From the IMG/VR virus record IMGVR_UViG_3300020084_000003, positions 62,001 through 126,000 of that record: a stretch of DNA of 64,000 nucleotides. The stretch is one strand, 5' to 3'. The first letter of the stretch is position 1, and each line of letters opens with the position of its first letter. The notes beneath the pieces were generated by a model. That model was given only the letters and a program-made list of their open reading frames with translations, made no database searches and had not been told where the DNA came from. This document shows, in pieces, positions 1 through 64,000 of the stretch. A program made the position numbers and the translations under genes.

Positions 1-2
1 AA

Positions 3-1778
3 TCTAGTATCAAGACATTTTTGAAAAATCAATCTCAATTCAAAGATTACGACTTTGAAGGCTCAAACATGTCTGTCTTGATAGACATTTTGGCATATAA
101 CACTTTCCACAATGCGTTTTACAATAACATGGCGCTATCTGAGATGTTTCTTGATAGCGCACAGCTACGTTCTGCGATAACCTCTCATGCTAAATCTTTG
201 AACTATCTCCCAAGATCAAAAAGATCAGCAACCGGTTCTCTTAAAGTCTCAATAGAAGTCGAAGATGGCGCACCATTCGTCACAATTCCTGCTAGAACTG
301 TTTTCAATTCACCAAATTCAAATGGTAGAAGCTTCAAATTTTATACAATGGAAGCGCATACCATAACCCCTCATAACGGGATATACACTTCGGATGAGAT
401 ACCCGTTTTTGAAGGTAATATGAAAACAGAGAAATTTTTCATATCAGACGATTTGAATAAAAAGTATCCTGTCGGTGCGGTCGATGTTGACACCACATCG
501 TTGAAGGTATTCATCACAAATAACGATGGCATAGAAGAAGAATATATACTGGCAGAGAGCATTTATCAAATAACAGATAAAAGTAAGGTGTATTACTTGC
601 AATTATCAAATGATACATACGAGATTTATTTTGGCATGAATGTCTTTGGACGTGCGCCAGACGTAAACTCAGTAATGCGTATAGAATATATTGTAACAAA
701 TGGTGAAGACGCCAACGGTGTTTGTGAATTTTATTCTCAATCAAGAATAGACGGATATAAAGTTTCTCAGGTAACTCCGATCAATGTGGCGCACGGTGGA
801 TCAAATGCAGAAAGCAATGAATCTATTAAAAAGAGCGCACCTAGATCATACCAGATGCAAGACAGGGCAATCTCTGAAAGCGATTATGTTAATATATTGA
901 AAGATAAATTTCCAGAAGTCCAATCTATATCAGTCATTGGTGGTGAGCAACTAAGCCCGCCTGTATATGGAAGAGTTTTCATTTATGTTGATGCCAAAGG
1001 TATCGACGGCATTTCTAGTAACTTGAAAGATAAGATAAGAAACTTTATAACACCAAGAATGCCGGTGGGAATATCCGTTGACATAGAAAATCCAAACTTC
1101 TTCTTCCTTGAAGTTGTTTCTGAGGCTATATATGACGGCAAGGTAACAAACAAGTCAAAAGCAAATATCACCAAAGCTGTTTATGACAATATTAAATCCT
1201 ATGTGAATGAGAATGTAAGTGAATTTGGAATTACTTTTTATCATTCAAAAATGGAAAATGCTGTCAATAACTCAGACGGTGCTATTTTGTCTAACATGAC
1301 AAGCGTTCGCATATACAGTGAGCATGAGCTTCTAGTTGGGATCAGAAACGATTTCATCATTAATTTCGGAATGGAATTGACTCCGATAAGCGATTATGCT
1401 TATAGAGCATTTGCATCTGAAAATCCAAATATGACAAATCTTCCAGATTTGAATAGAAACTCAAATAGCAGACCTCCCACAGTTTCTTCTAGCCCATTTA
1501 CATATGGTGGTCTAGTTGCATATATTAGAGATAATGGTTCAGGAACATTACAAGTTGTTAGAAGCGTAGGTAATAGAGAAATAGTTATCAATAAAAATAT
1601 TGGAACAGTTGATTATAAAACCGGAAGAGTTAGAATAAATAAGCTTATAACTCAGGGATATAATGGCTCTGGCGTTAAATTTTACGCAGTTCCTAAGAGT
1701 AGAGATTTCTCAATACCTAAAAATACATTACTTTCAATAAGAAATGAGGATTTGAGAGTAACCGCAAAAACTAATTAA
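3..1778 (+). CDS. gp6: Baseplate wedge subunit, T4 gp6-like (5' partial; frame is open to the window edge)
   Basis: FKDYDFEGSNMSVLIDILAYNT...EMFLDSAQLR...AKSLNYLPRS and QDRAISESDY motifs are typical of gp6; lies upstream of gp7/gp8. Confidence 0.9.
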   Translation, partial: SSIKTFLKNQSQFKDYDFEGSNMSVLIDILAYNTFHNAFYNNMALSEMFLDSAQLRSAITSHAKSLNYLPRSKRSATGSLKVSIEVEDGAPFVTIPARTVFNSPNSNGRSFKFYTMEAHTITPHNGIYTSDEIPVFEGNMKTEKFFISDDLNKKYPVGAVDVDTTSLKVFITNNDGIEEEYILAESIYQITDKSKVYYLQLSNDTYEIYFGMNVFGRAPDVNSVMRIEYIVTNGEDANGVCEFYSQSRIDGYKVSQVTPINVAHGGSNAESNESIKKSAPRSYQMQDRAISESDYVNILKDKFPEVQSISVIGGEQLSPPVYGRVFIYVDAKGIDGISSNLKDKIRNFITPRMPVGISVDIENPNFFFLEVVSEAIYDGKVTNKSKANITKAVYDNIKSYVNENVSEFGITFYHSKMENAVNNSDGAILSNMTSVRIYSEHELLVGIRNDFIINFGMELTPISDYAYRAFASENPNMTNLPDLNRNSNSRPPTVSSSPFTYGGLVAYIRDNGSGTLQVVRSVGNREIVINKNIGTVDYKTGRVRINKLITQGYNGSGVKFYAVPKSRDFSIPKNTLLSIRNEDLRVTAKTN

Positions 1779-1791
1779 TGGATAATGAAAT

Positions 1792-4700
1792 ATGAACAAA
1801 CATGATGTGTCTCAATATATAAGACAGCAATTCCCCACTGCTTATGAGGAAGGTGGAGAAGGTTTTATAGCATTCGTTGAAGCTTATTACGAATATTTGG
1901 ATCAGAATCATTTCAAAAATAGAACTATGATTGAAAGTATTGATCTAGACACAACACTAGATGAGTTCGTAGTTCATTTCAAAGAAACATATCTAAAGGA
2001 TTTTCCGTTTGTCGCCGCGACAGATAGAAAGTTCATGATTAAGCATATCTTGGATTTTTATAAATCAAAGGGTAGCTCATTATCTACAGAATTGCTAATT
2101 CGTATGCTATACGGAGAAGATTCATCTGTTAACCTTCCATCAAAAGATATTTTAAGAGCATCCAGTTCTGATTGGACCGAGCCTGAATATATCGAAGTAT
2201 CCAGAAGCGATAGAACTATAAGTTTCTTGGATAAAGAAGTTGTAGGTTCAAAATCAAAAGCTAAGGCTACCGTAGAGGGCATTGTTACCAAAAGGGTTAA
2301 CGGAAAATATATTGACGTTGTTTATATTGATAATGTCAAAGGAAACTTTATCAAAGACGAATTCATAACTGATGATGGTAATTTGAGAAATGCTCCTATC
2401 ATTGTTGGTTCTTTGACCGCAGTCAACATCTCAAATGGTGGTAGAAATAACAAGGTCGGTGACATATTTAATGTTATTGGCGCTAACGGTGAAAGAGGAA
2501 AGGTCCGCGTTTCTGAAATAGTCGGTGCTACCGGTAGGGTAGACTTTTCTATTGTTGACGGTGGTTTCGGTTATACCTCCAACGCTGATACTGATGTTTA
2601 TATATCAGACGCAATTCTTCAAGTTAAAAATGAAGACATGCTATTTGAAAAGTTTGATGAAGTCAGACAGCACAGCGAAACTCTTGACCTAATATCTTTT
2701 GAACAAACAGCCAATGTGATAACCATAGGTGATACTATGGTCGGAGTAACATCATCTGGTTCAGTTATAGCTAATGGCGTCGTTACTTCTATTACAGACG
2801 GCGGCGACGGGACCGGAAAAGTAAAACTTTTGGTCAAAGAAGGCACTTTCGACACTCAAAGAAGACTTACAGTTAATGGTGGAAATACCGCCAGCTTCAC
2901 CGTGGGCGACATTGTGACCGAGGAATCTTTTGCAACAATAGAAGTTTCAAGCAACACAATTCCTCTTGTGGTCGGTCAGAGATTAGAGCAATCCAGAGAA
3001 ATACAATTGCAGGCAAAGACAGGCACACTTGTTCTTACTACTGCTGTTGCTAACACATTTTCAGCCGGTGAAGTCGTCACATGCGCGGATGATTCTGGAA
3101 ATACTATAATAAGCGGTAAAGTGGTTGTAGCGTCTTCACCAACCACTTTAAAGCTAAATTCAATTGTTACATATCGCGCACCCAATACATTTGTAACAGG
3201 AAGAACAGTTTTGGGCGTGACTTCTAATGTTACAGCTACCGTAAGCAGCTACACATCAAATCCAATTCCTCCTGTATATTCTGACAAATCTTACGGAATA
3301 ATCACAAATATTGCAGGCAACCAAGTCTCTCTAGCTGGAATGTGGGGAGAATTTGATAGCTCCACAAGCGCATTTATATTTGCAAACAGCACGTCAACAT
3401 CTGTTGCCGGTGGTTGCTACATCAATACTGTAACTTATACCGAAAGAGGCGCAATAGGTAAAATAGCATCTAAGACTGCCACAACTTTGAACCTACAAGG
3501 GGTCAGAGGGGATTTCAATGTTGGAAACAAGGTAAAGTCTAAAAAATCAATAGACGTAAGAAATATAACCGCTGTGAGCGACGTTGGAGCGGCTGACGTT
3601 AGATTGAACGGAAACGTCAGTTTAACATCCGTTATTTCATTAGTTGCAAATACTTCCGCAACAGGTAAAGTAATAGGCCAAAATACATCTTCCGTTGGCG
3701 TATGGGGTAATACAAATCCGTTTATGTCCTCTGGTGATATTAGCGTTCCAAACACATCCAGAGTTATAGATGCTCTTACAACATCTGATACAAACTTGGT
3801 GACTATCCGTGTAACATCACCACACGGCTATTCTCAGAACGATTCTGTTATCATAAACATTGATTTGCAGCAAAATAGTGAAGTCAAGAAAATATACGGC
3901 CTTTATACCGTAGTTTCCATTGTAAACTCTACCACATTCAGAGTTCAAATGGATGAACAATATGGTAATATAATAAGAATGGGTAACTTCCAGTTCTTTA
4001 CTTCAACTGTTAACAAAACAGTCGTCATACCAATATATGTTGAAAGAAAAAGCGGCGAGAATTTCAACAAAGAAGTTTATGGTGTTTCAAGTGGTTCTGA
4101 TGCCAATTTTAACGTAGGATCATTGGAAGGCGAGGAAACAGTCTTCATCAATACTGACTTTGTGGGCGATGAAAACATTGTCGGCGTGGATTATCTTGAC
4201 ATTAGACTAGACGGTTCTCAATCTGGTATCGGATTCGTCGGTGCAATAAACGTGGTTGACGGTGGCACACAATACGCAAACGGGGCGCAGCTTACTTTCA
4301 CAGGCGGCGGTTACGGAAGCGGCGAACCAGAAATAGTTGCAATTGGTAGTGTAATGACAAACTCCAATGGCGCTATAATAGATGTTAATATTTCAAACAT
4401 GGGTCAGGGTTATTATTCAGCGCCAACTATAACATTGCCTGCAACCTCTGGAACACCCGCTACCTTGGTTCCATTAATGGAATTTGGATATGGTTTCCCT
4501 AAACTACCCACTGGTGGTCACGAAAACATGCTTGAAGACCTGTTTACTTCAAAAGAAATGACAATTGGTAAAATTTCTACCTTGAGCAACATCAACCCCG
4601 GTATTAACTACAACGCAAACCCATACGTATTAGTATATAATTCATATATTGCTGGTTTCCAAAGAACAGATAGAATTGTTGTTTCATCCGAAGGTGAGAC

Positions 4701-7341
4701 AATGTTCATTGTTGGAGAAATAGTATCACAACAAATACCCGGAAGCGGCGGCGCGATAATTTCACCTAAAGGTTACGTGTCATCTATCCAAGGCACAACG
4801 GTATATATTAAAAGAATGTCATTTAACACCAGCTTTGCAGCGGGAATACCGTTGGTTGGACAAACATCTTCTGCTATAAGATATGTTCAAACTGTAGAAG
4901 AATTATCCGGTGGCATGGTGTTGGGTGACAACGCTATCATAAATGCTACAACAATTGCGGCAGATGGTATTGCAACAGAGCTTGAAGTTATAGATTCTGG
5001 TTTTGGATATGAGCATATGCAAAACGTTTCAATATTCAATTCAAGTAGTCCGTTCATCATGACCGGGACCGCTGTAGTTTCACGTCACGGTAAATCAGAG
5101 GGTTCATGGAAATCTCAGGTTTCTCAGTTGGATGGAAATTCCAGAATACATGACAACAATTACTACCAAGAGTTTTCTTATGAAGTAATTGCTGGCCGTT
5201 CTATGGACACCTATAAAGACGTGTTGAAAAAGATCACACACGTCGCTGGAACCAAGATGTTTGGTAAAGTTGAAAAGAACTCATTCTTGGATACAAGAAT
5301 TAAAAATACTCAAGCAAACATTAGCAGAGGCGTGGACAACTATTCAACCGTTTCCAACAAGCTTATAACTGAGATATTCAATAACAACGAAAGAGGCGTA
5401 GTTCTCTGGCCGTCATATGAAAATTGGTTCTCAGATGTTACAGGCACCGAGAAAATAGTTAAATCAAACGAAAAAATTGTTTCATGGAGAAGCGCAAGAA
5501 AAGAAAACACAACCAAGAGGAAAAACCTGTTGGTGTGGACAAATGATTATGACATGAGCGCATGGGTCAAGTCTGGTGTTACAATGACTAAAGTCGCTGA
5601 CGGCACCGAGTTTAGATTGACAAGCACTAACGTTCAGCATTCATTGTCTTCTTCATTCAAAACAAGAGCTAATGAAAAATATACGTTCTCAGGTTTTGTC
5701 AAAGTTTCAAACCATAGCAGAATAACAGTAATGATTCGTGGTTCTATTACTAGCGGTTACATAACCTTCAACGTTTCAACTGGCGCTATTGTTGCCAGAA
5801 GTGGCGGTTATGAAGGTGCAATAGAAGTTGTTTCCAATGGTTTCTATAAAATAAGCTTGTTGGGAACAAGAGCCATTGCCAGCGAAGGAACAGCTTTTGT
5901 AGATATAATACTAAATAGCAACTCTGGCATCGGAGCAGAAACATTTAATGGTTCAACTATGCCAACCTCAGTTGTGACCATCAAAAACGTTCAGGTAGAA
6001 AATGGTCTTATTGTTTCTCCATATCAAAACGTGAGACACGGTGAAGAATGGGATGGTATCAGATATTATCAAAATAAAGGACAAGATTTCGCACCGATTT
6101 CTTCCAGAATGCCAATTTCTGGTATTAAAAACTATCTTCCAAACAGTGACAATTTTGAAACCAGTGAATGGATTTTGAATAAAATAAACTTGTCAGATGG
6201 CTCTAGAATTCTAGGAAAAGAGGGCTATTTAATCACATGTGGTCGTGATCTTCGTCCAGAAAAACATTCTTTGAAAAGATTTGTATCTACTCCATTAAGA
6301 ACTATTGGTGCAGTTGTCAGAGCTAACACAACCATGAGATATGTATCTCTTTCACTAATCGGAAGAGAAGCCGTTTTTGATCTTTACACAAAAACAATTA
6401 TCAGAAACAATTTCCAAGTCGCAGAGATAGTCGAAGAAGATAACTACATCATTATTGCGGTAAATGATTCTAATATTGAAACTGAAATCAAGCAAAACGA
6501 CAGCGTGTTTGAGTTGACCTTGATGAACGGCCCAGACAATTCAAACAAAGAATTTGTAGGAAACCGTGACGTTAGTTTTGAGATTTTGAGAGTATTCGGA
6601 TCAGTAGGCGTTATTAACGATATATTCGACGGATACACTCAAGAAAATACAAACATGTTTGATGTAAGCGATATAAACGAGAGAAGCATATTGTATGCGT
6701 CATTTGCGGATCAAAAGCAAAGATTGATATCTCCTGCATATGAAAACTTTAATGGTGATATCGTAGTTGGCGGCATAAATGGAACTTGGTTCAAGCCATA
6801 TCTGAGAAACGCTAACTCATTCAACACTGTCACACCGCTTTCATATGAAATAATTAAAGCTATGGGCGGAATTATAGGAATGGTATTGATTGACAGAAAT
6901 CTAACTGTAGAAGAGCAAAACAAGATAGTTGATTATCTAAAGTTGGGCGGTTCTAAGGGTAGATATTTTGAAGAAATTGCTCCTACTGTTTCAGGTATGT
7001 CATTGGGCGTAGCTACTAATGCGACAATATCAGCTAACACCATAACCAAAATATCTGATAGTGAAGCTATTGTTAGATTTAACGTTCCGAACGGGTTGTA
7101 TAGAATTAGTTTTGATTATCAGACTTTGGTGGATAATATTTCTTCATTTGAATTGGTAGAAGTTGTCGGTAACGGTATCATCCGATCAGTCTCAGATATA
7201 CCTAAATCTGTTGATGTTGGGACATTTGATGACTTCGTTCATATCGAGAATGGCAATTTTGGATTTTTAATTAAGTGTGCTGATAACGTAAGTTTGGTTA
7301 ACATATCAAACTTGGCTGCTTATTTCTATAATGTTGCTTAA
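1792..7341 (+). CDS. gp7: Baseplate wedge initiator, gp7-like, with long C-terminal extension
   Basis: N-terminal QFP..FIAFVEAYYEYL..FYKSKGS and internal DNNYYQEFSYE..THVAGTKMFG motifs as in gp7 of cyanophage-type T4-like phages; lies between gp6 and gp8. Confidence 0.75.
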   Translation: MNKHDVSQYIRQQFPTAYEEGGEGFIAFVEAYYEYLDQNHFKNRTMIESIDLDTTLDEFVVHFKETYLKDFPFVAATDRKFMIKHILDFYKSKGSSLSTELLIRMLYGEDSSVNLPSKDILRASSSDWTEPEYIEVSRSDRTISFLDKEVVGSKSKAKATVEGIVTKRVNGKYIDVVYIDNVKGNFIKDEFITDDGNLRNAPIIVGSLTAVNISNGGRNNKVGDIFNVIGANGERGKVRVSEIVGATGRVDFSIVDGGFGYTSNADTDVYISDAILQVKNEDMLFEKFDEVRQHSETLDLISFEQTANVITIGDTMVGVTSSGSVIANGVVTSITDGGDGTGKVKLLVKEGTFDTQRRLTVNGGNTASFTVGDIVTEESFATIEVSSNTIPLVVGQRLEQSREIQLQAKTGTLVLTTAVANTFSAGEVVTCADDSGNTIISGKVVVASSPTTLKLNSIVTYRAPNTFVTGRTVLGVTSNVTATVSSYTSNPIPPVYSDKSYGIITNIAGNQVSLAGMWGEFDSSTSAFIFANSTSTSVAGGCYINTVTYTERGAIGKIASKTATTLNLQGVRGDFNVGNKVKSKKSIDVRNITAVSDVGAADVRLNGNVSLTSVISLVANTSATGKVIGQNTSSVGVWGNTNPFMSSGDISVPNTSRVIDALTTSDTNLVTIRVTSPHGYSQNDSVIINIDLQQNSEVKKIYGLYTVVSIVNSTTFRVQMDEQYGNIIRMGNFQFFTSTVNKTVVIPIYVERKSGENFNKEVYGVSSGSDANFNVGSLEGEETVFINTDFVGDENIVGVDYLDIRLDGSQSGIGFVGAINVVDGGTQYANGAQLTFTGGGYGSGEPEIVAIGSVMTNSNGAIIDVNISNMGQGYYSAPTITLPATSGTPATLVPLMEFGYGFPKLPTGGHENMLEDLFTSKEMTIGKISTLSNINPGINYNANPYVLVYNSYIAGFQRTDRIVVSSEGETMFIVGEIVSQQIPGSGGAIISPKGYVSSIQGTTVYIKRMSFNTSFAAGIPLVGQTSSAIRYVQTVEELSGGMVLGDNAIINATTIAADGIATELEVIDSGFGYEHMQNVSIFNSSSPFIMTGTAVVSRHGKSEGSWKSQVSQLDGNSRIHDNNYYQEFSYEVIAGRSMDTYKDVLKKITHVAGTKMFGKVEKNSFLDTRIKNTQANISRGVDNYSTVSNKLITEIFNNNERGVVLWPSYENWFSDVTGTEKIVKSNEKIVSWRSARKENTTKRKNLLVWTNDYDMSAWVKSGVTMTKVADGTEFRLTSTNVQHSLSSSFKTRANEKYTFSGFVKVSNHSRITVMIRGSITSGYITFNVSTGAIVARSGGYEGAIEVVSNGFYKISLLGTRAIASEGTAFVDIILNSNSGIGAETFNGSTMPTSVVTIKNVQVENGLIVSPYQNVRHGEEWDGIRYYQNKGQDFAPISSRMPISGIKNYLPNSDNFETSEWILNKINLSDGSRILGKEGYLITCGRDLRPEKHSLKRFVSTPLRTIGAVVRANTTMRYVSLSLIGREAVFDLYTKTIIRNNFQVAEIVEEDNYIIIAVNDSNIETEIKQNDSVFELTLMNGPDNSNKEFVGNRDVSFEILRVFGSVGVINDIFDGYTQENTNMFDVSDINERSILYASFADQKQRLISPAYENFNGDIVVGGINGTWFKPYLRNANSFNTVTPLSYEIIKAMGGIIGMVLIDRNLTVEEQNKIVDYLKLGGSKGRYFEEIAPTVSGMSLGVATNATISANTITKISDSEAIVRFNVPNGLYRISFDYQTLVDNISSFELVEVVGNGIIRSVSDIPKSVDVGTFDDFVHIENGNFGFLIKCADNVSLVNISNLAAYFYNVA

Positions 7342-7357
7342 AAATACTTGGTTGGCT

Positions 7358-7365
7358 TATAAATA
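7358..7365 (+). promoter_or_regulatory. T4-type late promoter TATAAATA, enclosed by a GGTTGGCTT/AAGCCAACC inverted repeat
   Basis: Exact TATAAATA in the gp7-gp8 intergenic region. Confidence 0.8.
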
Positions 7366-7402
7366 ATCTTGAACATTTAGAAGCCAACCTATAGGATTAT
7401 TA

Positions 7403-9553
7403 ATGACAAGTATTGTAACTAAAGATATGCACGTGCATATGGCAGAACAATTTTACGAATCTTTGACAGAAGAGGCTAACACAATATACTATGTGGTAGC
7501 CTCAAAATCAACTGAATTTGATTCCGATCTAGAACCGCCCACTCCATCAAATTCAACCTATGGCACTCTATATCAAATATATGACGAGATGATTTTTGGA
7601 AAACATGTTTCCCAAAATGATGTTTCGCATATGGTGAGATATGTTCCTTGGGAAAGCGGCGTAACATATGATATGTATGACGACAAGGACGAATTTCTTT
7701 TTGAAAAAGATTTCTTTGTGGTATCAATAGAGCCATCCGGCGATCACTCTATATTCAAGTGCATATATAATGGCAAAAAAGTTAAGGGCGATGTTGAAGT
7801 AGTCCCGAAGACGTTTGACCAACCATTGTCAACAGAAACACATGCAGGCGATAATTATTACAGAACTGCGGATGGTTATGTTTGGAAATTGATGTGCGTC
7901 ATCAATAGAAACGAGTTTGAAAAATTCGCTACCAAAGAATTCATGCCGGTTAAAGTCGATCCAGCCATAAGCGGTGCCGCAATAGACGGTGCCATCGAAC
8001 ACATTCTTGTAGAAAATTCTGGTTCTTCTTATAACGCATATGCTTTTGGTTCTATAAAACAATCAGCCGTTGCAGGTAATAACATGATATTTGCCTTGCA
8101 AACCGACGAATTAAATGATATACTTACATTTGACGTTCTGATGAGAACCGGAGCTTTTGTTAGCAACCACAACCAAACAGAAAGAAAAAAGTTCTTTTTC
8201 AGATTGAATAACAACACCTTTTGGTCTGTGGACGGCGTTCCTGTCACAGCAGAATATTACCATGTAAACAACACTATAGTTCGCGTTATCATGTCAAACT
8301 CTGTTAAGTATGATTATAACGTTGTGAGCTTGTTCCAAACAAATAACAACTTGCCAACAGGGACAGTTGTAGCAGAAGGTGAAATATCAGCTATCAGAAG
8401 AGACTTGATACCAACTCTTTCAAGTAACTCTGACTTCTATACAAACTCAAGTTTTTATATAAGAAGTGGAACAGGCGCAGGAAATCTAAGATATATTGTT
8501 GATTATATCGTTGTAGGTAATGATAGAAGAGTATTACTTGACAGGCCATTTCCAGTATTGCCAGATTCTACTTCCAGATTTGAAATTGGTCCTAGAGTAT
8601 TGATAAGAGGCGACGGGACTAGCACAGACGGAACCAGAAGTGCATCCGCTATCGCAATTATGGAAGAAAGCTCCAATACCATACATTCAATAGAAATTAT
8701 TGATCCGGGTAAGGCATACACATATGCCAACGTGGAAATACTTTCAAATACTGGCTATGTTGATTCTCAAAATAACAACATAATAGCAAACACTGCTCAA
8801 ACCAGAGTAATCATTTCACCCAAAGGTGGTCATGGTAAATCACCAATCAAAGAATTGGGTGGAAAATACATATGCGTTTCTGCTGAATTTGACAATGCTT
8901 CCAACAGCAAGATACCATCCCAAAACGACTATAGATCAGTTGCAATTTTGAAAGACCCACTATTTAATAGATTAAGCCTTACACTTGACAGCAACTCACT
9001 CTTGTTCAACGATGGAGAAACTGTTGTTCAATTTAGAGGCGGTGCTACTGGCGAAGTATATAATCGTTCTGGAAACACATTGACTTTGAAAAATATCAGA
9101 GGCTTCTTCAATAGCGGTGAAGAAATTACTACTGTAAGAGGCGTCAACGATGTTACCGCAGAGATATTAAATCTTGATAAAAATTATGATGTTGCCGATC
9201 AACGCTCTAGATTTGCTATAAATATGACTAACATGGGTTCACTAGGAACCGGCTTTTTGTTGGATGAATTTGTTAGACAACCGGATACTAATGCTGTAGG
9301 CTATGTTCATGCTATAACTGATACTAGAATAGATTTGGTTCAGGTCAGAGGAACATGGAATACATCTGATGATTCTACTGGATATATTGCAAGCATGGTT
9401 GGTGATGTTTCAGGCGCGTCCGCGAAAATAACCGCAGTTGAACCGGGAGATTTTGTTGACAATTCTGGCGAGTTTTTGTATGTTGAGCATTTTACTCCTA
9501 TACAACGAATGGAAGACCAAAAAGAGCAAATAAAAATAGTAATGGAATTTTAA
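7403..9553 (+). CDS. gp8: Baseplate wedge subunit gp8-like
   Basis: WESGVTYDMYDD, IFKCIYN, TADGYVWK, IISPKGGHG, NDYRSVAILKDP and terminal EQIKIVMEF motifs. Confidence 0.85.
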   Translation: MTSIVTKDMHVHMAEQFYESLTEEANTIYYVVASKSTEFDSDLEPPTPSNSTYGTLYQIYDEMIFGKHVSQNDVSHMVRYVPWESGVTYDMYDDKDEFLFEKDFFVVSIEPSGDHSIFKCIYNGKKVKGDVEVVPKTFDQPLSTETHAGDNYYRTADGYVWKLMCVINRNEFEKFATKEFMPVKVDPAISGAAIDGAIEHILVENSGSSYNAYAFGSIKQSAVAGNNMIFALQTDELNDILTFDVLMRTGAFVSNHNQTERKKFFFRLNNNTFWSVDGVPVTAEYYHVNNTIVRVIMSNSVKYDYNVVSLFQTNNNLPTGTVVAEGEISAIRRDLIPTLSSNSDFYTNSSFYIRSGTGAGNLRYIVDYIVVGNDRRVLLDRPFPVLPDSTSRFEIGPRVLIRGDGTSTDGTRSASAIAIMEESSNTIHSIEIIDPGKAYTYANVEILSNTGYVDSQNNNIIANTAQTRVIISPKGGHGKSPIKELGGKYICVSAEFDNASNSKIPSQNDYRSVAILKDPLFNRLSLTLDSNSLLFNDGETVVQFRGGATGEVYNRSGNTLTLKNIRGFFNSGEEITTVRGVNDVTAEILNLDKNYDVADQRSRFAINMTNMGSLGTGFLLDEFVRQPDTNAVGYVHAITDTRIDLVQVRGTWNTSDDSTGYIASMVGDVSGASAKITAVEPGDFVDNSGEFLYVEHFTPIQRMEDQKEQIKIVMEF

Positions 9554-9563
9554 AGGTAATAAA

Positions 9564-12500
9564 ATGGGATTAAACACTGACTTAAATGCTGCTCCATACT
9601 TCAATGATTATGATGAAGATAAGAACTATCATCACATATTGTTCAAGCCAAATGTTGCTATTCAAGCAAGAGAACTTACACAATTACAATCTATTCTTCA
9701 ACAGCAAGTAGAGCGTTTTGGTGATAATATTCTTCAAAAAGGAACCATCGTAAAAGGTGGCAACTTCTTTGACTTTAAAAATCTTCCATACGTAAAAATT
9801 TCTGATAACTATGTTAATGTCAATGCTGTTAACATGAAGAGCTTTGATGGTGCATCATTAAGGGGTGTTAACTCAGGTGTTACTGCTATTGTTAGAACAT
9901 TCGTTGAAGGAAGTTCAAGCATGGCTCCAAACCTGAATACTCTATATGTCAAATATACCGGAAGCGGTCTAGACGGTAATGGCAGAGATATTAAAAACTT
10001 CATCCCCGGTGAGGTTTTGGAAGTTTCTATTGGAAATATCGTTCAGCCTGACATTTCAGTTTCAGTAGTTTCTTTTGGCGTCGATCCAAACCCAATCGGT
10101 TTTGGTTACGCAGTTTCATGCGGTGACGGTGTTATTTACCAGAAGGGCCACTTTGTAAGATTTGAAAATCAAATTACAGTAATATCAAAATACGACAACA
10201 AACCAGATGGCGTTGTAGTAGGTTTTATTACAGAAGAAGAAATAATAACAGCAGAGGATGACAACTCATTATACAATAACTCCGGTGGTTTTATTAACCA
10301 AAATACACCGGGCGCAGACAGAATGAAGTTGACCCCGAAGCTGATTGTATATCTAAAAGAAGATGCTATAAATGACGAGAATTTCTTGTCAATTCAAGAA
10401 TACCAAGAAGGTCGTCTTGTTAGAAGAAATGTGGAAACACAATTCAACTCCATTTCAAAAGAATTGGAGAAAAGAACATTTGACGAATCAGGTAACTATA
10501 GCGTAACTGGATACAACATAACAATGGGTGATGAGGATGACAAGAGCAAACTAGAATTGCGCGTCAGCCCCGGCATTTCTTATGTTAACGGTAAAAGAGT
10601 GGAAACTGTAGGTCGTTACGATGTTGAAATAGACAAAGCTACAGAATTTAGCTCAGTATACAACCAAGACATTCTTGCCAACTACGGTAATTTCATCTAT
10701 GTTAATAACGTAGTGGGCGCATTCCCTCTAGATGAACTTAAAACCGTAAACCTTAGAAGTGAACCACAAATAGCGAGTTCTATAGTTGGCTTTACACCAG
10801 CAGGAACAGTCATAGGAACCGCCAGAGTTCTATCATATGATATGGAAAGCAACAATCTCTATAGAGTTTATTTGTTTGATATCAAAATGACAGGCACTAA
10901 CGTATTTTCTTCTGTAAGATCAATTCACTCTACAGAAGCAGGATTTGTTGGTTTCGGAAACGTAATTCTTGAATCTTCAAGAGCGGTCCTTAAAGATACC
11001 AATTTCAGAAGTTTGATATTCCCTCTAGGTCATAGTGCCGTCAAAGAAGTTATTACTGACAATACTGATTATGTTTACAGAAAAAGAACAAACATTTCTG
11101 TCGGCACAACTGGTTCATTCACAATAACTGCTTCTGGTGACGAATCATTCCCCTACAGCGCGGGTTCTGCTCTAACATCTGATTCAATCAGAGATATAAT
11201 TGCGACTAACGCGACCACTGGTGTAAGATATAATATAACTTCTGCATCTGTCGATCCTTCTGGCACAGTTCTAACATTGAATATCGGTGCATTGGGTTCA
11301 AGCCAATCAGTCAACGTTGTATACAACATCAAAAAATTGAAAGTTAGACCTACCGGTAAAATACTTAAAACAGTATACCTTAGAATTAACGCAAACAACC
11401 ACGTCACAGGACCATACTCATTGGGATGGCCTGACGTTCATTCCATTGAAGGAATATGGAGAGGCGCTAACTCTACATTTACTGAAAACTCAACCGGCTT
11501 GACAAACGTCACATCAAACTTTACTTTGCATAGAAATGACAATGATATGTATTATGGCATATCCTTCATAAAGAAGAAAAATGCATATACCATAGCAAAT
11601 ACTGACAGATTCCTTGTCAAAGCTAAAGTTTTTGTCAAAGAAACCACCGGTTCATTCTCACAATCTTTCTTCTGTGTCAACAGCTATCCGGTTGATGATA
11701 ACAGTGAAGTATTGCCGAACGACAAGATAAGAACAGAGCATATTCCAAATGATCTAAGAGATGTAATTGATTTCAGACCGTATGCTGCAAATACTGCAAA
11801 CTATGCAGAAAGTGCAACCTCTGGTGTTTCAACGCAAACATCTACCAACTTGATGAATACCTTGAATTTCCAAGGCAATATGTTCATGGCTGCTCCAAAT
11901 AGATCAGTTGAAACTTCTTATAGCTACTACTTGGCTAGAAGAGACAGACTTATTATAAATGACAAAGGTGAATTTTCTGTTATAAAAGGCGAAAACTCTG
12001 TAAATCCGACCTACCCACAAGAGCCAGCAAGATCAATGACTGTTGCAAGAATAACTGTTCCTGCATTCCCTTCATTGTCTCCTTCTGTTGCTTCTAGAAG
12101 TGGATACCCTGAATATGGTGTAAAGGTTGACATGGACAATAACAGACGTTATACCATGAGCGACATTCAAAGAATAGAAGATAGAATTGGAAATATAGAA
12201 TATTATACAATTCTTAACGCTTTGGAAAAAAGCGCAGAAGATATGGTTATCCAAGATAGCGACGGTCTAAACCGCTTTAAGAATGGTATATTCGTAGATA
12301 ACTTTGATAATATGCTAACCTGTGAAGTAAAAGACCCAGATTTCTCCGCATCGGTCGATTCTGGCGAATCTGCACTATACCCAAGATTTAGAGCATATAA
12401 TTTGGAATTTGCAACACCTACTACTTCTGGTGGAACAGTTCTTAACAACAATACCGTTGCGTCAATGCGTTTCAACAATGTCATAATGGAGCAACAAACA

Positions 12501-15134
12501 TTTGCCACAAAATATAGAAGCTGCGTTACTGACTTCTATAGCTTTGAAGGCGTTGGTGTTTGCTATCCAGAATATGATAACGGATATGACGAAACATATG
12601 CACCAGATATTAACATAAACATAGACTTGGCTGGTGCATTCACAGAATTCACATCCGCGCTGAGTGAGTTTGTCCCTCTTACAACCAAGAATGTCAAAAC
12701 TTTGACAAACTCTACAAATTTGGGAACAACCACCACAACAAATACTGTTAATAGCAGAGCAACTAGAACAAGCACTACCACTGTTACTTCTACCACTAAA
12801 ACAGAAGTCACAAATAAAACAACTACAAATACATCTAGCTTGCAACAAAAATCTACAACTAATACAGACAAGGTTGGGGATTTCATCACCAATATGTCCA
12901 TAAGCCCATTCTTGAGAGCTAATGAAATTAGAGTTGCCTTTGCCGGATTAAGACCAAATACTCGCTTCTGGGTATGGTTTGACGGCAAGCCAATAACTGA
13001 TAGATGCGCTATGGCGTCATTTAGAAGCGATGATAGAGATAATGTTGCAAGAATAATTAGAACAGCAAAATGGGGAACAACCATTAAATCAGATGCAAGT
13101 GGTGAACTTGTTTTCATGATTGATTTGCCGGGCGAGACTTTCTATGTCGGTGACAGAGAAATCCTAGTAATGGATGTTGATAGCATTATTTCAAATGATG
13201 CCGCAACATCTACTGGTGTTGTTACTTACAGAGGCTTCAACTTTAGTGTTGAAAAAACTGGCCTAGAAATGTCAACCAGAACTCCAACATTCGATGTTGC
13301 TAAAACTAGAAATGTTTCTGTAAACAAGAAAATTGTAACTACTCAGCAAGTGACTAAAACAACTGCGGCGTTCGATCCTATTGCACAGACATTTGTTGTA
13401 GACGAATCATACACCAATAGCGACTCATTGATGATAACAAAGGTTGACGTTGCGTTCAATAGAAAAAGTGCCGATAAAGGTATAACATTGCAAGTTAGAA
13501 AAACTGTTAATGGATATCCTAGCGATGAGGTATTGCCTTTCGGTAGCGTAAGATTGAACCCATCCAGCGTTAATGTTTCAGCTAATGGGTCTGCATGGAC
13601 TACTTTCACCTTCAAGTCACCGATTACATTGGCGGCAGGCGAGAGCTACTGTATTGTCCTTCTTCCAGATGGCAATTCACCTGATTATCTAATTTATTGT
13701 GCCAAAACAGGTCAAACCGACCTTAGAACTGGAACAAGAATTACATCTGACGTTAATTTGGGAACACTATTTACTTCCACAAATAACATGGCATGGACAC
13801 CATACCAAGATGAAAACTTGACTTTCAGAATCTATAAAGCTCAATATACCGATAATAGTGGCGATTTGTTCTTCAACTTGAAAGATTATGAATTCTTCAA
13901 TATTGGTTCATATACTGGTAAATTCAGAAGAGGCGAGACTGCATTTGTGGTTAAAGCCAACGCTGCTGGAACCATAAGCACAACAAATGGTTCTCCTGTC
14001 GTAACTGGAACCGGCACAAGCTTCACCAGCTTGTTTGCTCTAGGTGATTATATTGCAATTCATAACTCTACTTCTTCAACTTATGACGTTGCTAGAATTT
14101 CTGCTATTGCAAACAACACATCTATGACTTTGGATGAGGTTATGAAGGACAACAGAACAGGTAGAAACTATTTCAGAACTGTTGCGGGTAAAGTTGATTA
14201 TTTCAACACCCAAGCACCTGAAAAATTGTTCTTGAAAGATTCTAATGCCAAAGACGGCACCGTTTTTGCTAACGGAGATACTGTCAGAGGCGAATCAAGC
14301 AACGCTACTGCTGTTATTTCAAATATCTCAAATCTTCCTATCAGTCATTATCAGGCTAATATATACAGAACAAACTTTGATAATACTGAAACAAGATTGT
14401 TCTTGGATACGCAGACAAACGTAAGCGGAACCAGAAGCGTAGTCAACTTGGTAAATGAATTTGGTGAAAATAACAGACTAGGTAATATGCCAACTGTCGT
14501 TAAGAGTAGAAGCAGAGAAATAACCGAAGACAACGGTGCAAGATCATTGAGATTTAGAGTAAATCTTTCAATGAGCGGTTCAGGTCCATACTATGTATCG
14601 CCTATCGTTGACTATGATATTTCCGGTGTTACCTTGTTTGAATATTTAATAAATCCAACAAGCACTGCGGTTGCTGCCAGTGAAAGGTTCTCAGGCGGCG
14701 ATTCCATGACTAAGCATATTTCCAAAAAGGTTACATTGCGAGATGGTTTGGATGCAGAAGACTTGAAAGTTTGGCTAACTGCGTATAGACCACCAGAGAC
14801 AGAAATTTCTGTTTATGTTAAGTTTATATCCGACATTGACCAAACTCCATTGTCAGAAATTCCTTGGACTAGATTGAATATAAGAGACAACCAAAATCTA
14901 AGATCATCTACAACCAATTTGGAAGATTATCGTGAGATTGAATTTAGTCTTGGAAGCACAAACCTTGGAAATAACGGCGGTGCTTTCTTGAACAACGGAG
15001 ATTTCAGATATCTTGGCAGAAGTGGTGAAGTCTACGAGAACTACAAGCATTTCATAATAAAAATAGTTATGAACAGCACAGGACAGCACAGGATACCTAA
15101 AGTCAAAGATATTCGCGCCATCGCACTAACTTAA
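9564..15134 (+). CDS. VrlC-like (DUF4815-type) large virion structural protein, copy 1
   Basis: N-terminal DLNAAPYFNDYDEDKNYHHILFKP..QARELTQLQ, RTFDESGNY, RRYTMSDI, RFKNGIFVDNF and C-terminal PKVKDIRAIALT. Confidence 0.8.
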   Translation: MGLNTDLNAAPYFNDYDEDKNYHHILFKPNVAIQARELTQLQSILQQQVERFGDNILQKGTIVKGGNFFDFKNLPYVKISDNYVNVNAVNMKSFDGASLRGVNSGVTAIVRTFVEGSSSMAPNLNTLYVKYTGSGLDGNGRDIKNFIPGEVLEVSIGNIVQPDISVSVVSFGVDPNPIGFGYAVSCGDGVIYQKGHFVRFENQITVISKYDNKPDGVVVGFITEEEIITAEDDNSLYNNSGGFINQNTPGADRMKLTPKLIVYLKEDAINDENFLSIQEYQEGRLVRRNVETQFNSISKELEKRTFDESGNYSVTGYNITMGDEDDKSKLELRVSPGISYVNGKRVETVGRYDVEIDKATEFSSVYNQDILANYGNFIYVNNVVGAFPLDELKTVNLRSEPQIASSIVGFTPAGTVIGTARVLSYDMESNNLYRVYLFDIKMTGTNVFSSVRSIHSTEAGFVGFGNVILESSRAVLKDTNFRSLIFPLGHSAVKEVITDNTDYVYRKRTNISVGTTGSFTITASGDESFPYSAGSALTSDSIRDIIATNATTGVRYNITSASVDPSGTVLTLNIGALGSSQSVNVVYNIKKLKVRPTGKILKTVYLRINANNHVTGPYSLGWPDVHSIEGIWRGANSTFTENSTGLTNVTSNFTLHRNDNDMYYGISFIKKKNAYTIANTDRFLVKAKVFVKETTGSFSQSFFCVNSYPVDDNSEVLPNDKIRTEHIPNDLRDVIDFRPYAANTANYAESATSGVSTQTSTNLMNTLNFQGNMFMAAPNRSVETSYSYYLARRDRLIINDKGEFSVIKGENSVNPTYPQEPARSMTVARITVPAFPSLSPSVASRSGYPEYGVKVDMDNNRRYTMSDIQRIEDRIGNIEYYTILNALEKSAEDMVIQDSDGLNRFKNGIFVDNFDNMLTCEVKDPDFSASVDSGESALYPRFRAYNLEFATPTTSGGTVLNNNTVASMRFNNVIMEQQTFATKYRSCVTDFYSFEGVGVCYPEYDNGYDETYAPDININIDLAGAFTEFTSALSEFVPLTTKNVKTLTNSTNLGTTTTTNTVNSRATRTSTTTVTSTTKTEVTNKTTTNTSSLQQKSTTNTDKVGDFITNMSISPFLRANEIRVAFAGLRPNTRFWVWFDGKPITDRCAMASFRSDDRDNVARIIRTAKWGTTIKSDASGELVFMIDLPGETFYVGDREILVMDVDSIISNDAATSTGVVTYRGFNFSVEKTGLEMSTRTPTFDVAKTRNVSVNKKIVTTQQVTKTTAAFDPIAQTFVVDESYTNSDSLMITKVDVAFNRKSADKGITLQVRKTVNGYPSDEVLPFGSVRLNPSSVNVSANGSAWTTFTFKSPITLAAGESYCIVLLPDGNSPDYLIYCAKTGQTDLRTGTRITSDVNLGTLFTSTNNMAWTPYQDENLTFRIYKAQYTDNSGDLFFNLKDYEFFNIGSYTGKFRRGETAFVVKANAAGTISTTNGSPVVTGTGTSFTSLFALGDYIAIHNSTSSTYDVARISAIANNTSMTLDEVMKDNRTGRNYFRTVAGKVDYFNTQAPEKLFLKDSNAKDGTVFANGDTVRGESSNATAVISNISNLPISHYQANIYRTNFDNTETRLFLDTQTNVSGTRSVVNLVNEFGENNRLGNMPTVVKSRSREITEDNGARSLRFRVNLSMSGSGPYYVSPIVDYDISGVTLFEYLINPTSTAVAASERFSGGDSMTKHISKKVTLRDGLDAEDLKVWLTAYRPPETEISVYVKFISDIDQTPLSEIPWTRLNIRDNQNLRSSTTNLEDYREIEFSLGSTNLGNNGGAFLNNGDFRYLGRSGEVYENYKHFIIKIVMNSTGQHRIPKVKDIRAIALT

Positions 15135-15160
15135 AAAATGGGGGTTCAGCCCCCATTTTT
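15134..15160 (+). terminator. Intrinsic terminator after VrlC-like copy 1
   Basis: AAAAATGGGGG-TTCAG-CCCCCATTTTT hairpin with T-run. Confidence 0.8.
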
Positions 15161-15172
15161 GATTCTGTGGCT

Positions 15173-15180
15173 TATAAATA
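15173..15180 (+). promoter_or_regulatory. Late promoter for VrlC-like copy 2
   Basis: Exact intergenic TATAAATA. Confidence 0.8.
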
Positions 15181-15216
15181 ATCAGACATGTAATAACAAT
15201 AATTTAGGACTATACT

Positions 15217-18200
15217 ATGCCATTAGAGACTGATCTAAATGTTCAACCATACCTTAATGATTATGACGAAGAAAAGAATTATCACAAAATTCTTTTCAAA
15301 GAATCAAACCAATTACAAAGCAGAGAGTTAAACCAACTACAACAAATCCTTCAAGGTCAAATTGAAAGATTTGGTGAAACTGTATTGGAAAGAGGTTCTA
15401 TCGTTCAAGGTGGTAACTTTTACGATTATAAAAAGTTGGCTTATGTTAAAATATCAGATAACAACACCAATAAACAGCCGATAGTAATTGAAAACTATAA
15501 CGGTGCAACTCTTCGCGGTGAAAATAGCGGAGTTATGGCTATAGTAATTACTAATGTTTCTGGTTACGAATCAAAATCACCAGACCTTAACACACTATAT
15601 GTCAGATATACACAAACAGGTCAGGACGCATTCGGAACAGACATTAAAAGATTTATTCCCGGTGAAACTCTGATAGCATATAAAAACAACGAAAGAGTTC
15701 CTGAACTAGATGTTAACGTTGCAACTTTTGGTGTAGATTCCAATCCACTAGGTGACGGTTATGGCGTTTCTTGTGGAGAAGGTATTTTATTTCAAAAAGG
15801 ATATTTCACTCAGTTTGGGCAGCAAATTGTCATAGTTTCAAAATACAATACTAATCCTCACAGAGTGAGTGTTGGTTTTGTTACAGAAGAAACAATTACC
15901 AACTTTAACGCAGATGTGTCTTTAAGAGACAATGCAATTGGTAGCAGAAACTTCAACGCTCCGGGTGCAGATAGAATAAAATTGACACCAACTCTTGTTG
16001 TTTACAGCAAAGAGCAAGCTGATGAAGATGACAATTTCCTTCCAATTCAAGAATATGAAAACGGTCTTCTGGTTAGCAAGCGCACTGGAACATCTTTTAG
16101 CGAATCATTGACTAAATCCATATCCAACAGAACATACGAAGAATCAGGCAACTATACTATAATCGGGCATGTCCCGCAAATAGTTTCTGCGCCGGGATCG
16201 GACAATACCCCCGCATTGGTAATAAATCCGGGTGTGTCTTATGTTAATGGAAGACGAGTAGAAACAATCGAAAAAATATATATTGATTTGAATGCCGTCA
16301 CAGATAATGATGGAAATCAAATTGGTCAAATAAGCACTGCAATGGGCGGATACGTAAACTGCGGTGTTGTTCTAGGTAATGCCGCATTGGCAGAATCCAA
16401 AGCTTTAGTGAATTTGAGAGATGCAGTTCAGGTCAACGTCAACTCCCCTCTTGGCTCTGTCATAGGGACAGCAAATTATATTCAATACGAAAATGTTGAA
16501 AATGGAAACAAGCGCCTGTATCTAACAAACATAAGAATGAATACTGGAAGAAGTTTTTCAGAAACTAGAAGTCTAGAAACACCCACTTTCTTGGCTAACT
16601 TGATTTTGGAATCTGGAAAAGCTGTATATAAAGAAGCATCCAAGTCATCATTACTATTCAGAGCAAATGCCAGTGATATTAGCAATATTACTCTTCCTGT
16701 TTCATACCAATCTTATATGACAGGATTGTTCACTGCCAGCGGCGCAGGAACAATATCAACTACTTTGCAAGCAGGGTTTTCTTTCCCATATGAAAATGGG
16801 GCAACATTGAGCGATGCTCAGTTGAGAGAAATAACAATAATAGGAGAAACTGCCCCACAAACCGGAACCCCAACCTACGGTTCCGTGTCGAGTGATGGTG
16901 CGACTTTGACATTAAACGTTACTCAAATTTATGATGCTGGTGCAGCGGTCAACGCTCTTATTCCAGTTGTCGTCACTTTGAATAATATAGAAACAAAAAC
17001 ACTGTCAACAGTTTATATGAAAATAAACCCTAATGGTATGGCTAACAACACAGCTTTCTTCTTGGGATGGCCTGACGTTCATTCTATTGAAGGAATATGG
17101 AGAGGCGCTAACACCACATTCACTGAAAACTCAACCGGCTTGACAAATGTCACCGATAAATTTGTTTTGGATAAAAATAAGACTCCAACATATTATGGAA
17201 CATCTTTAATAAGAAAGAAAACTGGATATACCATAACAAACTCTGATAGATTTCTGGTTAAAGCAAAAGTATTCAGAAGAGTTGCGCCTAATTTGAAGAC
17301 ATTCTCTGCGATCACTAGCTATCCTATTAATGATACCATAACAACTTTACCGGCCACTAGCATTAGAAGCAATGAATTGGACGAGGATACCAGAACATCT
17401 TTCGATTTCAGATTGTATGTGTCCAATGCTGCGGCGTATTCCACGACTGCGGGTTCCGCTACTATTGCCACAAGCGCATCACAATTGAATGGAACAACCA
17501 TAGAAAATAGTATGGTTTTGCCTAAAGTAAATTCTACTATCAATCTAGGGTTTGAATATAAATTCCCAAGAATTGATAGCTTGATTATAAATGAAAAAGG
17601 CAATTTCTCAGTAAGAAGAGGCGTTCCATCTGAAAATCCAAAAGCTCCATATGTAGATGGAAAGAACATGGTTATTGCCAATGTTTATATCCCTACCGGC
17701 ACTCTTATGATGCCAAATACAGCTAAAAGATTGGGTATGGATGATAAGATAATAACCATAAATTCAAATATGAATAGACGCTATACGATGAGAGACATTG
17801 ATCGTATCAATGAAAGAGTTAACAATATTGAATACTACGCCATACTTTCAGCACTTGAAATGGAAACTGAAAACATGGTTGTCAAGGGTGCAGATGGTCT
17901 TGATAGATTTAAGAATGGTATATTCGTTGATAATTTCGAGACAATGCTTACTTGCGATGTTAAAAATCCAGATTTTGCTGCATCAGTAGATGCCAGCGAT
18001 GCATTGCTATATCCTGCGTTTAAAGCATATAACTTGGATTTGGAAATTGATAGTTTTAGCAGCAGCATCGAAGTGAATACAAACGGCGCGGCTTCTTTGA
18101 AATACAGAAGCGTCCTTCTGGATCAGCAACCAGTTGCGACAAAGTTCAGAAATTGCGTAACAGATTTTTATAATTTTACTGGAACAGGTTACATACATCC

Positions 18201-20841
18201 TGAATACGATTTTGGTTACGACGAAACTGTAGCTCCAACTATTAATAAAACAATTGACATGGTTGGTGCCTTTACTGAATTTACAGATAGGCTAAATGAG
18301 TTTGTTCCACTTAAAACTTCAACATCCACAACTACAAATAATAGCAAAGTAATTGATGTTAAGAAAAATACAAACACAACTACCAGTGTAAGTAACACTC
18401 GTTCCACTAGCACTACTACTGTGACTAGCACAACCAGAACAACTACAACTACTCAAAATACTGCTAAAACTGTAACAAATACAAAAGAATTGGTTAATAC
18501 CGGAACTAAGACAACCACTCAAAATGTCGGTAGTTTCATAACTGATGTTCAGTTCAGCCCGTATTTGAGAGAACAATTGCTGAGAGTAGTGTTCTTTGGA
18601 TTAAGACCAAATACAAGATTCTGGGCTTGGTTCGATAAACAACCAGTTAATGAATGGTGTGCGCCTGCCATAATGGAAGGTGACGACATTACAAAAGTAA
18701 AAAGAATTGGTGCATTTGGAAGTGCGCTAAGGTCCGATTCAAATGGTGAATTGGCTATAGTATTTTCTATTCCTAAATCAAAATTCTTTGTCGGTGACAG
18801 GGAGTTTATCGTGATCGACGTTGACGCAATGAATTCTGCGGACTCTGCAACTTCTAGATCATTGGTTACATTTAGAGGGTTTAACTACAGCATAGAAAAA
18901 ACTGGTTTGGAAGTATCAACCAGAATACCTACATTTGATGTTGCAAAAGCGAGAAGTGTTTCTACCTCAGTAACAACTTCTAGAAATACTACAGTAAATA
19001 CCACATCCACCAGCACCACAAGAGTTATTCCTGTAGTTGATGAAAGAGCGATATGGGGTGGTGACGGCGAAGGTCAAGACCCAATTTCTCAAACCTTCAC
19101 TGTTCCTTCTACTTTAACAGATTATCAAAATATAATGATAACTCATGTTGAAATACCGTTCAAAAAGAAGAGTAACAACAGAGGCATTACTTTGCAACTA
19201 AGAAAAACTGAAAACGGTTTTCCGGGTTCAGAGGTATTGGCGTTCGGTTCAGTTCGCGTCCCAAGCAGTTCAGTTTCAGTTTCTAATGATGGTTCTGCTT
19301 ACACCACATTTAAATTCAAGTCACCAGTATCTTTGAGTGCAGGCGAAAGCTACTGTATCGTATTGATGCCAGATGCAAACTCTCCTGACTATCAGGTATT
19401 TTGTGCAAAAACTGGTGAAATAGATTTGAGAACCGGAAACCGTGTTACATTCGATATTCACTCTGGAACACTCTTTACTTCAACAAATAACATGGCATGG
19501 ACTCCTTATCAAGATGAGAACATGGCATTCAAGATATACAGAGCCGAATATACTGAAAAGAATGGAACAGTAAATCTTAGAACCAAAAACTATGAATTTT
19601 TCAATTTGACCTCTCATGTTGGTGATTTCAAAAGAGGCGAAACTGCGTTTGTCATAAATACCTTCCTTGAAGGAAGTTTGACAACCACATCTGGTTCTAA
19701 TGTTGTTACTGCAAGCGGTATAGATTTAAGAAATATTTTCAAAGCTGGCGACCATGTTGCAATTTATAACAGAACAAATGATACTCATGATGTGTCAAGA
19801 GTTTCTTCTGTTATTAGTGCAACGTCAATGGCGCTGGATGAATACATGACCTTAGACATGACAGGCAGACAGTTCTTCAAGACTTTAGTTGGCACTGTAG
19901 ATTATTTCAATAAAAAAGAACCTGTAAGATTATTCTTGAAAGATTCTGTTGCAAAATCCAATATGGTATTCCAAGCAGGCCAAGCTATCAAGGGCGAAAG
20001 AAGTAATGCGGCGGCTATAATAGACGAGGTAATATCTCTTCCTCTAAGCTATTATCAGGCAGATATTCCAAAATTGGATTTAGTCAATACTTCAACAAAA
20101 TTGGATTTGATTAGACAGACAAACTCATCTGGCAGCATATCATCTATACAATCTTCACAACTGTTTGGTGACAATAACAGATTGTCTAACATGGACACAG
20201 TTATCAAAAGTAGAAGTCTTGAACTATCTCAAAACAATGGTGCAAGATCATTCGTATTGAGAACAACTCTATCTCTTGACGGCAATTCTCCATATACCGT
20301 TTCTCCTGCAATAGATCATTCTATTTCTGGTATAACAGCTTATGAGTATTTAATAAATGATTATACTGATGAAGTTTCTGAGAGCGAACATGGTGAAGAT
20401 GGATTGTCACAATCTAAATATATTTCGAAGGTAATCAACCTTAGAGAAGGTTTTGATGCCGAAGATTTGAACCTGTGGTTGACTGCATACAAACCAGCGA
20501 ATACTGAAATAAATGTTTATGTCAAATTCATTTCAGAAATTGATAACAGAGCGCCCACCGATATAGCATGGACTAAATTGGTATTGCAAGACAGTAGATC
20601 ATTTAGATCATCATCTACAAATACAAATGACTTCAAAGAATACGCATATAAAATACCTGTAGGCGGAAGTGAAAGTTCAATTGGAGCGTTCATAGATGAG
20701 GCTGGAAACTTCAAATACTACAATGCTGACGGCGGATTGTATGATAATTACAAACAGTTTATTGTAAAAATTATCATAAATTCCAAAGGTCAGAATTTTA
20801 TACCAACAGTGAAAGACGTAAGGGCTATAGCATTAACATGA
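15217..20841 (+). CDS. VrlC-like (DUF4815-type) large virion structural protein, copy 2 (paralog of 9564..15134)
   Basis: Colinear similarity to copy 1 from the N-terminus (DLNVQPYLNDYDEEKNYHKILFK) to the C-terminus (PTVKDVRAIALT). Confidence 0.8.
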   Translation: MPLETDLNVQPYLNDYDEEKNYHKILFKESNQLQSRELNQLQQILQGQIERFGETVLERGSIVQGGNFYDYKKLAYVKISDNNTNKQPIVIENYNGATLRGENSGVMAIVITNVSGYESKSPDLNTLYVRYTQTGQDAFGTDIKRFIPGETLIAYKNNERVPELDVNVATFGVDSNPLGDGYGVSCGEGILFQKGYFTQFGQQIVIVSKYNTNPHRVSVGFVTEETITNFNADVSLRDNAIGSRNFNAPGADRIKLTPTLVVYSKEQADEDDNFLPIQEYENGLLVSKRTGTSFSESLTKSISNRTYEESGNYTIIGHVPQIVSAPGSDNTPALVINPGVSYVNGRRVETIEKIYIDLNAVTDNDGNQIGQISTAMGGYVNCGVVLGNAALAESKALVNLRDAVQVNVNSPLGSVIGTANYIQYENVENGNKRLYLTNIRMNTGRSFSETRSLETPTFLANLILESGKAVYKEASKSSLLFRANASDISNITLPVSYQSYMTGLFTASGAGTISTTLQAGFSFPYENGATLSDAQLREITIIGETAPQTGTPTYGSVSSDGATLTLNVTQIYDAGAAVNALIPVVVTLNNIETKTLSTVYMKINPNGMANNTAFFLGWPDVHSIEGIWRGANTTFTENSTGLTNVTDKFVLDKNKTPTYYGTSLIRKKTGYTITNSDRFLVKAKVFRRVAPNLKTFSAITSYPINDTITTLPATSIRSNELDEDTRTSFDFRLYVSNAAAYSTTAGSATIATSASQLNGTTIENSMVLPKVNSTINLGFEYKFPRIDSLIINEKGNFSVRRGVPSENPKAPYVDGKNMVIANVYIPTGTLMMPNTAKRLGMDDKIITINSNMNRRYTMRDIDRINERVNNIEYYAILSALEMETENMVVKGADGLDRFKNGIFVDNFETMLTCDVKNPDFAASVDASDALLYPAFKAYNLDLEIDSFSSSIEVNTNGAASLKYRSVLLDQQPVATKFRNCVTDFYNFTGTGYIHPEYDFGYDETVAPTINKTIDMVGAFTEFTDRLNEFVPLKTSTSTTTNNSKVIDVKKNTNTTTSVSNTRSTSTTTVTSTTRTTTTTQNTAKTVTNTKELVNTGTKTTTQNVGSFITDVQFSPYLREQLLRVVFFGLRPNTRFWAWFDKQPVNEWCAPAIMEGDDITKVKRIGAFGSALRSDSNGELAIVFSIPKSKFFVGDREFIVIDVDAMNSADSATSRSLVTFRGFNYSIEKTGLEVSTRIPTFDVAKARSVSTSVTTSRNTTVNTTSTSTTRVIPVVDERAIWGGDGEGQDPISQTFTVPSTLTDYQNIMITHVEIPFKKKSNNRGITLQLRKTENGFPGSEVLAFGSVRVPSSSVSVSNDGSAYTTFKFKSPVSLSAGESYCIVLMPDANSPDYQVFCAKTGEIDLRTGNRVTFDIHSGTLFTSTNNMAWTPYQDENMAFKIYRAEYTEKNGTVNLRTKNYEFFNLTSHVGDFKRGETAFVINTFLEGSLTTTSGSNVVTASGIDLRNIFKAGDHVAIYNRTNDTHDVSRVSSVISATSMALDEYMTLDMTGRQFFKTLVGTVDYFNKKEPVRLFLKDSVAKSNMVFQAGQAIKGERSNAAAIIDEVISLPLSYYQADIPKLDLVNTSTKLDLIRQTNSSGSISSIQSSQLFGDNNRLSNMDTVIKSRSLELSQNNGARSFVLRTTLSLDGNSPYTVSPAIDHSISGITAYEYLINDYTDEVSESEHGEDGLSQSKYISKVINLREGFDAEDLNLWLTAYKPANTEINVYVKFISEIDNRAPTDIAWTKLVLQDSRSFRSSSTNTNDFKEYAYKIPVGGSESSIGAFIDEAGNFKYYNADGGLYDNYKQFIVKIIINSKGQNFIPTVKDVRAIALT

Positions 20842-21032
20842 ATAATACAAGTTTAATACGAGAACAAGCATCCAAAGCCTTACTTAATACAGATAGTAAG
20901 GCTTTGGAAGAATATAAGTTTAAGAAAAAATTATTACGAGATATAAATACTTTGAAAGAGCAAGTAGATGGTTTGCAGCGAGAGAATGCTGAACTTAAAA
21001 ATAGGCTCGACAGGATAGAGAACAAATTATAA
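20838..21032 (+). CDS. Small coiled-coil virion-region protein
   Basis: Overlaps the upstream stop (ATGA); heptad pattern; small ORFs with an SKALLNTD-like motif commonly follow VrlC genes. Confidence 0.7.
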   Translation: MNNTSLIREQASKALLNTDSKALEEYKFKKKLLRDINTLKEQVDGLQRENAELKNRLDRIENKL

Positions 21033-21049
21033 AATAGGGGCTAATTTAT

Positions 21050-24000
21050 ATGTCAAAACCCATTTATGTTGGTGCTAATGTGTCAACCACTGACACATTT
21101 AGTCAATGGTTGTCCAGAACAAATCAAATTATATTCGATATGGGAACGACTGTAGTAACTACAGCAAACGTCCTACAACCAAATACAACTAACGGTGCGT
21201 TGACTGCCGGTAACGCGCACGTAGCGGGTGTTTTTAGTGCAAACTCATTGGTGGCTACCTCTTCTTTGAGAGGCGGCACAGTAAGCACACCAGCTAACTT
21301 GGTGATAACATCAAATACAATATTTTCTCAGTCAGCATTGATTGCAATTCAAGCTAACACTGCTAACTTCAACGTTCAGGCTAACACCACAACTGTTAAT
21401 GGAAACTTTGCAATGTCCAACACTGCAAAGACATTTACCGTTCATGCAAATAGCACAACTATTTCTCATGGCCCGTTCACCGTGTCTTCAAACTCAGCCT
21501 TTACCGGCGCATTTGTCGATGTTAATGGATCAAATCTTACAGTAACATCAAATACAAGCGTTTCAGCTACCACAATAAACATGGCAGGAAACGTAACCAT
21601 AACTGGTGTGAACACAAATATTTATTCTACAAATATAAATCTTGGTGACGATGCCACAGATACCGTGTTTGCATTTGCTAGATTTGGAAGACACATAATC
21701 CCAACTGGAACAACTGTTGACATAGGAAATACTTCACTTAATTTTGGAAACGTTCACGCTACAAATGGTGTTTATTCAAATGACATGACCGTTGGTCGCG
21801 ATACTACTACACAAAGAAATCTATTTGTTAATGGAACAGAAGCGAGAGTTCAAGGATTTGTTAACGCTAATGCTCTTTACTCTAGATCATCTGTAGAAAG
21901 AGGCATTTTCTATAACAACACTAGCTTGGTAGAAACATCTTCAAACTTCACATATCAAAATGGTAGAGTTTCAATACTAGGAACAAACGCGACATTTGAA
22001 TCTTTCACAACTACAGGTGGTGGTAGCTTTGGTGGAACATTGAATGTTGGAAATACTGCAAACGTTGCGGTGGATGCAAATATAGGCCAAAATGCCAATA
22101 CAAACAATTTGCGCGTAAGATCAATACCAGTGAACAGAATAGCATATACTGATGCAAACAGCGTCATGATATCCACTGCAAACTTGACCTACAACGGCAC
22201 TCTTCTTGCAATAAACACTGCCTCCGATTCAACTACTGCATTTACTGTAAGAGGTTCCGGTTCTGTAACTGGCAACTGGAACGCAAACGGAGCTTTGACA
22301 GTAGGTTCAACTGCAACTATCGGTGCAAATACCACAATAAATGGTGCAGAGGTTAGAGTAACTGGATTTGTAAACGCTAACGCTCTATTCGCCCGTTCTG
22401 CTGTCAACAGAGGTTTGTTCTATTCAAATGCTGGGTCATTGGAGACTTCTGCAAACTTCATCTATAACGGTGGCACACTTAGCGTAAATGGAACAACTGC
22501 TGCGGCACTCGGTTTTACTACAACTGGTTCTGGTAGCTTTGGTGGTAGCGTTGACGTTGCTGCAAATACAAATATTGGTGTTGATGCCAATATTGCAGCT
22601 AATGCCAATACAAACAACTTGCGTGTAAGATCAATTCCGACAAACAGAATACCATACGCAAACGCTACAAACTTCATGGTTTCAAGTGCCAACCTTACAT
22701 ATAATGGAACATTGTTGGCCGTAACTGGCGCAAGCAATGTGACTTCCGTATTTACTGCTACTGGTTCTGCAACTGTCACAGGTGCGTTGACCGTAGGTGG
22801 AGCAACTGGTGTTGGCGGCGAATTGGCTGTTTCTGGGAATACTAACGTTCAAAGTAACATCAATATATCCTCTGGTGCAAATACCGATACTTTAAGAGTA
22901 AGAAGTTTGATTGCAAATAATGGTATTGCTGTAACTGACGGGACCACTGGAAATATTGTTTCAAGCGGAAACTTTACATTCAATAACCAGTCTTTGGTTG
23001 TAAATGGTGCAAATAGCTCTTCGATCACAATACAAACTAACGGCGACTTGATTGCTGGTGGTAGCGGTTCGTTCTTTAGAAATCTAGATGTTAATGGTAA
23101 CACAGTCATTAACGGTGACTTGACTGTTAACGGTAGAACATTTATGGCTGCAAACAGCGCATTCACCATTCCTGCTGATTCTACAGTATCTAAGATAACT
23201 GTAACTCAAGAAATAGAAATGGCTAATACGGCTAGAGTCGCTGGTAATATAATGCCAAGAGTTAATAATCTAAATGATGTGGGTTCAGAGACTAGTATAT
23301 ATCGCTCAGTTTATGCAAACACATTTGTTGGTAATATTTCTTGGAATGGTGTTACTGATAGACCAAGCCCTGTATTGACCTTCGCTGGTGGTGATACTAC
23401 TGGTAACGGAGCTATGACAAGTTTGGGTGGAGTTTCAATAGCATTAACCACTAGAAGTGCAAACAGCACTGCATCTGGTGTAGTTAATACTGCTGCACAA
23501 ACTTTCTCTGGCGTAAAAACTTTTGCAAATACTATAACTGGCAGCATAAACGGAAACGCAAATACTGCAACCCGTTTCCAAACTGCAAGAACAATAAATG
23601 AAACTTCATTTGATGGTTCATCAAACATAACAATTGCTACTAGAGTTGTGACTGCAAATACCAATAGCAACATTTCTGCCCCAATGGCATTTGTCAACTC
23701 AGATATTGCGGCTACTAGCAATGGTTCAATTAGAGATATTGCATATGATTCCAGATTTACCTATCATCTAGAAACTGGCTCATTGAGAGTTATTGATGTT
23801 AACTCATCTTCTGATGCAAGAAAAAAATATAACATAAAAACCATTGAAAATTCTCTAAATAAGGTTAGCAGAATGAGAGGCGTCGAATATGACAGATTTG
23901 ATACCGATCTTCATTATGTTGGTGTTATAGCTCAAGAAATGGAAGAAATTATTCCAGAAGTCGTTAATGAAGATGCCGATGGGTTCAAATATGTTTCATA

Positions 24001-24088
24001 CGGCAACTTGGTTGGCGTTTTGATTGAGGCTATTAAAGACCTTAAAAATAAAGTAGATGTTCTAGAAGAAAAGTTGAAGGATCGCTAA
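21050..24088 (+). CDS. Tail fibre/spike protein with C-terminal intramolecular chaperone (peptidase S74-like)
   Basis: N-terminal TDTFSQWLSRTN; Asn/Thr/Gly-rich beta repeats; C-terminal SSDARKKYNI..GVIAQEMEEIIPEVV..VSYGNLVGVLIEAIKDL. Confidence 0.85.
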   Translation: MSKPIYVGANVSTTDTFSQWLSRTNQIIFDMGTTVVTTANVLQPNTTNGALTAGNAHVAGVFSANSLVATSSLRGGTVSTPANLVITSNTIFSQSALIAIQANTANFNVQANTTTVNGNFAMSNTAKTFTVHANSTTISHGPFTVSSNSAFTGAFVDVNGSNLTVTSNTSVSATTINMAGNVTITGVNTNIYSTNINLGDDATDTVFAFARFGRHIIPTGTTVDIGNTSLNFGNVHATNGVYSNDMTVGRDTTTQRNLFVNGTEARVQGFVNANALYSRSSVERGIFYNNTSLVETSSNFTYQNGRVSILGTNATFESFTTTGGGSFGGTLNVGNTANVAVDANIGQNANTNNLRVRSIPVNRIAYTDANSVMISTANLTYNGTLLAINTASDSTTAFTVRGSGSVTGNWNANGALTVGSTATIGANTTINGAEVRVTGFVNANALFARSAVNRGLFYSNAGSLETSANFIYNGGTLSVNGTTAAALGFTTTGSGSFGGSVDVAANTNIGVDANIAANANTNNLRVRSIPTNRIPYANATNFMVSSANLTYNGTLLAVTGASNVTSVFTATGSATVTGALTVGGATGVGGELAVSGNTNVQSNINISSGANTDTLRVRSLIANNGIAVTDGTTGNIVSSGNFTFNNQSLVVNGANSSSITIQTNGDLIAGGSGSFFRNLDVNGNTVINGDLTVNGRTFMAANSAFTIPADSTVSKITVTQEIEMANTARVAGNIMPRVNNLNDVGSETSIYRSVYANTFVGNISWNGVTDRPSPVLTFAGGDTTGNGAMTSLGGVSIALTTRSANSTASGVVNTAAQTFSGVKTFANTITGSINGNANTATRFQTARTINETSFDGSSNITIATRVVTANTNSNISAPMAFVNSDIAATSNGSIRDIAYDSRFTYHLETGSLRVIDVNSSSDARKKYNIKTIENSLNKVSRMRGVEYDRFDTDLHYVGVIAQEMEEIIPEVVNEDADGFKYVSYGNLVGVLIEAIKDLKNKVDVLEEKLKDR

Positions 24089-26605
24089 ATGGCATATGAA
24101 ATTAGAGGCACGGTAATAGTTGACGACAATAGAAATATTGTTGGAGCAAACACATATAACGGCTATGTCCCGGTAAACCCAAATTTGACAATATCTGCTG
24201 GCAACGGTATGAACGGAGGCGGATCACTATCTTCAAACCTATCATTTACAATCAGAGCCGGTAATGGATTGATTGCAAACACTTCCGGTCTACACGTAGC
24301 GCCCGGCAATGGCTTAATTGCAAATAATACCAACTTGACAGTAGATACGGTCTATTTCAATGAGCGTTATACAAATTATGCAAACGTAAACAGCTTTTCA
24401 AATACTCAAACATTTGAACAAGCTATGGGTGCGACTGCGAACGCCCATTTTGCTTTCGCATACGGACATTCTCAGGGTGCATCACCAACCGATGCTCCAA
24501 TTGCACAACAATCCAATGGTCTTTATTTAAAAAATCCTTGGAGATATAGCCAAATCCACTTCACCCCCGGCAACAGAATTTTTACAAGAAGTGACTCAGA
24601 TTGGGCAGAATTGTGGCACTCAGGCAACTTGCCGAACCCTGCTTTAAATTCTACTATTATTGCTACTGGTAATGGTCTTTCTGGCGGTGGAAACTTAACC
24701 GCAAACAGAACATTGGCAGTTGTGGGTGGTGCAGGAATAGTTTCAAACGCATCCGGCGTTCACGTTGCTGCTGGTGATGGTCTAGCAGTAAACTCATCTT
24801 CATTATCTGTAGCAAATACTATTGCAAGAGTTACATATGTAGATAGCACAGCAAATACCATTGCTGGAAGAACTATCGCTACTGGAAACGGTTTGACAGG
24901 TGGTGGAAACTTAACTGCAAACAGAACATTGTCTGTAGTCGCTGGTGCTGGTTTGACTGCAAACTCAACTGGCGTTCACGTGGTTGCTGGCGCTGGTTTG
25001 GTAACAAATTCTACTCATGTTTATATCCAAACCGGAAACGGCATGACTGCAAACTCTACTCATTTGTTTGTAAATGCTGGTGACGGTATAGTTGTATCTT
25101 CTACCGGTGTTGCAGTTGACTCTACTGTAGTTAGAAATAATACAAGCCAAGTAATTAATGGTGATATTTCAGTAAGAGCTAACGAAAACGTTGCAACTAC
25201 TCATATATGGATGCGTAACAATGACAGTTCTATCAGAGGATTGATCTATGCTGGCGCGGCAGATTCATCTATGATTATAAGACCATATAACTCAAATGGT
25301 CTAGGTGGAAGCTATAACTTCATATTTAACTCAAACGGAAGGTTTACAACTGCTTCTATATCCGGTGACGGTTCAGCGTTGACTTCACTTCCAGCCGAAC
25401 AATTGACCGGAACTATAAATGACGCGAGAATTGCATCTACTATTGCAAGATCAGCAATAACAATATCTCCGGGTAATGGTCTTACCGGTGGTGGTAACTT
25501 AACTGCAAACAGAACATTGGCAGTAGGTCAAGGCAACGGTATTAGCGTAAACTCTACTGCGGTTTCTGTAAATGCTGGAAACGGCATGGCCTCAGAGTCA
25601 AGCGGAATTAGAGTAGTTGGTGGAAATGGTTTGGCAGTAAACACCACAGGCGTTCATGTCGTGACTTCTGGTGGCCTTAGCACAAACTCTACTCACGTAT
25701 TTGTAAATACTGGAAACGGATTGACCAACAATACTACACATTTGTCTGTAGTGAGCGGTGATGGTGTTACATTTAATGCCAGCGGTGGAGTATCTGTAGA
25801 TAGCTCTGTAGTCAGAACAGGATTGACAATAACAACTACTAACGGTTTGGCTGGCGGCGGAAACCTATCTTCAAACAGAACATTGTCTGTTGTAGCTGGT
25901 AACGGATTGCTTGCAAACTCTACCGGCGTCCATGTCAACACTGGACCGGGGCTTACTGCCAACGCAACTCATGTTTTTGTTAATACAATTGGTGTTGGTT
26001 TTATCATTGGTGGAACAGGGCTTGCCATAGATTTCGCAAGAGTAGTAGGAACTGGCAGAAACATTATTGCTGGTAATGGTCTTTCTGGCGGTGGCAACTT
26101 AACAAATGATAGAACTATTCATGTAAACCCCGGAACTGGATTGGTCACAAACTCCACCCACGTTTATATTCAAACTGGAAACGGTTTGGGTTCAAACTCT
26201 ACACATTTGTTCGTAAATGCTGGTAACGGTCTTACTTCGGAAGCGGATGGTATCAGACTTGGAAACCCCGGTTCAATTACCGCTACTTCAACAAACTCAG
26301 TTTCATCATCAAGCCATACCCATGCCATAACAGAAGGCACAATTCGTTCGCTGATATCTGATGGGCCAGTTGGCGGTATTGGAACTTATGCAATGCTAAG
26401 ACAAGACGGCGGTGCTACACAGAGAGGCGACACAAGGGCTGGTTCTGGTATGACATATTCAGCGTGTAGCGGTAGAACATCACATGACGGGTTCTTTGGT
26501 AGCTCACGTCCCGGTGGAACATGGATGTGTATGGGTGTGGCATCGGCCTATAGCGGTAACAATGACGGCGGCGGCAACACAACATTGTGGATGCGAGTAT
26601 CATAA
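24089..26605 (+). CDS. Tail fibre protein with GNGL(S/T)GGGNLTANRT repeats
   Basis: Multiple Gly/Asn repeats; fibre-tip-type C-terminus GGIGTYAML..PGGTWMCMG..TLWMRVS. Confidence 0.8.
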   Translation: MAYEIRGTVIVDDNRNIVGANTYNGYVPVNPNLTISAGNGMNGGGSLSSNLSFTIRAGNGLIANTSGLHVAPGNGLIANNTNLTVDTVYFNERYTNYANVNSFSNTQTFEQAMGATANAHFAFAYGHSQGASPTDAPIAQQSNGLYLKNPWRYSQIHFTPGNRIFTRSDSDWAELWHSGNLPNPALNSTIIATGNGLSGGGNLTANRTLAVVGGAGIVSNASGVHVAAGDGLAVNSSSLSVANTIARVTYVDSTANTIAGRTIATGNGLTGGGNLTANRTLSVVAGAGLTANSTGVHVVAGAGLVTNSTHVYIQTGNGMTANSTHLFVNAGDGIVVSSTGVAVDSTVVRNNTSQVINGDISVRANENVATTHIWMRNNDSSIRGLIYAGAADSSMIIRPYNSNGLGGSYNFIFNSNGRFTTASISGDGSALTSLPAEQLTGTINDARIASTIARSAITISPGNGLTGGGNLTANRTLAVGQGNGISVNSTAVSVNAGNGMASESSGIRVVGGNGLAVNTTGVHVVTSGGLSTNSTHVFVNTGNGLTNNTTHLSVVSGDGVTFNASGGVSVDSSVVRTGLTITTTNGLAGGGNLSSNRTLSVVAGNGLLANSTGVHVNTGPGLTANATHVFVNTIGVGFIIGGTGLAIDFARVVGTGRNIIAGNGLSGGGNLTNDRTIHVNPGTGLVTNSTHVYIQTGNGLGSNSTHLFVNAGNGLTSEADGIRLGNPGSITATSTNSVSSSSHTHAITEGTIRSLISDGPVGGIGTYAMLRQDGGATQRGDTRAGSGMTYSACSGRTSHDGFFGSSRPGGTWMCMGVASAYSGNNDGGGNTTLWMRVS

Positions 26606-26619
26606 AAGAGGAATAAATT

Positions 26620-27156
26620 ATGCAAGTAAAAAATATCAAACGTGTAACAGAGACAGAAATAACATGTGAAATTAAACATCCAAAATATGGATGGATTCCT
26701 TATACCGCAATGGCGAATAGCGGCGAAGAAGACATGGAAAAGATATGGCAAAAGTGCAATACTGAGGATTTGGAATATGACACAGAAATTCTTAGAAATA
26801 GATATCGTTCAGACATTATAGCAAAAATGGATTATGGTGTTTTTGCCTTAATATCTCAGTATACAGACAGAGAGCAATCTTTATTCGATACTAAAGTAAT
26901 AGAAGCTGAAAAAGTTTTAGCTGGTGGAAAGTCTACATTATTAGAAACAGAGGCGAATATCAAAAAAATTACTGTTAAAAAATTGGCAGAAAATATTAAA
27001 AGCAAGAGTGACAAATATAGAGAAATGATAGTCAAGGTTGAGGCATCCAAGCCTATCGTTTATGAAGCATTTCAAAATCTAACCTCTTTGGAAGAAATAA
27101 ACGCTACAAGAGATAAATACATGAAGTTAGCATTAGAAATCACTAATGCGGAATAA
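26620..27156 (+). CDS. Probable tail fibre assembly chaperone
   Basis: CEIKHPKYGWIPYTA motif; directly downstream of the fibre gene. Confidence 0.65.
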   Translation: MQVKNIKRVTETEITCEIKHPKYGWIPYTAMANSGEEDMEKIWQKCNTEDLEYDTEILRNRYRSDIIAKMDYGVFALISQYTDREQSLFDTKVIEAEKVLAGGKSTLLETEANIKKITVKKLAENIKSKSDKYREMIVKVEASKPIVYEAFQNLTSLEEINATRDKYMKLALEITNAE

Positions 27157-27173
27157 AACGGAAGGTAAATGAA

Positions 27174-27911
27174 ATGGCACAACCAACTACCAGAGATGAA
27201 TTTAAAGACTACTGTTTAAGAAAATTGGGTGCGCCAGTTATCAATATAGATATGTCTGATGAGCAGATTGAAGATCGTATTGATGAAGCAATTTCTTTTT
27301 GGAGAGATTATCATTATGATGGTAGTGAGTTGACATATTTCAAGCATCAACTTACAGAAGAAGATGTAACTAATGGTTATATTACCGTCCCAAGCGATGC
27401 AATTGGTGTAGTCAGAATATTCAATTTTGGTGGAAAATTTGCTGGATTGGGCGGCGGCATATTCAATGCTCAATACCAATTCATGCTGAACAATATTACA
27501 ACTTTAAACTCTGGTGGTCTTAGTGATTACTATGCCATGAGAACCAACCTTTCATTGATTGAAGAAGTTTTGGTTGGTATGCCTATCATAAGATTCAATC
27601 GCCATTCAAATAAATTACATTTGGATAGTAGTGCCGGTAAATTGGTGGTTGGTCAATATATCATCATTGAAGGTTATGCGACAGTAGAAACCGCAGATGT
27701 TTGGTCAGACAGATGGCTTCAAAATTATGCAGCATGTTTGATTAAAGAAAATTGGGGCGGAAACTTGACCAAATATACAAACATGCAAATGGTTGGTGGC
27801 ATGATGTTCAACGGTGAAAAAATTCTGGATGACGCAAAAGAGGAAAGAAGAAAACTAGAAGAGGAAGTAATTATAGGTTTCTCCCCTCTTATTAGAAGCT
27901 TCTACGGATAA
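27174..27911 (+). CDS. gp13: Neck protein gp13
   Basis: DYCLRKLGAPVINIDMSDEQIEDRIDEA..YHYDG; WGGNLTKY. Confidence 0.93.
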   Translation: MAQPTTRDEFKDYCLRKLGAPVINIDMSDEQIEDRIDEAISFWRDYHYDGSELTYFKHQLTEEDVTNGYITVPSDAIGVVRIFNFGGKFAGLGGGIFNAQYQFMLNNITTLNSGGLSDYYAMRTNLSLIEEVLVGMPIIRFNRHSNKLHLDSSAGKLVVGQYIIIEGYATVETADVWSDRWLQNYAACLIKENWGGNLTKYTNMQMVGGMMFNGEKILDDAKEERRKLEEEVIIGFSPLIRSFYG

Positions 27912-27914
27912 TAA

Positions 27915-28592
27915 ATGGCAACAAATCGTTTTTTCAATAACTACCGCTCTGCAAATGAACAAGAGTTAATAAACAATCTTGTAGTAGAATCAATCCAAAT
28001 TTTTGGAATTGATACATATTATGTTGCAAGACGTTTGGACAATGTAGATGATATTCTTAACGAAGCTTCCTTGTCAACATTTGACAGAGCTTTCGAGATG
28101 GAAATGTATCTAAAATCATTTGATTCATTTGAAGGCGACGGTGACATAATGAGCAAATTTGGTCTTGAGATTAAAGACCAATTGGTATTCACTGTTGCAA
28201 TAAAAACTTTCGAAAGACATGTTTGCCAGTTTGATCCTGACATAAAAAGACCGCGCGAGGGAGATTTGGTATATTTCCCCATGAACGATAAATTTTTCAA
28301 GGTTAACTTTGTTGAACATGAATCTGTTCTATACCAAGGCGGCAAACTATTTGTTTATGATTTGAAATGTGAATTGATGGAATTCTCAAATGAAAGATTT
28401 GATACCAAAGTCCCAATGATAGATGAGCATCATGCATTTAGCAGAACTGATAATATCGCAGATATGGAAACTCTTCATGATATTGATCCAATATCTAAAA
28501 ACATATTCTTCGAAGAAGAGTCAGAAGAGTTGATAAACACTAGTGACTTTGATCCATTCAAGGATATCAATATAACATCAATAAGAAAATAA
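27915..28592 (+). CDS. gp14: Neck protein gp14
   Basis: LVVESIQIFGID, SKFGLEIKD, RPREGDLVYFPM, VEHE motifs. Confidence 0.93.
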   Translation: MATNRFFNNYRSANEQELINNLVVESIQIFGIDTYYVARRLDNVDDILNEASLSTFDRAFEMEMYLKSFDSFEGDGDIMSKFGLEIKDQLVFTVAIKTFERHVCQFDPDIKRPREGDLVYFPMNDKFFKVNFVEHESVLYQGGKLFVYDLKCELMEFSNERFDTKVPMIDEHHAFSRTDNIADMETLHDIDPISKNIFFEEESEELINTSDFDPFKDINITSIRK

Positions 28593-28601
28593 GGATATAC
28601 T

Positions 28602-29474
28602 ATGGCCTTTGCGAATCATTTTTATAACAAGCTTACAAGAAAATATGTTGCGGTATTTGGTAGCCTTTTTAATAAACTAACAATAAATCGTTACGACACA
28701 AACGGAGAGCCGGTTCAATCTTTGCCGGTTCCGATAAGCTTTGGACCTTGGCAGAAATTCCTTTTGAAGAACACCGCTGATCCTAATCTAGACAGAAAAT
28801 ATCAAATTCTACTTCCTAGAATGTCTTTTGATCTAGAGAACATATCATATGATCCAGAAAGAAGAGTTTCGCAGATTCAAAAATTGAAAGTTTCAGGCCC
28901 AGACGGAAACGATTTCGTATACACTCCAACGCCTTATATATTAAACTTTACTTTGCATGTGACTGCCTTGAACATGGAAGACGGCATTCAAATAATTGAA
29001 CAAATTATTCCATTCTTCCAGCCTAGCTATACACCTTCTGTTTATTTGATAGATGGACTAGAAGAACCAGTTGATATCTCAATAGATTTGGAGCAAGTGA
29101 CATTTACAGACGCATATGACGGCGACTTTCAATCAAGTAGAGTTATGGTTTGGACATTAATGTTTACCATGAAAGGATATTACTTCGGTCCTGTCAGACA
29201 CGGTAAGGTCATTAAATTTGTGGATGTTCAAAATAAGCTATCCAAAACAAGTGCTTTCGATCAAAATTATCTTGGTTCTATTATCACTGTTCAACCGGGA
29301 ATGGATGCGAATGGTGAACCAACTAAGAACATAGATGAAACCGTAAGTTATGTTTCTATAAATATTGATGATGATTGGGATTATTTGAAACAATTGCACA
29401 CCTTTGAAGAGTTACTTGAAAAAGGCTTATCAGACCAAAATCCTGATCCTCACAGAACCAATGGAAAACTATAG
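28602..29474 (+). CDS. gp15: Tail sheath stabilizer/completion protein gp15
   Basis: FYNKLTRKYVAVFGSLFN, LPRMSF, QIIEQIIPFFQP motifs. Confidence 0.93.
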   Translation: MAFANHFYNKLTRKYVAVFGSLFNKLTINRYDTNGEPVQSLPVPISFGPWQKFLLKNTADPNLDRKYQILLPRMSFDLENISYDPERRVSQIQKLKVSGPDGNDFVYTPTPYILNFTLHVTALNMEDGIQIIEQIIPFFQPSYTPSVYLIDGLEEPVDISIDLEQVTFTDAYDGDFQSSRVMVWTLMFTMKGYYFGPVRHGKVIKFVDVQNKLSKTSAFDQNYLGSIITVQPGMDANGEPTKNIDETVSYVSINIDDDWDYLKQLHTFEELLEKGLSDQNPDPHRTNGKL

Positions 29475-29483
29475 GAAAATTAA

Positions 29484-30020
29484 ATGAGCGATGATATCAT
29501 ATCAAAGGCATTGGGCTTGCCTAGTATGCCTGACATGAGAGATGACGTTAACTCTGAGATAGAAGACGCAGAGATAGTTGAAGAAACTATTGCAGAAGAC
29601 GTGACCGAGAATGAAACAACTCAATCAAATGAATTGGTTGATTATGAAGAAACACATGCTGAAATTATTGACAATGATACAAATGATGTTGCTATATTTG
29701 AATCTGAAATAGATAAAGAATATATTGATGATGTTACTAAGGCCAAGAAAAACGTTTCTAAAATGATAGTGGATGGTCATTGGGCGTTTGAGAAATTACT
29801 TCTCGTCGCCACTCAGACAGAAAATCCAACTGCATTTGATTCTGCTTCTAGATTACTCAAAACTCTAGTTGATGCTAACAAAGAAATGGCTAACCTGTCC
29901 AACATGAAGCGTGACGCAAAAACTATGAAAAATAGAGATGCTAACGGTATTACTAACAACACAACAAATAACACTGTCATTTTAACTACAGCAGAAATAT
30001 TAAAAACACTTAAAAAATGA
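29484..30020 (+). CDS. gp16: Terminase small subunit gp16
   Basis: Position after gp15; helical core ENPTAFDSASRLLKTLVDANKE and NNTTNNTVILTTAEI tail. Confidence 0.75.
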   Translation: MSDDIISKALGLPSMPDMRDDVNSEIEDAEIVEETIAEDVTENETTQSNELVDYEETHAEIIDNDTNDVAIFESEIDKEYIDDVTKAKKNVSKMIVDGHWAFEKLLLVATQTENPTAFDSASRLLKTLVDANKEMANLSNMKRDAKTMKNRDANGITNNTTNNTVILTTAEILKTLKK

Positions 30021-30027
30021 GGTTTAT

Positions 30028-30510
30028 ATGGAAGCTTTTAGTGACAGATTTAATTCGTTATTCACAAATAAAACATTAGTAATAGGTAAAAGAGGCGCAG
30101 GAAAAACATCTCTGTTAATAGAACTAGCAGCAGAGCATTTTCTAAAAGGTAATTTTAGAATACTGATAATAGATAAGGACTACAGTAGTTCTCTTTCCAA
30201 AAGAGATGAAATAGTCAATTTGATAATCAGTAAGAGCGGTGATGATAAAATTATCTCAAAAGTAGACAAAAAAGAAATCGCAAGTGAAAAAATAAATTCT
30301 ATAATAGCATTTGGGACTAGTGAAACTCACAAGATGCGCGGGTATTCCCTCGACGTTGTTTTGCTTGACAATATAGATTTATACGATTTTTACGATTGCA
30401 TGGTCAGTATATATCCATGCCTAGCAACAAATTTAAAATCAAAAATAATAGCAACCTCAACATCCGAAGTGGATGATTTGAGGAATTTTAATAAGGTATA
30501 TATGGAATAA
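30028..30510 (+). CDS. Stand-alone terminase-ATPase-like P-loop protein (degenerate gp17 paralog)
   Basis: Walker A GKRGAGKTS; MRGYSLDVVLLDN..SIYPCL..KIIATSTS aligns with gp17 IRGKAVAFLYIDE..SVYPTI..KVLLTSTP; has a GAGG SD. Confidence 0.7.
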   Translation: MEAFSDRFNSLFTNKTLVIGKRGAGKTSLLIELAAEHFLKGNFRILIIDKDYSSSLSKRDEIVNLIISKSGDDKIISKVDKKEIASEKINSIIAFGTSETHKMRGYSLDVVLLDNIDLYDFYDCMVSIYPCLATNLKSKIIATSTSEVDDLRNFNKVYME

Positions 30511-30511
30511 A

Positions 30512-32155
30512 ATGGCAGAAAAGAAAGACAGTGGCGGTTACTTAGGCAACCCGCTATTAAAAAAACATGGAGAGAAAATTGAGTGGACTTATGAAATGCT
30601 TATGGAGTTTCAAAAGTGCGCCAAAGACCCAATTTACTTTGCAGAGAAATATATCTACATCGTAAACATGAATGAAGGTTTGATACCTATTAAACTCTAC
30701 GATTATCAAAAAGAAATTATAACATCAATTACAAATAATAGAAGGGTTGTAGTCAACACTGCTAGACAGTCTGGTAAAACTACATCTGCATCCGCAATTA
30801 TTCTACACTACATTCTATTTAATGAACATAAAACTGTTGCTCTACTTGCTAACAAAGCTGACGCAGCACGTGAAATTATGGACAGAATTCAAATATCATA
30901 TCAAAACCTTCCTAAATTCTTGCAACAAGGTGTTATGGAATGGAATAAAGGTTCTATTGAATTAGAAAATGGATGTAAAGTTCTGGCTGCTGCCTCTAGC
31001 TCATCTGCTATTCGTGGTAAAGCTGTTGCGTTTTTGTATATTGACGAAACAGCATTCTTGGAAAATTGGGACGAATTCTACGCCTCAGTTTATCCTACAA
31101 TTTCATCTGGTAAAGAAAGTAAAGTTCTTTTAACATCAACCCCCAAAGGTATGAATCATTTTTATAAGATATGCACCGAAGCCATGGAAATTTCGCCAGA
31201 AGCGGAAAAGGCAGGCTCTAATGTTGGAAAAAATGGTTTCATTTATATTGAAGTTAAATGGGATCGTGTGCCGGGTAGAGATGAAAAATGGAAACAAGAT
31301 GCTCTTGCCAGCTTAGGTTGGAACTACGATCAGTTCAATCAGGAATTTGATTGCTCATTCATTGGTAGCTCTGACACTTTGATTTCATCTCAAGGTTTGT
31401 CCAATTTGGTTGCAAAAAGACCTCTTCAACATTCAAATAATATATTCCAGTATGAGCAAGTCAAAGCTGACAGACAATATGCTCTTATTTCAGACGTTGG
31501 GCGTGGAAAAGGTTTGGACTATTCTGCATTTTCAATTATTGACGTTACAGAGATGCCTTACAAACAGGTATGTGTTTATAGAAACAATGAAATAGGTCCA
31601 ATTGACTATGCTGCGGTTATTCATAATTTCGCAAAGAAATATAATGAAGCGATGGTTTTGATAGAAGTTAACGATATTGGTGGACAGGTAGCAGACAGTT
31701 TGTGGATGGACTTTGGTTACGAGAATGTTCTTTCTACAGAAACTAATGGGCGTTCAGGTAAAAGAATATCAGGTGGTTTTGGTAGAAACGTAGACAGAGG
31801 TATTAGAACATCTGAAAAGGTAAAGATTATTGGATGCTCCATCTTGAAGCTTCTTATAGAACAAAATCAGTTAATTATTTGTGACGAAAACACTATTGAC
31901 GAATTGAGAAGATTTTCAAAGAAAAATAATAGCTATGCTGCTGAAAAAGGTTCTCACGATGACCTTGTTATGACTCTAGTTTTATTTGCATGGTTGTCCG
32001 ATCAGGGCTATTTTGCTGAAATGACTGATATAAATACATTAAATAAATTAAGAGAAAAGACAGACGACGAATTAGATGATATGGTTATGCCATTTTTCTA
32101 CATTAATGATGGCAATGCCGATGATAATTCATACTGGAAACCCGTCAACCTATAA
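30512..32155 (+). CDS. gp17: Terminase large subunit gp17
   Basis: YQ motif, ARQSGKTT Walker A, YIDE Walker B, TSTP, nuclease DVGRGKGLDYSAF..HDDLVM. Confidence 0.97.
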   Translation: MAEKKDSGGYLGNPLLKKHGEKIEWTYEMLMEFQKCAKDPIYFAEKYIYIVNMNEGLIPIKLYDYQKEIITSITNNRRVVVNTARQSGKTTSASAIILHYILFNEHKTVALLANKADAAREIMDRIQISYQNLPKFLQQGVMEWNKGSIELENGCKVLAAASSSSAIRGKAVAFLYIDETAFLENWDEFYASVYPTISSGKESKVLLTSTPKGMNHFYKICTEAMEISPEAEKAGSNVGKNGFIYIEVKWDRVPGRDEKWKQDALASLGWNYDQFNQEFDCSFIGSSDTLISSQGLSNLVAKRPLQHSNNIFQYEQVKADRQYALISDVGRGKGLDYSAFSIIDVTEMPYKQVCVYRNNEIGPIDYAAVIHNFAKKYNEAMVLIEVNDIGGQVADSLWMDFGYENVLSTETNGRSGKRISGGFGRNVDRGIRTSEKVKIIGCSILKLLIEQNQLIICDENTIDELRRFSKKNNSYAAEKGSHDDLVMTLVLFAWLSDQGYFAEMTDINTLNKLREKTDDELDDMVMPFFYINDGNADDNSYWKPVNL

Positions 32156-32187
32156 ATAGTAATACAACCAACCCCAAAATATAAATA
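32151..32187 (+). promoter_or_regulatory. Two late promoters upstream of gp18
   Basis: TATAAATA at 32151 and 32180. Confidence 0.75.
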
Positions 32188-32232
32188 TATAAGACTTATT
32201 ATTTTATTTTGATATTAAAAAAGGAGAGAAAT

Positions 32233-34059
32233 ATGGCTTTTTCAGTTAGCCCTTCTGTAATCGTGAGGGAGGTTGACGCCACAGGTTCAATACCTGCTGT
32301 TGCTAATGCGCCAGCGGCTATTGCGGGTGTTTTCAATTGGGGTCCAGTAATGGAGCCGGTTCTGATAACATCTGAGAGTAATTTAATTTCACGCTTTGGC
32401 AGACCAAATGACAACAATGGTGAAACATTCTTCGTTGCCGCAGATTATCTAGCATACTCAAATGCTCTTTACGTTACTCGCGTTGCAGAAAATGCTGCAA
32501 AAGCTTCTGCCAATGGTTTCGCGTTTCGTGCGAAATATGTTGGTAGCCTTGGTAACTCATTGGGCGTGTCATTTGTTTCAAGTGCAACAAAATTCGCAGA
32601 AACTTTGATGAACGTTGGTGAAGCCGCTGGTAACATCACTTTCGCATCTAGAACAATCATTTTCAGATCAACCGATGTTTCCATTGGGTCTAAAGTTATT
32701 GTAGGTGATACTCTAAAAGTAGGAAATACCGCTATTGGTTTCCAACAATTCAGAGTTACTACTTTTAATGCAAGTTCACCAGATGGTGTCACAGGCGAAG
32801 TTACTTATACTATTGGTATCAACACCCCTTATTCACTACCTATCACAAACGTTGCGGAGCTTTCTTTCGGAAGAGAGTGGAGATTTGCGCCGTTCGTATC
32901 ATCCGCGCCAAGAGAAGGCAATATTCATGTTGTAGTTTATGACGTTGACGGTAGAATAACCGGCACCGCAGGTTCTATTGTTGAAATATTTGACAACGTT
33001 TCATTGTCTGCAAATGCCAGAACATTTGATGGTGCTTCAAACCATTATGCAACTGTTATTGCAAACCGTTCAGACTACGTTGAAGTTGACACAAGCGTTA
33101 CAATTGGAAACAACACCATAAGCTACAGAACTCTAGAAAACGGTAGCAATGGTGCAAACGAAAACCAAATTTCATTTGGTGCAGTCGCTCTAGGCTACGA
33201 TACCTTCAAGAATGCAGAAGAAATTGATATTTCTTTCATTCTACAAGGTAAAGCTATTGGCGGAACCAACGGAAGCGGTATCGCAAACTACATCCTAAGC
33301 AACATTGTTGAATATAGAAAAGATTGTATGTTGTTCATATCTCCTTCATATGACGCTGTTGTTACACCAGCAAGCGTAGAAGTTAAGTTGAACAATATCA
33401 TTTCTTTCAGAAATACAGTTCAGAATTCATCTTACTGGTTCATGGACAGCGGCTACAAATATCGTTACGACAAATACAATGACAAATATCGTTGGGTTCC
33501 TCTAAACGGCGACATTGCTGGTCTTTCTGCAAGAATTGATCCTTGGGAATCTCCTGCTGGATACAAGCGTGGCACAATCAAGAATGTTATAAAATTGGCT
33601 TACAACCCAAATAAAACACATCGTGATTTGCTATTCGGTTCTGACGTTAACCCTGTAATGAGCCAAGTCGGACAAGGCGTCATGCTATTTGGCGACAAAA
33701 CTGGTCTAGGCACTGAGTCTGCATTCAACAGAATTAACGTTCGTAGATTGTTCATTACTGTCGAAAAAGCAATTGCAACTATGGCTGCATCATTCTTGTT
33801 CGATTTTAACGACACATTCACTCAGAACCAATTCAGAAACACAGTCAATCCTTTCCTTGCAAATATTCAAGGTAAAAGAGGTATTACTGATTTCAGAGTT
33901 GTATCCGACGCAAGCATCAACACACCAGACATTGTTGACGCAAATACTTTCAAAGGCCACATCTTCATTAAGCCTGCCAGAACTATCTCTGTAATTGAAC
34001 TAACATTCGTTGCAACTAGAACTGGTATCGACTTCAACGAGATTATCGGTCAAGTATAA
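32233..34059 (+). CDS. gp18: Tail sheath protein gp18 (start at ATG 32233 after AAGGAG)
   Basis: SPSVIVREVD, FNWGP, YDKYNDKYRWVPLNGDIAGL, RINVRRLF motifs. Confidence 0.97.
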   Translation: MAFSVSPSVIVREVDATGSIPAVANAPAAIAGVFNWGPVMEPVLITSESNLISRFGRPNDNNGETFFVAADYLAYSNALYVTRVAENAAKASANGFAFRAKYVGSLGNSLGVSFVSSATKFAETLMNVGEAAGNITFASRTIIFRSTDVSIGSKVIVGDTLKVGNTAIGFQQFRVTTFNASSPDGVTGEVTYTIGINTPYSLPITNVAELSFGREWRFAPFVSSAPREGNIHVVVYDVDGRITGTAGSIVEIFDNVSLSANARTFDGASNHYATVIANRSDYVEVDTSVTIGNNTISYRTLENGSNGANENQISFGAVALGYDTFKNAEEIDISFILQGKAIGGTNGSGIANYILSNIVEYRKDCMLFISPSYDAVVTPASVEVKLNNIISFRNTVQNSSYWFMDSGYKYRYDKYNDKYRWVPLNGDIAGLSARIDPWESPAGYKRGTIKNVIKLAYNPNKTHRDLLFGSDVNPVMSQVGQGVMLFGDKTGLGTESAFNRINVRRLFITVEKAIATMAASFLFDFNDTFTQNQFRNTVNPFLANIQGKRGITDFRVVSDASINTPDIVDANTFKGHIFIKPARTISVIELTFVATRTGIDFNEIIGQV

Positions 34060-34066
34060 TAAACTC

Positions 34067-34093
34067 AGAGGGGGTTTCGGCCCCCTCTATTTC
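34067..34093 (+). terminator. Hairpin terminator after gp18
   Basis: AGAGGGGGT-TTCG-GCCCCCTCT followed by ATTT. Confidence 0.7.
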
Positions 34094-34126
34094 GCATATT
34101 AAATTGGTCTATGGAGCAATTATTGT

Positions 34127-34134
34127 TATAAATA
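34127..34134 (+). promoter_or_regulatory. Late promoter for gp19
   Basis: Exact intergenic TATAAATA. Confidence 0.8.
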
Positions 34135-34182
34135 AACTCGTATATACAACAATAATTTCTTTACGTAAGGAGAGACATAAAA

Positions 34183-34719
34183 ATGAGTTTCGCAATTAAT
34201 GAATTTAAGGCACAGCTAGTGGGCGATGGGGCTAGAGGTTCACTTTTCAAAGTGTTCATCACCAACCCTATTCTTCCTGCCGCTGATTTCAAAATTCCTT
34301 TCATGGTAAAGGCCGCTTCATTGCCAGCATCCACTATTGGTAAAATTGAAGTTCCTTGGATGGGAAGAAAAATTCCATTTGGTGGTGATAGAACATTCGA
34401 AGATTGGACTGTAACAGTCATAAACGACGAAGACTTTGCTGTAAGAAATGCTATGGAAGCATGGTCAAACGCTATCAACTCGCACCAATCAAATACTAGA
34501 ACTCTTGCTCAGACCTACAAATCTAGCGCACAAGTCGTTCAGTATGCGAAAAGTGGAACTGAATTGAGAACATACACCTTCAACGGTATTTTCCCAATTA
34601 ACATCGCTGCAATTGAAACAGCATGGGCGCAGACAGATGAAATCGAAGAATTCCAAGTCACCTTCGCTTATGATGAGTGGGAAATTTCTTCCGGTATCAC
34701 TGGTAGCTCTACTACCTAA
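34183..34719 (+). CDS. gp19: Tail tube protein gp19
   Basis: KAASLPAS, GRKIPFGGDRTFEDWTVTVINDEDF, IEEFQVTF. Confidence 0.95.
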   Translation: MSFAINEFKAQLVGDGARGSLFKVFITNPILPAADFKIPFMVKAASLPASTIGKIEVPWMGRKIPFGGDRTFEDWTVTVINDEDFAVRNAMEAWSNAINSHQSNTRTLAQTYKSSAQVVQYAKSGTELRTYTFNGIFPINIAAIETAWAQTDEIEEFQVTFAYDEWEISSGITGSSTT

Positions 34720-34739
34720 TAGTGTTAAAAATCAACAAG

Positions 34740-34780
34740 AAAAATCTCTCGTAGTATAAATAAATACGAGAGATTTTTTT
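34740..34780 (+). terminator. Terminator hairpin with a late promoter (TATAAATA, 34755-34762) in its loop
   Basis: AAAAATCTCTCGTA / TACGAGAGATTTTT perfect 14-bp inverted repeat plus T-run. Confidence 0.7.
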
Positions 34781-34799
34781 ATTATTTGAGGTAAATATA

Positions 34800-36590
34800 A
34801 TGGTAAAGTTGTTTGGGTTTGAAATTAAACGCCAAGAAGATGAAGAAGATATTGAGAACGTAAAATCTTTTGCAACTCCTGTAAATGAAGATGGTGCAAT
34901 TAATATTGGAGCCGCATTGGGTGGTTCATATGGTCACATCTTCAATATGGATTCTACGTTTAAATCAGAATCAGACTTAATAACACAATATAGAACAATG
35001 TCACTCCAACCAGAGGTTTCCTTTGCAGTTGAAAACATTGTTAATGAAGCTATTTCCATCGACACAGAAGAAAATATTGTTAAAATAATTCTAGACGATG
35101 TTGAAGTAGGCGAGAAAACAAAAGCTAGAATTTATGAAGAATTTGAAGTAATTCTTAAACTTCTAAATTTCAGCAATAACGCATACGACATATTCCAGAA
35201 GTGGTTTGTAGACGGAAGAATAAACTATAACGTTGTAATTGATGAATCAAATCTAAAGCGCGGCATAGTTGAACTTGTTTACGTTGACCCAAGAAAACTA
35301 AGACTTGTTAAAGAAATCATGGAGATACCAGATAGAGAAGCTGGTATTGCCGTGACCACAAAAAAGATTAAAAACGAATATTTCTTGTATAACGAAAACG
35401 GTTTTGGAAATACAAACAACCCATCTATGACAGGTGCAGCGGGCGGATTATCTACCAACTATTCAACTGGCATGACAAATGATTCTATTAGAATTGCTAA
35501 AGACAGCGTTGTTAGAGTTCCATCTGGTTTGGTTTCAGAAGATAATGCTATGGTATTATCACATTTGCACAAAGCGATCAAGCCTCTAAACTTGCTAAGA
35601 TCACTTGAAGACGCAAACGTTATTTACACTATTACACGTGCGCCAGAAAGAAGAATTTTCTATATCGACGTTGGTAACTTGCCAACCAATAAAGCTGAAC
35701 AATATCTACACAATATGATGGTTAGACATAAGAATAAAGTAACTTATGACAACACCACAGGTCAAATTGCTGACGATAGACGCTTTATGACAATGACACA
35801 AGATTACTGGTTCCCTAGAAGAGAAGGCTCAAGATCAACTGAGATTGAAACCCTTCCGGGTAGTGGATCACTAAGCGATAATGACCAATTGGAATACTTC
35901 AAGAAAAATCTATATCAGGCGTTGTCAATACCTGCATCTAGATTTGATAGTGAAAACAACTACTCTTTGGGTAGAGTTACTGAAATGTCCAGAGAAGAAG
36001 TAAACTTTGGTAAATTCGTTAGAAGACTTAGAGCAAAATTCTCTGTTCTATTTGATAAGCTATTGGAAAGACAGCTTATTTTGAAAGGTGTTATTACACC
36101 GGATGAGTGGCCCACCATTCAAGAAAAAATGCGCTACGACTATATGAAGGATAACTACTTCGAAGAATTGAAGTCTATGGAAATCCTAAGAGAAAAAATT
36201 GCTATGTTCCAATCAATGGAAGAGCTAATAGGCAAACATGTTTCTACTCGTTGGGCTTATAGAAATGTTCTATTCATGTCAGATGATGAGATGGAAGAAA
36301 TGAGAGCAGAAATTGATGAAGAAAAAGAATTGGGTTATTATGAAGATAATAGTGGCGATACCAATATCATCATAGATCAAGATTCTGAAAAATATGTAGA
36401 CGGATTAGCTGGAACTGAGGAAGACGAAGAGGAAGAAGAAAATCCCGAAGAGGAAACCGAAGAAGAAGAATTGGTTGACGACGAGGAAGAAGAGGAAAAG
36501 CTAAATAGTAATGAGAAGAATAGAAAAAGATCAAAAGGTCTAAAGTCTAAATCGAAACCAAAGAAAGAAGAGGATAGCAAAGATGAGTAA
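34800..36590 (+). CDS. gp20: Portal protein gp20
   Basis: LFGFEI, WFVDGR, LHKAIKPLNLLRSLEDA..RAPERRIFYIDVGNLP, DYWFPRREG. Confidence 0.97.
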   Translation: MVKLFGFEIKRQEDEEDIENVKSFATPVNEDGAINIGAALGGSYGHIFNMDSTFKSESDLITQYRTMSLQPEVSFAVENIVNEAISIDTEENIVKIILDDVEVGEKTKARIYEEFEVILKLLNFSNNAYDIFQKWFVDGRINYNVVIDESNLKRGIVELVYVDPRKLRLVKEIMEIPDREAGIAVTTKKIKNEYFLYNENGFGNTNNPSMTGAAGGLSTNYSTGMTNDSIRIAKDSVVRVPSGLVSEDNAMVLSHLHKAIKPLNLLRSLEDANVIYTITRAPERRIFYIDVGNLPTNKAEQYLHNMMVRHKNKVTYDNTTGQIADDRRFMTMTQDYWFPRREGSRSTEIETLPGSGSLSDNDQLEYFKKNLYQALSIPASRFDSENNYSLGRVTEMSREEVNFGKFVRRLRAKFSVLFDKLLERQLILKGVITPDEWPTIQEKMRYDYMKDNYFEELKSMEILREKIAMFQSMEELIGKHVSTRWAYRNVLFMSDDEMEEMRAEIDEEKELGYYEDNSGDTNIIIDQDSEKYVDGLAGTEEDEEEEENPEEETEEEELVDDEEEEEKLNSNEKNRKRSKGLKSKSKPKKEEDSKDE

Positions 36591-37002
36591 ATCATTTCGC
36601 CAATTTGTCTCAGAGGTAGCACGTCCTGTAGCTGGCGATGAGATTGATTTCATGAACAAGCACGTCACAATATTGATAGATTACCCTATTGATGTTGAGG
36701 ATCAATTCACTGGCGGCGATATTAAAAAATTCACCAGACTTGCCGATTATAAGAACGGCAAGGATGTTCAAGTTTACGAAGCCAATTTGAACATTCAAGG
36801 TGAAGATGAAATTAATGACGCCGAAGAAGCACGTCACGATGCCCAAGAAGTTTTGAAAAAAATTATTGATGAAGCATGTGGTGACGACGAAGACCTTAAA
36901 GAAGAATATACTGAAATTCTATCACAACTTAGTGAAGAAAACATAAATTATGCTCTTGATAACGATATTGATCTAATTGATTTCGCTAAACGTTTCGTGT
37001 AA
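36583..37002 (+). CDS. Acidic hypothetical protein at the prohead-core (gp67/gp68) position
   Basis: Lies between portal and protease; MSKSFRQFVSE N-terminus; very acidic. Confidence 0.55.
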   Translation: MSKSFRQFVSEVARPVAGDEIDFMNKHVTILIDYPIDVEDQFTGGDIKKFTRLADYKNGKDVQVYEANLNIQGEDEINDAEEARHDAQEVLKKIIDEACGDDEDLKEEYTEILSQLSEENINYALDNDIDLIDFAKRFV

Positions 37003-37014
37003 TATTCGGAAAAT

Positions 37015-37022
37015 TATAAATA
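37015..37022 (+). promoter_or_regulatory. Late promoter for gp21
   Basis: Exact intergenic TATAAATA. Confidence 0.8.
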
Positions 37023-37053
37023 AAAGTAAATACTACATCAAGGGAAATATCAA

Positions 37054-37728
37054 ATGAAGTTAATAAGAGAAGTATACGAAGATAACTGCGTTGCTCTTAC
37101 TGAAAGTGTCGGTGATAAGAAAAACTATTTCATCGAAGGTATTTTCATGCAAGGCAACATTAAAAACAGAAATGGTAGAGTATACCCATCTGACCTTCTA
37201 GAAAAAGAAATGGTTAGATATAATGACTCATTTGTTTCTGCAAAAAGAGCTTTGGGCGAACTAGGTCATCCAGACGGCCCTAAACTAAATGAAGACAGAA
37301 TTTCCCATTTGATCGTTGAAATGGAAAGAAACGGCAATGATTTCTACGGAAAAGCTAAAATTCTTTCAACCCCAATGGGCAACATTGTTAAAACATTCAT
37401 GGAAGAAGGCGTTAAGATCGGCGTTTCCACCAGAGGTTTAGGTCAAGTCCAAAAGAACTACAACGGTATCATGGAAGTAAAAGATTTCCATTTGGTCACA
37501 GTTGATATTGTTACTGATCCTAGCGGTCCAGATTGTTTTGTTAATGGTATAATGGAAAACACCCAATACTATTATGATATAGCTTCTGGTAATTGGGTTG
37601 CTCAAGAAATGATTGAAAATACTATTGCAGAGCTTAAAGCTGAATATACCCCAACTGCAAAAAAATTCAACGAAGAAAGTGTTATTAAGGCATTTTCTAA
37701 CTTTATGAAAGCGATTTCATCTAAATAA
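37054..37728 (+). CDS. gp21: Prohead core protease gp21
   Basis: IEGIFMQ..KNRNGRVYP, ALGELGHP, GVSTRGLG, DIVTDPS. Confidence 0.96.
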   Translation: MKLIREVYEDNCVALTESVGDKKNYFIEGIFMQGNIKNRNGRVYPSDLLEKEMVRYNDSFVSAKRALGELGHPDGPKLNEDRISHLIVEMERNGNDFYGKAKILSTPMGNIVKTFMEEGVKIGVSTRGLGQVQKNYNGIMEVKDFHLVTVDIVTDPSGPDCFVNGIMENTQYYYDIASGNWVAQEMIENTIAELKAEYTPTAKKFNEESVIKAFSNFMKAISSK

Positions 37729-37732
37729 TATT

Positions 37733-37763
37733 ATGCACCAGATGCAACTATCTGGTGCATTTT
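37733..37763 (+). terminator. Hairpin after gp21 (probable terminator)
   Basis: ATGCACCAGAT-GCAACT-ATCTGGTGCAT then TTT. Confidence 0.6.
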
Positions 37764-37775
37764 AATGCAAAATGT

Positions 37776-37936
37776 TATAAATAATTTCATAGATTTGCGT
37801 TATTATAAATAATAGAAATATCTGAAATTATAAATAAAGTTAACTGTGGCAAACATCCGTCCTCATGATAGTATGTGAAGTCCATGTTTTGGTGACACTT
37901 TACGGTGAAAACTGGAAAAGTATAAATATATAAATA
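37776..37936 (+). promoter_or_regulatory. Cluster of five late-promoter boxes upstream of gp22
   Basis: TATAAATA at 37776, 37804, 37829, 37921 and 37929. Confidence 0.75.
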
Positions 37937-37978
37937 AAAACAATTTGGAAGAATTGAACTTATTCTAAGGAGAACAAT

Positions 37979-38944
37979 ATGACAGTCGAAAACCTAGCAG
38001 AAGAAGGCAAGATCATGAGCGCCGATGGCGTTTCACACGTGCCGACCCCTGTAGACGGTGAAGGTGGCAAAGTCAAAGATCGCAAAGCTGACTTGAAAAA
38101 GAAAGTTGATCCTAACGCCGAAACCCTACCAGAGCCTCCACTATCCGAAGGCGAAGAAACCGAAGAAGGTAAAGATACCGTAGTTGAAGGCGAGACTGAT
38201 GTTCTTCGCGTATTCGAAGGTGTTGAACTATCTGAGGAAGCTAAACACAAGTTGAAAGTAGTTTTTGAAGCTGCTGTTGCTGCGGAAGCAGAAGCTATTG
38301 TTGAAGCAAAACTAGAAGCTGAAAAAGCTGCTATTGTTGAAGCTCACGATGCCGAAGTTGCTGCTCTAAAAGAAGCACACGAAGCTCAAATTGCTGAACT
38401 TGAAGAAAATCTAAATACATTTATGGAAGATGCTTCCGCTAAATGGCTAGAAGAAAACAGAATTGCAATTCAAGACGCTAGAACTGTAGAAATCGCAGAA
38501 GCTTTTGTTAACAGCATGAAAGACTTGTTCGTAGAGCATGAAATCATGGTTGACGTTGACAATGCAGAAGCTATCGCAGCATTGGAAGAAGAACTTGCAA
38601 CCGCAAATGCTAACACAAATGAAGCTATTCTAGAAGGCATTGCTGCTAGAAAAGAATTGGCAGAATTGAAATCTGAGTTGATTTTCACCGAAGTTTCTGA
38701 GGGACTAACAACCAGCCAGTCTGAAAAACTACGTTCTCTTTCAAAGAAACTAGTTAAAGAAGACGCAGACACCTTCAAACAAGATTTGATTTCTATTAAA
38801 GAATCATTCTTCCAGAGTCAGATTGTTGTTGAGGAAAAAGAAGAAGCGCCTATCGTTAAAGAAGAGCCAACCGCAACTGCTTTGAGTGAAGATGTTCACA
38901 TTAATGCAATTGCTCAAGCAATCAACGCGCGTAATTTCGCATAA
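37979..38944 (+). CDS. gp22: Prohead core scaffold protein gp22
   Basis: ELSEEAK..VFEAAV, WLEENRIAI, LFVEH motifs; Glu/Ala-rich coiled coil; directly before gp23. Confidence 0.9.
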   Translation: MTVENLAEEGKIMSADGVSHVPTPVDGEGGKVKDRKADLKKKVDPNAETLPEPPLSEGEETEEGKDTVVEGETDVLRVFEGVELSEEAKHKLKVVFEAAVAAEAEAIVEAKLEAEKAAIVEAHDAEVAALKEAHEAQIAELEENLNTFMEDASAKWLEENRIAIQDARTVEIAEAFVNSMKDLFVEHEIMVDVDNAEAIAALEEELATANANTNEAILEGIAARKELAELKSELIFTEVSEGLTTSQSEKLRSLSKKLVKEDADTFKQDLISIKESFFQSQIVVEEKEEAPIVKEEPTATALSEDVHINAIAQAINARNFA

Positions 38945-38945
38945 T

Positions 38946-38953
38946 TATAAATA
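38946..38953 (+). promoter_or_regulatory. Late promoter for gp23
   Basis: Exact intergenic TATAAATA. Confidence 0.8.
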
Positions 38954-38989
38954 ATATTATTAAGTTTTAAACTAAGGAGAGATAAAACG

Positions 38990-40318
38990 ATGACTCTGGA
39001 AAACCGTGAGATATCCAAAAGATGGGCACCGATTCTTGAAAATACAAATTTCGCGCCTATCGAATCAAATGTCAAGAGAGACACAACTGCTGTCGTTCTT
39101 GAAAACACTCTAAAAGCTTTGCAGGAAGATGGTTCTTCTGCAAGTCTTACTAGCTTGCTAGAAACACACACCAACGCCGCAGGCACCGGTGGTTACTCTA
39201 GTGCAGCTAATGCTGGTGGTCCTGTTGCTGGTTACGACCCTGTGTTGATTTCACTTGTTCGTCGTGCAATGCCTAACCTAATTGCTTACGATATTGCTGG
39301 CGTTCAGCCAATGACCGGTCCTACTGGCCTAGTCTTCGCAATGCGTTCACGTTATGTTAGCCAAACTGGCCCAGAAGCATTCTACGGTGAAGCTAACACC
39401 GCATTTTCTGGTGATAGAACAGCTACCGGTGGCACTCCAAACTTCCCACATTCTGGTTCTATTCCGGGTGCTGGTGTATCAAATGGTGTAGCCATGACAA
39501 CTGCTGCTGCCGAAGCTCTAGGTTCCATTCCCGGCACCAATGACTTCGCTGAGATGGCTTTCAGCATCGAAAAAGTTGCTGTTCAAGCTAGATCACGTGC
39601 TTTGAAAGCAGAATACACCACTGAACTAGCACAAGACTTGAAAGCTGTTCATGGTCTAAACGCAGAAGCCGAATTGGCAAACATCCTGTCCTCAGAAATC
39701 ATTGTTGAAATCAACCGTGAGTTGATCCGTAGCATTTGGACTTCTGCTGTCGCCGGTGCTGCTGAGACTGCTGTTGCAGGCACATTCGACCTTGACGTTG
39801 ACGCAAATGGCCGTTGGTCAGTTGAGAAATTCAAGGGCTTGATGTTCCAAATCGACCGTGAAGCTAACGCTATCGCTAAAGCTACACGTAGAGGTAAAGG
39901 TAACATCGTTATTTGTTCCTCAGACGTTGCTTCTGCGCTACAAATGGCTGGTGTTCTAGACTACACCCCTGCTTTGAATTCAAATGCTCTAAACGTAGAC
40001 GATACTGGTAATACCTTCGCTGGTGTTCTAAACGGTCGTTACCGCGTTTATATCGACCCATATGCTGCTGGTCAGTATCTAGTTGTCGGTTATAAAGGTG
40101 CATCTTCATTCGACGCTGGTTTGTTCTACTGCCCATACGTCCCAATGCAAATGGTCCGTGCAATCGGTGAGCATTCATTCCAGCCGAAAATTGGCTTCAA
40201 AACCCGCTACGGCATGGTTGCGAACCCATTCTCCGGTGGTGCTAACCCTTCTGATGGTTCTATCGTTGCTAACTCCAACGTTTACTACCGTAAGATTTAC
40301 ATCGAAAACTTGATGTAA
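38990..40318 (+). CDS. gp23: Major capsid protein gp23
   Basis: DPVLISLVRRAMPNLIAYDIAGVQPMTGPTGLVFAMR, RWSVEKFKGL, FQPKIGFKTRYG. Confidence 0.98.
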   Translation: MTLENREISKRWAPILENTNFAPIESNVKRDTTAVVLENTLKALQEDGSSASLTSLLETHTNAAGTGGYSSAANAGGPVAGYDPVLISLVRRAMPNLIAYDIAGVQPMTGPTGLVFAMRSRYVSQTGPEAFYGEANTAFSGDRTATGGTPNFPHSGSIPGAGVSNGVAMTTAAAEALGSIPGTNDFAEMAFSIEKVAVQARSRALKAEYTTELAQDLKAVHGLNAEAELANILSSEIIVEINRELIRSIWTSAVAGAAETAVAGTFDLDVDANGRWSVEKFKGLMFQIDREANAIAKATRRGKGNIVICSSDVASALQMAGVLDYTPALNSNALNVDDTGNTFAGVLNGRYRVYIDPYAAGQYLVVGYKGASSFDAGLFYCPYVPMQMVRAIGEHSFQPKIGFKTRYGMVANPFSGGANPSDGSIVANSNVYYRKIYIENLM

Positions 40319-40337
40319 GTTTTACTTAATCTAAAAG

Positions 40338-40364
40338 AAAAGAGGGCTTCGGCCCTCTTTTTTT
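40338..40364. terminator. Bidirectional intrinsic terminator between gp23 and the convergent nadE
   Basis: AAAAGAGGGC-TTCG-GCCCTCTTTTTTT. Confidence 0.9.
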
Positions 40365-40373
40365 ATTCGCGTA

Positions 40374-41483
40374 TTAGAACATTGGACTGTCTGGAACAGT
40401 AGTCGCAATCTCAGTATAGTGTAATAGTTCTAGTTTATTCACTACACCATCTGTTACTCTAATTGTTCCGTATCGTTTGAACCATGTTGAATAAATTCTG
40501 TCTAGAAAGATTTTAAGCTTTTCTTTATCTTGTTCAGATGCTTCCATTTCATCTGATACGCCTAGAAGAATTACCTCTTCAACCATTTCATGGTCAAACT
40601 TGATATGCTCAATGCCTGTTTTTGCTTCCATATATTTGTTAGTAATTCCGACTAATGAAAGATATGATATCGTGAGAATATCCCATTCAAGATAAGTCAT
40701 ACCAAGTTGGTCTTCATCTGAATTTGAAATGCCTAATCCGTCCGTAGGGACAACGCGCCAGAACTTTTCGGGCAGACCTAGCTCTTGTGCAATTACAGGA
40801 ATTTCTGTGGATTTGAAGAAGCTTTGTAGAGGGGCAAAGTCTCCCACATCACCGTTCACTGTGAATAAGCCTGCTGAATATTCTGAGAAATTGTCAGTGC
40901 TTACCACAATGCCATTTACAGACTTGGCAGCATCATACAGGTATGTCATACGCAGTCTAGCATATACATTTCCCCTACGTATATTGTAATCACTGGAATT
41001 TTCAGAATCTAATCCAATATCATCTACCATAACACTTGCTGCATAAGTCAAATCTTTGTAGTTGAGTTTAATGCCAAGAAATTCACACACTTCTTTTGCA
41101 AGATCGACTTCTTTTGGTTTTTGATTAATAGGAAGGGTATATGCGTGAATTTTAATGTCTGAGTTTTTTGCTTGTGCTGCTTTAAGAACGGCTAGAACGG
41201 TTGCGGAATCTGCGCCACCTGAAACGCCTACAACAAAGTTTGTAATGCCCGTTGCATCAACATAATCTATAACTGAACTTACAACATAATCCGTAATATC
41301 TTGCTCATGTCCATGATAAAAATATAGTGGTTTACAAACTACGCTTTTTAGCATATGGTGCATCCAAGGGCTTAGTGGTTCTGCTTCATTCTGTCGGGAG
41401 TTGTAAAGAATTCGTTCAAAAATCCCGTTGTCATATTCGATTGCAGCATTGGTAGCATTTTCTAGCATAGATTTTACATCCAT
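40374..41483 (-). CDS. nadE: NH3-dependent NAD+ synthetase (NadE family); ATG at 41483 preferred over TTG at 41498
   Basis: GVSGGADS PP-loop, GNVYARLRMTYLY, STDNFSE, GDVGDFAPL, PTDGL..SDEDQLG. Confidence 0.88.
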   Translation of the reverse strand: MDVKSMLENATNAAIEYDNGIFERILYNSRQNEAEPLSPWMHHMLKSVVCKPLYFYHGHEQDITDYVVSSVIDYVDATGITNFVVGVSGGADSATVLAVLKAAQAKNSDIKIHAYTLPINQKPKEVDLAKEVCEFLGIKLNYKDLTYAASVMVDDIGLDSENSSDYNIRRGNVYARLRMTYLYDAAKSVNGIVVSTDNFSEYSAGLFTVNGDVGDFAPLQSFFKSTEIPVIAQELGLPEKFWRVVPTDGLGISNSDEDQLGMTYLEWDILTISYLSLVGITNKYMEAKTGIEHIKFDHEMVEEVILLGVSDEMEASEQDKEKLKIFLDRIYSTWFKRYGTIRVTDGVVNKLELLHYTEIATTVPDSPMF

Positions 41484-41494
41484 GTGTCTTCCTT

Positions 41495-41995
41495 TCAAAT
41501 AAAATTTTCTAAGTAGTATTTAATCTCTGGTATCTGAGTCGCAAAATTAAATACTGGAATGTTATACAACTTGGCGATGCGAATCGCTTGGGCTGTCCCA
41601 CCTGTCATCTCACCATTTGGCGTCCAGCACAATATGAAAGATGCAGGCGTTTTAAGATCATCTCCTAACACCTGATTTGCATTTCTTGACATATATAACT
41701 GACCGTCTTCGTTGAGCCTGTTTGGTTTCGGATGCAGCTTTTTGGTGTAGTAGTCGTTAAAGGGTGGAATGATATAATCCTTACCGTTGACGAATTTTTT
41801 CTGAAACCCATCGAACGGAAGGTATATCCGTCTACCCTCTGGTGGTGCGCCTTCTTCAAAGAAAGAATCTGCACCAGCCGCACCGCCAGACCTTAGTATA
41901 TAACCTTTCTCATAAAGAAAAGTTGCAGTGTTTGCCATGATAGATTTGAACTTAGTAGGAGTCGCGCGACTTCCTATTCCTGCATAATACTTCAT
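41495..41995 (-). CDS. SLOG/DprA-like Rossmann-fold nucleotide-binding protein
   Basis: YAGIGSRATP, LRSGGAAGADSFFE, RNANQVLG, GGTAQAIRIA..IPVFN. Confidence 0.75.
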   Translation of the reverse strand: MKYYAGIGSRATPTKFKSIMANTATFLYEKGYILRSGGAAGADSFFEEGAPPEGRRIYLPFDGFQKKFVNGKDYIIPPFNDYYTKKLHPKPNRLNEDGQLYMSRNANQVLGDDLKTPASFILCWTPNGEMTGGTAQAIRIAKLYNIPVFNFATQIPEIKYYLENFI

Positions 41996-42390
41996 GGGTG
42001 AAGAGACATATCACTCAGAACAAATTTCACTTGATCCATTACATTCTCATCTGCGTATACATACGCACACGTGGCAATGTTTAGATAATGAATTGCAGTG
42101 CCATCAATGAGTGGATAGGTTGGATCGACAACCAAATCTGCGAGAATATTACCCATAGACCAAAGCATTGAGATTTTCTTTTCAATGTTAGAAATAGAAC
42201 CTCCGTCCAGAACATACACTGTTCCAAAACCTTGATTAGTTTCTTGGGTCCAAGAAGAAATATCTTTGCCAACTTTGGCGGCATTATTTACAAACGCATT
42301 AGAGGCATGGCTTGCTTGAGCCATCATTTTTCCTGCATTGGCCGAATTCATGTCTGTTCTCATTATGATGTATAGAACTGATTTTGTCAT
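41992..42390 (-). CDS. Peptidyl-tRNA hydrolase type 2 (Pth2)-like protein
   Basis: YIIMRTDM..AGKMMAQASHAS signature. Confidence 0.7.
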   Translation of the reverse strand: MTKSVLYIIMRTDMNSANAGKMMAQASHASNAFVNNAAKVGKDISSWTQETNQGFGTVYVLDGGSISNIEKKISMLWSMGNILADLVVDPTYPLIDGTAIHYLNIATCAYVYADENVMDQVKFVLSDMSLHP

Positions 42391-42394
42391 TTAT

Positions 42395-42820
42395 TTAATC
42401 CGATAGTTTTTCGTCAATTATCTTGCCTGCAAGCTTCATGTCTACTGATTGCCCATACTTAGCCTTGACCTCTTTCATATACAGACCTTTGTTGGGGTTG
42501 TCAAGTGAAATAGAGTTGATGAAGGCACGAAGATCATCTTCGCTGACCATCTGCGGAAGATACAATTCTAAAATCTCATTTTGAAATGATAGGCTTGCAT
42601 TCGTCGCTTCTGATTTAGATACTTCCAGAATTTCATTATTTTTCTGAATAATCTTCTTGATAGCTGCAATGGCTTCATCATCCGTAGTCTCACGGTTGCC
42701 AGCATTTTTACCAATAGCCTCTAGAGAGCCAATCACAAAGCTTAGAAATGATGCCACATCTTTTTGTTTATTTTTAAGTGCCGAAACTCTGGCAGCTTTA
42801 ATATCTGATATTACTGACAT
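42395..42820 (-). CDS. GatB/YqeY-domain protein
   Basis: ALKNKQK.., ILELYLPQMVSEDDL, GLYMKEVKAKYGQSVDMK. Confidence 0.8.
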   Translation of the reverse strand: MSVISDIKAARVSALKNKQKDVASFLSFVIGSLEAIGKNAGNRETTDDEAIAAIKKIIQKNNEILEVSKSEATNASLSFQNEILELYLPQMVSEDDLRAFINSISLDNPNKGLYMKEVKAKYGQSVDMKLAGKIIDEKLSD

Positions 42821-43089
42821 TTTACTTTCCTTTTAAATTTATTAAAATACTTACTATCGACTTTGTTAATTGATACCCTACCAGATTTTAAATCGTCCCT
42901 GATTTGTTGGAATTCGTTTTCAATCCAAAGATCAACATGACCATTTTCATCCACAATATCATAAATTGAATATTTGTGTAGAAAGCCATTATGTCCCGGT
43001 AGATTGGTTTCAATTACAATGCCGCTGATGCAACCTTCATTGTCATTCCAGTGAAAATCCCACCAAATATCCCAAGGACGATTTTGCAT
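42811..43089 (-). CDS. Hypothetical protein
   Basis: ORF packed within the minus-strand operon. Confidence 0.55.
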   Translation of the reverse strand: MQNRPWDIWWDFHWNDNEGCISGIVIETNLPGHNGFLHKYSIYDIVDENGHVDLWIENEFQQIRDDLKSGRVSINKVDSKYFNKFKRKVKCQ

Positions 43090-43093
43090 TTAT

Positions 43094-43354
43094 TTACTCC
43101 ATACCAACGGCAGATTTATATGTTTCTAGAAGAGCTTGCTCTTCCTCAACTGCTGCACGATCACGGGCGCGAAGCTTTACAACCATACCCATAATTTTTG
43201 TATCATACCCTCGCGCCTTGCACTCAGCTTTATGCTCCTTCATGCGGGTAGATACTTCCTTTTTATCGGCATCAATTCCTTCCCAAATTTCAATCATTTG
43301 AAGAAGTTCGCCACTAGCATTTGCGTAGTCGATATCATCGTTTTCATCACTCAT
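43094..43354 (-). CDS. gapR: GapR/DUF2312-family DNA-binding protein
   Basis: ELLQMIE..DKKE..KAECKARGYDTKIM..VVKLR..EEEQALLETYKSAVGM matches the GapR pattern. Confidence 0.82.
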   Translation of the reverse strand: MSDENDDIDYANASGELLQMIEIWEGIDADKKEVSTRMKEHKAECKARGYDTKIMGMVVKLRARDRAAVEEEQALLETYKSAVGME

Positions 43355-43368
43355 ATTATATTCCTTTA

Positions 43369-43911
43369 TTAACGTAGTTTAAGATGTTCTTCTGTTCCAG
43401 TTTCAAACATATTGCGGACACGCTCAGTAGAAACGGCACGGTAATTTTCGAGATTAATTTTGGGATATCCCATCATGTTGAGAAAAAACCCAGATGGCAT
43501 ATTGCCAAGTTTAATTTTATAATCCCTGACTGCATCAATCATGCGAGTTTGTTCACGTTGAAAGTCTTTGCGTCCACTTTCCATAAGCTGCTGTAGCTTG
43601 ACGTAAACAGTAGAGTCGATGTTAGGATTATCTTCTGCAATTGCTTGAAAGACTGCTTGCGATCCGTTTTCACCATAACGACCTTCAAGGGCGGCAGTAA
43701 TAACTTCACGCAAGTCATCACGTTGCATCTCTGGAACCTGTGCTGCCTCAAAAATGAGGTTTTGATACTGAGATGCAATGTTTACAGCATTATCTTGAAT
43801 TGCAACGATATTTTGTTCAAAGCGATTGCCCATGTTGTTGTATGATACAACAGTCAAGAAAATTGCACCAATGATGACGATAATAGCACCAATACCAATA
43901 AGACTTTTCAT
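43369..43911 (-). CDS. LemA-like membrane-anchored protein
   Basis: N-terminal TM followed by SYNN; helical body; FP-like MPSGFFL near the C-terminus. Confidence 0.55.
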   Translation of the reverse strand: MKSLIGIGAIIVIIGAIFLTVVSYNNMGNRFEQNIVAIQDNAVNIASQYQNLIFEAAQVPEMQRDDLREVITAALEGRYGENGSQAVFQAIAEDNPNIDSTVYVKLQQLMESGRKDFQREQTRMIDAVRDYKIKLGNMPSGFFLNMMGYPKINLENYRAVSTERVRNMFETGTEEHLKLR

Positions 43912-43923
43912 TTACAATCCCTT

Positions 43924-45036
43924 TCAAAAAATTTCATTACGACAGAAGAAATAAGTCACAGCCGGGGTGACGATTAGAGTTATAACCCACAAAAGAATGT
44001 AGCTGAACCACGATAGTTTAACATCATATTTAAGATAGTCAAACTTTGCTGGATCAGGCTCAACATAGTTGGAATTTATAATCGACCCAACTGTTTGCAA
44101 ATCCTCATAGAGTGAGTTTATATTTTTGTTGACAAAATGATCCTTAATCAGCACTTCAACAGAGCTAGATTCGGACCAACTGAACACTCTCACATATTGA
44201 TACATGTTGTCTGGTTTGTCAAGCCCCAATACGACCACAACATCATTTAGCCTAAAACCATCCCATTTTACCTGCAAAGACGTGGCAAAATCCTCTGGAT
44301 ACTCAGTTACATAAACAATTAGGTTCGCATTGTTGGACATGGCAGAGTTGATTTCGGATAGACGCCTGTTGTGTTCTTTTAAAAATTCTGGCGATACGTC
44401 ATGAGTGAAGACAACCCTATCAATATTATAGTAGTCATAGATGGCAGGCATTTTAACTTTGAGTTCGGGATAGGCATCATCTGAGTGACGAAACAGAGTA
44501 TCCGACGCCGCTTTTACATAATTTGTATAAGATTTCGTGGAGGTTACAGGATCATTCCTTTTTGCATTTTTGTAGAACGGAGGTTCATATACGCCCTGTT
44601 GGTCAACTCGTTCGATCTTGTAATCACCGAGCGTTGTTTTCACATAATACTTTCTCTCCCAAGGATACTTAGGATAGTATTGTGTTTCAAAGTATGTTTC
44701 AGTTTTCATATTACCATCTGCATCGCGGGCGAGGCGAGTTTTAGTAACTGTTCTGGTATAATGAACTTCACACCATGAGTCCTTACTAGTAGACCACGTT
44801 TGCATACACGATCTTTGAACCATTTGTTTGTCAGATACAACACCGTTGACGTGCATGGTATCTGTGACCTGTGAGTAATTATCAATCAAAATGACGCCTG
44901 AAACTACAACAAGTGTCGCTACAAGCTGAACCAGTAGCTCTTTCACACTATATTTACAACTTAAAACATAGTGTGAAACTACCATCACTAGTAGAGCCGG
45001 AATGAAAAACAAAAAGAAATTTAAAAGCATTATCAA
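43924..45036 (-). CDS. Membrane protein (2 N-terminal TMs + 1 C-terminal TM) with large extracytoplasmic domain
   Basis: Hydrophobic segments; NDVVVVLG motif reminiscent of TPM domains. Confidence 0.6.
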   Translation of the reverse strand: MIMLLNFFLFFIPALLVMVVSHYVLSCKYSVKELLVQLVATLVVVSGVILIDNYSQVTDTMHVNGVVSDKQMVQRSCMQTWSTSKDSWCEVHYTRTVTKTRLARDADGNMKTETYFETQYYPKYPWERKYYVKTTLGDYKIERVDQQGVYEPPFYKNAKRNDPVTSTKSYTNYVKAASDTLFRHSDDAYPELKVKMPAIYDYYNIDRVVFTHDVSPEFLKEHNRRLSEINSAMSNNANLIVYVTEYPEDFATSLQVKWDGFRLNDVVVVLGLDKPDNMYQYVRVFSWSESSSVEVLIKDHFVNKNINSLYEDLQTVGSIINSNYVEPDPAKFDYLKYDVKLSWFSYILLWVITLIVTPAVTYFFCRNEIF

Positions 45037-45533
45037 GTCCTTTTTGATTTATGATGCACTGCAACTACCGTGCGTTGAAATTTGCGAAACATCCTCTCTT
45101 GAACATTCATGTATTCAATCGAAGTCATGAATGCAATCAAAGCAAACGCACAGAATGTCAGAAAGATAGGAACTAGCGTAGGGAAGTATGCAATACACAG
45201 ACCCACGATAGAAAAAATTGAAATCCATCGAAACACGTTGAAAAATATGATGGTGTTGTCATCATACTCCATAAGGGTCAGTTTGCCTTCTTTAATTTTC
45301 TTGGCATATACTTCAACTGTCTTACGGATAATAGTTTCATTTTCTAGAAATTCTTTATCATCTAGTTTAAGAAGAGGGGCGTGATGCATTGTCACTAGGT
45401 AGAAACTGAGGCTCTTAAATAAGTTAAGACCCATAGAAAAAATAAGAAAATAGGTTAGGGCAGTAAATGCCCCAAAATACAGAAACGATCCTACGATTAT
45501 AGGGAACCCAAATAGTGTAAGAAAAATTTTCAT
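45033..45533 (-). CDS. Hypothetical membrane protein
   Basis: About four hydrophobic segments; SD GGGGA. Confidence 0.6.
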   Translation of the reverse strand: MKIFLTLFGFPIIVGSFLYFGAFTALTYFLIFSMGLNLFKSLSFYLVTMHHAPLLKLDDKEFLENETIIRKTVEVYAKKIKEGKLTLMEYDDNTIIFFNVFRWISIFSIVGLCIAYFPTLVPIFLTFCAFALIAFMTSIEYMNVQERMFRKFQRTVVAVHHKSKRT

Positions 45534-45562
45534 TTTATATCCCCTTAAATAAGGAAGGTTGC

Positions 45563-46531
45563 TTACGCAACCTTCGCCATGTCAAGTGCAAGAGTAAGGG
45601 CTTGCTGTTTCACATTGGAGTTTTTACCAAACCAAGCCGATTCAAGACGAGTATCGTTTTCACGACCAAGAACGTGATCGGTTGCGTAAGTAACAGCGTT
45701 GAACGCCTGCCAGAAGGTTCCAGCTTGATACTCAGCGCCCGGTTGATTTTCGATCAGGTCCATGACAATCTGACCATTCCGAGAAAGGTCTTTGCCTTCC
45801 ATTTCAGATTTACCAAAAAGAGTGCCATAGTATTCGGTCAGAGCTTCTTTGGTGAATTTCTTCGAACCAAGGAATTCAGCAGCTTCCTTGAAGTTATTCA
45901 GTTTGTCGGAAGAAACACCAAGGATGGATTTGACGCGATCAGCATCAAAGACCGAGCGGTGGTTGATTTTCACAGCATTTTTTCCGCGTTCTGCCAGAGC
46001 CATAGTCAGGGTGTTATTGCAAACAACACGCTCGGCGCAGAAACGGATATCAATCGACTTACCGTAAAGGTGCGGGTTGCTGAAAAGCAGGTAGCCTTTC
46101 ACTTCATCGCCGTTGAAGAGGGTGAAGCCATCCTTGATCGAAGCAAGCGCCCAGACAATGCGGCCATCTTTCAGCGCACCAGCGGTATCCATAACCATGT
46201 CGCCTTTTTCAACAAAATCGTGGAAGAAGTTGAATGCTTCGCTGTTTTGAACTTCTTTCCAGTTTTCACCAACAATAGTCATGATCTTGCCGTCGCTATC
46301 GCGAACAAGAGCATCTTTTCCGGTTTTGACCCGTTGCAGGCCAGCGCCAAAATCACCTTCAATGAACATCTCATGTTTGCTCACGGTCCAATCAAGGTTG
46401 GCAGCTTTCATGATTTCTGCGGGAGTCATATCATCACCGACAGGAACACCAAGGCCATGCCAAGGTTTGCCATTGCTGGCGCGATAAGCCATAGAAGCGG
46501 TGCCGTTGCTCAGGATTTCAAGTTCATGCAT
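45563..46531 (-). CDS. DUF932/DUF945-family protein (start at ATG 46531)
   Basis: PWHGLG, LDWTV, VQNSEAFNFF, TAGALKDGRIVWALA, RVVCNNTL, WQAFNAVTYATDH; AGGAG SD precedes 46531. Confidence 0.85.
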   Translation of the reverse strand: MHELEILSNGTASMAYRASNGKPWHGLGVPVGDDMTPAEIMKAANLDWTVSKHEMFIEGDFGAGLQRVKTGKDALVRDSDGKIMTIVGENWKEVQNSEAFNFFHDFVEKGDMVMDTAGALKDGRIVWALASIKDGFTLFNGDEVKGYLLFSNPHLYGKSIDIRFCAERVVCNNTLTMALAERGKNAVKINHRSVFDADRVKSILGVSSDKLNNFKEAAEFLGSKKFTKEALTEYYGTLFGKSEMEGKDLSRNGQIVMDLIENQPGAEYQAGTFWQAFNAVTYATDHVLGRENDTRLESAWFGKNSNVKQQALTLALDMAKVA

Positions 46532-46571
46532 TATAAATACTCCTATAAGGTTTGTGTCTTTCGATACAGAA

Positions 46572-46602
46572 CTTATAACCGATTCGGATGTAACTGTCAA
46601 CC
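46572..46602 (-). promoter_or_regulatory. Sigma70-like early promoter
   Basis: Minus strand GGTTGACA-N17-TATAAG. Confidence 0.7.
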
Positions 46603-46625
46603 ACTCATTTTAAGATCGTGTCGTT

Positions 46626-46970
46626 TTAGTGCATGGCCGTAGAAATCATGGGAACGCTATGGATCATGTTTCCGGCCCACTCATTGTAGCCACTCTTTAG
46701 AATCTCTTGATATGATGCGAACTTATTTGATTCGTTTTCAACTTTTAGTTCGAATATTTTGCACTTTTCAATCTCCTTTGGTCGCAAGACTTCTTTTAGA
46801 AACTCGCTGGCAACCTCTTCGGATGAAAATTTAGTAGTTTGTTTAATGATAAACGGATGCTCTTCGTCCTGTTCATCTAGTGTGAAAAGAAGTTGTGTAT
46901 TGTATCCATTAAGACTTTCGCCAAGAGCGGCAAAAATTCCTCTTTCTTTATGTATGATAATATATGACAA
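46626..46970 (-). CDS. Hypothetical protein
   Basis: ORF with GGAGG SD, in the operon downstream of DUF2786. Confidence 0.6.
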   Translation of the reverse strand: MSYIIIHKERGIFAALGESLNGYNTQLLFTLDEQDEEHPFIIKQTTKFSSEEVASEFLKEVLRPKEIEKCKIFELKVENESNKFASYQEILKSGYNEWAGNMIHSVPMISTAMH

Positions 46971-46972
46971 TT

Positions 46973-47707
46973 TTATCCTCCAATTTTCAATACTTTTTTA
47001 TCTTCAAATTTACGGTGAAGCTCAACTCGCTCACCAGCTTCAACTCCCTTTTCAAAGGAATCATCTTTATTGTATTTAACCACTGAGGTTGACTTTTCAC
47101 TAAAGCTTGCGGTGGCCTCTTCATACAGTTTCGCAACCAAAGCATTTTTAACTACAATAAGTTCCGTAGAGCTAGAATTTTGTTTTTCAGCTTCCATCAG
47201 TTCATTGATTTTGTTGCAAATTGAAGCGGACATACCGATAGAAAAATTCTTCATACGATTGCCGTGAATTTTTTCTTCACTGGATGCAACATATTTTGCC
47301 CATTCAATTTTCAGGGCGCTTTTTGCAATATTAAGAATGTAGATAGCCAATTCAACATCGACTTTGTGACCAAAGAACATAAGTTGCTTTGCTTCACGTT
47401 CATATTTTTCTTTATTGTGCTTACGTTTGGTGATAACAACTGCTTTAGTGTTAGTATAATCTGCAATTTTTTTGGCAATGGTCCGTTCAAAAGAACCCAA
47501 TTTGACGGTTGGAACAGGATCGTTGGACCCCCAAACATAATCGCCAAGATTGACTTTGCGCTGCTTGATATCATCCATAGTCAGACCATGTTTAGCCATG
47601 AGTTTTTTAGCTAATGCAATAGCTTGCATGGCTTCTGCTTCGGATGCCCCATTTTCAATGGTCTTGTTGAAAAGACTGCGAATCTGTTCGATTTTCATAT
47701 CAGACAT
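46973..47707 (-). CDS. DUF2786-domain protein
   Basis: IRSLFNKT..GASEAEAMQAIALAKKLMAKHGL N-terminus; FFGHKVDVE. Confidence 0.75.
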   Translation of the reverse strand: MSDMKIEQIRSLFNKTIENGASEAEAMQAIALAKKLMAKHGLTMDDIKQRKVNLGDYVWGSNDPVPTVKLGSFERTIAKKIADYTNTKAVVITKRKHNKEKYEREAKQLMFFGHKVDVELAIYILNIAKSALKIEWAKYVASSEEKIHGNRMKNFSIGMSASICNKINELMEAEKQNSSSTELIVVKNALVAKLYEEATASFSEKSTSVVKYNKDDSFEKGVEAGERVELHRKFEDKKVLKIGG

Positions 47708-47746
47708 AGAAAACTCTCCTATCAGGATGGAATTACAATATGTCTC

Positions 47747-47777
47747 TGTCTAGCATGTCTGATTCTGGTTGTCAACC
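47747..47777 (-). promoter_or_regulatory. Sigma70-like early promoter with alphaproteobacterial-type -10
   Basis: Minus strand GGTTGACA-N15-GCTAGACA. Confidence 0.6.
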
Positions 47778-48092
47778 ACAATCTATCTTGGCTACACCTG
47801 TTTTGATTTCGTTCTCTGCATACATGTCACCCACACGTGCAACCCCTCGACCTTCTACCTTGACCTTTGAAGAGAATGTTGTCAAGAGGCTTCTATCTAA
47901 ATTGGTTGGATTACACCCTGCTCTTAGATGCGGAGTAATCATATCGCCTTCGCGGACGACGCCATGCCCATTTACTTTAACTTTTTCTGAACATTCATTT
48001 GTGGATGTAATCAATGGGAAGGCGCAGTTGTTTCTTGCGCCATCCGGTGATTCTACCTCACATGTTTCATTTCCTGTTACTAATAGTGGCAT
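47772..48092 (-). CDS. PAAR-like spike-tip protein (T4 gp5.4-like)
   Basis: SEKVKVNGHGVVREGD..H..C..SSKVKVEGRGVARVGD. Confidence 0.8.
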   Translation of the reverse strand: MPLLVTGNETCEVESPDGARNNCAFPLITSTNECSEKVKVNGHGVVREGDMITPHLRAGCNPTNLDRSLLTTFSSKVKVEGRGVARVGDMYAENEIKTGVAKIDCG

Positions 48093-48104
48093 GGCGTCCT
48101 TCCT

Positions 48105-48839
48105 TTATGCTGCCATTACGTCTTCTTCTGCAAGAATAAACGCTTTAACCAGACCTGATCTTACAACGTCTTCGACATTGAATTTAACAGTTCTGAATTC
48201 AGGAATAGTTGACAATACTTGCAAGAAGTCACCAAGTCCTGATTTATCGTTTCTATTCTTACCGGCTTTTAGATCGTCCTGCTTTGTGTCACCGCAGAAA
48301 ATGATCTTTGAGTTATTACCTACGCGAGTAATAATTGATCTTAATTCGTCATAGTTAGCATTTTGGCATTCATCAAAAATGATAATAGCATTGTCAAAGG
48401 TTAGACCTCTTACGAATGATGAACTCATAAATGTGATAACGCCCTTGTCTTTCAATTGCTTGTAAGCATCTTTTTTACCAAACAATTCGTTGACGATATC
48501 GCAGTATGGACCTTCATAGTAAGACATTTTTTCGTCCAATGTTCCCGGCATAAAACCTTGATCCCTGCTTTGAACGGCTGTTCTGATAATAATTAGTCTT
48601 TCGTAATTCTTTTCATTTATAATATCATCTAGAGCCAAATACAATGCACACATTGTTTTTCCGGTGCCAGCGGTGCCTATTGCAGCCATACTATAATTGT
48701 CATCATAGAAATCAAACATTGTCTCCTGAGTTTTAGTAATGGGATACAACTCTTTCAAAGATAGTCTTGACTGACTAACATACTCGTTATGAGTTGCTAC
48801 ACGGGTATTGCGCTGTTTTCTAGTTAGTTTTTTTGACAT
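48105..48839 (-). CDS. phoH: PhoH-family ATPase
   Basis: GTAGTGKT, GFMPGTLDEK, FVRGLTFD, DECQN, TRVG, GDTKQDDL, DVVRSGLV. Confidence 0.95.
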   Translation of the reverse strand: MSKKLTRKQRNTRVATHNEYVSQSRLSLKELYPITKTQETMFDFYDDNYSMAAIGTAGTGKTMCALYLALDDIINEKNYERLIIIRTAVQSRDQGFMPGTLDEKMSYYEGPYCDIVNELFGKKDAYKQLKDKGVITFMSSSFVRGLTFDNAIIIFDECQNANYDELRSIITRVGNNSKIIFCGDTKQDDLKAGKNRNDKSGLGDFLQVLSTIPEFRTVKFNVEDVVRSGLVKAFILAEEDVMAA

Positions 48840-48982
48840 AAATGCTCTCCTATTTGACGATAGTGCGCCAATTGCTAATTTGTCGTTATGACCCAGACAT
48901 GTTTAAGGGTCGTGAAAATTCACGTTATTCATAATATAAAACAAAGGTAAAAGTGCGTATATGATACCCACCACTACCAATC

Positions 48983-49219
48983 TTATTTTACATCTACTGT
49001 TGAGTATTTGTGATTTTCTTTTACTTTACTAAGAACTTCTTTGAAGCCAGCATCATGCTTACGGACGCCAAGCTTTACAGGGTCAATGAATGCAGGAAAT
49101 TTATTAAAAATTTGCTTCATGTGCTTGTTCTCTTCAAGATATTCTTCTCGTTCTTTCATGGAAAGGGAGATTTCGAATTCTTCACCTGTTTCGGTGTTTC
49201 TCATAGAATATAAGGGCAT
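48983..49219 (-). CDS. Conserved T4-like-phage small protein (FmdB-like MPLY N-terminus)
   Basis: MPLYSMRNTETGEEFE..GFKEVLSKVK; GAGG SD before ATG 49219. Confidence 0.6.
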   Translation of the reverse strand: MPLYSMRNTETGEEFEISLSMKEREEYLEENKHMKQIFNKFPAFIDPVKLGVRKHDAGFKEVLSKVKENHKYSTVDVK

Positions 49220-49250
49220 TTGTTTCCTCTCACTATTTTCTTTATACATT

Positions 49251-49258
49251 TATTTATA
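49251..49258 (-). promoter_or_regulatory. Late promoter (minus strand) upstream of the small gene-phoH-PAAR unit
   Basis: TATTTATA on + equals TATAAATA on -. Confidence 0.65.
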
Positions 49259-49306
49259 CGACGAGGCATCTTCATAATCTAAAATCAGTCATAAAAAAAG
49301 CGAGTA

Positions 49307-49924
49307 TTAAAACCCGCCTTTTTCTAGTTCCTTGATTCTATTATATATTTCTCTCCATGAATCTACACGTTTCATTGGCGGTTCAACTTTGTAGTGCTTA
49401 TTATAGGGAGATGTGTATAAAATTGACTCATATCCTAATTCTTCACCAAGTTCAACATTTGATATATTATCGTCTACCCATATGTGACCCTTATCTCTAT
49501 TGAGGATAAGAACCTCTCTTTTGGCAGCGGATGATGGAGTGCAATATAGGCTGTGAATGTTTTCTTCACCTAGAATAGAAGAAACGTTTTTAAAACGGTT
49601 GTCATAGATAGCTTGACCTTGCTGTGATTCTCCACATGCACTGATTAAACAGAATTTATATCCAAAATCTTCTGCTATTTTCCTTGCATATATAATGCTA
49701 TCATCAATGGGATGGAGGTTCGCAAAATTCTCAGAAGAATTAAAGTCTAGATAGAGTTCTTCAACTATATCCTCTGGTATATCAAAGTGGTGATGTAGAA
49801 AATAAAGAGTTGGGTCTATTACTTTGTAACCCAACGCCTTAGCTTTTTCTGAAAAGGCTGGTAGCCATTTTACTACCACTTCATCAACATCAGAGTATAT
49901 AATTTTTTCATTCTTCGTCATCAT
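49307..49924 (-). CDS. HAD-family 5'(3')-nucleotidase-like protein (T4 30.2-like)
   Basis: DVDEV motif I, WVDD motif IV, PYN..RVDSWREI. Confidence 0.75.
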   Translation of the reverse strand: MMTKNEKIIYSDVDEVVVKWLPAFSEKAKALGYKVIDPTLYFLHHHFDIPEDIVEELYLDFNSSENFANLHPIDDSIIYARKIAEDFGYKFCLISACGESQQGQAIYDNRFKNVSSILGEENIHSLYCTPSSAAKREVLILNRDKGHIWVDDNISNVELGEELGYESILYTSPYNKHYKVEPPMKRVDSWREIYNRIKELEKGGF

Positions 49925-50058
49925 CTATCCTATCAAATCTGTCATGATCTTTTAGTTTATCACGCTGTTGTTTTTTTACGATTTCTCAGCTTTTCATTCT
50001 TTTGCTCAAAATCGTCATCATCATAATCATCTTTACTTCTTTTAAAAGTTTTTCCCAT
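49908..50058 (-). pseudogene. Small charged ORF, apparently frameshifted at an A7 run
   Basis: Reads MGKTFKRSKDDYDDDDFEQKNEKLRNRKK then stops after TTA; removing one A at 49971-49977 continues QQRDKLKDHDRFDRIDDDEE* into the next gene start. Confidence 0.4.
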
Positions 50059-50483
50059 CAGAATTTTTCTTCGTATAGATTAGGGAAAGCGGCTAGAACA
50101 ACGTCTTCATCCATTCCCATAATTGGTTTTTTTTCAATCATATTAGCTACAATTTCGGAGTCTTTATCATCAATTCCCTCAAGCAATTCAATGAAAAGTC
50201 TTTCTATCTGGATTTGATTTAGCTTTCCATCATACTTGCCTCCCTTTAGGAAAATGGGCAAGCGGCGGGTTTCTGAAAATAGACGACCCTCTACGTTTAC
50301 AAGACCATTTTTATTCCAAGGTGGCCTTACGTCTGGAACTAGAAATTCTACATTTTTATCGTATGTAAACTTCAAAATCATCCTTAGTGTTACTGAATTG
50401 TTCTTCTGTAAAAACGCAACTTTTTCTTCTTTTGTCTCTAGAGATATAGTCTTTGCAACTATCTCAGCTATAGAAAGTCTCAT
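50058..50483 (-). CDS. Conserved T4-like-phage hypothetical protein
   Basis: IERLFIELLEGID..LAAFP pattern; coupled to rnh. Confidence 0.65.
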   Translation of the reverse strand: MRLSIAEIVAKTISLETKEEKVAFLQKNNSVTLRMILKFTYDKNVEFLVPDVRPPWNKNGLVNVEGRLFSETRRLPIFLKGGKYDGKLNQIQIERLFIELLEGIDDKDSEIVANMIEKKPIMGMDEDVVLAAFPNLYEEKF

Positions 50484-51343
50484 TAAAAATCTCCTATGTC
50501 ACTTAAAAGGTTTGAAAGACCCTTTTTGAAAAAGTAGTCCATAAGTTTTCCTCTTTTGTTATTGCACGGTATATTATACTGTTCGATTATTTGTTTTTTA
50601 AATTTGTTCGGAACACAATACAAGTCGATAAGAACTTTATTACGTTTCCAATTTTGCTGTTCCTGTTCATTTAGAGTTCCAGCCAAGAAAGCTTCCTTTC
50701 TTTTCTGTGTCATAACCCCTTGCCTTTTACCTATGGCAAAAACATTATCTTCTGACAAAATGTTAGGAATATCGTCGCCAGAATCTCCGCAGATAACCAT
50801 TTCATCTAGAAATGCCTCTGGGTCTTCCACAACCATAAATTTATGGTCAAAAGGATCATACTGTTTAACGTTTCTGAATTTAAGAAGTTGCTTATAGTCT
50901 TTGTCTCTAGACAAAATCAAGAAATCTTCTCCGGTAGAAAGAAACTCATCGCCATAAGTATGACAAATTACTCCGATAATGTCATCAGCTTCACATTTTT
51001 CTACTTCAATGACTTTATATGGAAAGTTTTGCTTCAACTCTTCTTTCAGGGTTTGCATGACTTGATACAGCTTTCCCCAATCAATGTCACTTTCCTTTTT
51101 GTTTCTATTTCTTCGTATCTTGTAATAAGGGAAGAAATCTTTTCTCCAAGTATTTTTAGAGTCGCAGCAAATGACCAATTCACCAAACTGACCGGCAAAT
51201 TTTTTCCTGTTTGATCGTAAATGATTTAATAGTATATGGCGAACGTTATTTTCATCCACCACATCAGATGCGCTAAGTCCAGATTTCATGCTGTTGAAAA
51301 TTGCAGACAAGCAATATTGGTTATAGTCTATAAGTATCGGCAT
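50483..51343 (-). CDS. rnh: RNase H / 5'-3' flap exonuclease (T4 rnh-like)
   Basis: ILIDYNQ, WRKDFFPYYK, EADDIIG, SRDKDYKQL, GDSGDDIPNILS. Confidence 0.93.
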   Translation of the reverse strand: MPILIDYNQYCLSAIFNSMKSGLSASDVVDENNVRHILLNHLRSNRKKFAGQFGELVICCDSKNTWRKDFFPYYKIRRNRNKKESDIDWGKLYQVMQTLKEELKQNFPYKVIEVEKCEADDIIGVICHTYGDEFLSTGEDFLILSRDKDYKQLLKFRNVKQYDPFDHKFMVVEDPEAFLDEMVICGDSGDDIPNILSEDNVFAIGKRQGVMTQKRKEAFLAGTLNEQEQQNWKRNKVLIDLYCVPNKFKKQIIEQYNIPCNNKRGKLMDYFFKKGLSNLLSDIGDF

Positions 51344-51367
51344 TATAAAAAAGTCACTCCTTGTTTC

Positions 51368-51721
51368 TTATTCCTCTGTTATAGCACTTTCTTCTTCATT
51401 TGTCAAGTCCTCAGATTCGTCTTCATCTGATTCGTCAAAAGATTGTCTGACTATTTCTTGTATAGGGTGAGCATAACCCATCTTTTTCATCATTAGTGAT
51501 TTTATAGAATCTCTGACAAAGAAAATGTCTGCCATATCAGTATCTTCAAGATGAAACCCTGCACGATCCATTTCCATAATCATAATATTGGAAATGAAGT
51601 CAGAAACATCATCAATATAACCCATTCTAAATTCGGTTATATTCTCTTGCATTTTCTCGCTTGTTGCTGGTTTGGTTTTTTCTTTTGAAAATCTATCTGG
51701 AAATTTAATTACGTTATCCAT
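51368..51721 (-). CDS. Hypothetical protein
   Basis: MDNVIKFP N-terminus; lies in the operon upstream of rnh. Confidence 0.65.
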   Translation of the reverse strand: MDNVIKFPDRFSKEKTKPATSEKMQENITEFRMGYIDDVSDFISNIMIMEMDRAGFHLEDTDMADIFFVRDSIKSLMMKKMGYAHPIQEIVRQSFDESDEDESEDLTNEEESAITEE

Positions 51722-52676
51722 TTTTTATCTCCTGTAAAACGTTCTCCCACTGCCTTTTGAATTCTAACAAAGAATAGGGAATGAACCTGCTGGATTTTAT
51801 TTGCATGTCTTCTGTCACGCTGGAATAGTTATCCAATATATATTTAGATAAACTGTAAGTTCTATTCGCAACATCATTATAACTTTCAGACATTGGAAAC
51901 ATATAAGTCATGTTCTGCGCCGTTTCAGGTAATGCTCCAAAATCAGGATGAATGCAAATGCAACCATTCTGAATAGCCTCCATCAATGCAAGACAACTTG
52001 TTTCGTGCCAGATACAAGGATAAATAAACATGTCACTTTTCTTTAAATAATCCAAGACTACTGAATTTGGTTGTGATCCGTGATACGTTATATTATCTGT
52101 GTTATTTATTTTATCAAATAAGCTTTGGTAGTTAACATCATTTTCTTCCCATCCATATATTTTGAAAGATGAGAATACATCCAAAGTTACATCATATTCT
52201 TTCACCAATTCGTTGAATACTGGAAGCAATAGCTCCAATCCTCGATGTGGTGTAGTGTGATATATTATTTTGACCGGACCATCATTTTCTTTTTTGCTAT
52301 TTGGATTGAAATAGTCTCCAATGGCATTCTTTATGACTACGCATTTAGAGTATGGAAGGTCGAAGTGTTGGATGAACAAATCTCTTTGATGATATGAAAC
52401 GAATACGAATTTTGCATATGAATTCAGTATATTTTTATCTTTTAGTTTTTCATATCTTATGTCAAATGGAAGATCGTGTAGATACAATATGTTCTTCATT
52501 TTTGGTTCTATATCATACACTCTGCTGAAATGAATGCAAACGCCTTTAAGCAAATCATTATCTACTAGCTGTAGCAATCTATTTCGCATTATTTCTGTTC
52601 CGCCCATTGCGGCTGGACTTGTCAGCTTATTAAGTATTTTACCATTATTAATTTGGCTCATATTAAACCTTTGCAT
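51714..52676 (-). CDS. Glycosyltransferase (GT4/group 1-like)
   Basis: MGGTE, HTTPHRGLELL, YPCIWHETSCLALMEA (E-x7-E), GALPET. Confidence 0.85.
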   Translation of the reverse strand: MQRFNMSQINNGKILNKLTSPAAMGGTEIMRNRLLQLVDNDLLKGVCIHFSRVYDIEPKMKNILYLHDLPFDIRYEKLKDKNILNSYAKFVFVSYHQRDLFIQHFDLPYSKCVVIKNAIGDYFNPNSKKENDGPVKIIYHTTPHRGLELLLPVFNELVKEYDVTLDVFSSFKIYGWEENDVNYQSLFDKINNTDNITYHGSQPNSVVLDYLKKSDMFIYPCIWHETSCLALMEAIQNGCICIHPDFGALPETAQNMTYMFPMSESYNDVANRTYSLSKYILDNYSSVTEDMQIKSSRFIPYSLLEFKRQWENVLQEIKNG

Positions 52677-52703
52677 AAAAAAGTGGGGCTGTTACACCCC
52701 ACT
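52677..52703 (-). terminator. Intrinsic terminator (minus strand)
   Basis: AGTGGGG..CCCCACT hairpin with an A-run on + (T-run on -). Confidence 0.7.
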
Positions 52704-52723
52704 CGTATAAATTTGAAAAAGTA

Positions 52724-52993
52724 TTAAAGGGGGAAGACTTTTTTCATAACGTCTTTATAAGACCCGCCTTTATAAGTGTTCATTTTGACACGAATAAATA
52801 GCCTATTAGTTTCGTTCTTGTTTGGATTTCGAATAGTGATCCAAGGGTTTCCACCGGCAAGCCATGATTTTTGTGCAGCAATATGACGGTCTGACGCAGG
52901 ACGTGCAGCCTTCATGGCGCGACGAGTAGCGGCAGAAACGTTACGGCCTGTGCCTTTGGAAGTGTAAGATGTTTTGTTACCTTGTTTAGCCAT
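52724..52993 (-). CDS. Small basic hypothetical protein (start at ATG 52993)
   Basis: YTSKG..W..G.NPWITIRNPN..TNRLFIRV; AAGGA SD. Confidence 0.6.
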   Translation of the reverse strand: MAKQGNKTSYTSKGTGRNVSAATRRAMKAARPASDRHIAAQKSWLAGGNPWITIRNPNKNETNRLFIRVKMNTYKGGSYKDVMKKVFPL

Positions 52994-53021
52994 AATATAT
53001 ATTCCTTCTTCATATTTAATT

Positions 53022-53237
53022 TTATATCGAATCAAGTTCTTTCAGTATGCGAAACGATATGTCTGTTATATCACACTCTGGTTCCGAGCGCAAGACAAAA
53101 ATCAATCTGTCCATAAATAACAATTCCATATTGGTGTCCGACGCTACAGATAATGCTTCAAAAACAGTTTCTATATCGTAAGGATTTTCGCAAAAAACTT
53201 GTCTTTCTTTATTCTTCTTTTGAGTTTTTTCGCTCAT
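53022..53237 (-). CDS. Hypothetical protein
   Basis: AAGGA SD; packed in the operon. Confidence 0.5.
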   Translation of the reverse strand: MSEKTQKKNKERQVFCENPYDIETVFEALSVASDTNMELLFMDRLIFVLRSEPECDITDISFRILKELDSI

Positions 53238-53856
53238 TATGTGTCCTTATAATCTCTGTAATAATAGAGTATAGGTCTTCTAAGCTACCGTTATTGTGGA
53301 CAACATATCCGCTCAATGGAACTGTTTCTTCAAAAAATTGATCTTCTAGTTTTTCAACATCAGTTTTGTGATTTATTACAATCTCTTCAAGTATATTTTC
53401 AAACTTAATATATTTTCTCGAATCATTTCGGTAGTCCAAACCATCCCTATACAACCTTACGATGATGACTTCTTCATCACCAAATTTATTTATAATATGG
53501 GAAAGCTCTTCGACAAAACCACCATCACTTATACAGTAATTCTTACCGTGTTCCATCTTTTCAGAAGCTTTAAGACCATAATATGAGTTGCCATATAAGG
53601 GTTTTATTATGTTTTCTGACGTATGGATAAGTGCTTCTCTTCTAGAGAAATTTTTAAGTTTTTCTTCCTTCACATCTTTGTGTTTGGAGTTGTAATTTGA
53701 GAAAAACCAATCTCGGTCTACTCTAAAAAGAGCAATCGTATCTGCAAAAAGCTGTTCTTTGAACTCGACATGAGTAAAATCTTTTTCATTTTTTAAAAAT
53801 TCACATGAGGCATCTTTCCCTGACGAGGGTGGCCCATTAAATATTATCACAGTCAT
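53209..53856 (-). CDS. Deoxynucleoside monophosphate kinase (T4 gp1-like)
   Basis: NGPPSSGKD P-loop, REALIHTSE..KPLYG, ISDGGF.EE, HNNGSLEDL. Confidence 0.8.
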   Translation of the reverse strand: MTVIIFNGPPSSGKDASCEFLKNEKDFTHVEFKEQLFADTIALFRVDRDWFFSNYNSKHKDVKEEKLKNFSRREALIHTSENIIKPLYGNSYYGLKASEKMEHGKNYCISDGGFVEELSHIINKFGDEEVIIVRLYRDGLDYRNDSRKYIKFENILEEIVINHKTDVEKLEDQFFEETVPLSGYVVHNNGSLEDLYSIITEIIRTHNERKNSKEE

Positions 53857-53865
53857 TTATATAAA

Positions 53866-54603
53866 TTATTCTCCATGTTGAAAAATTCCCTCATATACCC
53901 ATCCCATAATGGATTTTTTTCTTTGATTAGGACTTATACAATCCCCAACTCTTCCGCGCTTACATTTTAAAAAAGATTGTATTTCTTTTCTAGTCATGTA
54001 AACAGAACCTTTTTCTGGATGGGTCCATATATATTTGGTAAAATCTTCACCACTTCTAAAGTTAGGTTCAAATTCATTTCCAACTTCGCCTGCAAAATAC
54101 CACCCTCTAACAGACTTACAGTGTTTCCTCTTAATTACACAAGAGTTGACATTACATTTATAACCGCCTAAAAACAAAGTCATGCCATATTGGGATTTAT
54201 AAATCTTTTCTTTAGTCTTTTTGTTAATCCACACATATATTTTATCATCGTAACGTGGGTGACTTTCTGCATTTCCTAATCCGATACCTCCCGGTATCTT
54301 ATTCATACATAATTTATCTTTAAACCACAAATCACCAATTATTATATTTTCATTCAATAAATTGCTACTATGGCTATCGTTCATCATTATTATTTCTTTT
54401 ACAAACTCAGGATTATTAGTAAAATGTCTTCTTCTAGCTACAGGAGGTTTATGCTTAAAACCATTTATAACCATCGCAAGGTTCCTTATCCAATCACCAC
54501 TACCAAAATAATCATGGTCTTCGGGATTCTCGAAACAGGAACTTCTACCTATATAATATTCGCCAGTATTTGTATTAGTTATTTTATATAGGTAAAAATT
54601 CAT
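53866..54603 (-). mobile_element. Free-standing GIY-YIG (Seg-like) homing endonuclease
   Basis: FYLYKITNTNTGEYYIG..YFGSG, conserved E and N, followed by repeated small DNA-binding modules (KSVRGW / KSIMGW). Confidence 0.8.
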
Positions 54604-54604
54604 A

Positions 54605-54820
54605 TCATTCCTTTACGTCTGTAAATGCCTCTTTCCACTCATCTTGAGTGATCCCAGATATTATAAATTCAACATCTTCGTCATTAAGATATGGCATGGC
54701 ATCATGTATACTCATATAACCCAAGTTATATGTTATCCAATCATCAGGATTTACGGGAATGTCTCTAATTCTTTCAATTCCTGTTATTACACTTGTTCTC
54801 TTGATTCTCATTTTAACCAC
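54605..54820 (-). CDS. Hypothetical protein
   Basis: IHDAMPYLNDEDVEFIISGITQDEW conserved-looking phage motif. Confidence 0.6.
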   Translation of the reverse strand: MVKMRIKRTSVITGIERIRDIPVNPDDWITYNLGYMSIHDAMPYLNDEDVEFIISGITQDEWKEAFTDVKE

Positions 54821-54850
54821 CTTATTATGACAAATTTATAATCATGGTAT

Positions 54851-54923
54851 TATTTATACCACAACATATGCTGCTTGTCAAGCAAAAAATCACCGCATAT
54901 ATAATAGGTTAATGGTATAAATA
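54851..54923. promoter_or_regulatory. Divergent late promoters
   Basis: TATTTATA at 54851 (minus) and TATAAATA at 54916 (plus). Confidence 0.65.
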
Positions 54924-54953
54924 AAGTTACATGTGAACAAATAAGGAATCGTT

Positions 54954-55487
54954 ATGAGAATTGCAGCCATTGACTACAGTATGACCTCTCCCGCGATATG
55001 CGTAGCAAATACAGAAAAACCTCTATCTTTTGAAAATTGTTTTTTCTACAACATTTCAAATATTAAAAATAAGCCATATAGAGAAAATATTCATTACACT
55101 GAAATGAAATACATCACTGACGATGAAGAAAGATTTGACTATCTTTCAAATTGGGCAGTTGAAGCACTCCAAGTCAACAATGTTGAAAAGGTTATCATGG
55201 AAGGTTATTCCTTCGGAAGCAAATCTAGCCGACTATTTCAAATTGGAGAAAATGGCGGTGTCCTGAAACACAAGATTTTCAGAATGAATATACCTTTGAT
55301 AAAGCTTGCTCCGACAGAAGTCAAGAAGGTTTTTCATGGAAAAGGTAACGCTTCTAAAGAAGATATGATTGAAGCACTTTTCACCAAAGAAGGTATTAGG
55401 TTGGGAGATAATGCAAAGTCGCCCATAGGAGATATAGTCGATTCTTATGCTATATTATATTCTGCTGTAACCAGAGGATTAATATAA
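54954..55487 (+). CDS. RuvC-like Holliday junction resolvase
   Basis: IAAIDYS, MEGYSFG, PTEVKK..GKGNASKEDM, DIVDSYAI catalytic acidic residues. Confidence 0.8.
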   Translation: MRIAAIDYSMTSPAICVANTEKPLSFENCFFYNISNIKNKPYRENIHYTEMKYITDDEERFDYLSNWAVEALQVNNVEKVIMEGYSFGSKSSRLFQIGENGGVLKHKIFRMNIPLIKLAPTEVKKVFHGKGNASKEDMIEALFTKEGIRLGDNAKSPIGDIVDSYAILYSAVTRGLI

Positions 55488-55518
55488 AAGAGGCAGTGTT
55501 TCATCACTGCCTCTTTTT
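55486..55518. terminator. Bidirectional terminator
   Basis: AAAAGAGGCAGTG-TTTCAT-CACTGCCTCTTTT between convergent genes. Confidence 0.85.
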
Positions 55519-55777
55519 ATTTCAAGTTTCCTAGACCTTGCATATTTTCGGAAACATAAATTTCGTATTCAGTGAAGCCTCCAATATGTTTACCATTAAC
55601 AAAAATTTGTGGGACTGTTTTTGCATTTGGAACCAAGGCAAGTAATTCTTGTTTTGTGTCGCCTTCGGAAACGTCTTTCCACTCATACTTAATTTGGTTT
55701 ACGTTATTCAACTTCTTAGCTTCATCGCAATAAAAGCATCCGGGTCTTCCGAAAACTATAACATTTGCACTCATCAT
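55517..55777 (-). CDS. Glutaredoxin
   Basis: CFYC, TVPQIFVNGKHIGGF. Confidence 0.92.
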   Translation of the reverse strand: MMSANVIVFGRPGCFYCDEAKKLNNVNQIKYEWKDVSEGDTKQELLALVPNAKTVPQIFVNGKHIGGFTEYEIYVSENMQGLGNLK

Positions 55778-56007
55778 TTACTCCTATAATATTCTATAAT
55801 ATGATTTATTATCATTTGCACTTCTTCTTTGGGTATCTTACCCTGTGAATATACATCAGGATTTAGCCTGCATATTCCACAATCTTCCATATAAGCATCG
55901 ACGTAAATGTAAGACTTGCTCTCTTCGTCATATATGGTTATTACTAACGTTTTCTCTGGTGTGTTGGTTCTACTCGGTAGTATCTTTGAAATAATCTTGT
56001 TTATCAT
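55774..56007 (-). CDS. Hypothetical protein
   Basis: ORF overlapping its neighbours in the operon. Confidence 0.5.
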   Translation of the reverse strand: MINKIISKILPSRTNTPEKTLVITIYDEESKSYIYVDAYMEDCGICRLNPDVYSQGKIPKEEVQMIINHIIEYYRSK

Positions 56008-56167
56008 TTAGATACTTTTCACCTTCCGCTGTCACGACCCATTCCCCATTATCATGAAAAATATAACCGTTACCTTTAAGACGGTTGATGTATGGAGTAT
56101 GTTTGTTTGACACCATTATATTTTTGTCTTTTAATTTTTGCAACAACTCTAAGCTCTTGTTATCCAT
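55970..56167 (-). CDS. Small hypothetical protein (possible winged helix)
   Basis: INRLKGNGYI..WVVTAEGEKYL resembles a wHTH wing motif. Confidence 0.45.
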   Translation of the reverse strand: MDNKSLELLQKLKDKNIMVSNKHTPYINRLKGNGYIFHDNGEWVVTAEGEKYLNDKQDYFKDTTE

Positions 56168-56513
56168 CTAAAGATATTCCTTCAACGTTGTAAGACATGA
56201 TATCATCATAATCAAATATTCTGTGATTTATACCATTCACTTCTACATCCAAGAGCAGATGGCTTATAATTATGACGTTTTCAAACATGAAAATATCTTT
56301 CAATTCTTGGTATTCTTTGGCTTTAACTACTACCAAACAATCTTTCAGAACGCAGCTTTTAAATTGTATCTTCTTATCTTTGATGTTTCCGAAGTCGAGT
56401 ATTCCATCCATATTTCTATTTTTAATTACGAAATCATTATTAAATTTATTAGTATGTATTAAATATCTATCTGTGCAAAAAACATCTCTTGTTATAAAAA
56501 TGTTATCTTCCAT
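56160..56513 (-). CDS. Hypothetical protein (ATG 56513 preferred over 56582)
   Basis: ORF; the shorter start avoids an 80-bp overlap with the MTase. Confidence 0.5.
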   Translation of the reverse strand: MEDNIFITRDVFCTDRYLIHTNKFNNDFVIKNRNMDGILDFGNIKDKKIQFKSCVLKDCLVVVKAKEYQELKDIFMFENVIIISHLLLDVEVNGINHRIFDYDDIMSYNVEGISLDG

Positions 56514-57048
56514 AAAATTGTATATTGTCCTCTTCACTTTTATTTGGAACAAACAAATACCAGCATACATCGTCTTTGCCACTCATGGTTGTTCCTTCAA
56601 TCCATTTCATTCTTCCTACAGTTACAATTTTTGTGCAGTATTTTTGTAAATATGGGGCAGCTTTCATGGTGAACATCCAGTTCGCATCAAACAAAAACCA
56701 TGTGGGTTTCATTGAAGCAAAATGTTCTATTGAGTGATGTAGCAAATCTCTTGACCAAGGTGGGTTCGAAATGATAAACTCCGATTCGGAAAGATCAGCC
56801 TCAGTAACGTTTATATATGATTTTTCGATGAATGTCAAGTCTGTAATGTTATGTTCGTAATCTGGCTCTATATCAGATGCGTATACACATTTTCCTTCAA
56901 GTTGATTGATTAAATCGCCTCTTCCGCAAAAGGGTTCTGCATATGTATAGGTTTCTGGTAAAAATGGCTTTATAGCCTTTCCCGCTTTAGGATCAAATGT
57001 TCTGTAATAATCCTTAGCAATTCTGTCAAAATCTGACCGCTTACCCAT
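56503..57048 (-). CDS. DNA N6-adenine/N4-cytosine methyltransferase
   Basis: DYYRT, EPFCGRG SAM-binding motif, ISNPPW catalytic motif. Confidence 0.8.
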   Translation of the reverse strand: MGKRSDFDRIAKDYYRTFDPKAGKAIKPFLPETYTYAEPFCGRGDLINQLEGKCVYASDIEPDYEHNITDLTFIEKSYINVTEADLSESEFIISNPPWSRDLLHHSIEHFASMKPTWFLFDANWMFTMKAAPYLQKYCTKIVTVGRMKWIEGTTMSGKDDVCWYLFVPNKSEEDNIQFYGR

Positions 57049-57101
57049 TATAAATCTCCATAATAATTTTATATATGGATTATTTATAACAGAATCTAGT
57101 A

Positions 57102-57207
57102 AATTATGATTGGGCGAAGCCCAATTTTGCGAAGCAAAATTTCATGATTCTTCTTACTTGACAGGACTCATGAAACCCTATAGAGTCTTATAAGAATCAT
57201 GAGTCCT
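57102..57207. repeat. Cluster of inverted repeats including two GCGAAGC mini-hairpins
   Basis: ATTGGGC-GAA-GCCCAAT (57109-57125), AATTTTGC-GAA-GCAAAATT (57123-57141), AGGACTCATGA/TCATGAGTCCT (57163-57173/57197-57207). Confidence 0.85.
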
Positions 57208-57305
57208 ATAATTTAATCACGAATCACAAGATTCATTATATCACAGGTTGTATTTTTGTCAAGTCCCTAAATAAACCTTGACATATTGTCGCAGTGTGAT
57301 AATAT
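57158..57305. promoter_or_regulatory. Divergent/convergent sigma70-like promoters
   Basis: +: TTGACA(57158)-N17-TAGAGT; -: TTGACA(57262-57257)-N16-TATAAT; +: TTGACA(57278)-N16-TAATAT upstream of pnuC. Confidence 0.6.
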
Positions 57306-57341
57306 GGACTCAATCGAATCACTATAACAAGGAGTTTTGTT

Positions 57342-57995
57342 ATGACTATAAAGAAAGACGATTTTCAATTAAATATTATGCTAATTTGCGTAGGTTTTAT
57401 TCTTACGGTTTTAACTCATTATATTTGTGTCATGTTGGGAGTTCAACTACCAGACATTAATATGCTTGAGTTTGTTGCTGTTGCTACTAGCTATACATGC
57501 ACTATCATGTTCGCTATGCAGAAGAGAGCAGCATACTTTTACGGAATTATCAGCACGTTTTTTCTGTGCTGGTTCTTTGCAACACAAGGAATTTTCGCGT
57601 TAGCAATTTTTAACGGTGTTCTAGTTATCAGTTTAATTTACGGATACTGGCGTTGGGGTCCAGATGGACGACCGATTCCAGTTACAAATATCAAAGGTTT
57701 CAAATCATTTGCCGGTTACGGAATGTTTACAGTTATTATCGCAGGTTTATTCCTTCTGCTTGTGGGCGCTTCTTCCAAGATCGACATTTTTCTGGCATCG
57801 GCTTCCGCAACCGCGCAGCTTATGCTAGACAATAAAAAGCTGGAAAACTGGCTTGTATGGATGGTCATTAACGTGTTCTCTATCGTTTTCTTCATTCAAA
57901 GCGGCTTCTGGCTATTGGCAATTCAATTTATGCTATTCTTGCTGAACGCTATTTTCGCGTATTTCTCTTGGAGAAAGGGTCTAGTAAATGTCTAA
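57342..57995 (+). CDS. pnuC: Nicotinamide riboside transporter PnuC
   Basis: Multi-TM; YGYWRW, AQLMLDNKKLENWLVWMVINVFSI motif. Confidence 0.88.
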   Translation: MTIKKDDFQLNIMLICVGFILTVLTHYICVMLGVQLPDINMLEFVAVATSYTCTIMFAMQKRAAYFYGIISTFFLCWFFATQGIFALAIFNGVLVISLIYGYWRWGPDGRPIPVTNIKGFKSFAGYGMFTVIIAGLFLLLVGASSKIDIFLASASATAQLMLDNKKLENWLVWMVINVFSIVFFIQSGFWLLAIQFMLFLLNAIFAYFSWRKGLVNV

Positions 57996-59049
57996 AGATG
58001 AAAAAATTCATGGCCTAATTCTCGGAACGTTCATGCCCTTTCATAAGGGGCATGAACTACTAATCAACTTCGGCAAAGAATATACTGAACAATTTGGGCG
58101 TGGTCGCCTTCTGGTAATTCTTTCATCTCGCAGCAATGAACCCATTTCAGGTAATATGCGTCTGGATGCAATCAGAAAGACTTTTGGAAACGATGTGTCG
58201 ATTTTTCATCATATTGACGATGATGCTCCACAAAATCCAAAAGACAAAGATGACGTTAAATTCTGGGAATACTGGAAGAAAGTTATCACCAAAGCTGCCA
58301 TTCAAAGTAATTTAAATCCATACGCAATAAAGTATGTATTTTCATCTGAAAACTATGGTGACAAAGTAGCAGAAATTATTGATGCAACTCATGTCAAATT
58401 TGACCAAGCTAGAACGGCTGTCCACGTAAGCGGAACGCAAATCAGAAACAACCCTTTGTCAAATTACCAACACATGAACGCGCACATGATTACAAATCTT
58501 CGTCGCAGGTATGTTTTGTTTGGAGCCGAATCGGTTGGCAAGACTACTTCTCTAAAATATCTAGGCAATAGTCACTACGGGTCACATACCCTACCTGAAT
58601 ATGCCAGACCGTTTTTAGAAGAATTGGAAGACAAGTCTCCGTCCGAAAAGAACATGTGCAGTATCTTCATGGCGCAGCATTCTATGGAAATTGCCGCAAT
58701 GAAACAAGTCGGCGGTTCTCTACTGACGTTTATGGATACTGATATCATGTCCACTTTTGGATATGCAAGGCTGGTAAAGATGAAAACAAATCAGTTTGAA
58801 CATTTGGTTCCAATTGATTTTAGAAGAACGTATTTCGTTCTGTCACAAGATGAGGTTCCTTTTGAAAAGGACATTCTCAGATATGGTGGCGATGTAAGAG
58901 AAACCAAGGATAGTTTTTGGATCAATCTGCTAGAAGAATTTAATCTAAGATACTTTGTTGTCAAAGGCGATTTCAGTAGCAGGATGGACCAAATTAACGC
59001 TATAATAGCAAAAGATTTCAAGAAGGACTTTCACTTTAACAGAGAGTAG
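57988..59049 (+). CDS. nadR: NadR-type bifunctional NMN adenylyltransferase / ribosylnicotinamide kinase (no HTH)
   Basis: GTFMPFHKGH, FSSENYG, VSGTQIR; GAESVGKTT P-loop, PEYAR, DTD. Confidence 0.88.
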   Translation: MSKDEKIHGLILGTFMPFHKGHELLINFGKEYTEQFGRGRLLVILSSRSNEPISGNMRLDAIRKTFGNDVSIFHHIDDDAPQNPKDKDDVKFWEYWKKVITKAAIQSNLNPYAIKYVFSSENYGDKVAEIIDATHVKFDQARTAVHVSGTQIRNNPLSNYQHMNAHMITNLRRRYVLFGAESVGKTTSLKYLGNSHYGSHTLPEYARPFLEELEDKSPSEKNMCSIFMAQHSMEIAAMKQVGGSLLTFMDTDIMSTFGYARLVKMKTNQFEHLVPIDFRRTYFVLSQDEVPFEKDILRYGGDVRETKDSFWINLLEEFNLRYFVVKGDFSSRMDQINAIIAKDFKKDFHFNRE

Positions 59050-59058
59050 GAAAATCTT

Positions 59059-59409
59059 ATGAAACAAGATTTCTTGATACACAAACTAGATATCACTATA
59101 AAAGTGGTCACTGATAATATGCTGGAAGTATCGTGGTATGGTTTCAACACCCGCCACGATATTGACGGTATGGTATTGGTTCAGACAGATGATGACCACA
59201 ATGATATATTCATGACAATAGAACATGATATGCATCCAATGGAAATTGGAGACAATACATCTGTCAACGTTTATCTGAAAAATCCAAATAAACGCAAAAG
59301 CGTATCCAAAGATGCGTGTCCTATGCTTAAAAAACTAGTAAACGAAATACAATTCAGGACACGCAAGCTTCATTTTTCAGGACTCGTCACGTCCGAAGTA
59401 GATATGTAG
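59059..59409 (+). CDS. Hypothetical protein
   Basis: ORF with AGGA SD following nadR. Confidence 0.55.
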   Translation: MKQDFLIHKLDITIKVVTDNMLEVSWYGFNTRHDIDGMVLVQTDDDHNDIFMTIEHDMHPMEIGDNTSVNVYLKNPNKRKSVSKDACPMLKKLVNEIQFRTRKLHFSGLVTSEVDM

Positions 59410-59760
59410 TAGTGTAATCACAACACCCAATAGCAGCAATGCTACGTGGAAATATGATACAGTATAAAGGGCAGCACCATACATAACGGTGAATATGTCC
59501 TCAAGACAGTCTACCTTATTACCACCATTAATATAGTCAATAAATTCTTTGACGCCGTATAACGCAAATGTTACCATCAGCATAGTTGCATATGTCATCG
59601 GAAAGATGTATATGGACACATGGGCTAGAATCCACATGAACGCACCGCCTAGCGCACCGTGCCAAACGCCTTCTGCCCCGCGTCTATAAGACTGTTCCGC
59701 TGGACCAAACTTGTTTGATGGTGTGAATAGTTCTTTGAAAAATTTAGCGATTGTCTTCAT
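59377..59760 (-). CDS. Hypothetical membrane protein
   Basis: AGGAG SD; three to four hydrophobic segments; isolated minus-strand gene. Confidence 0.55.
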   Translation of the reverse strand: MKTIAKFFKELFTPSNKFGPAEQSYRRGAEGVWHGALGGAFMWILAHVSIYIFPMTYATMLMVTFALYGVKEFIDYINGGNKVDCLEDIFTVMYGAALYTVSYFHVALLLLGVVITLLHIYFGRDES

Positions 59761-59811
59761 TTTCTTCTCCTGTTAATGTGTAGACTAAGGTATTTATTGG
59801 AAGGAGTTTTT

Positions 59812-60132
59812 ATGTCTAGGGTAATCAAACCAGAAATACACGCTATAGATTATCTGGAAGAAATTGTATCATACACAAAATATTTTTTAAATGCCGATTG
59901 CGCTGAAACTAAAAGCGATAGCTTTATCTATATAATGCATAGATGGGAAAATGCTGTAAGTGTTTTTTCAAAAAATCAAAAAATTGTAAATTATGATGTG
60001 AAAAAAATTGTAATAGAAAACAGGTATATAGGATTCCGAATAAATCATATCGCAGTTAATCATGAGAAAACGCATAACATACAAGTAGAATATAAAGATT
60101 GTGTGAATTTAATAACAGGAGAGATATTGTGA
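59812..60132 (+). CDS. Hypothetical protein (Cys-motif family, partial motif)
   Basis: AAGGAG SD; C-terminal IQVEYKDCVN. Confidence 0.55.
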   Translation: MSRVIKPEIHAIDYLEEIVSYTKYFLNADCAETKSDSFIYIMHRWENAVSVFSKNQKIVNYDVKKIVIENRYIGFRINHIAVNHEKTHNIQVEYKDCVNLITGEIL

Positions 60133-60497
60133 GTATTATTTTGGCTTTATTTCTTTTTAGCGGCATTGAGTCAAATGCAGATTTAAAAGAATACACCTAT
60201 GATCTAGATGGTGGTATCTGCACTCATGATGTGTCTGCCAGTTTTAACCCTCAAACAATTGAAATAAATGGGGGAGGAATTTATATGGGTAATGGCGGTA
60301 ATGTTAGATTTAGCGTCACCTTGGGTAATGGATTGATTATATACGGTGTGAGTCAATTTGGTTCAAATCCTAACTATGTCTACTATTATACCCTGAACCC
60401 AGAGACAGGAGATATTGGGGCATTTCAAACAAATAACCCAGAGGAACTTAAAGAAGAAGGAGCGGTTGATACGATGCAGTTGAAACCATGTAGATAA
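60129..60497 (+). CDS. Hypothetical exported protein (GTG start)
   Basis: AGGAG SD; short hydrophobic signal-like N-terminus. Confidence 0.5.
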   Translation: MSIILALFLFSGIESNADLKEYTYDLDGGICTHDVSASFNPQTIEINGGGIYMGNGGNVRFSVTLGNGLIIYGVSQFGSNPNYVYYYTLNPETGDIGAFQTNNPEELKEEGAVDTMQLKPCR

Positions 60498-60498
60498 T

Positions 60499-60861
60499 AT
60501 GAAACTTGAATACCAAAAAAACTTCGATGAGAAAATATTTAATAACTATGTAAAACAATCAATATTTGGAAATAATGAATTTTCCGAATTACATTTTAAT
60601 GATTGTAAGATAACTGTTTTGAATAGGTTATCATACGAAAAAACTATACGTTATGTAAACAAAAAAAATCTTGAGAATACACCTGTATTGACCCTTAGAA
60701 ATGTAGATGTATCAAGTGGGCCTGTAATATATGTGAGATATTATGATAGCAGTGAAAGTTATATAAAATCATCATATCCTTGTTACTATCACTCTATAAT
60801 AAAACCAGTAACCAGAAGGCACTCAGCAATAGCCTGTATAATGGAAGGAAATGCAACATGA
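60499..60861 (+). CDS. Hypothetical protein
   Basis: Tightly packed ORF. Confidence 0.55.
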   Translation: MKLEYQKNFDEKIFNNYVKQSIFGNNEFSELHFNDCKITVLNRLSYEKTIRYVNKKNLENTPVLTLRNVDVSSGPVIYVRYYDSSESYIKSSYPCYYHSIIKPVTRRHSAIACIMEGNAT

Positions 60862-61088
60862 CTAAACAACCAAGAGTATATAGAGGAATTGGATTTTTTG
60901 GAGTTCTGACAATCGTATTGATTGTTTTGAAATTGGCCGAAGTCATCAGCATTTCATGGTGGTGGATTGTGGCTACATTTTTTGCACCTTGGATCATCGG
61001 ATTTAGCATAATCGCATTCGGATTTATGGCTGTAGGACTTATATTTCTCGGTGCTTTGATTTTGGATTTGATTACAGGTAAACGGTGA
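60858..61088 (+). CDS. Small two-TM membrane protein (start at ATG 60858)
   Basis: GFFGVLTIVLIVLKLAEVISISWWWIV motif common in phage membrane proteins. Confidence 0.65.
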   Translation: MTKQPRVYRGIGFFGVLTIVLIVLKLAEVISISWWWIVATFFAPWIIGFSIIAFGFMAVGLIFLGALILDLITGKR

Positions 61089-61089
61089 C

Positions 61090-61578
61090 ATGATACTGGA
61101 TAGATCAGAACTAGGGAAGCAGATATTAGAAATGAGCTATACTGGTGAATGCTCATTTAGAAATAACATTGGCTTTTATAAAACCGATAATGGTAGTCTA
61201 GATTTTTATGAAGCTTATGGATTGTCTGATAGTATGCTAGATGATTTGGGTTTTGGGTGTGAAGATTATTTAAATTTCAAAAGCGATGAGTTTGTCCCAA
61301 GAGAAAAAGCAGAAAATTCATATGAAAGTAAAGCGCCTCTGTATAGATATGTAAACATACGTTTCAAGAAGCCATTCTATATTAGAGTGAAAAGAAGTAG
61401 ATTCACACATACATCAACAAACGGAAATATAAGCAGCTTCAATTTGCTAGATAAGTTTGAATTGTTTATCAGAGTTAGATTTGAGGGATGCCAATTTGAT
61501 GAATTGCCTGAAAAATACACGTTCTGTAGCTATAAAAATTGTTATGCGGATGATAAACTGATAGGAGATTTACAATGA
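61090..61578 (+). CDS. Hypothetical protein (Cys-motif family)
   Basis: KPFYI..IRVRFEGCQF..SYKNCY. Confidence 0.6.
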   Translation: MILDRSELGKQILEMSYTGECSFRNNIGFYKTDNGSLDFYEAYGLSDSMLDDLGFGCEDYLNFKSDEFVPREKAENSYESKAPLYRYVNIRFKKPFYIRVKRSRFTHTSTNGNISSFNLLDKFELFIRVRFEGCQFDELPEKYTFCSYKNCYADDKLIGDLQ

Positions 61579-61793
61579 ATATTTTATACCTGACAGATAG
61601 AGAGGCTACTAGTTACGGTCAACCTTCCGTTGGCAGTATCGCCTATATCAGCATTGATCTAATAAAGATGGCAATCAAGGAACATGCTGACTGGATTTTG
61701 GACTATGACGAAGACATTCATACAAAGGAGGAATTTCATTTTCATTCCAGTGCATTCGTTGCGCTGACGAACCTTTTGAAAGAAGTCAAGTAA
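61575..61793 (+). CDS. Hypothetical protein
   Basis: AGGAG SD; overlaps its neighbours. Confidence 0.5.
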   Translation: MNILYLTDREATSYGQPSVGSIAYISIDLIKMAIKEHADWILDYDEDIHTKEEFHFHSSAFVALTNLLKEVK

Positions 61794-62248
61794 TGTCAGG
61801 CAAAGAAATCTATAGTTATTTCATAAGCAAGTTTAAAGTGCCATATGGCACTGTAACTGAAAAACACACATACGAAGATATTGGACAAGTTACAACAAAA
61901 GTATCAATTAATGATGTAATTAAAATTATGGCAGTCGATATAGATGTTCGTGTGAAAGACGTTAACGAAAGTATTAATATACCGTTTCCTAATGGGTTGC
62001 GTAAGATTAAACTGGTTCCTAGAAAAAGTATCAGTATTGACAATATGTTAATTTCTTCAACTTTCCCTATAAACTTTTTCAATATGTATATTGAATATAC
62101 ACCATTTTTTATAGTGAACTTGATTGATGCTGAAAGAAGTATTATTAAAAGTCATTATATAAGATGCTACTTTTCTAATTGCGTAGTGCAGGGGAAAAAT
62201 TTGGAGATGCTGGAATATGACAACTGCGAAATCATCACTGCCACTTGA
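61793..62248 (+). CDS. Hypothetical protein (Cys-motif family)
   Basis: TPFFI..IRCYFSNCVV..EYDNCEI. Confidence 0.6.
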   Translation: MSGKEIYSYFISKFKVPYGTVTEKHTYEDIGQVTTKVSINDVIKIMAVDIDVRVKDVNESINIPFPNGLRKIKLVPRKSISIDNMLISSTFPINFFNMYIEYTPFFIVNLIDAERSIIKSHYIRCYFSNCVVQGKNLEMLEYDNCEIITAT

Positions 62249-62272
62249 CATTACCCCTCTGTATGATAAAGT
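62245..62272 (+). promoter_or_regulatory. Sigma70-like promoter
   Basis: TTGACA-N16-TAAAGT. Confidence 0.5.
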
Positions 62273-62366
62273 GTCATCAGGCATGGACCCATACCAAATT
62301 GGTGAAGGCTACAGAGAAACCATCTTTCACAAAAAAGGTGGTTTGTTTTAACTTGAAAAAGAAATA

Positions 62367-62717
62367 GTGTTGTCTTGTGTAAGATGGCACATTGGAAAAA
62401 TGTTTATAATAAGCATCGAAATAAATGGGTTTGTAAAAGAAAAGAACATATCTATACCTATGCCAGATGGCATGGAGCCTATTGTATTTGAGAACAAAGA
62501 TTACAAAAATATCTATACACCTGAAAACTTTGTGTATGACAAGGAAGTGGTCATTAAAAATAGAAACCTTGTGAGTGGAGTGATTTTTCGATTCTCTAGA
62601 AACTCCGGTTCTGAAATAATAACTGCGCCAATGATATATCAAGATTGCATTTATTATACAAGTCACAAATATATACCTTTAACAATTAATAGTATACAGG
62701 AAAACGACAATGGATAG
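62367..62717 (+). CDS. Hypothetical protein (Cys-motif family; possibly the 3' part of an interrupted ORF starting at 62283)
   Basis: PMIYQDCIY; in frame with a 22-codon upstream ORF that ends in TAA at 62349. Confidence 0.5.
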   Translation: MLSCVRWHIGKMFIISIEINGFVKEKNISIPMPDGMEPIVFENKDYKNIYTPENFVYDKEVVIKNRNLVSGVIFRFSRNSGSEIITAPMIYQDCIYYTSHKYIPLTINSIQENDNG

Positions 62718-63129
62718 TATTGAAGAAGCTATTAAAGAAATATATAAAACGACCTCTTTGAAGTTTGAATATAATGGCATCCATTGTGCAATTCACAAGA
62801 AGCTGTTTAATGCGGAACTTTATGTGAATTTGGATCAGGCCGAAGATACAGAAAAGAGAATAGGCAAATATATTGGCTTTGATTTTGAATACGATATAAA
62901 CAAGCATTTTCTTCCCAATACGAACATACAAATTCAAAAGAAACCAAATTTTGGCCTTGTTTTTGTCAACGAAGTAAAGCCCATTGAAATAAACCTTACG
63001 CTTGTGAGAAAGGAAGTAGAATATAAAACGAACACGTTATATAAAGGATGTGTTTTCAAAAGATCACAATGTTTAAATCCTGCGCGGTCTATTTTTGATA
63101 ACTGTGAAGGGGTAGATGGTTTAGAATAA
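62710..63129 (+). CDS. Hypothetical protein (Cys-motif family)
   Basis: KPIEI..TLYKGCVF..IFDNCEG. Confidence 0.6.
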   Translation: MDSIEEAIKEIYKTTSLKFEYNGIHCAIHKKLFNAELYVNLDQAEDTEKRIGKYIGFDFEYDINKHFLPNTNIQIQKKPNFGLVFVNEVKPIEINLTLVRKEVEYKTNTLYKGCVFKRSQCLNPARSIFDNCEGVDGLE

Positions 63130-63149
63130 CAACTCAATAGGATATAGAT

Positions 63150-63587
63150 ATGGAAAACGAGGTTTCAAAACTTATAGGTCGTTTCTTGGAAATTTCAAAA
63201 AAGAAGAACGATGATTATGAAGAATATTCTACCAGTGTCAAATCAGACGTTGAACCCCAGATGGACATTGCTTTAGAATTTTGGTATGATTTTTGCGAAA
63301 TTGTCGTAACGATATATTGTCATGCGTCAGTTTATGATGCTGAAAAATTCATAGTAGAATTGCCTAGTGGTGAAACGCTGTATTACAACCATTACTCTAC
63401 AAATACGGTCAACATTAGAAACATTGACACGAACGGATATGATATTCTCTTCTTTGTTGTATTTGAAAAAGAATACGAAGAAAAACAAGCAAAAGAAAGG
63501 TTAAATATCAAATATAAAAACTGCGTTGTAAACAATTATATGCTCTCTGATAATTCAGTAGAAGGATGTGAATTTTATGAAAGGTGA
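63150..63587 (+). CDS. Hypothetical protein (Cys-motif family)
   Basis: LNIKYKNCVV..SVEGCEF. Confidence 0.6.
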   Translation: MENEVSKLIGRFLEISKKKNDDYEEYSTSVKSDVEPQMDIALEFWYDFCEIVVTIYCHASVYDAEKFIVELPSGETLYYNHYSTNTVNIRNIDTNGYDILFFVVFEKEYEEKQAKERLNIKYKNCVVNNYMLSDNSVEGCEFYER

Positions 63588-63978
63588 TAGTAAAAAACTG
63601 GTGGATATTTACACTAGGCAAATGCAAGGGCTTGATACATCTCCATATAGGATATTGGTTAATCAATCGAAATATTTGGACGTTTATTCTATGGGGGTCG
63701 AAGATATCACTATGGAAGAGTTTGGAATTTCCAATATAGACCATGAACAGTTTAATCTGAAAACCATAAAAGACTCATTTCAAAAACCTGAATTTCATAG
63801 CTTTGAAGTTGATAACTTGATTCTCATATACCCATTAAGATTGACATTTTTTGTGGGAACTATAGAATACCATTTGAATGTAAAACATAATAACTGCATA
63901 TTCAAATTAGGCCAGAAGAAATACTATGAAACTATTAACGAGCATAATTGTGTATGGTGTTTAGATGATGTTGGGTAA
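63568..63978 (+). CDS. Hypothetical protein (Cys-motif family)
   Basis: YPLRL..LNVKHNNCIF..EHNCVW. Confidence 0.6.
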   Translation: MNFMKGDSKKLVDIYTRQMQGLDTSPYRILVNQSKYLDVYSMGVEDITMEEFGISNIDHEQFNLKTIKDSFQKPEFHSFEVDNLILIYPLRLTFFVGTIEYHLNVKHNNCIFKLGQKKYYETINEHNCVWCLDDVG

Positions 63979-64000
63979 AACTGAAAACAAGCTACTTGAA

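What the first reader, a model, noticed from the sequence alone, without database searches (positions are those of the whole stretch)
30028..30510. Catalytically degenerate, stand-alone copy of the terminase ATPase domain between gp16 and gp17
Seen: this 160-aa ORF aligns motif-by-motif with the adjacent gp17 ATPase. Walker A is KRGAGKTS vs ARQSGKTT (Arg kept), MRGYSLD vs IRGKAVA, Walker B VLLDN vs LYIDE (catalytic Glu replaced by Asn), SIYPCL vs SVYPTI, and the coupling motif IIATSTS vs VLLTSTP. It lacks the adenine-binding YQ motif and the whole nuclease domain, but has its own SD and ends 1 nt before the gp17 start. Knowledge: the Walker-B Glu is required for hydrolysis, and bacterial Avs (STAND) immune receptors detect large terminase. 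Inference: a pseudo-ATPase co-expressed with terminase, acting either as a decoy for terminase-sensing defence or as a regulator of the packaging motor. This is the best candidate here for an undescribed system.
Basis: partly seen in the sequence, partly recalled or inferred. Interest (0 to 1): 0.8.

Follow-up and report, generated by a model that had tools for sequence, protein, structure and literature searches.

The report
Dead terminase-ATPase copy inside terminase operon
A lake-water T4-like giant phage carries, between its two DNA-packaging genes, a small well-conserved gene that copies only the ATP-binding core of the packaging motor and lacks the residue needed to burn ATP, so it is probably a non-catalytic partner of the motor, though its role is untested.

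Summary
Window 30028-30510 (+) encodes a 160-aa protein between TerS/gp16 and TerL/gp17. It is a homologue of the RecA-like core of the TerL ATPase: hhalign against T4-like TerL cores gives 98.3% probability and E=1.8e-14; a profile search hits T4 gp17 structures at E=2e-10; Foldseek's top hit is the T4 gp17 ATPase.

It keeps the Walker A Lys, the P-loop Arg, the Walker B Asp and the "RG" arginine. That arginine sits at the position of the P74-26 trans-acting finger R139. The catalytic Glu is Asn. The YQ adenine motif, lid subdomain and nuclease domain are absent.

It is not decaying. A sister 286-kb phage has a 48%-identical orthologue in the same slot, and two strains of that sister give dN/dS 0.044, like the essential neighbours. 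A remote third phage has the same TerS-[short, Glu-less copy]-TerL layout. The nearest TerL relatives (60% identity) lack the gene.

No RNA data or complex modelling were available, so function is inferred. The most likely role is a non-catalytic partner or regulator of terminase. The Avs-decoy idea is untested and not favoured, because isolated TerL ATPase domains and T4 vs.8 activate Avs2 and/or Upx. T4 vs.8 is the closest described stand-alone TerL-like ATPase. I rate this a new variant of a known kind.

The parts
29357..29364 (+). T4-type late-promoter motif TATAAATA, the last one upstream of the terminase genes. The next on this strand is at 32029.
   Evidence: 23 matches in the window against 6.5 expected, mostly just upstream of late genes; no terminator-like site between 29365 and 32155 on the + strand. 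Co-transcription of gp16, ORF160 and gp17 is inferred, not shown.
29484..30020 (+). gp16, small terminase subunit (TerS), 178 aa
   Evidence: phrog_445 E=7.6e-11, plus phrog_31126 and phrog_735 (all TerS). It lies in T4 gene order after gp13, gp14 and gp15.
30019..30022 (+). Shine-Dalgarno-like GAGG for ORF160. It overlaps the gp16 stop codon and lies 5 nt before the ATG.
   Evidence: Read directly. The same ATGAGGT context is present in sister phage L078.
30028..30510 (+). ORF160: stand-alone, catalytically degenerate copy of the RecA-like core (N-subdomain I) of the TerL ATPase
   Evidence: homology and fold. (orthologues and purifying selection).
30085..30111 (+). Walker A / P-loop G20-S28 (GKRGAGKTS), with P-loop Arg R22 and Lys K26
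   Evidence: R22 and G25 are invariant across the short family and all TerLs. K26 is kept in three of the four short proteins (Cys in P0005).
30337..30342 (+). R104-G105, the invariant 'RG' motif at the position of the P74-26 TerL trans-acting arginine finger R139
   Evidence: the R139A mutant chain 4znj has Ala in exactly this profile column and loses 5 bits. PMC5727402 describes R139 as the biochemically confirmed trans finger, with an Arg at the same place in T4.
30355..30372 (+). Walker B strand V110-N115 (VVLLDN): Asp114 kept, catalytic Glu replaced by Asn115 (AAT at 30370-30372)
   Evidence: It aligns with T4 gp17 MIYIDE (D255/E256). The four family members carry N, N, D, N here; all 26 TerLs carry E.
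30454..30462 (+). C-motif (coupling motif) T143-S144-T145 at the end of strand I140-S146
   Evidence: It aligns with TerL TST/STP and T4 gp17 TTT.
30512..32155 (+). gp17, complete large terminase (TerL), 547 aa, with intact YQ, Walker A, DE, C-motif and nuclease domain. It starts 1 nt after the ORF160 stop.
   Evidence: Terminase_6N 3.2e-26 and Terminase_6C 2.3e-10; phrog_5989 4e-62. (motifs).

Best explanation
ORF160 is a real, selectively maintained late gene. It encodes a stand-alone paralogue of the RecA-like core of the large-terminase ATPase. It belongs to a small, rare family of short proteins (160-195 aa). In at least three phages these sit between the small and large terminase genes.

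The protein keeps the phosphate-binding loop (K26, R22), the Mg-binding Asp (D114), the C-motif and the conserved arginine (R104) that in TerL rings reaches into the neighbour's active site. It has lost the catalytic Glu (N115), the adenine-reading YQ motif, the lid subdomain, the nuclease domain and everything needed to sit on the portal. It therefore cannot be a motor itself.

The most likely mechanism is inferred, not shown. It is made together with TerS and TerL from one late transcript. It docks on a TerL (or TerS-TerL) subunit through the same face that TerL subunits use on each other. It then acts as a non-catalytic partner, either completing or capping a TerL active site with its arginine finger. 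That would tune terminase ATPase, nuclease or oligomerisation before the motor assembles on the portal. The clamp-loader delta-prime stator, which does not bind ATP yet donates an arginine, is a comparable case (comparison from my own knowledge).

Confidence is about 0.9 for what the gene is and about 0.35 for this mechanism.
For: Homology and fold:
- phrog_2 (TerL): E=2e-8.
- Family profile against T4/RB49 gp17 structures: E=2e-10 over residues 17-160.
- hhalign of the short family against 19 T4-like TerL cores: 98.3% probability, E=1.8e-14.
- AF2 model: pLDDT 82.8. Its top Foldseek hits are T4 gp17 ATPase, Sf6 gp2, P74-26 and D6E TerL.
- An independent ESM Atlas model has pTM 0.82 and TM 0.81-0.85 to TerL clusters.

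Residue pattern:
- R22, G25, R104, G105, D114 and P130 are invariant across the short proteins and all TerLs.
- The catalytic Glu is absent in all four short proteins and present in all 26 TerLs.
- R104 is at the R139 trans-finger column.

Selection:
- An orthologue (48% identity) occupies the same slot in a 286.6-kb sister phage.
- In the unsaturated pair L078/L086 there are 36 nt differences but only 5 conservative aa changes. dN/dS is 0.044, against 0.012-0.098 for gp13-gp20. The binomial P against neutrality is 8e-18.
- The chance of a random 160-codon open frame at this base composition is 5e-7.
- Conservation concentrates on the Walker A block (69%) and the RG/Walker B/C-motif block (59%), against 31% in the middle.

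Linkage to terminase:
- The TerS-[short]-TerL order recurs in L078, L086 and the remote L081 (TerL 33% identical).
- The four short proteins form one clade (95/95). A clade of P0005 with its own TerL is rejected (p-AU 0.007).
- Junctions are of the coupling type: the SD overlaps the gp16 stop, there is a 1-nt gap to gp17, and in L078 there is an 8-nt overlap.
- The single late-promoter motif upstream is at 29357, with no terminator inside the unit.
Against: - No expression evidence: no RNA run was listed.
- The AF2 model used an alignment dominated by TerLs and so leans towards that fold. The ESM model partly offsets this.
- The gene is dispensable for T4-like packaging. All seven nearest TerL relatives (60% identity) have gp16 overlapping gp17 directly.
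- It evolves about five times faster in dN than gp17 across the deep pair (0.48 against 0.10). Together with its patchy spread, that also fits a conflict gene (anti-defence).
- P0005 has Cys for the Walker A Lys, so nucleotide binding may not be required.
- The clade of short proteins joins long branches, so long-branch attraction is possible.
- The fourth member (P0004) lies on a 1-kb contig with no TerL visible.
Confidence: 0.4

Rival explanations
1. Anti-defence mimic. The protein imitates the TerL ATPase core. It binds terminase-sensing immune proteins (Avs1-3, Upx) without letting them oligomerise, or it shields nascent TerL from them. This would protect the phage when TerL is made.
For: - The distribution is patchy and lineage-specific.
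- It diverges fastest of the gp13-gp18 module across the deep pair: 48% identity against 66-87%.
- It is predicted to be co-expressed with the trigger, TerL.
- Avs2 and Upx recognise the TerL ATPase domain specifically.
- Avs3-TerL (8dgc) is among the structural neighbours.
Against: - Isolated TerL ATPase domains strongly activate EcAvs2 and all tested Upx. Upx activation does not need catalytic residues.
- The T4 TerL-like protein vs.8 is itself toxic with EcAvs2.
- A TerL-like core is therefore more likely a trigger than a decoy.
- Within-species selection is as strong and conservative as for structural genes (dN/dS 0.044), with no sign of diversifying change.
- The host and its defences are unknown.
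Confidence: 0.15
2. Non-functional relic. The ORF is a leftover piece of an older or foreign TerL gene, left behind by duplication, gene replacement, or homing-endonuclease or intein-driven recombination at the terminase locus.
For: - The gp16-gp17 junction accepts insertions in other T4-like phages: L017 has one extra ORF and L040 has two.
- TerL genes in this group carry inteins (L081; L062 and L075 sequences).
- ORF160 is absent from the nearest relatives.
Against: - dN/dS is 0.044 with dS 0.38 in L078/L086, and 28 of 30 single-difference codons are synonymous.
- The frame is open in four independent sequences despite saturated synonymous divergence.
- It has clean domain boundaries and its own start and SD.
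- Motif-centred conservation is seen.
- The sequence is identical in at least 8 lake samples.
Confidence: 0.03
3. A nucleotide- or DNA-binding accessory factor that does not work through TerL. Examples are helping TerS recognise or hold the concatemer end, or acting in another late DNA transaction. On this reading it is placed in the operon only for timing.
For: - The P-loop, Walker B Asp and C-motif are conserved, so some ligand-bound state seems to matter.
- TerL ATPase cores grip DNA in other phages (title and abstract of bioRxiv 10.1101/080440).
- T4 vs.8 shows that TerL-like ATPases exist outside the packaging operon.
Against: - The position between TerS and TerL is conserved in three divergent phages.
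- The inter-subunit arginine R104 is invariant, while the residues for autonomous catalysis are lost.
Confidence: 0.15
4. N-terminal extension of TerL made by recoding. A +1 frameshift near the ORF160 stop (stop-codon read-through in L081) would fuse the dead ATPase core to gp17. This would give a minor two-headed TerL isoform.
For: - The gp17 frame is open from 30482, upstream of the ORF160 stop (stop-to-stop ORF 30482-32152).
- In L081, P0005 and TerL are in the same frame, with only the TGA stop in the 36-nt spacer (read by hand).
Against: - No slippery site is evident at 30482-30510.
- The frame relation differs between the phages: +1 in the window and L078, 0 in L081. No common recoding signal is conserved.
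- gp17 has its own start in all of them.
Confidence: 0.03

Closest known systems
Large terminase (TerL, T4 gp17) ATPase N-subdomain I; Pfam Terminase_6N (PF03237), PHROG phrog_2
   Same: - Same RecA-like ASCE core.
- Same order and spacing of Walker A (with P-loop Arg), the RG arginine, Walker B Asp and the C-motif.
- Profile-profile E=1.8e-14. T4 gp17 ATPase is the best structural match.
   Different: - 160 aa against 547.
- No N-terminal ~65 residues with the YQ adenine motif, no lid (N-subdomain II) and no RNase H-like nuclease.
- The catalytic Glu is replaced by Asn.
- About 21% identity to its own gp17.
- It gives no reported hit to Pfam Terminase_6N at E<=1.
T4 vs.8 (NP_049732, phrog_1488), the stand-alone TerL-like ATPase of T-even phages
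   Same: - A short stand-alone protein (219 aa) of T4-like phages.
- Homologous to the TerL ATPase core, with RQ-type Walker A and the RG motif.
- Function unknown.
- Noted as TerL-like and toxic with EcAvs2 in bioRxiv 10.64898/2026.04.30.721860.
   Different: - vs.8 keeps the catalytic DE (YIIDE).
- vs.8 lies next to denV, far from genes 16 and 17, on the other strand block.
- vs.8 is widespread: 1011 phage records.
- ORF160 matches it only marginally (phrog_1488 E=1.1e-3; hhalign 9.6%, E=3e-3).
- No vs.8 homologue lies in this window.
Non-catalytic paralogue subunits of ring ATPases, for example clamp-loader delta-prime (functional analogy only, from my own knowledge)
   Same: An inactive paralogue encoded with the active enzyme. 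It retains an inter-subunit arginine while lacking its own catalysis.
   Different: A different ATPase clade (AAA+). No evidence here of hetero-oligomer formation.
P0005 in locus L081 (195 aa), a remote member of the same short family
   Same: - It lies between TerS (phrog_445) and TerL.
- It has the RG motif and Walker B 'DN' without Glu, and the same C-terminal boundary.
- 31% identical to ORF160.
   Different: - It keeps about 25 more N-terminal residues.
- It passes the Pfam Terminase_6N cut-off (29.1 bits against 22).
- Its Walker A Lys is Cys.
- Its adjacent TerL carries a LAGLIDADG intein.

Membership tests
Large terminase ATPase (TerL N-terminal domain, Terminase_6N / phrog_2) | RecA-like ASCE fold superposable on the gp17 ATPase | tested here: met
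   Foldseek top hits are 2o0j and 2o0h (T4 gp17 ATPase), E=4e-7, TMq 0.69-0.72. ESM Atlas structure search gives TM 0.81-0.85 to TerL clusters.
Large terminase ATPase (TerL N-terminal domain, Terminase_6N / phrog_2) | Walker A with P-loop arginine (xRQxGKT/S) | tested here: met
   The motif is G20-K-R22-G-A-G-K26-T-S. R22 and G25 are invariant with all TerLs.
Large terminase ATPase (TerL N-terminal domain, Terminase_6N / phrog_2) | Catalytic glutamate directly after the Walker B aspartate (T4 E256) | tested here: not met
   ORF160 has D114-N115. All 26 TerLs aligned have D-E. It aligns with T4 gp17 IDE.
Large terminase ATPase (TerL N-terminal domain, Terminase_6N / phrog_2) | Adenine-binding YQ motif upstream of Walker A | tested here: not met
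   R7 and F8 occupy the YQ columns in alignment A3. The ORF starts only 19 residues before Walker A.
Large terminase ATPase (TerL N-terminal domain, Terminase_6N / phrog_2) | Lid subdomain and C-terminal RNase H-like nuclease domain | tested here: not met
   The protein ends 14 residues after the C-motif. There is no Terminase_6C hit. The HMM match to gp17 stops at the end of N-subdomain I.
Large terminase ATPase (TerL N-terminal domain, Terminase_6N / phrog_2) | Score above the Pfam Terminase_6N gathering cut-off | tested here: not met
   No Terminase_6N hit is listed at E<=1 for ORF160. P0005 passes with 29.1 bits against 22. phrog_2 gives E=2e-8.
T4 vs.8 family (phrog_1488) | Significant match to the family profile | tested here: not met
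   ORF160 against phrog_1488: E=1.1e-3, 19.8 bits, partial. vs.8 itself scores 263.9 bits. hhalign probability is 9.6%.
T4 vs.8 family (phrog_1488) | Intact Walker B D-E | tested here: not met
   vs.8 has YIIDE. ORF160 has LLDN.
Short Glu-less TerL-core family defined here (ORF160, P0002/P0007, P0004, P0005) | 160-195 aa, TerL core only, no catalytic Glu, monophyletic apart from TerLs | tested here: met
   These were the only significant short hits among 1.84 billion representatives. They form a clade with 95/95 support (long-branch caveat). The residue after the Walker B Asp is N, N, D, N.
Short Glu-less TerL-core family defined here (ORF160, P0002/P0007, P0004, P0005) | Encoded between TerS and TerL | tested here: met
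   Seen in the window, L078, L086 and L081. P0004 cannot be judged because its contig is 1 kb.
Anti-defence decoy of terminase sensors (Avs1-3, Upx) | Binds the sensor and prevents its activation by TerL | not testable with these tools
   No complex prediction or assay was available. The literature shows that TerL ATPase domains and vs.8 activate the sensors rather than block them.

The most novel reading that the evidence does not exclude
ORF160 is a phage-encoded terminase mimic. It is made together with TerL and occupies or blinds terminase-sensing immune receptors (Avs1-3, Upx), so the real TerL goes undetected. This would be the first decoy directed at bacterial pattern-recognition receptors. 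A second reading is almost as novel and more likely (about 0.3): it is a third, non-catalytic terminase subunit that supplies a trans arginine finger to TerL.
Probability: 0.12. Interest if true: 0.85.

Novelty: new variant of a known kind. Interest (0 to 1): 0.55.

Why it matters
Packaging terminases of tailed phages are described as two-protein enzymes, TerS and TerL. How the TerL ring is kept inactive before it docks on the portal, and how its subunits use a trans-acting arginine, are still open questions.

This gene is a naturally occurring, strongly conserved TerL core. It has lost catalysis but kept the inter-subunit arginine, and it is wired into the terminase operon in several divergent phages. 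That makes it a ready-made probe of those subunit contacts. If it does bind TerL, it would be a third terminase component.

If it instead acts on terminase-sensing immunity, it would show a new counter-defence principle. In either case it adds to T4 vs.8 as evidence that T4-like phages repeatedly keep stand-alone TerL-ATPase paralogues whose roles are unknown.

Tried and rejected
1. Close homologues by word-indexed search: only the protein itself was found. A profile search added nothing beyond the four known members and one ordinary TerL fragment, P0006, which has DE intact.
2. tblastn against 50,697 phage genomes gave no significant hit. The best hits were E>=2, partly in TerL genes.
3. Pattern scans of viral contigs with A2, P0004 and P0005, and of metagenome contigs with A4, recovered only the window's own contig.
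4. The single-sequence AF2 model was poor (pLDDT 54.5) and was replaced by an alignment-based model.
5. My first tree was spoiled because I picked tail-sheath ORFs instead of TerL for ten loci. It was found and redone.
6. Expression: no RNA run was listed.
7. Microdiversity: Logan contigs of four lake runs were identical to the window at 2-5x depth, giving no SNPs in ORF160. The high-depth block at 30815-31177 comes from conserved TerL DNA of other phages, not from this one.
8. The deep-pair dN/dS (window against L078) is unreliable because dS is saturated. It was superseded by the L078/L086 pair.
9. PADLOC, NCBIfam and Pfam gave only generic P-loop matches below cut-offs. I rejected STAND, ParA, PtuA and VirB4 readings.
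10. Split or intron-interrupted TerL was rejected because gp17 downstream is complete.
11. Independent duplication of each phage's own TerL was rejected for P0005 by the AU test (p=0.007), with the long-branch caveat.
12. Literature searches for terminase paralogues, decoys or pseudo-ATPases found no description apart from vs.8.
Full report
**What is there**

Window 30028-30510 (+) is a 160-codon ORF with an ATG start.
- A GAGG lies at 30019-30022, overlapping the TGA stop of the upstream gene and 5 nt before the ATG.
- The ORF's TAA stop is followed after one base by the ATG of the next gene (30512).
- The upstream gene (29484-30020) is the small terminase: phrog_445, E=7.6e-11.
- The downstream gene (30512-32155) is a complete T4-type large terminase: Terminase_6N E=3e-26, Terminase_6C E=2e-10, phrog_5989 E=4e-62.
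- The surrounding 40 kb is a canonical T4-like late module: gp6, gp7, gp8, fibre proteins, gp13, gp14, gp15, gp16, ORF160, gp17, gp18, gp19, gp20, gp21, gp22, gp23.
- The window comes from a 284,776-bp lake-water viral contig, IMGVR_UViG_3300020084_000003.

**Is it a terminase-ATPase copy?**

Yes. Pfam sees only sub-threshold generic P-loop matches, but several independent lines agree.
- PHROGs places residues 17-158 on the TerL family phrog_2 at E=2e-8, inside the segment that gp17 itself covers.
- A profile of the four short relatives hits only T4/RB49 gp17 among 177,635 PDB sequences at E=2.4e-10 to 1.2e-9, over its whole length. The next hit is at E=0.003.
- hhalign of that profile against 19 T4-like TerL ATPase cores gives 98.3% probability and E=1.8e-14.
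- An AlphaFold2 model built on alignment A3 has pLDDT 82.8. Its best PDB matches are the T4 gp17 ATPase domain (2o0j, E=4e-7, TMq 0.72), then Sf6 gp2, P74-26 and D6E TerL. BFVD matches are nearly all TerLs.
- That alignment is dominated by TerLs, so the AF2 model leans that way. The ESM Atlas holds an alignment-free model of the same sequence (pTM 0.82), whose structural neighbours are again TerL clusters at TM 0.81-0.85.

**Motifs**

| Feature | ORF160 | Status |
|---|---|---|
| Walker A | G20-K-R22-G-A-G-K26-T-S | Lys and the TerL-specific P-loop Arg kept |
| 'RG' motif | R104-G105 | Invariant in every short protein and every TerL |
| Walker B Asp | D114 | Kept |
| Catalytic Glu | N115 | Replaced; the four short proteins have N, N, D, N and all 26 TerLs have E |
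| C-motif | T143-S-T145 | Kept |
| YQ adenine motif | R7/F8 in those columns | Absent |
| TerL N-terminal ~65 residues, lid subdomain, nuclease domain | none | Absent |

- R104 is the column in which the P74-26 R139A mutant chain (4znj) carries Ala. R139 is the biochemically confirmed trans-acting arginine finger, and an Arg sits at the same place in T4 (PMC5727402).
- N115 aligns with T4 E256.
- Walker A to Walker B and Walker B to C-motif distances equal those in gp17.
- The protein is therefore the RecA-like core only. It can plausibly hold a nucleotide and present an inter-subunit arginine, but it cannot hydrolyse ATP by the TerL mechanism.

**Is it a live gene?**

Yes.
- An exhaustive HMMER search of 1.84 billion representatives found one clear orthologue, P0002 (165 aa, 48% identity, E=6e-38), and two remote short relatives, P0004 (173 aa) and P0005 (195 aa).
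- P0002 sits in exactly the same gp16-[x]-gp17 slot of a 286,639-bp contig that is collinear with the window (L078).
- Across that deep pair, synonymous sites are saturated (dS about 2 for all genes). ORF160 is the fastest-evolving gene of the gp13-gp18 module: 48% identity against 66-87%, and dN 0.48 against 0.10 for gp17.
- A third contig, L086, carries a variant at least 90% identical (P0007) and gives an unsaturated comparison.
  - There are 36 nucleotide differences but only five conservative amino-acid changes: N32D, N51S, V54T, I63V and L66I.
  - dN/dS is 0.044 with dS 0.38. The range for gp13-gp20 is 0.012-0.098.
  - 28 of 30 single-difference codons are synonymous, giving a binomial P of 8e-18.
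- At this base composition a random 160-codon frame stays open with probability 5e-7.
- Identity between ORF160 and P0002 is 69% around Walker A, 59% from H101 to the C-motif and 31% in between. The nucleotide-site face is what is being kept.
- The relic reading is therefore rejected.

**Distribution and linkage to terminase**

- The seven nearest TerL relatives (60% identity) have gp16 overlapping gp17 by 8 nt, with nothing in between. The gene is therefore accessory.
- Other T4-like contigs carry unrelated small ORFs at the same junction: L017 has one and L040 has two. None has a PHROG match.
- In L081, a 98.8-kb contig whose TerL is only 33% identical to gp17, P0005 also lies between a phrog_445 TerS and TerL.
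- In a maximum-likelihood tree of ATPase cores, the four short proteins form one clade apart from the TerLs (95/95). Forcing P0005 together with its own TerL is rejected (p-AU 0.007). Long branches meet there, so this remains provisional.
- The family is rare. Pattern scans of IMG/VR and JGI metagenomes returned only the window's own contig.

**Expression**

- No RNA run was listed.
- DNA contigs from four other lake samples are identical to the window at low depth.
- The T4 late-promoter motif TATAAATA is strongly enriched (23 against 6.5 expected) and sits just upstream of most late genes. The last one before the terminase genes is at 29357 and the next is at 32029. No terminator-like site lies between them.
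- Together with the junction geometry, this predicts one late transcript and translational coupling of gp16, ORF160 and gp17. This is an inference.

**How it most likely works**

The pattern of what is kept and what is lost is typical of a non-catalytic paralogue that works on the active enzyme.
- Kept: the P-loop, Mg-binding Asp, C-motif and the trans arginine.
- Lost: the catalytic Glu, adenine reader, lid, nuclease and portal contacts.

I propose that it docks on TerL through the ring interface and either completes or caps a TerL active site. That would tune ATPase, nuclease or oligomerisation before portal docking (mechanism confidence about 0.35).

The decoy idea cannot be tested here and is not favoured.
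- TerL ATPase domains alone activate EcAvs2 and Upx.
- Upx does not need catalytic residues.
- The T4 TerL-like protein vs.8 is toxic with EcAvs2 (bioRxiv 10.64898/2026.04.30.721860).

**Comparison with the known**

The closest described thing is T4 vs.8 (phrog_1488, 219 aa). It is a stand-alone TerL-like ATPase present in 1011 phage records and annotated as hypothetical.

ORF160 differs from it in several ways.
- It is only marginally similar: phrog_1488 E=1e-3, and hhalign 9.6%.
- It lacks the Glu that vs.8 keeps.
- It sits inside the terminase operon rather than next to denV.

Literature searches found no description of a Glu-less TerL core between TerS and TerL.

**Verdict**

This is a new variant of a known kind, of moderate-to-good interest.

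Noticed in passing
L081:6625-9273 (+) and L081:6001-6588 (+): The TerL next to P0005 is 882 aa. It carries a LAGLIDADG-type intein inserted right after the Walker A 'SARQTGK' (C-extein resumes at 'TAISC' after '...VTHN'). P0005 itself has Cys in place of the Walker A Lys (GDRGSGCTT). P0005 and this TerL are in the same reading frame, with only the TGA stop in the 36-nt spacer.
   Followed up: partly
L017:3494-3958 (+); L040:3448-3771 and 3764-3961 (+): Other T4-like phages carry unrelated small ORFs (154 aa; 107 and 65 aa) between gp16 and gp17. Their visible N-terminal stretches include hydrophobic, membrane-like runs, and none has a PHROG match. The TerS-TerL junction appears to be a recurrent insertion site for accessory genes.
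   Followed up: partly
window 9564-15134 (+) and 15217-20841 (+); also 1792-7341 (+): Two adjacent giant paralogous proteins (1856 and 1874 aa) both match phrog_358 and phrog_877 (unknown function). They lie between the baseplate wedge genes and the fibre genes. A 1849-aa baseplate-wedge protein (phrog_17744) whose profile match covers only its first ~490 residues lies upstream.
   Followed up: no
window, 23 sites, e.g. 7358, 15173, 20942, 29357, 32151, 32180, 34127, 34755, 37015, 37921, 38946 (+): The T4 late-promoter motif TATAAATA is 3.5-fold enriched (23 against 6.5 expected; no shuffle reached 23). It sits just upstream of most late structural genes. This implies a gp55-type late transcription system in this 285-kb lake phage.
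   Followed up: partly
window 30815-31177: In four lake metagenomes this stretch of gp17 collects 50-600x summed contig depth, against 2-5x for the rest of the phage, with many partial and divergent contigs. The conserved TerL segment is shared with far more abundant T4-like phages in the same lakes.
   Followed up: no
window 40374-41498 (-): A 374-aa protein matching phage NAD synthetase families (phrog_11189, E=3e-37) lies directly after the major capsid gene, on the opposite strand. It may be an auxiliary metabolic gene.
   Followed up: no
L084:10254-10913 (-) (T4 vs.8, NC_000866 64253-64912): T4 vs.8 is a TerL-ATPase-like protein with GRQSGKS, FRG and YIIDE motifs. Homologues occur in 1011 phage records, nearly all annotated 'hypothetical'. 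The old T4 record X04567 lists many alternative starts for it.
   Followed up: partly

What the first reader, a model, noticed from the sequence alone, without database searches (positions are those of the whole stretch)
40374..59049. Phage NAD+ supply set combining NadE with PnuC-NadR
Seen: nadE (40374-41483), and pnuC-nadR (57342-59049) behind a sigma70-like promoter. Knowledge: PnuC imports nicotinamide riboside and NadR converts NR to NMN to NAD. NadE amidates NaAD, but Francisella NadE amidates NaMN to NMN. Many defences (Thoeris, SIR2/TIR effectors) deplete NAD+, and the described phage reconstitution routes (NARP1, NARP2) use other enzymes. Phage pnuC/nadR are known by themselves. Inference: NadE plus NadR could form a NaMN-to-NMN-to-NAD route in addition to NR import, giving a distinct counter to NAD depletion.
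Basis: partly seen in the sequence, partly recalled or inferred. Interest (0 to 1): 0.6.

Follow-up and report, generated by a model that had tools for sequence, protein, structure and literature searches.

The report
Phage NAD supply genes: NARP3 plus NadE
A 285-kb T4-like phage carries a nicotinamide-riboside importer and kinase/adenylyltransferase pair (already published as the counter-defence NARP3), a second known NAD-rebuilding pair elsewhere in its genome, and an uncharacterised virus-type NAD synthetase whose substrate cannot be read from sequence.

Summary
All three genes sit at the stated coordinates. NadE-like is 40374-41483 on the minus strand. pnuC (57342-57995) and nadR (57988-59049) overlap by 8 bases and lie behind a TTGACA-16-TAATAT promoter-like site and an AAGGAG ribosome site.

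The interpretation needs three corrections.
1. PnuC-NadR was published in August 2026 as NARP3, a phage module that restores NAD+ against Sir2-HerA.
2. The same genome also encodes Nampt and NadM-Nudix (the NARP2 pair) about 70 kb away. The phage therefore does not rely on 'other enzymes'.
3. NadE is 16 kb from pnuC-nadR, on the other strand, in a different transcription unit.

The NadE-like protein has an intact PP-loop active site and a confident NadE fold. It belongs to a distinct extended clade found in 316 viral contigs and as a second NadE copy in Alphaproteobacteria.

The evidence on its substrate conflicts. The phage has no NadD, and related viral genes cluster with PncB and NadM-type adenylyltransferases; both fit a NaMN-to-NMN route. 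But 35 of 53 cellular relatives are fused to an NMN deamidase, which would make that route a futile cycle, and most viral copies have no other NAD gene within the flanks examined.

I favour NaAD amidation (about 0.5) over NaMN amidation (about 0.25). Overall this is a new member of known kinds, of modest interest.

The parts
40374..41483 (-). NadE-like NH3-type amidoligase, 369 aa. Core NadE domain about residues 66-304, with about 65 extra N-terminal residues (conserved SRQ...PLSPWF motif) and a long C-terminal insertion ending in TWFKR.
   Evidence: PF02540 E 2.6e-37; TIGR00552 121 bits against 63.65. Best solved relatives are all NadE. AlphaFold2 model pLDDT 92.6, and all listed Foldseek matches are NadE, target TM up to 0.84. 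SGGxDS and other motifs are invariant in 65 relatives. No glutaminase domain.
40338..40361 (.). GC-rich hairpin flanked by A and T runs, between the convergent gp23 and NadE-like genes. Likely a two-way intrinsic terminator that ends the minus-strand unit.
   Evidence: 10-pair stem, TTCG loop, T run.
57278..57305 (+). Sigma-70-like promoter site TTGACA-16-TAATAT with an upstream TG, ahead of pnuC. A perfect divergent site (57262-57235, minus strand) faces the other way.
   Evidence: Consensus match only; the count in the region is not above shuffles.
57342..57995 (+). PnuC-family nicotinamide riboside transporter, 217 aa.
   Evidence: PF04973 E 1.1e-30; TIGR01528 just over its cut-off. AAGGAG ribosome site at 57329-57334.
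57988..59049 (+). NadR-type bifunctional enzyme (NMN adenylyltransferase plus ribosylnicotinamide kinase), 353 aa, without the N-terminal helix-turn-helix domain. Overlaps pnuC by 8 bases.
   Evidence: TIGR01526 E 1.3e-32 over positions 2-324 of 325 (below the equivalog cut-off); PF13521 E 1.7e-17. Motifs PFHKGH, VSGTQIR, GAESVGKTT. Full-length matches to solved NadR structures 8x7f, 9x6f/9x6h, 6gye and 1lw7.

Best explanation
The phage carries three separate ways of feeding NAD+.

1. In the window, pnuC-nadR is a NARP3-type module. PnuC imports nicotinamide riboside; NadR phosphorylates it to NMN and adenylylates NMN to NAD+.

2. About 70 kb away in the same genome, Nampt plus NadM-Nudix form a NARP2/KVP40-type pair (nicotinamide + PRPP to NMN to NAD+).

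3. The NadE-like gene encodes an ammonia-dependent PP-loop amidoligase of a distinct, virus-rich NadE clade. I take it to amidate a deamidated pyridine nucleotide, most likely NaAD made by the host NadD. That would pull the host's deamidated pool into NAD+. This pool comes from de novo synthesis, the Preiss-Handler route, or NMN deamidated by host PncC.

Shown here: gene identities, motifs, fold, and the genome-wide gene inventory. Shown in the literature for homologues: NARP3 and NARP2 activities and their rescue from NADase defences. Inferred: that this phage's copies do the same, the NadE substrate, and that the purpose is counter-defence rather than general supply.
For: - Identities and motifs.
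- NARP3 is defined as PnuC-like plus NadR-like, with NR import, NR-to-NMN-to-NAD conversion and rescue from Sir2-HerA (PMC13464706).
- Nampt: NF006629 572 bits against a cut-off of 405. NadM-Nudix: 362.6 bits. Genome positions 194002-195396 and 196472-197521.
- NadE fold and active site are intact.
- Points favouring NaAD as substrate:
  (a) 35 of 53 alphaproteobacterial relatives carry a C-terminal PncC-family domain over the TIGR00199 cut-off, which is incompatible with NMN synthetase activity.
  (b) Most of the 80 viral loci examined have no other NAD gene within the flanks held, up to 10 kb. A lone copy must work with whatever the host supplies, and by my own knowledge NadD is near-universal in bacteria.
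  (c) Nearly all characterised NadE enzymes use NaAD (PMC3376133).
- The block from NadE to PnuC-NadR is kept in three other phage contigs at 42-59% NadE identity. An 82%-identical Nampt lies on a contig of the same length (286,639 bp, same source) as one relative's.
Against: - The phage has no NadD, PncB, PncA, PncC or Prs, so a NaAD-using NadE depends wholly on host NadD.
- In about 20 viral loci with at least four different gene orders, this NadE clade sits beside PncB and a NadM-type (not NadD-type) adenylyltransferase. That is the Francisella gene set.
- In a 735-kb phage, a canonical NadE sits in one cluster with PncB, PncA, PnuC and NadR.
- In five of five alphaproteobacterial genomes the clade is a second copy beside a canonical glutamine-type NadE. 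It is therefore not the housekeeping enzyme and may have diverged in function.
- No expression or activity data exist for this phage, and its host is unknown.
Confidence: 0.6

Rival explanations
1. The NadE-like enzyme is an NMN synthetase (NaMN + ATP + NH3 to NMN), and the phage's own NadR and/or NadM-Nudix then make NAD+. This would give a phage-encoded route from host NaMN that bypasses host NadD and NadE.
For: - The phage has no NadD; its only adenylyltransferases are NadR and NadM-Nudix.
- NMN synthetase arose in Francisella exactly where NadM replaces NadD (PMC3376133).
- Recurrent PncB + NadE-clade + NadM-type modules occur in other viral contigs in several gene orders.
- A PncB/NadE/PnuC/NadR/PncA cluster occurs in phage LR756501.
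- Francisella NadE (3fiu) is among the best solved matches (E 2.5e-19).
Against: - Relatives fused to a PncC-type NMN deamidase would form a futile cycle.
- Ordinary NAD synthetases match as well or better than 3fiu.
- NadM enzymes can be bifunctional for NaMN and NMN and work with a conventional NAD synthetase, as in archaea and Acinetobacter (PMC3376133). PncB-NadE-NadM modules therefore fit an ordinary Preiss-Handler route too.
- Other cytidylyltransferase-like genes exist elsewhere in the large viral records, so NadD is not excluded there.
- Most viral copies have no other NAD gene within the flanks examined.
Confidence: 0.25
2. The genes serve general NAD+ supply for a large phage's metabolism (raising NAD+ in any host cell) rather than specifically countering NADase defences.
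For: - KVP40-type genes raise NAD+ even without a defence system (bioRxiv 10.1101/2024.02.11.579819).
- Jumbo phages widely carry NAD synthesis genes (PMC11662467).
- Three parallel routes in one 285-kb genome suggest high demand.
- No defence-related family matched the three window genes.
Against: - NARP2 and NARP3 homologues rescue phages from Thoeris, DSR2 and Sir2-HerA.
- The genome has no NAD-dependent DNA ligase and no NAD kinase that would point to a special demand.
- The two readings are not exclusive.
Confidence: 0.3
3. The NadE-like protein amidates a carboxylate outside NAD metabolism, for example a sugar acid or another nucleotide. Its extra N- and C-terminal segments would reshape the substrate pocket.
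For: - About 30 viral loci place the clade next to GDP-mannose dehydratase, epimerase and DegT aminotransferase genes.
- It is a second copy beside canonical NadE in bacteria.
- It scores far below the full-length NadE equivalog cut-offs (129.9 against 255).
Against: - All NadE-specific motifs beyond the PP-loop are invariant.
- The sugar-gene context belongs to a single clade in the tree, so it is probably inherited synteny.
- The other recurrent partners are NAD genes: PncB, NadM-type enzymes and PncC.
Confidence: 0.07

Closest known systems
NARP3 (Bas30_87 PnuC-like + Bas30_86 NadR-like of Escherichia phage TrudiRoth; Sci Adv 2026, PMC13464706)
   Same: Two adjacent, co-oriented genes: a PnuC-family transporter followed by a NadR-type kinase/adenylyltransferase without a DNA-binding domain. 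Full-length similarity to solved NadR-type structures, including a 357-aa 'nicotinamide-nucleotide adenylyltransferase' with two entries (9x6f/9x6h, E 2.4e-13). I take that protein to be the phage enzyme, but this is not verified.
   Different: Very divergent in sequence: under 40% identity to any NadR in public phage records. The host is unknown and the genome has low G+C. The paper describes NARP3 as largely restricted to phages of Enterobacteriaceae. Here it sits in a 285-kb T4-like phage that also has NARP2 and NadE.
NARP2 / KVP40 NadV-NatV (Nampt + NMNAT-Nudix)
   Same: The same genome encodes Nampt (NAMPT_N + NAPRTase) and a bifunctional NadM-Nudix, two genes apart on the same strand.
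   Different: Combined here with NARP3 and NadE.
Francisella tularensis NadE* (NMN synthetase, 3fiu) with NadM
   Same: Single-domain NadE fold. The genome lacks NadD and has NMN adenylyltransferases.
   Different: No specific sequence or structural affinity to 3fiu over ordinary NAD synthetases. Different clade, with added N- and C-terminal segments. Relatives are fused to an NMN deamidase. Activity is untested.
Phage Preiss-Handler clusters (pncB-nadD-nadE) in gut jumbo phages (PMC11662467)
   Same: [quoted passage not shown]
   Different: This phage has neither pncB nor nadD. In the related viral loci I examined, the adenylyltransferase is NadM-type rather than NadD-type.

Membership tests
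NARP3 (phage PnuC-NadR module) | Adjacent, co-oriented PnuC-like and NadR-like genes forming one unit | tested here: met
   57342-57995 and 57988-59049, same strand, 8-base overlap. The same pair is kept in relatives L172, L173 and L171.
NARP3 (phage PnuC-NadR module) | NadR-like protein with both NMN adenylyltransferase and ribosylnicotinamide kinase domains and catalytic motifs | tested here: met
   TIGR01526 positions 2-324 of 325, E 1.3e-32. PFHKGH, VSGTQIR, GAESVGKTT. Full-length matches to solved NadR structures.
NARP3 (phage PnuC-NadR module) | NR import, NR-to-NMN-to-NAD+ conversion, and rescue from an NAD+-depleting defence | not testable with these tools
   Needs transport, enzyme and plaque assays.
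NARP2 (Nampt + NMNAT) | Nampt-clade phosphoribosyltransferase together with an NMN adenylyltransferase in the same phage genome | tested here: met
   NF006629 572 bits (cut-off 405) with NAMPT_N. NadM-Nudix 362.6 bits on NF003786, slightly below the 397 cut-off. Outside the window.
NAD synthetase NadE, ammonia-dependent single-domain type | PP-loop SGGxDS, the NadE-specific motifs and the NadE fold | tested here: met
   PF02540 and TIGR00552 are over their cut-offs. The motifs are invariant in 65 sequences. All listed Foldseek matches are NadE.
NAD synthetase NadE, ammonia-dependent single-domain type | Full-length equivalence to a characterised NadE family (NCBIfam equivalog cut-off) | tested here: not met
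   NF010587 129.9 bits against 255; NF001979 82.3 against 250. The protein falls in a separate extended clade.
NAD synthetase NadE, ammonia-dependent single-domain type | NaAD as the amidated substrate | not testable with these tools
   Context evidence conflicts.
NMN synthetase (Francisella NadE*) | Preference for NaMN over NaAD | not testable with these tools
   The paper that defines the determinants (PMC2651253) is not held. My recalled residue list failed a consistency check, so I did not use it.
NMN synthetase (Francisella NadE*) | Genomic signature: NadD absent and an NMN adenylyltransferase present | tested here: inconclusive
   Met within the phage genome, but a phage also has its host's enzymes, and the host is unknown.
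NMN synthetase (Francisella NadE*) | Specific relatedness to FtNadE* | tested here: not met
   3fiu scores E 2.5e-19 against 1.2e-24 for Pyrococcus NadE, and ranks 6th by Foldseek.

The most novel reading that the evidence does not exclude
The extended, virus-rich NadE clade (316 viral contigs) is an NMN synthetase or a dual NaMN/NaAD amidoligase. With PncB and NadM-type enzymes in other phages, and with NadR or NadM-Nudix here, it would form a further phage NAD+ reconstitution route. That route would draw on nicotinate or NaMN and bypass host NadD and NadE. It would also recapture NMN that host PncC deamidates away from NARP2 and NARP3.
Probability: 0.25. Interest if true: 0.6.

Novelty: new member of a known kind. 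Interest (0 to 1): 0.35.

Why it matters
NAD+ depletion is a common bacterial defence, and phage NAD+ reconstitution is an active topic; three pathways have been named since 2024. This genome stacks two of them (NARP2 and NARP3) and adds a NadE that no one has tested in a phage. If that NadE clade proves to feed the deamidated pool into NAD+, it would add a fourth route. It would also explain why hundreds of viral contigs carry this gene, often alone. If it is an ordinary NAD synthetase, the finding is a divergent example of known modules.

Tried and rejected
- Megablast of the NadE and pnuC-nadR DNA against public phages found nothing.
- The 2009 PNAS paper on Francisella NMN synthetase is not held. 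Three further literature searches gave no residue-level specificity determinants.
- I tried to use residues recalled from memory (Tyr27, Gln133, Arg236 of FtNadE). By hand alignment, Tyr27 lines up with what I recall as the conserved nicotinate-stacking Tyr32 of Bacillus NadE, and with Tyr79 here. It therefore cannot discriminate, so I dropped the whole argument.
- The neighbourhoods of the alphaproteobacterial copies hold no conserved NAD genes, only stress-type and redox genes.
- Five large viral records carrying the PncB-linked NadE have no NadR. They do have several cytidylyltransferase-like genes elsewhere, so NadD cannot be excluded there.
- PADLOC models gave nothing for the three window genes.
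- The 166-aa neighbour of NadE has only weak DprA-like similarity.
I walked along them by exact-protein look-ups instead.
- The tree is the quick version; the careful search did not finish.
- I did not use the read-mapping, complex-prediction or large profile-search tools, because none would settle the substrate question.
Full report
**What is there.** The window is bases 62001-126000 of a 284,776-bp virus record with 38% G+C. It encodes a T4-type major capsid protein at 38990-40318 (Gp23, E 8e-147). That protein is 61-65% identical to those of Stenotrophomonas phage DLP6, the Sinorhizobium phiM12 group and Methylophilales phages. The T4 late-promoter motif TATAAATA occurs 23 times against 6.5 expected.

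- The NadE-like ORF runs 40374-41498 (-) from a TTG. The ATG at 41483 follows the upstream gene's TGA and an AAGGAAG site, and it matches the start of relatives.
- pnuC (57342-57995) and nadR (57988-59049) overlap by 8 bases. They follow TTGACA-16-TAATAT (57278-57305) and an AAGGAG site.
- A perfect divergent promoter-like site on the other strand (57262-57235) faces the long minus-strand gene array. That array ends with the NadE-like gene and a strong hairpin terminator at 40338-40361.
- NadE and pnuC-nadR are thus in different, divergently oriented units 16 kb apart, not in one cluster.

**PnuC-NadR.** PnuC matches PF04973 (E 1e-30). NadR matches the NadR adenylyltransferase/kinase model end to end and carries the PFHKGH, VSGTQIR and GAESVGKTT motifs. 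It has no helix-turn-helix domain. It aligns over its full length with solved NadR-type proteins.

This two-gene arrangement was published in August 2026 as NARP3. There, a phage PnuC-like transporter imports nicotinamide riboside and a NadR-like enzyme converts it to NAD+, restoring NAD+ and plaquing against Sir2-HerA (PMC13464706). The 2024 NARP1/NARP2 preprint had already predicted it. NadR homologues occur in 714 public phage records. This part of the finding is a divergent new member of a known module.

**The rest of the genome.**
- Present: one Nampt (NAMPT_N + NAPRTase; NF006629 572 bits against a cut-off of 405) at genome 194002-195396, and a bifunctional NadM-Nudix at 196472-197521. 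This is the KVP40/NARP2 pair.
- Absent: Prs, PncA, PncC, NAD kinase, NAD-dependent ligase, and any further cytidylyltransferase-fold gene. So there is no NadD, and no PncB-type phosphoribosyltransferase.
- The claim that this phage counters depletion with enzymes other than the described routes is therefore wrong for the genome as a whole. It stacks NARP2, NARP3 and a NadE.

**The NadE-like protein.**
- It passes PF02540 and TIGR00552, but scores far below the full-length NadE equivalog cut-offs.
- Its best solved relatives are all NadE: Pyrococcus 2e18 at E 1e-24, then the Francisella NMN synthetase 3fiu at E 2.5e-19.
- An AlphaFold2 model from 65 relatives is confident (pLDDT 92.6). Every listed Foldseek match is a NadE, with Helicobacter 1xng first and 3fiu sixth.
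- The PP-loop SGGADS and the motifs GNxxARxRM, TDNxSE, GDxGD, KS, PTDGLG and DExQ..Y are invariant across the clade.
- There is no glutaminase domain, so ammonia is the expected nitrogen donor.
- Compared with ordinary single-domain NadE, it has about 65 extra N-terminal residues with a conserved SRQ...PLSPWF motif, and a long C-terminal insertion ending in TWFKR.

**Where this clade occurs.**
- Clade-specific peptide patterns find 316 viral contigs and 390 places in prokaryote genomes. Full-length matches in prokaryotes are essentially confined to Alphaproteobacteria.
- In five of five alphaproteobacterial genomes tested, the clade member sits beside a canonical 570-630-aa NadE. It is therefore a second copy, not the housekeeping enzyme.
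- In 35 of 53 such loci it is fused at its C-terminus to a PncC-family NMN deamidase domain that is over the TIGR00199 cut-off. Its bacterial neighbours are stress and redox genes, not NAD genes.
- In a quick maximum-likelihood tree the extended clade separates from ordinary NadE (support 91). The window's lineage is its own deep branch (99). The alphaproteobacterial copies nest among viral sequences.

**Context in other viruses.**
- About 20 of 80 loci, in at least four different gene orders, put this NadE next to a PncB-type nicotinate phosphoribosyltransferase and a small NadM-type (archaeal-like) adenylyltransferase, once with a separate Nudix gene.
- About 30 loci put it beside sugar-nucleotide genes. 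Another group puts it beside a GMP reductase/IMPDH-family gene. Each of these groups is largely one clade in the tree, so they look like inherited synteny.
- Five large viral records of the PncB type have no NadR.
- Separately, the 735-kb phage LR756501 has PncB, a canonical NadE, a TonB-dependent receptor, PnuC, NadR and PncA in one same-strand cluster. NadE alongside PnuC-NadR in a phage therefore already exists in public data.
- Jumbo-phage pncB-nadD-nadE clusters have been described bioinformatically (PMC11662467).
- I found no paper that tests a phage NadE.

**Conservation in the lineage.** Three other phage contigs keep the block gp23 | NadE-like, 166-aa, PTH2-like, YqeY ... | PnuC-NadR. 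Their NadE identities are 59, 58 and 42%. An 82%-identical Nampt lies on a contig of 286,639 bp from the same source, which I take to be the same contig as one of these relatives. The whole set is inherited together in this lineage. That shows retention, not functional coupling of NadE with NadR.

For NaMN (NMN synthetase):
- No NadD in the phage.
- The phage's adenylyltransferases belong to families described as NMN adenylyltransferases.
- PncB-NadE-NadM modules recur in other viruses.
- In Francisella, replacement of NadD by NadM went with conversion of NadE into an NMN synthetase (PMC3376133).

For NaAD (ordinary NAD synthetase):
- Fusion to an NMN deamidase in the closest cellular relatives would make an ATP-burning futile cycle with an NMN synthetase.
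- There is no special similarity to 3fiu.
- NadM enzymes can be bifunctional and work with a conventional NAD synthetase.
- Most viral copies have no other NAD gene within the flanks held. That suits an enzyme using what host NadD supplies, which I take from general knowledge to be near-universal in bacteria.

I put NaAD at about 0.5, NaMN or dual specificity at about 0.25-0.3, and another substrate under 0.1. Either way the logical role is the same: moving the deamidated pyridine-nucleotide pool into NAD+. That pool includes NMN that a host PncC would drain from the NARP2 and NARP3 routes. PncC is known to drain NMN in E. coli (PMC7384224).

**Verdict.** PnuC-NadR is a divergent NARP3. The genome also has NARP2. 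The NadE-like gene is a member of an uncharacterised, virus-rich NadE clade whose substrate needs an enzyme assay. Novelty: new member of known kinds, with an open and testable question about the NadE clade.

Noticed in passing
outside the window: genome 194002-195396 (-) and 196472-197521 (-) = L004:6002-7396 and L004:8472-9521: Nampt (NadV) and a bifunctional NadM-Nudix, the NARP2/KVP40 pair, separated by a 224-aa ORF of unknown function.
   Followed up: yes
L169 (LR756501.1 418000-434000), ORFs 5002-13475 (-): A 735-kb uncultured phage has PncB, a 170-aa ORF, NadE, a 718-aa TonB-dependent receptor, a HAD-like 205-aa ORF, PnuC, NadR and a PncA-like isochorismatase on one strand. An outer-membrane receptor gene inside a phage NAD salvage cluster is unusual.
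   Followed up: partly
L089-L141 (alphaproteobacterial genomes); proteins P0040, P0031, P0064: 35 of 53 loci encode the NadE-like domain fused to a C-terminal PncC-family NMN deamidase domain, in genomes that also have a canonical glutamine-type NadE. In the quick tree these copies nest among viral sequences. The deamidase releases ammonia and the NadE domain consumes it, so the fusion might couple the two reactions; this is speculation.
   Followed up: partly
window 41495-42820 (-): Three small genes lie directly upstream of NadE: a 166-aa weakly DprA-like Rossmann protein (phrog_768), a 132-aa protein whose homologues match PTH2 (peptidyl-tRNA hydrolase), and a 141-aa YqeY/GatB-like protein. 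The trio is kept in two relatives (L005, L006). In a third (L170) the middle gene is a 211-aa protein with no family match.
   Followed up: partly
viral loci L022, L023, L029, L034, L044, L045, L058, L059 and others: About 30 viral contigs place this NadE clade directly upstream of a 146-aa ORF, a 256-aa ORF, an epimerase, a GDP-mannose 4,6-dehydratase and a DegT aminotransferase. They are nearly one clade in the tree, so this is probably inherited gene order.
   Followed up: partly
outside the window: L004:3532-4335 (-), L004:4560-5600 (-), L004:11680-12378 (-): A Thg1-like tRNA-His guanylyltransferase and an RNA ligase lie next to each other (possible tRNA repair). A nucleoside 2-deoxyribosyltransferase-like protein lies a few kb away.
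   Followed up: no
window 57235-57305: Back-to-back promoter-like sites sit in the 293-base gap between the minus-strand array and pnuC: a perfect TTGACA-16-TATAAT with TG on the minus strand, and TTGACA-16-TAATAT with TG on the plus strand.
   Followed up: partly
whole window, mostly plus strand 7358-38953: The T4 late-promoter motif TATAAATA occurs 23 times against 6.5 +/- 2.4 in shuffles. The hits are concentrated before the structural genes, with four tandem or near-tandem copies at 37776-37936.
   Followed up: no
window 59059-59409 (+): A 116-aa ORF with no family match starts 10 bases after nadR. ORFs of similar size (104-123 aa) follow nadR in the relatives, so it may belong to the same unit.
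   Followed up: no

What the first reader, a model, noticed from the sequence alone, without database searches (positions are those of the whole stretch)
57091..57262. Twin GCGAAGC mini-hairpins in a Y-shaped palindrome at the strand switch: candidate origin or ssDNA signal
Seen: two back-to-back hairpins with the identical GC-GAA-GC cap (57109-57125 and 57123-57141), closed by AATTATGA/TCATGATT (57102-09/57142-49). An 11-bp inverted repeat (57163-73/57197-207) follows, with sigma70-like promoters facing each other across it. Knowledge: d(GCGAAGC) is an exceptionally stable DNA (not RNA) hairpin; GNA-triloop hairpins occur in ssDNA-phage origins and N4 virion-RNAP promoters; T4 origins are promoter-driven R-loops. 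Inference: a DNA-level structural signal (replication origin, primase/packaging or nuclease-protection site) exposed by transcription from the leftward promoter.
Basis: partly seen in the sequence, partly recalled or inferred. Interest (0 to 1): 0.65.

Follow-up and report, generated by a model that had tools for sequence, protein, structure and literature searches.

The report
Conserved twin DNA mini-hairpins, phage control region
The two small hairpins are real and belong to a three-copy control element of a 285-kb T4-like phage, conserved in related phages with compensating stem changes and loops typical of unusually stable DNA (not RNA) hairpins; it most likely marks an origin-like DNA signal, but no experiment has tested its function.

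Summary
The window comes from a 284,776-bp T4-like phage with 38% GC. The twin GC-GAA-GC hairpins at 57109-57141 are one of three such sites in the genome, all on the same strand. Each site lies in one of the three densest GANTC clusters, with sites spaced 9-11 bp apart. Each lies 75-130 nt downstream of a near-perfect sigma70 promoter; two of the genome's three 12/12 promoters belong to these elements.

Orthologous twin hairpins occur in about five related metagenomic phage lineages at all three loci. The stems covary: 10 of 13 pairs change on both sides. The loops stay C-GNA-G or C-GNNA-G, the DNA mini-hairpin class. The phage's true terminators look different: 9-13-bp stems, GAAA or UUCG loops and an immediate T-run.

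The outer Y stem, the 11-bp inverted repeat and the rightward promoter are not conserved. No N4-type or T7-type RNA polymerase is encoded.

Best reading (about 0.35): a DNA-level structural signal in a transcription-activated, origin-like region resembling T4 oriE/oriF. Main rival (about 0.3): a non-canonical terminator or insulator for the strong early promoter. Function is inferred, not shown.

The parts
57109..57125 (+). Hairpin 1 (GC-rich): ATTGGGC-GAA-GCCCAAT. It contains the GCGAAGC mini-hairpin core.
   Evidence: The orthologues keep C-GAA-G or C-GTA-G loops while the stems covary.
57123..57141 (+). Hairpin 2 (A/T-flanked): AATTTTGC-GAA-GCAAAATT. It abuts hairpin 1, overlapping it by 3 nt.
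   Evidence: Six of 8 pairs change on both sides among 7 instances.
57102..57149 (+). Outer closing arms AATTATGA / TCATGATT with one T.G mismatch (the Y-shape). Specific to this copy.
   Evidence: There is no equivalent stem in L112 or L113.
57092..57320 (.). Array of 10 GANTC sites, starting at 57092, 57146, 57165, 57183, 57194, 57201, 57221, 57230, 57307 and 57316. It includes AAGAATCATGA-type units and GANTC-N4-GANTC pairs just after the -10 boxes.
   Evidence: Spacings of 9-11 or 19-21 bp dominate across all loci.
57163..57207 (.). Each arm is a GANTC+TCATGA unit of the array.
   Evidence: It is not conserved as a long-range repeat in L112 or L113.
57235..57262 (-). P1 (leftward early promoter), TTGACA-16-TATAAT, 12/12, with TG. 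It is followed by GAATC-N4-GATTC and reads through the array into the twin hairpin about 94 nt downstream.
   Evidence: one of only three 12/12 sites in the genome. Conserved in L112 and L113.
57158..57186 (+). Rightward promoter-like site TTGACA-17-TAGAGT (10/12), 17 nt after hairpin 2. Not conserved.
   Evidence: L112 and L113 have no TTGACA here.
57278..57305 (+). Rightward promoter of pnuC, TTGACA-16-TAATAT, followed by GACTC-N4-GAATC.
57081..57088 (-). T4-type late promoter motif TATAAATA, lying between the hairpins and the methyltransferase-like gene.
   Evidence: It is also present in L112. The genome has 51 such motifs, 36 of them intergenic.
56503..57048 (-). Flanking gene: a 181-aa protein resembling an N6-adenine methyltransferase (FCGRGD and NPPW motifs). 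Its specificity is unknown.
   Evidence: Conserved in this position in L112-L114, L118 and L119.
57342..57995 (+). Flanking gene pnuC (nicotinamide riboside/NMN transporter), followed by a nadR-like gene at 57988-59049.

Best explanation
The finding is copy 2 of a three-copy composite control element of a T4-like jumbo phage.

Anatomy, read in the direction of the leftward promoter:
1. one of the strongest sigma70-type early promoters in the genome (P1);
2. 75-130 nt of AT-rich DNA carrying GANTC sites phased at the helical repeat;
3. two abutting hairpins;
4. the next promoter or gene.

The hairpins' selected features are stem complementarity and C-GNA-G or C-GNNA-G caps on the genome's + strand.

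I read the hairpins as a DNA-level signal: single-stranded or cruciform mini-hairpins of the d(GCGAAGC)/d(GCGTTAGC) class that resist melting, SSB coating and nucleases. They would be exposed when early transcription and supercoiling open the easily melted array.

The most likely role is in a transcription-activated replication origin of the T4 oriE/oriF kind. P1 transcription would open the array or form an R-loop over it. The extruded hairpins would then either arrest RNA polymerase and so fix the end of the primer RNA, or act as an uncoated landmark for helicase-loader and primase assembly, as in G4-type or RSF1010 ssi signals. The GANTC array would serve as an iteron-like or methylation-gated protein-binding platform.

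Shown: the anatomy, the copy number, the conservation and covariation, the loop class, and the contrast with true terminators.
Inferred: hairpin formation in DNA in vivo, and every step of the origin mechanism.
For: - Three same-strand twin sites coincide with the three densest GANTC clusters, holding 17, 10 and 19 sites.
- GANTC spacing is 9-11 bp in 33 of 93 intervals and 19-21 bp in 12 of 93, against 4 at 9-11 bp in the listed background of spacings up to 40 bp elsewhere in the genome.
- Orthologous twin hairpins occur at all three loci in relatives sharing 64-83% protein identity: L112, L113, L115, L028/L031, L117 and L120.
- Covariation: hairpin 1 has 4 of 5 pairs changed on both sides and 96.7% of cells paired. 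Hairpin 2 has 6 of 8 and 98.2%. None of 500 shuffles reached the covariation score. No one-sided change occurs except at the outermost pair.
- Loops: hairpin 1 has GAA eight times and GTA once. Hairpin 2 has GAA five times, GTTA twice, CTTG once and AAA once. GCGNAGC and GCGNNAGC are the two DNA mini-hairpin classes. The Tm is 76.5 C for DNA, against 39 C for r(GCGAAAGC); TTC loops behave as ordinary. Such motifs occur at the G4, St-1 and alpha3 origins, in RSF1010 ssiA and in N4 promoters (PMC13037366).
- A third GCGAAGC caps a 9-bp hairpin in copy 3 and in its orthologue L120.
- In copy 3 the extended stems are lost but the heptamers are kept.
- True terminators of the same genome differ: 28 intergenic stem-loops with 9-13-bp stems, GAAA or UUCG loops and an immediate T-run.
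- In the copy-2 family the T-run lies 5' of the stem in both orientations. The terminator scan flags nothing at the window hairpins.
- P1 is 12/12 in copies 2 and 3 and in L120. There are only three 12/12 sites in 285 kb.
- The copy-1 array between P1 and the hairpins is the third least stable 100-bp duplex window in the genome.
- Position: copy 1 lies between uvsW/uvsY and the topoisomerase genes. Copy 2 lies at a transcription divergence point. T4 origins combine a promoter with an AT-rich unwinding element. oriE has evenly spaced repeats and depends on an early promoter, and several origins lie at divergence points (PMC3016281).
- No conserved ORF runs through the hairpins (three different frames, read). 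There is no Rfam match.
Against:
- GC skew only follows gene orientation and gives no independent support.
- The stable-loop strand is the template strand of P1, not the strand an R-loop would displace. The simplest R-loop plus displaced-hairpin model therefore does not fit.
- L116, a 65% relative, has GAATCAT arrays upstream of the topoisomerase gene but no twin hairpin. The two features are separable.
- In L117 the element is inverted relative to P1. Its second hairpin then carries a CUUG loop and a U5 tail, which looks like an RNA terminator.
- Copy 3 and L120 have a U6-7 run 6-7 nt after the hairpins in the P1 direction.
- Two of nine hairpin-2 loops (CTTG, AAA) are not of the G..A class.
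- The absence of internal G.T pairs is not significantly different from the terminators (5 of 108 against 28 of 296, p = 0.15).
- Stem segments were picked as hairpins, so the percentage paired is partly true by construction.
- No initiator protein has been identified.
- The ViennaRNA DNA parameters show no strand asymmetry. The extra stability of the + strand rests on the literature.
Confidence: 0.35

Rival explanations
1. RNA-level terminator, attenuator or insulator (a PeSL-like cassette). The twin hairpins would stop or dampen transcripts from the very strong early promoter P1 before they run into the next promoter or into a late-expressed gene. They might act in both directions.
For: - The hairpins always lie downstream of P1 and upstream of the next promoter: P2 in copies 1 and 3 and the late TATAAATA motif in copy 2 and L112.
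- T4-like phages are known to combine strong sigma70 promoters with stem-loops that terminate (PMC2839356).
- The scan flags hairpin 2 of copy 1 as terminator-like on the + strand.
- L117 has a G(CUUG)C loop plus U5 in the P1 direction.
- Copy 3 and L120 have U6-7 runs close by.
Against: - In the P1 direction the RNA loops are UUC, UAAC or UAC, which have no known special stability. The conserved G..A pattern lies on the other strand.
- No adjacent U-tract is present in the window copy, L112, L113 or L028, where the T-run is 5' of the stem in both orientations. The window scan finds no terminator there.
- The stems are 4-8 bp, against 9-13 bp with GAAA or UUCG loops in the genome's 28 clear terminators.
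- If termination were efficient, the strongest promoters in the genome would make only a roughly 100-150-nt non-coding RNA.
- The helical phasing and palindromy of GANTC point to DNA.
Confidence: 0.3
2. A transcriptional control hub without an origin function. The phased GANTC arrays would be operators or methylation-sensitive sites for a host or phage regulator that times the early promoters, for example a CcrM/GcrA-type system of an alphaproteobacterial host or the adjacent small methyltransferase. The hairpins would be a cruciform or bend that organises the nucleoprotein complex, or a 5'-UTR element.
For: - GANTC-N4-GANTC pairs sit directly after the -10 box of P1 and of the pnuC promoter, and this is conserved in L112.
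- GANTC lies in the promoter spacers in L115, L116, L117 and L120.
- Palindromic units such as GATTCTATAGAATC occur.
- The nearest isolated relatives infect Caulobacter and Sinorhizobium, hosts in which GANTC methylation and GcrA control sigma70 promoters (PMC3667746, listed, abstract only).
- A methyltransferase-like gene is conserved next to copy 2.
- L116 has arrays without hairpins.
Against: - The host is unknown.
- The phage encodes no GcrA, CcrM-type or Dam-type protein.
- Overall GANTC frequency is ordinary: 861 sites against about 990 expected.
- Other strong promoters in the genome carry no GANTC.
- This reading does not explain why the hairpin loops keep the DNA mini-hairpin class, or why two hairpins abut.
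- No CtrA or DnaA boxes are present.
Confidence: 0.2
3. A site for DNA cleavage or recombination: a packaging (pac-like) site, a resolvase or endonuclease target, or a hotspot for recombination-dependent replication. Extruded cruciforms would be cut, or the mini-hairpins would protect the ends.
For: - Copy 1 has five GANTC sites, a 60-bp gap holding the hairpins, then five or more GANTC sites. From my own knowledge, this resembles the two clusters of Dam sites that flank the P1 pac cleavage site.
- A RuvC-like resolvase gene lies 1.6 kb from copy 2.
- Mini-hairpins resist nucleases.
Against: - There are three copies per genome.
- T4-like phages package by headful without a fixed site (my knowledge).
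- The record is circularly closed with no defined ends.
- No reads evidence was obtainable.
Confidence: 0.08

Closest known systems
DNA mini-hairpin motifs d(GCGNAGC)/d(GCGNNAGC) at phage and plasmid initiation sites (complementary-strand origins of G4, St-1 and alpha3; RSF1010 ssiA)
   Same: The heptamer and octamer cores are identical (GCGAAGC, GCGTTAGC, CCGAAGG). Several hairpins sit side by side on one strand. The motifs lie in non-coding DNA next to replication genes (PMC13037366).
   Different: Those systems are ssDNA phages, or a plasmid with its own primase. Here the genome is 285 kb of dsDNA and T4-like, no priming has been shown, and the hairpins are embedded in GANTC arrays and sigma70 promoters.
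T4 replication origins: oriF/oriG (promoter plus AT-rich unwinding element, R-loop) and oriE (early promoter plus evenly spaced repeats)
   Same: A strong promoter reads into an easily melted AT-rich repeat array. There are several sites per genome. They lie at strand-divergence points or near uvsY/uvsW (PMC3016281).
   Different: T4 origins share no hairpin motif. The oriF and oriG promoters depend on MotA. The oriE repeats are 12-nt direct repeats, not phased 5-bp palindromes. Origin activity is untested here.
PeSL cassettes of T4-like phages (early promoter plus stem-loop)
   Same: They are composite intergenic modules of a consensus sigma70 promoter and a stem-loop in a T4-like genome (PMC2839356 and PMC4122927).
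   Different: PeSLs are numerous, flank ORFans in hyperplastic regions, and have GGGG/CCCC-type stems with G.T pairs that terminate transcription. This genome has its own such family (GGTGTGGCA-GAAA-TGTCACACC). The twin hairpins occur only three times, two of them next to core genes, with different loops and no adjacent U-tract.
Phage N4 virion-RNA-polymerase hairpin promoters
   Same: The stems are 5-7 bp with a 3-nt G-purine-A type loop (GAA or GGA) on one strand. They extrude from duplex DNA and are recognised as DNA.
   Different: No vRNAP or T7-like RNA polymerase gene was found (although the control genomes did not ring either). The largest ORFs are tail fibres and baseplate proteins. 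Here the hairpins are twinned and lie downstream of sigma70 promoters.
Clusters of adenine-methylation sites at origins and pac sites (GATC at E. coli oriC bound by SeqA; P1 pac and oriR)
   Same: Short palindromic methylation-type sites cluster densely, phased on one face of the helix, around a central functional site (my knowledge).
   Different: The motif is GANTC, not GATC. Methylation and a binding protein have not been shown, and the host is unknown.

Membership tests
DNA mini-hairpin class (GCGNAGC / GCGNNAGC) | The sequence is C-G-N(1-2)-A-G, closed by G-C/C-G pairs, on one strand. | tested here: met
   All 9 hairpin-1 loops and 7 of 9 hairpin-2 loops fit. The window copy has GCGAAGC twice.
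DNA mini-hairpin class (GCGNAGC / GCGNNAGC) | The motif actually folds as a single-stranded or extruded DNA hairpin in vivo. | not testable with these tools
   The ViennaRNA DNA parameters show no strand asymmetry. Chemical or enzymatic probing is needed.
Intrinsic (Rho-independent) terminator | A GC-rich stem is followed directly by a U-tract on the transcribed strand. | tested here: not met
   The scan reports no terminator at 57102-57149 on either strand. In the copy-2 family the T-run is 5' of stem 2 in both orientations. Copy 1 passes only on the + strand, antisense to its flanking genes.
PeSL cassette | A consensus sigma70 early promoter is combined with a stem-loop in an intergenic region of a T4-like phage. 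| tested here: met
PeSL cassette | There are many copies flanking ORFans in hyperplastic regions, and the stem-loop acts as a terminator. | tested here: not met
   There are only three copies, two of them next to uvsW/topoisomerase and rnlA. A separate family of at least 9 copies with GAAA loops fills that role. Terminator activity is untested.
N4-type hairpin promoter | A virion or T7-like single-subunit RNA polymerase is encoded by the phage. | tested here: not met
   PF00940 gives no match, although the control genomes gave none either. The ORFs of 1,000 aa or more are baseplate or tail-fibre proteins, or have no family hit.
N4-type hairpin promoter | The stem is 5-7 bp with a 3-nt loop that has a purine at its centre. 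| tested here: met
   (GAA loops, 5-8-bp stems).
T4 R-loop origin (oriF/oriG type) | A promoter is followed by an AT-rich downstream unwinding element. | tested here: met
   P1 is followed by an array of 21-31% GC. The copy-1 array ranks third least stable in the genome; copies 2 and 3 fall in the top 2.5% and 0.3%.
T4 R-loop origin (oriF/oriG type) | The element gives autonomous replication, or nascent DNA starts there, during infection. | not testable with these tools
GC skew is uninformative.
Iteron origin (T4 oriE or plasmid type) | Evenly spaced direct repeats are bound by an initiator protein. | tested here: inconclusive
   There is regular 9-11-bp phasing of GANTC and a 20-nt unit repeated twice in copy 1. 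However, the cores are 5-bp palindromes and no initiator has been identified.
G4-type / ssi priming signal | Adjacent hairpins on the strand that becomes single-stranded direct the primase. | not tested
   Only the structural resemblance was seen. Which strand is exposed is unknown.

The most novel reading that the evidence does not exclude
This would be a previously undescribed kind of dsDNA-phage origin or control hub. Twin d(C-GNA-G) mini-hairpins would extrude from one strand when the genome's strongest early promoters fire. They would be read as DNA structure by the replication or recombination machinery, and would be gated by helically phased GANTC sites (sites of the CcrM methylation type). 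That would make it an epigenetically timed, structure-specified origin in T4-like jumbo phages.
Probability: 0.2. Interest if true: 0.8.

Novelty: new variant of a known kind. Interest (0 to 1): 0.6.

Why it matters
Origins of T4-like phages share no sequence motif and remain poorly defined, even in T4. A compact element that is recognisable by sequence and conserved at syntenic positions would give a directly testable candidate for origin or early-control function in a large, uncultured clade of jumbo T4-like phages.

The element combines the genome's strongest early promoters, a phased array of methylation-type sites and twin ultra-stable DNA hairpins. If confirmed, it would be, to my knowledge, a new natural occurrence of the d(GCGAAGC) and d(GCGTTAGC) mini-hairpins under demonstrable purifying and compensatory selection in a large dsDNA phage. 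It would extend a phenomenon so far tied to ssDNA phages, RSF1010 and N4.

If it proves to be only an odd terminator, it still shows that one phage keeps two distinct hairpin grammars side by side.

Tried and rejected
1. N4-type promoter: no single-subunit RNA polymerase was found, and the large ORFs are tail proteins.
2. T7-like promoter: ACGACTC-TATA strings in copies 1 and 3 look like one, but there is no polymerase. The GAYTCTATA motif is confined, among intergenic regions, to the three loci, so it is not a general promoter.
3. Micro-ORF through the hairpins: three different reading frames in copy 1, copy 2 and L112, so this is rejected.
4. Twin GNA hairpins upstream of the topoisomerase gene in the distant (about 58% identity) clade: they lie inside a 63-aa ORF with its own ribosome-binding site, so they are not homologous elements. 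The 80 IMG/VR loci of that clade have no GANTC arrays.
5. Caulobacter phage Cr30 has no GANTC triple arrays. No deposited phage matches either intergenic region.
6. Pattern scan of IMG/VR for the twin motif plus TTTCAT: it returned only a near-identical fragment of the same phage, plus chance hits.
7. Rfam: no match.
8. GC skew follows gene orientation only.
9. The G.T wobble contrast with terminators is not significant.
10. Abutting hairpins in general are not rare.
11. No CtrA or DnaA boxes. No GcrA, CcrM-type or Dam-type genes.
12. Sequence search of the methyltransferase-like protein against PDB chains: nothing useful.
14. The genome search could not reach the Logan and ENA contigs of the relatives, so copy numbers in those genomes are unknown.
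Full report
**What the window is.** The window is bases 62001-126000 of a 284,776-bp IMG/VR virus record with 38% GC. A second IMG/VR fragment bridges the ends of the record, so the record is circularly closed.

The phage is T4-like, with baseplate wedge and long-tail-fibre proteins, UvsW and UvsY, both topoisomerase II subunits, RnlA and T4-type TATAAATA late motifs. No deposited phage is close. The nearest isolates, at 32-37% protein identity, are Caulobacter phage Cr30 and the Sinorhizobium phiM12 group. The host is unknown.

The finding lies in the 293-bp spacer between two divergent genes. One is a 181-aa protein resembling an adenine methyltransferase (56503-57048, minus strand; FCGRGD and NPPW motifs). 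The other is pnuC, followed by nadR (57342 onward).

**The observation.**
- The two hairpins share three bases.
- The outer stem has one T.G mismatch.
- The leftward promoter is a perfect 12/12 consensus with a TG extension.
- The rightward promoter facing it scores 10/12.

The heptamer by itself is not enriched in the window, and abutting hairpins in general are common. What is far from chance is the following.

**It is a repeated element.** GCGAAGC pairs 15-17 nt apart on the + strand occur three times in the genome: at 9762/9777, at 119114/119129 (this finding) and at 156479/156496. A further GCGAAGC caps a 9-bp hairpin at 156587. I estimate about 0.02 such pairs by chance.

The three sites are exactly the three densest GANTC clusters in the genome, with 17, 10 and 19 sites. 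Within these clusters, and in their orthologues, neighbouring GANTC sites are 9-11 bp apart in 33 of 93 intervals and 19-21 bp apart in 12 of 93. In the listed background of spacings up to 40 bp elsewhere in the genome, only 4 are 9-11 bp. The sites therefore lie on one face of the helix, in DNA of 21-32% GC.

Recurrent units are AAGAATCATRA (11 of its 29 genomic copies lie at the three loci) and GAYTCTATA. Among intergenic regions, GAYTCTATA is found only at these loci.

**Promoters.** The genome has only three 12/12 sigma70 sites. Two of them are the leftward promoters of copies 2 and 3.

All three copies share one layout in the minus direction:
1. a strong promoter, P1;
2. 75-130 nt of phased array;
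3. the twin hairpin;
4. the next promoter (copies 1 and 3), or a TATAAATA late motif (copy 2);
5. the gene.

In copy 1 the array between P1 and the hairpins is the third least stable 100-bp duplex window in the genome.

**Relatives.** Protein searches with the topoisomerase subunit, PnuC and RnlA, followed by contig look-ups, gave about five related lineages at 64-83% identity. Twin hairpins sit at the orthologous place at all three loci.

| Locus | Copy | Hairpin 1 | Hairpin 2 |
|---|---|---|---|
| L112 | 2 | TTGGGC-GAA | ATTTTGC-GAA |
| L113 | 2 | GTGGC-GAA | GTTTTTGC-GTTA |
| L115 | 1 | CGCGC-GAA | AAAGACGC-GAA |
| L028/L031 | 1 | GGCC-GAA | CATTTTGC-GTTA |
| L117 | 1, inverted | TTGGC-GTA | AAAAACG-CTTG |
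| L120 | 3 | CGCGC-GAA | CAAGACGC-AAA |

The hairpins always abut, always with the GC-rich one first, and GANTC arrays flank them.

Pair counts:
- Hairpin 1: 4 of 5 pairs changed on both sides, 96.7% of cells paired.
- Hairpin 2: 6 of 8 pairs changed on both sides, 98.2% of cells paired.
- No shuffle reached the covariation score, and slid controls fell to 8-60% paired.

L117 was left out of the hairpin-2 count because its loop misaligned. One caveat applies: the segments were chosen as hairpins, so the percentage paired is partly true by construction. The two-sided changes between orthologues are the real signal.

P1 and the GANTC pair after its -10 box are conserved. The Y-closing stem, the long-range inverted repeat and the rightward 10/12 promoter are not. 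One 65% relative, L116, has the arrays but no hairpins. A more distant clade (about 58% identity, 80 loci) has neither. Apparent twin hairpins in that clade lie inside a small ORF.

**DNA or RNA?** The selected loop pattern on the + strand is G-N-A or G-NN-A closed by C-G. It holds for all 9 hairpin-1 loops and 7 of 9 hairpin-2 loops. These are the two classes of DNA mini-hairpin.
- It resists nucleases and binds SSB poorly.
- The RNA versions are far weaker, and TTC-loop hairpins behave as ordinary.
- GCGTTAGC is the St-1/alpha3 origin motif, and CCGAAGG is the RSF1010 ssiA motif (PMC13037366).

The sense transcripts from P1 would carry the complementary UUC, UAAC or UAC loops, which have no known special property.

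The same genome provides an internal control. Its 28 clear intergenic terminators have 9-13-bp stems, GAAA or UUCG loops and an immediate T-run. They include a family of at least 9 copies, GGTGTGGCA-GAAA-TGTCACACC, with a conserved internal G.U pair.

The twin hairpins have 4-8-bp stems. In the copy-2 family the T-run lies on the 5' side in either orientation. The terminator scan reports nothing at the window hairpins.

In copy 3 the long stems have decayed but the heptamers persist.

Several observations weaken this argument:
- Two hairpin-2 loops (CTTG, AAA) do not fit the class.
- The inverted L117 element looks like a small RNA terminator in the P1 direction.
- U-runs lie 6-7 nt beyond the copy-3 hairpins.
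- The lack of internal wobble pairs is not statistically distinct from the terminators.

**Mechanism.** I favour a DNA-level signal, at roughly 0.55-0.6 overall. Within that, I favour a transcription-activated origin (0.35). The arrangement of a strong early promoter, an easily melted phased repeat array and a stable structure matches how the T4 origins oriF and oriG (promoter plus unwinding element, R-loop) and oriE (early promoter plus evenly spaced repeats) are built. The positions, at a strand divergence and beside uvsW/uvsY and the topoisomerase genes, also fit (PMC3016281).

The hairpins could arrest RNA polymerase and fix the primer end. Alternatively, they could act as an SSB-free landmark for helicase-loader and primase assembly, as proposed for G4-type and ssi signals.

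The weak point is strand logic. The stable caps are on the template strand of P1, not on the strand an R-loop would displace. None of these steps has been shown.

**Rivals.**
- A non-canonical terminator or insulator of P1, PeSL-like (0.3; PMC2839356).
- A purely regulatory hub whose GANTC sites are operators or methylation-sensitive sites (0.2). The phage encodes no GcrA, CcrM-type or Dam-type protein. The adjacent small methyltransferase-like gene is the only candidate enzyme.
- A cleavage, packaging or recombination site (0.08).

The N4-promoter analogy fails for want of a polymerase.

**Limits.** The relatives' full contigs could not be searched.

**Verdict.** The feature is real, conserved and lineage-specific. 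It is a new composite variant built from known ingredients: DNA mini-hairpins, a promoter-plus-repeat origin architecture, and clusters of methylation-type sites. Its function is open, but experiments can test it directly.

Noticed in passing
G000:C1:142043-153755 (outside the window), minus strand: At least nine near-identical stem-loops, GGTGTGGCA-GAAA-TGTCACACC plus a T-run, with a conserved internal G.U pair. cUUCGg terminators also occur at 128466, 128972 and 135001. These look like the PeSL-type terminators of the hyperplastic region.
   Followed up: partly
G000:C1:132921-132951, 134112-134142, 138008-138038 (also 133168 and 137980): A second repeated twin-palindrome family: GTTTCGC-N-GCGAAAC next to the perfect 16-bp palindrome TGTTTCACGTGAAACA. 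It looks operator-like and is unexplained.
   Followed up: no
window 56503-57048 (-): A 181-aa protein with FCGRGD and NPPW motifs that matches PHROG 799 'DNA methyltransferase' and has no Pfam hit above threshold. It is the only methyltransferase candidate in the genome and has its own TATAAATA late motif at 57088-57081. Its target site is unknown; GANTC would be an obvious guess to test.
   Followed up: partly
L028:650-1100 and L031:~900-1340: The 79-83% relatives carry a conserved non-coding stretch of about 450 nt between two GANTC arrays upstream of the topoisomerase gene. G000 lacks it and Rfam gives no match. It could be an ncRNA or an inserted element.
   Followed up: no
G000:C1:11547-12413 (-): A 288-aa ORF with no family hit (only a faint ArcA-like winged-helix signal, E = 0.004) sits between uvsY and uvsW. 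In relatives L115 and L116 these two genes are adjacent.
   Followed up: no
L119:2973-3917: A SegE-like GIY-YIG homing-endonuclease gene is inserted between pnuC and nadR in one relative.
   Followed up: no
window 1792-7341, 9564-15134, 15217-20841: Three neighbouring ORFs of about 1,850 aa. The second and third are paralogues (PHROG 358/877). The first has a baseplate-wedge N-terminus.
   Followed up: no
G000 ends, via L016: IMG/VR fragment IMGVR_UViG_3300020083_000084 is 99.98-100% identical to the record and spans its two ends with a 136-bp overlap. The 'linear' record is therefore a closed or circularly permuted genome.
   Followed up: yes
window 43169 (+) and 46236 (-): The two other GCGAAGC heptamers in the window are isolated. 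They have no GAA-loop hairpin with a stem of 5 bp or more and are consistent with chance.
   Followed up: yes
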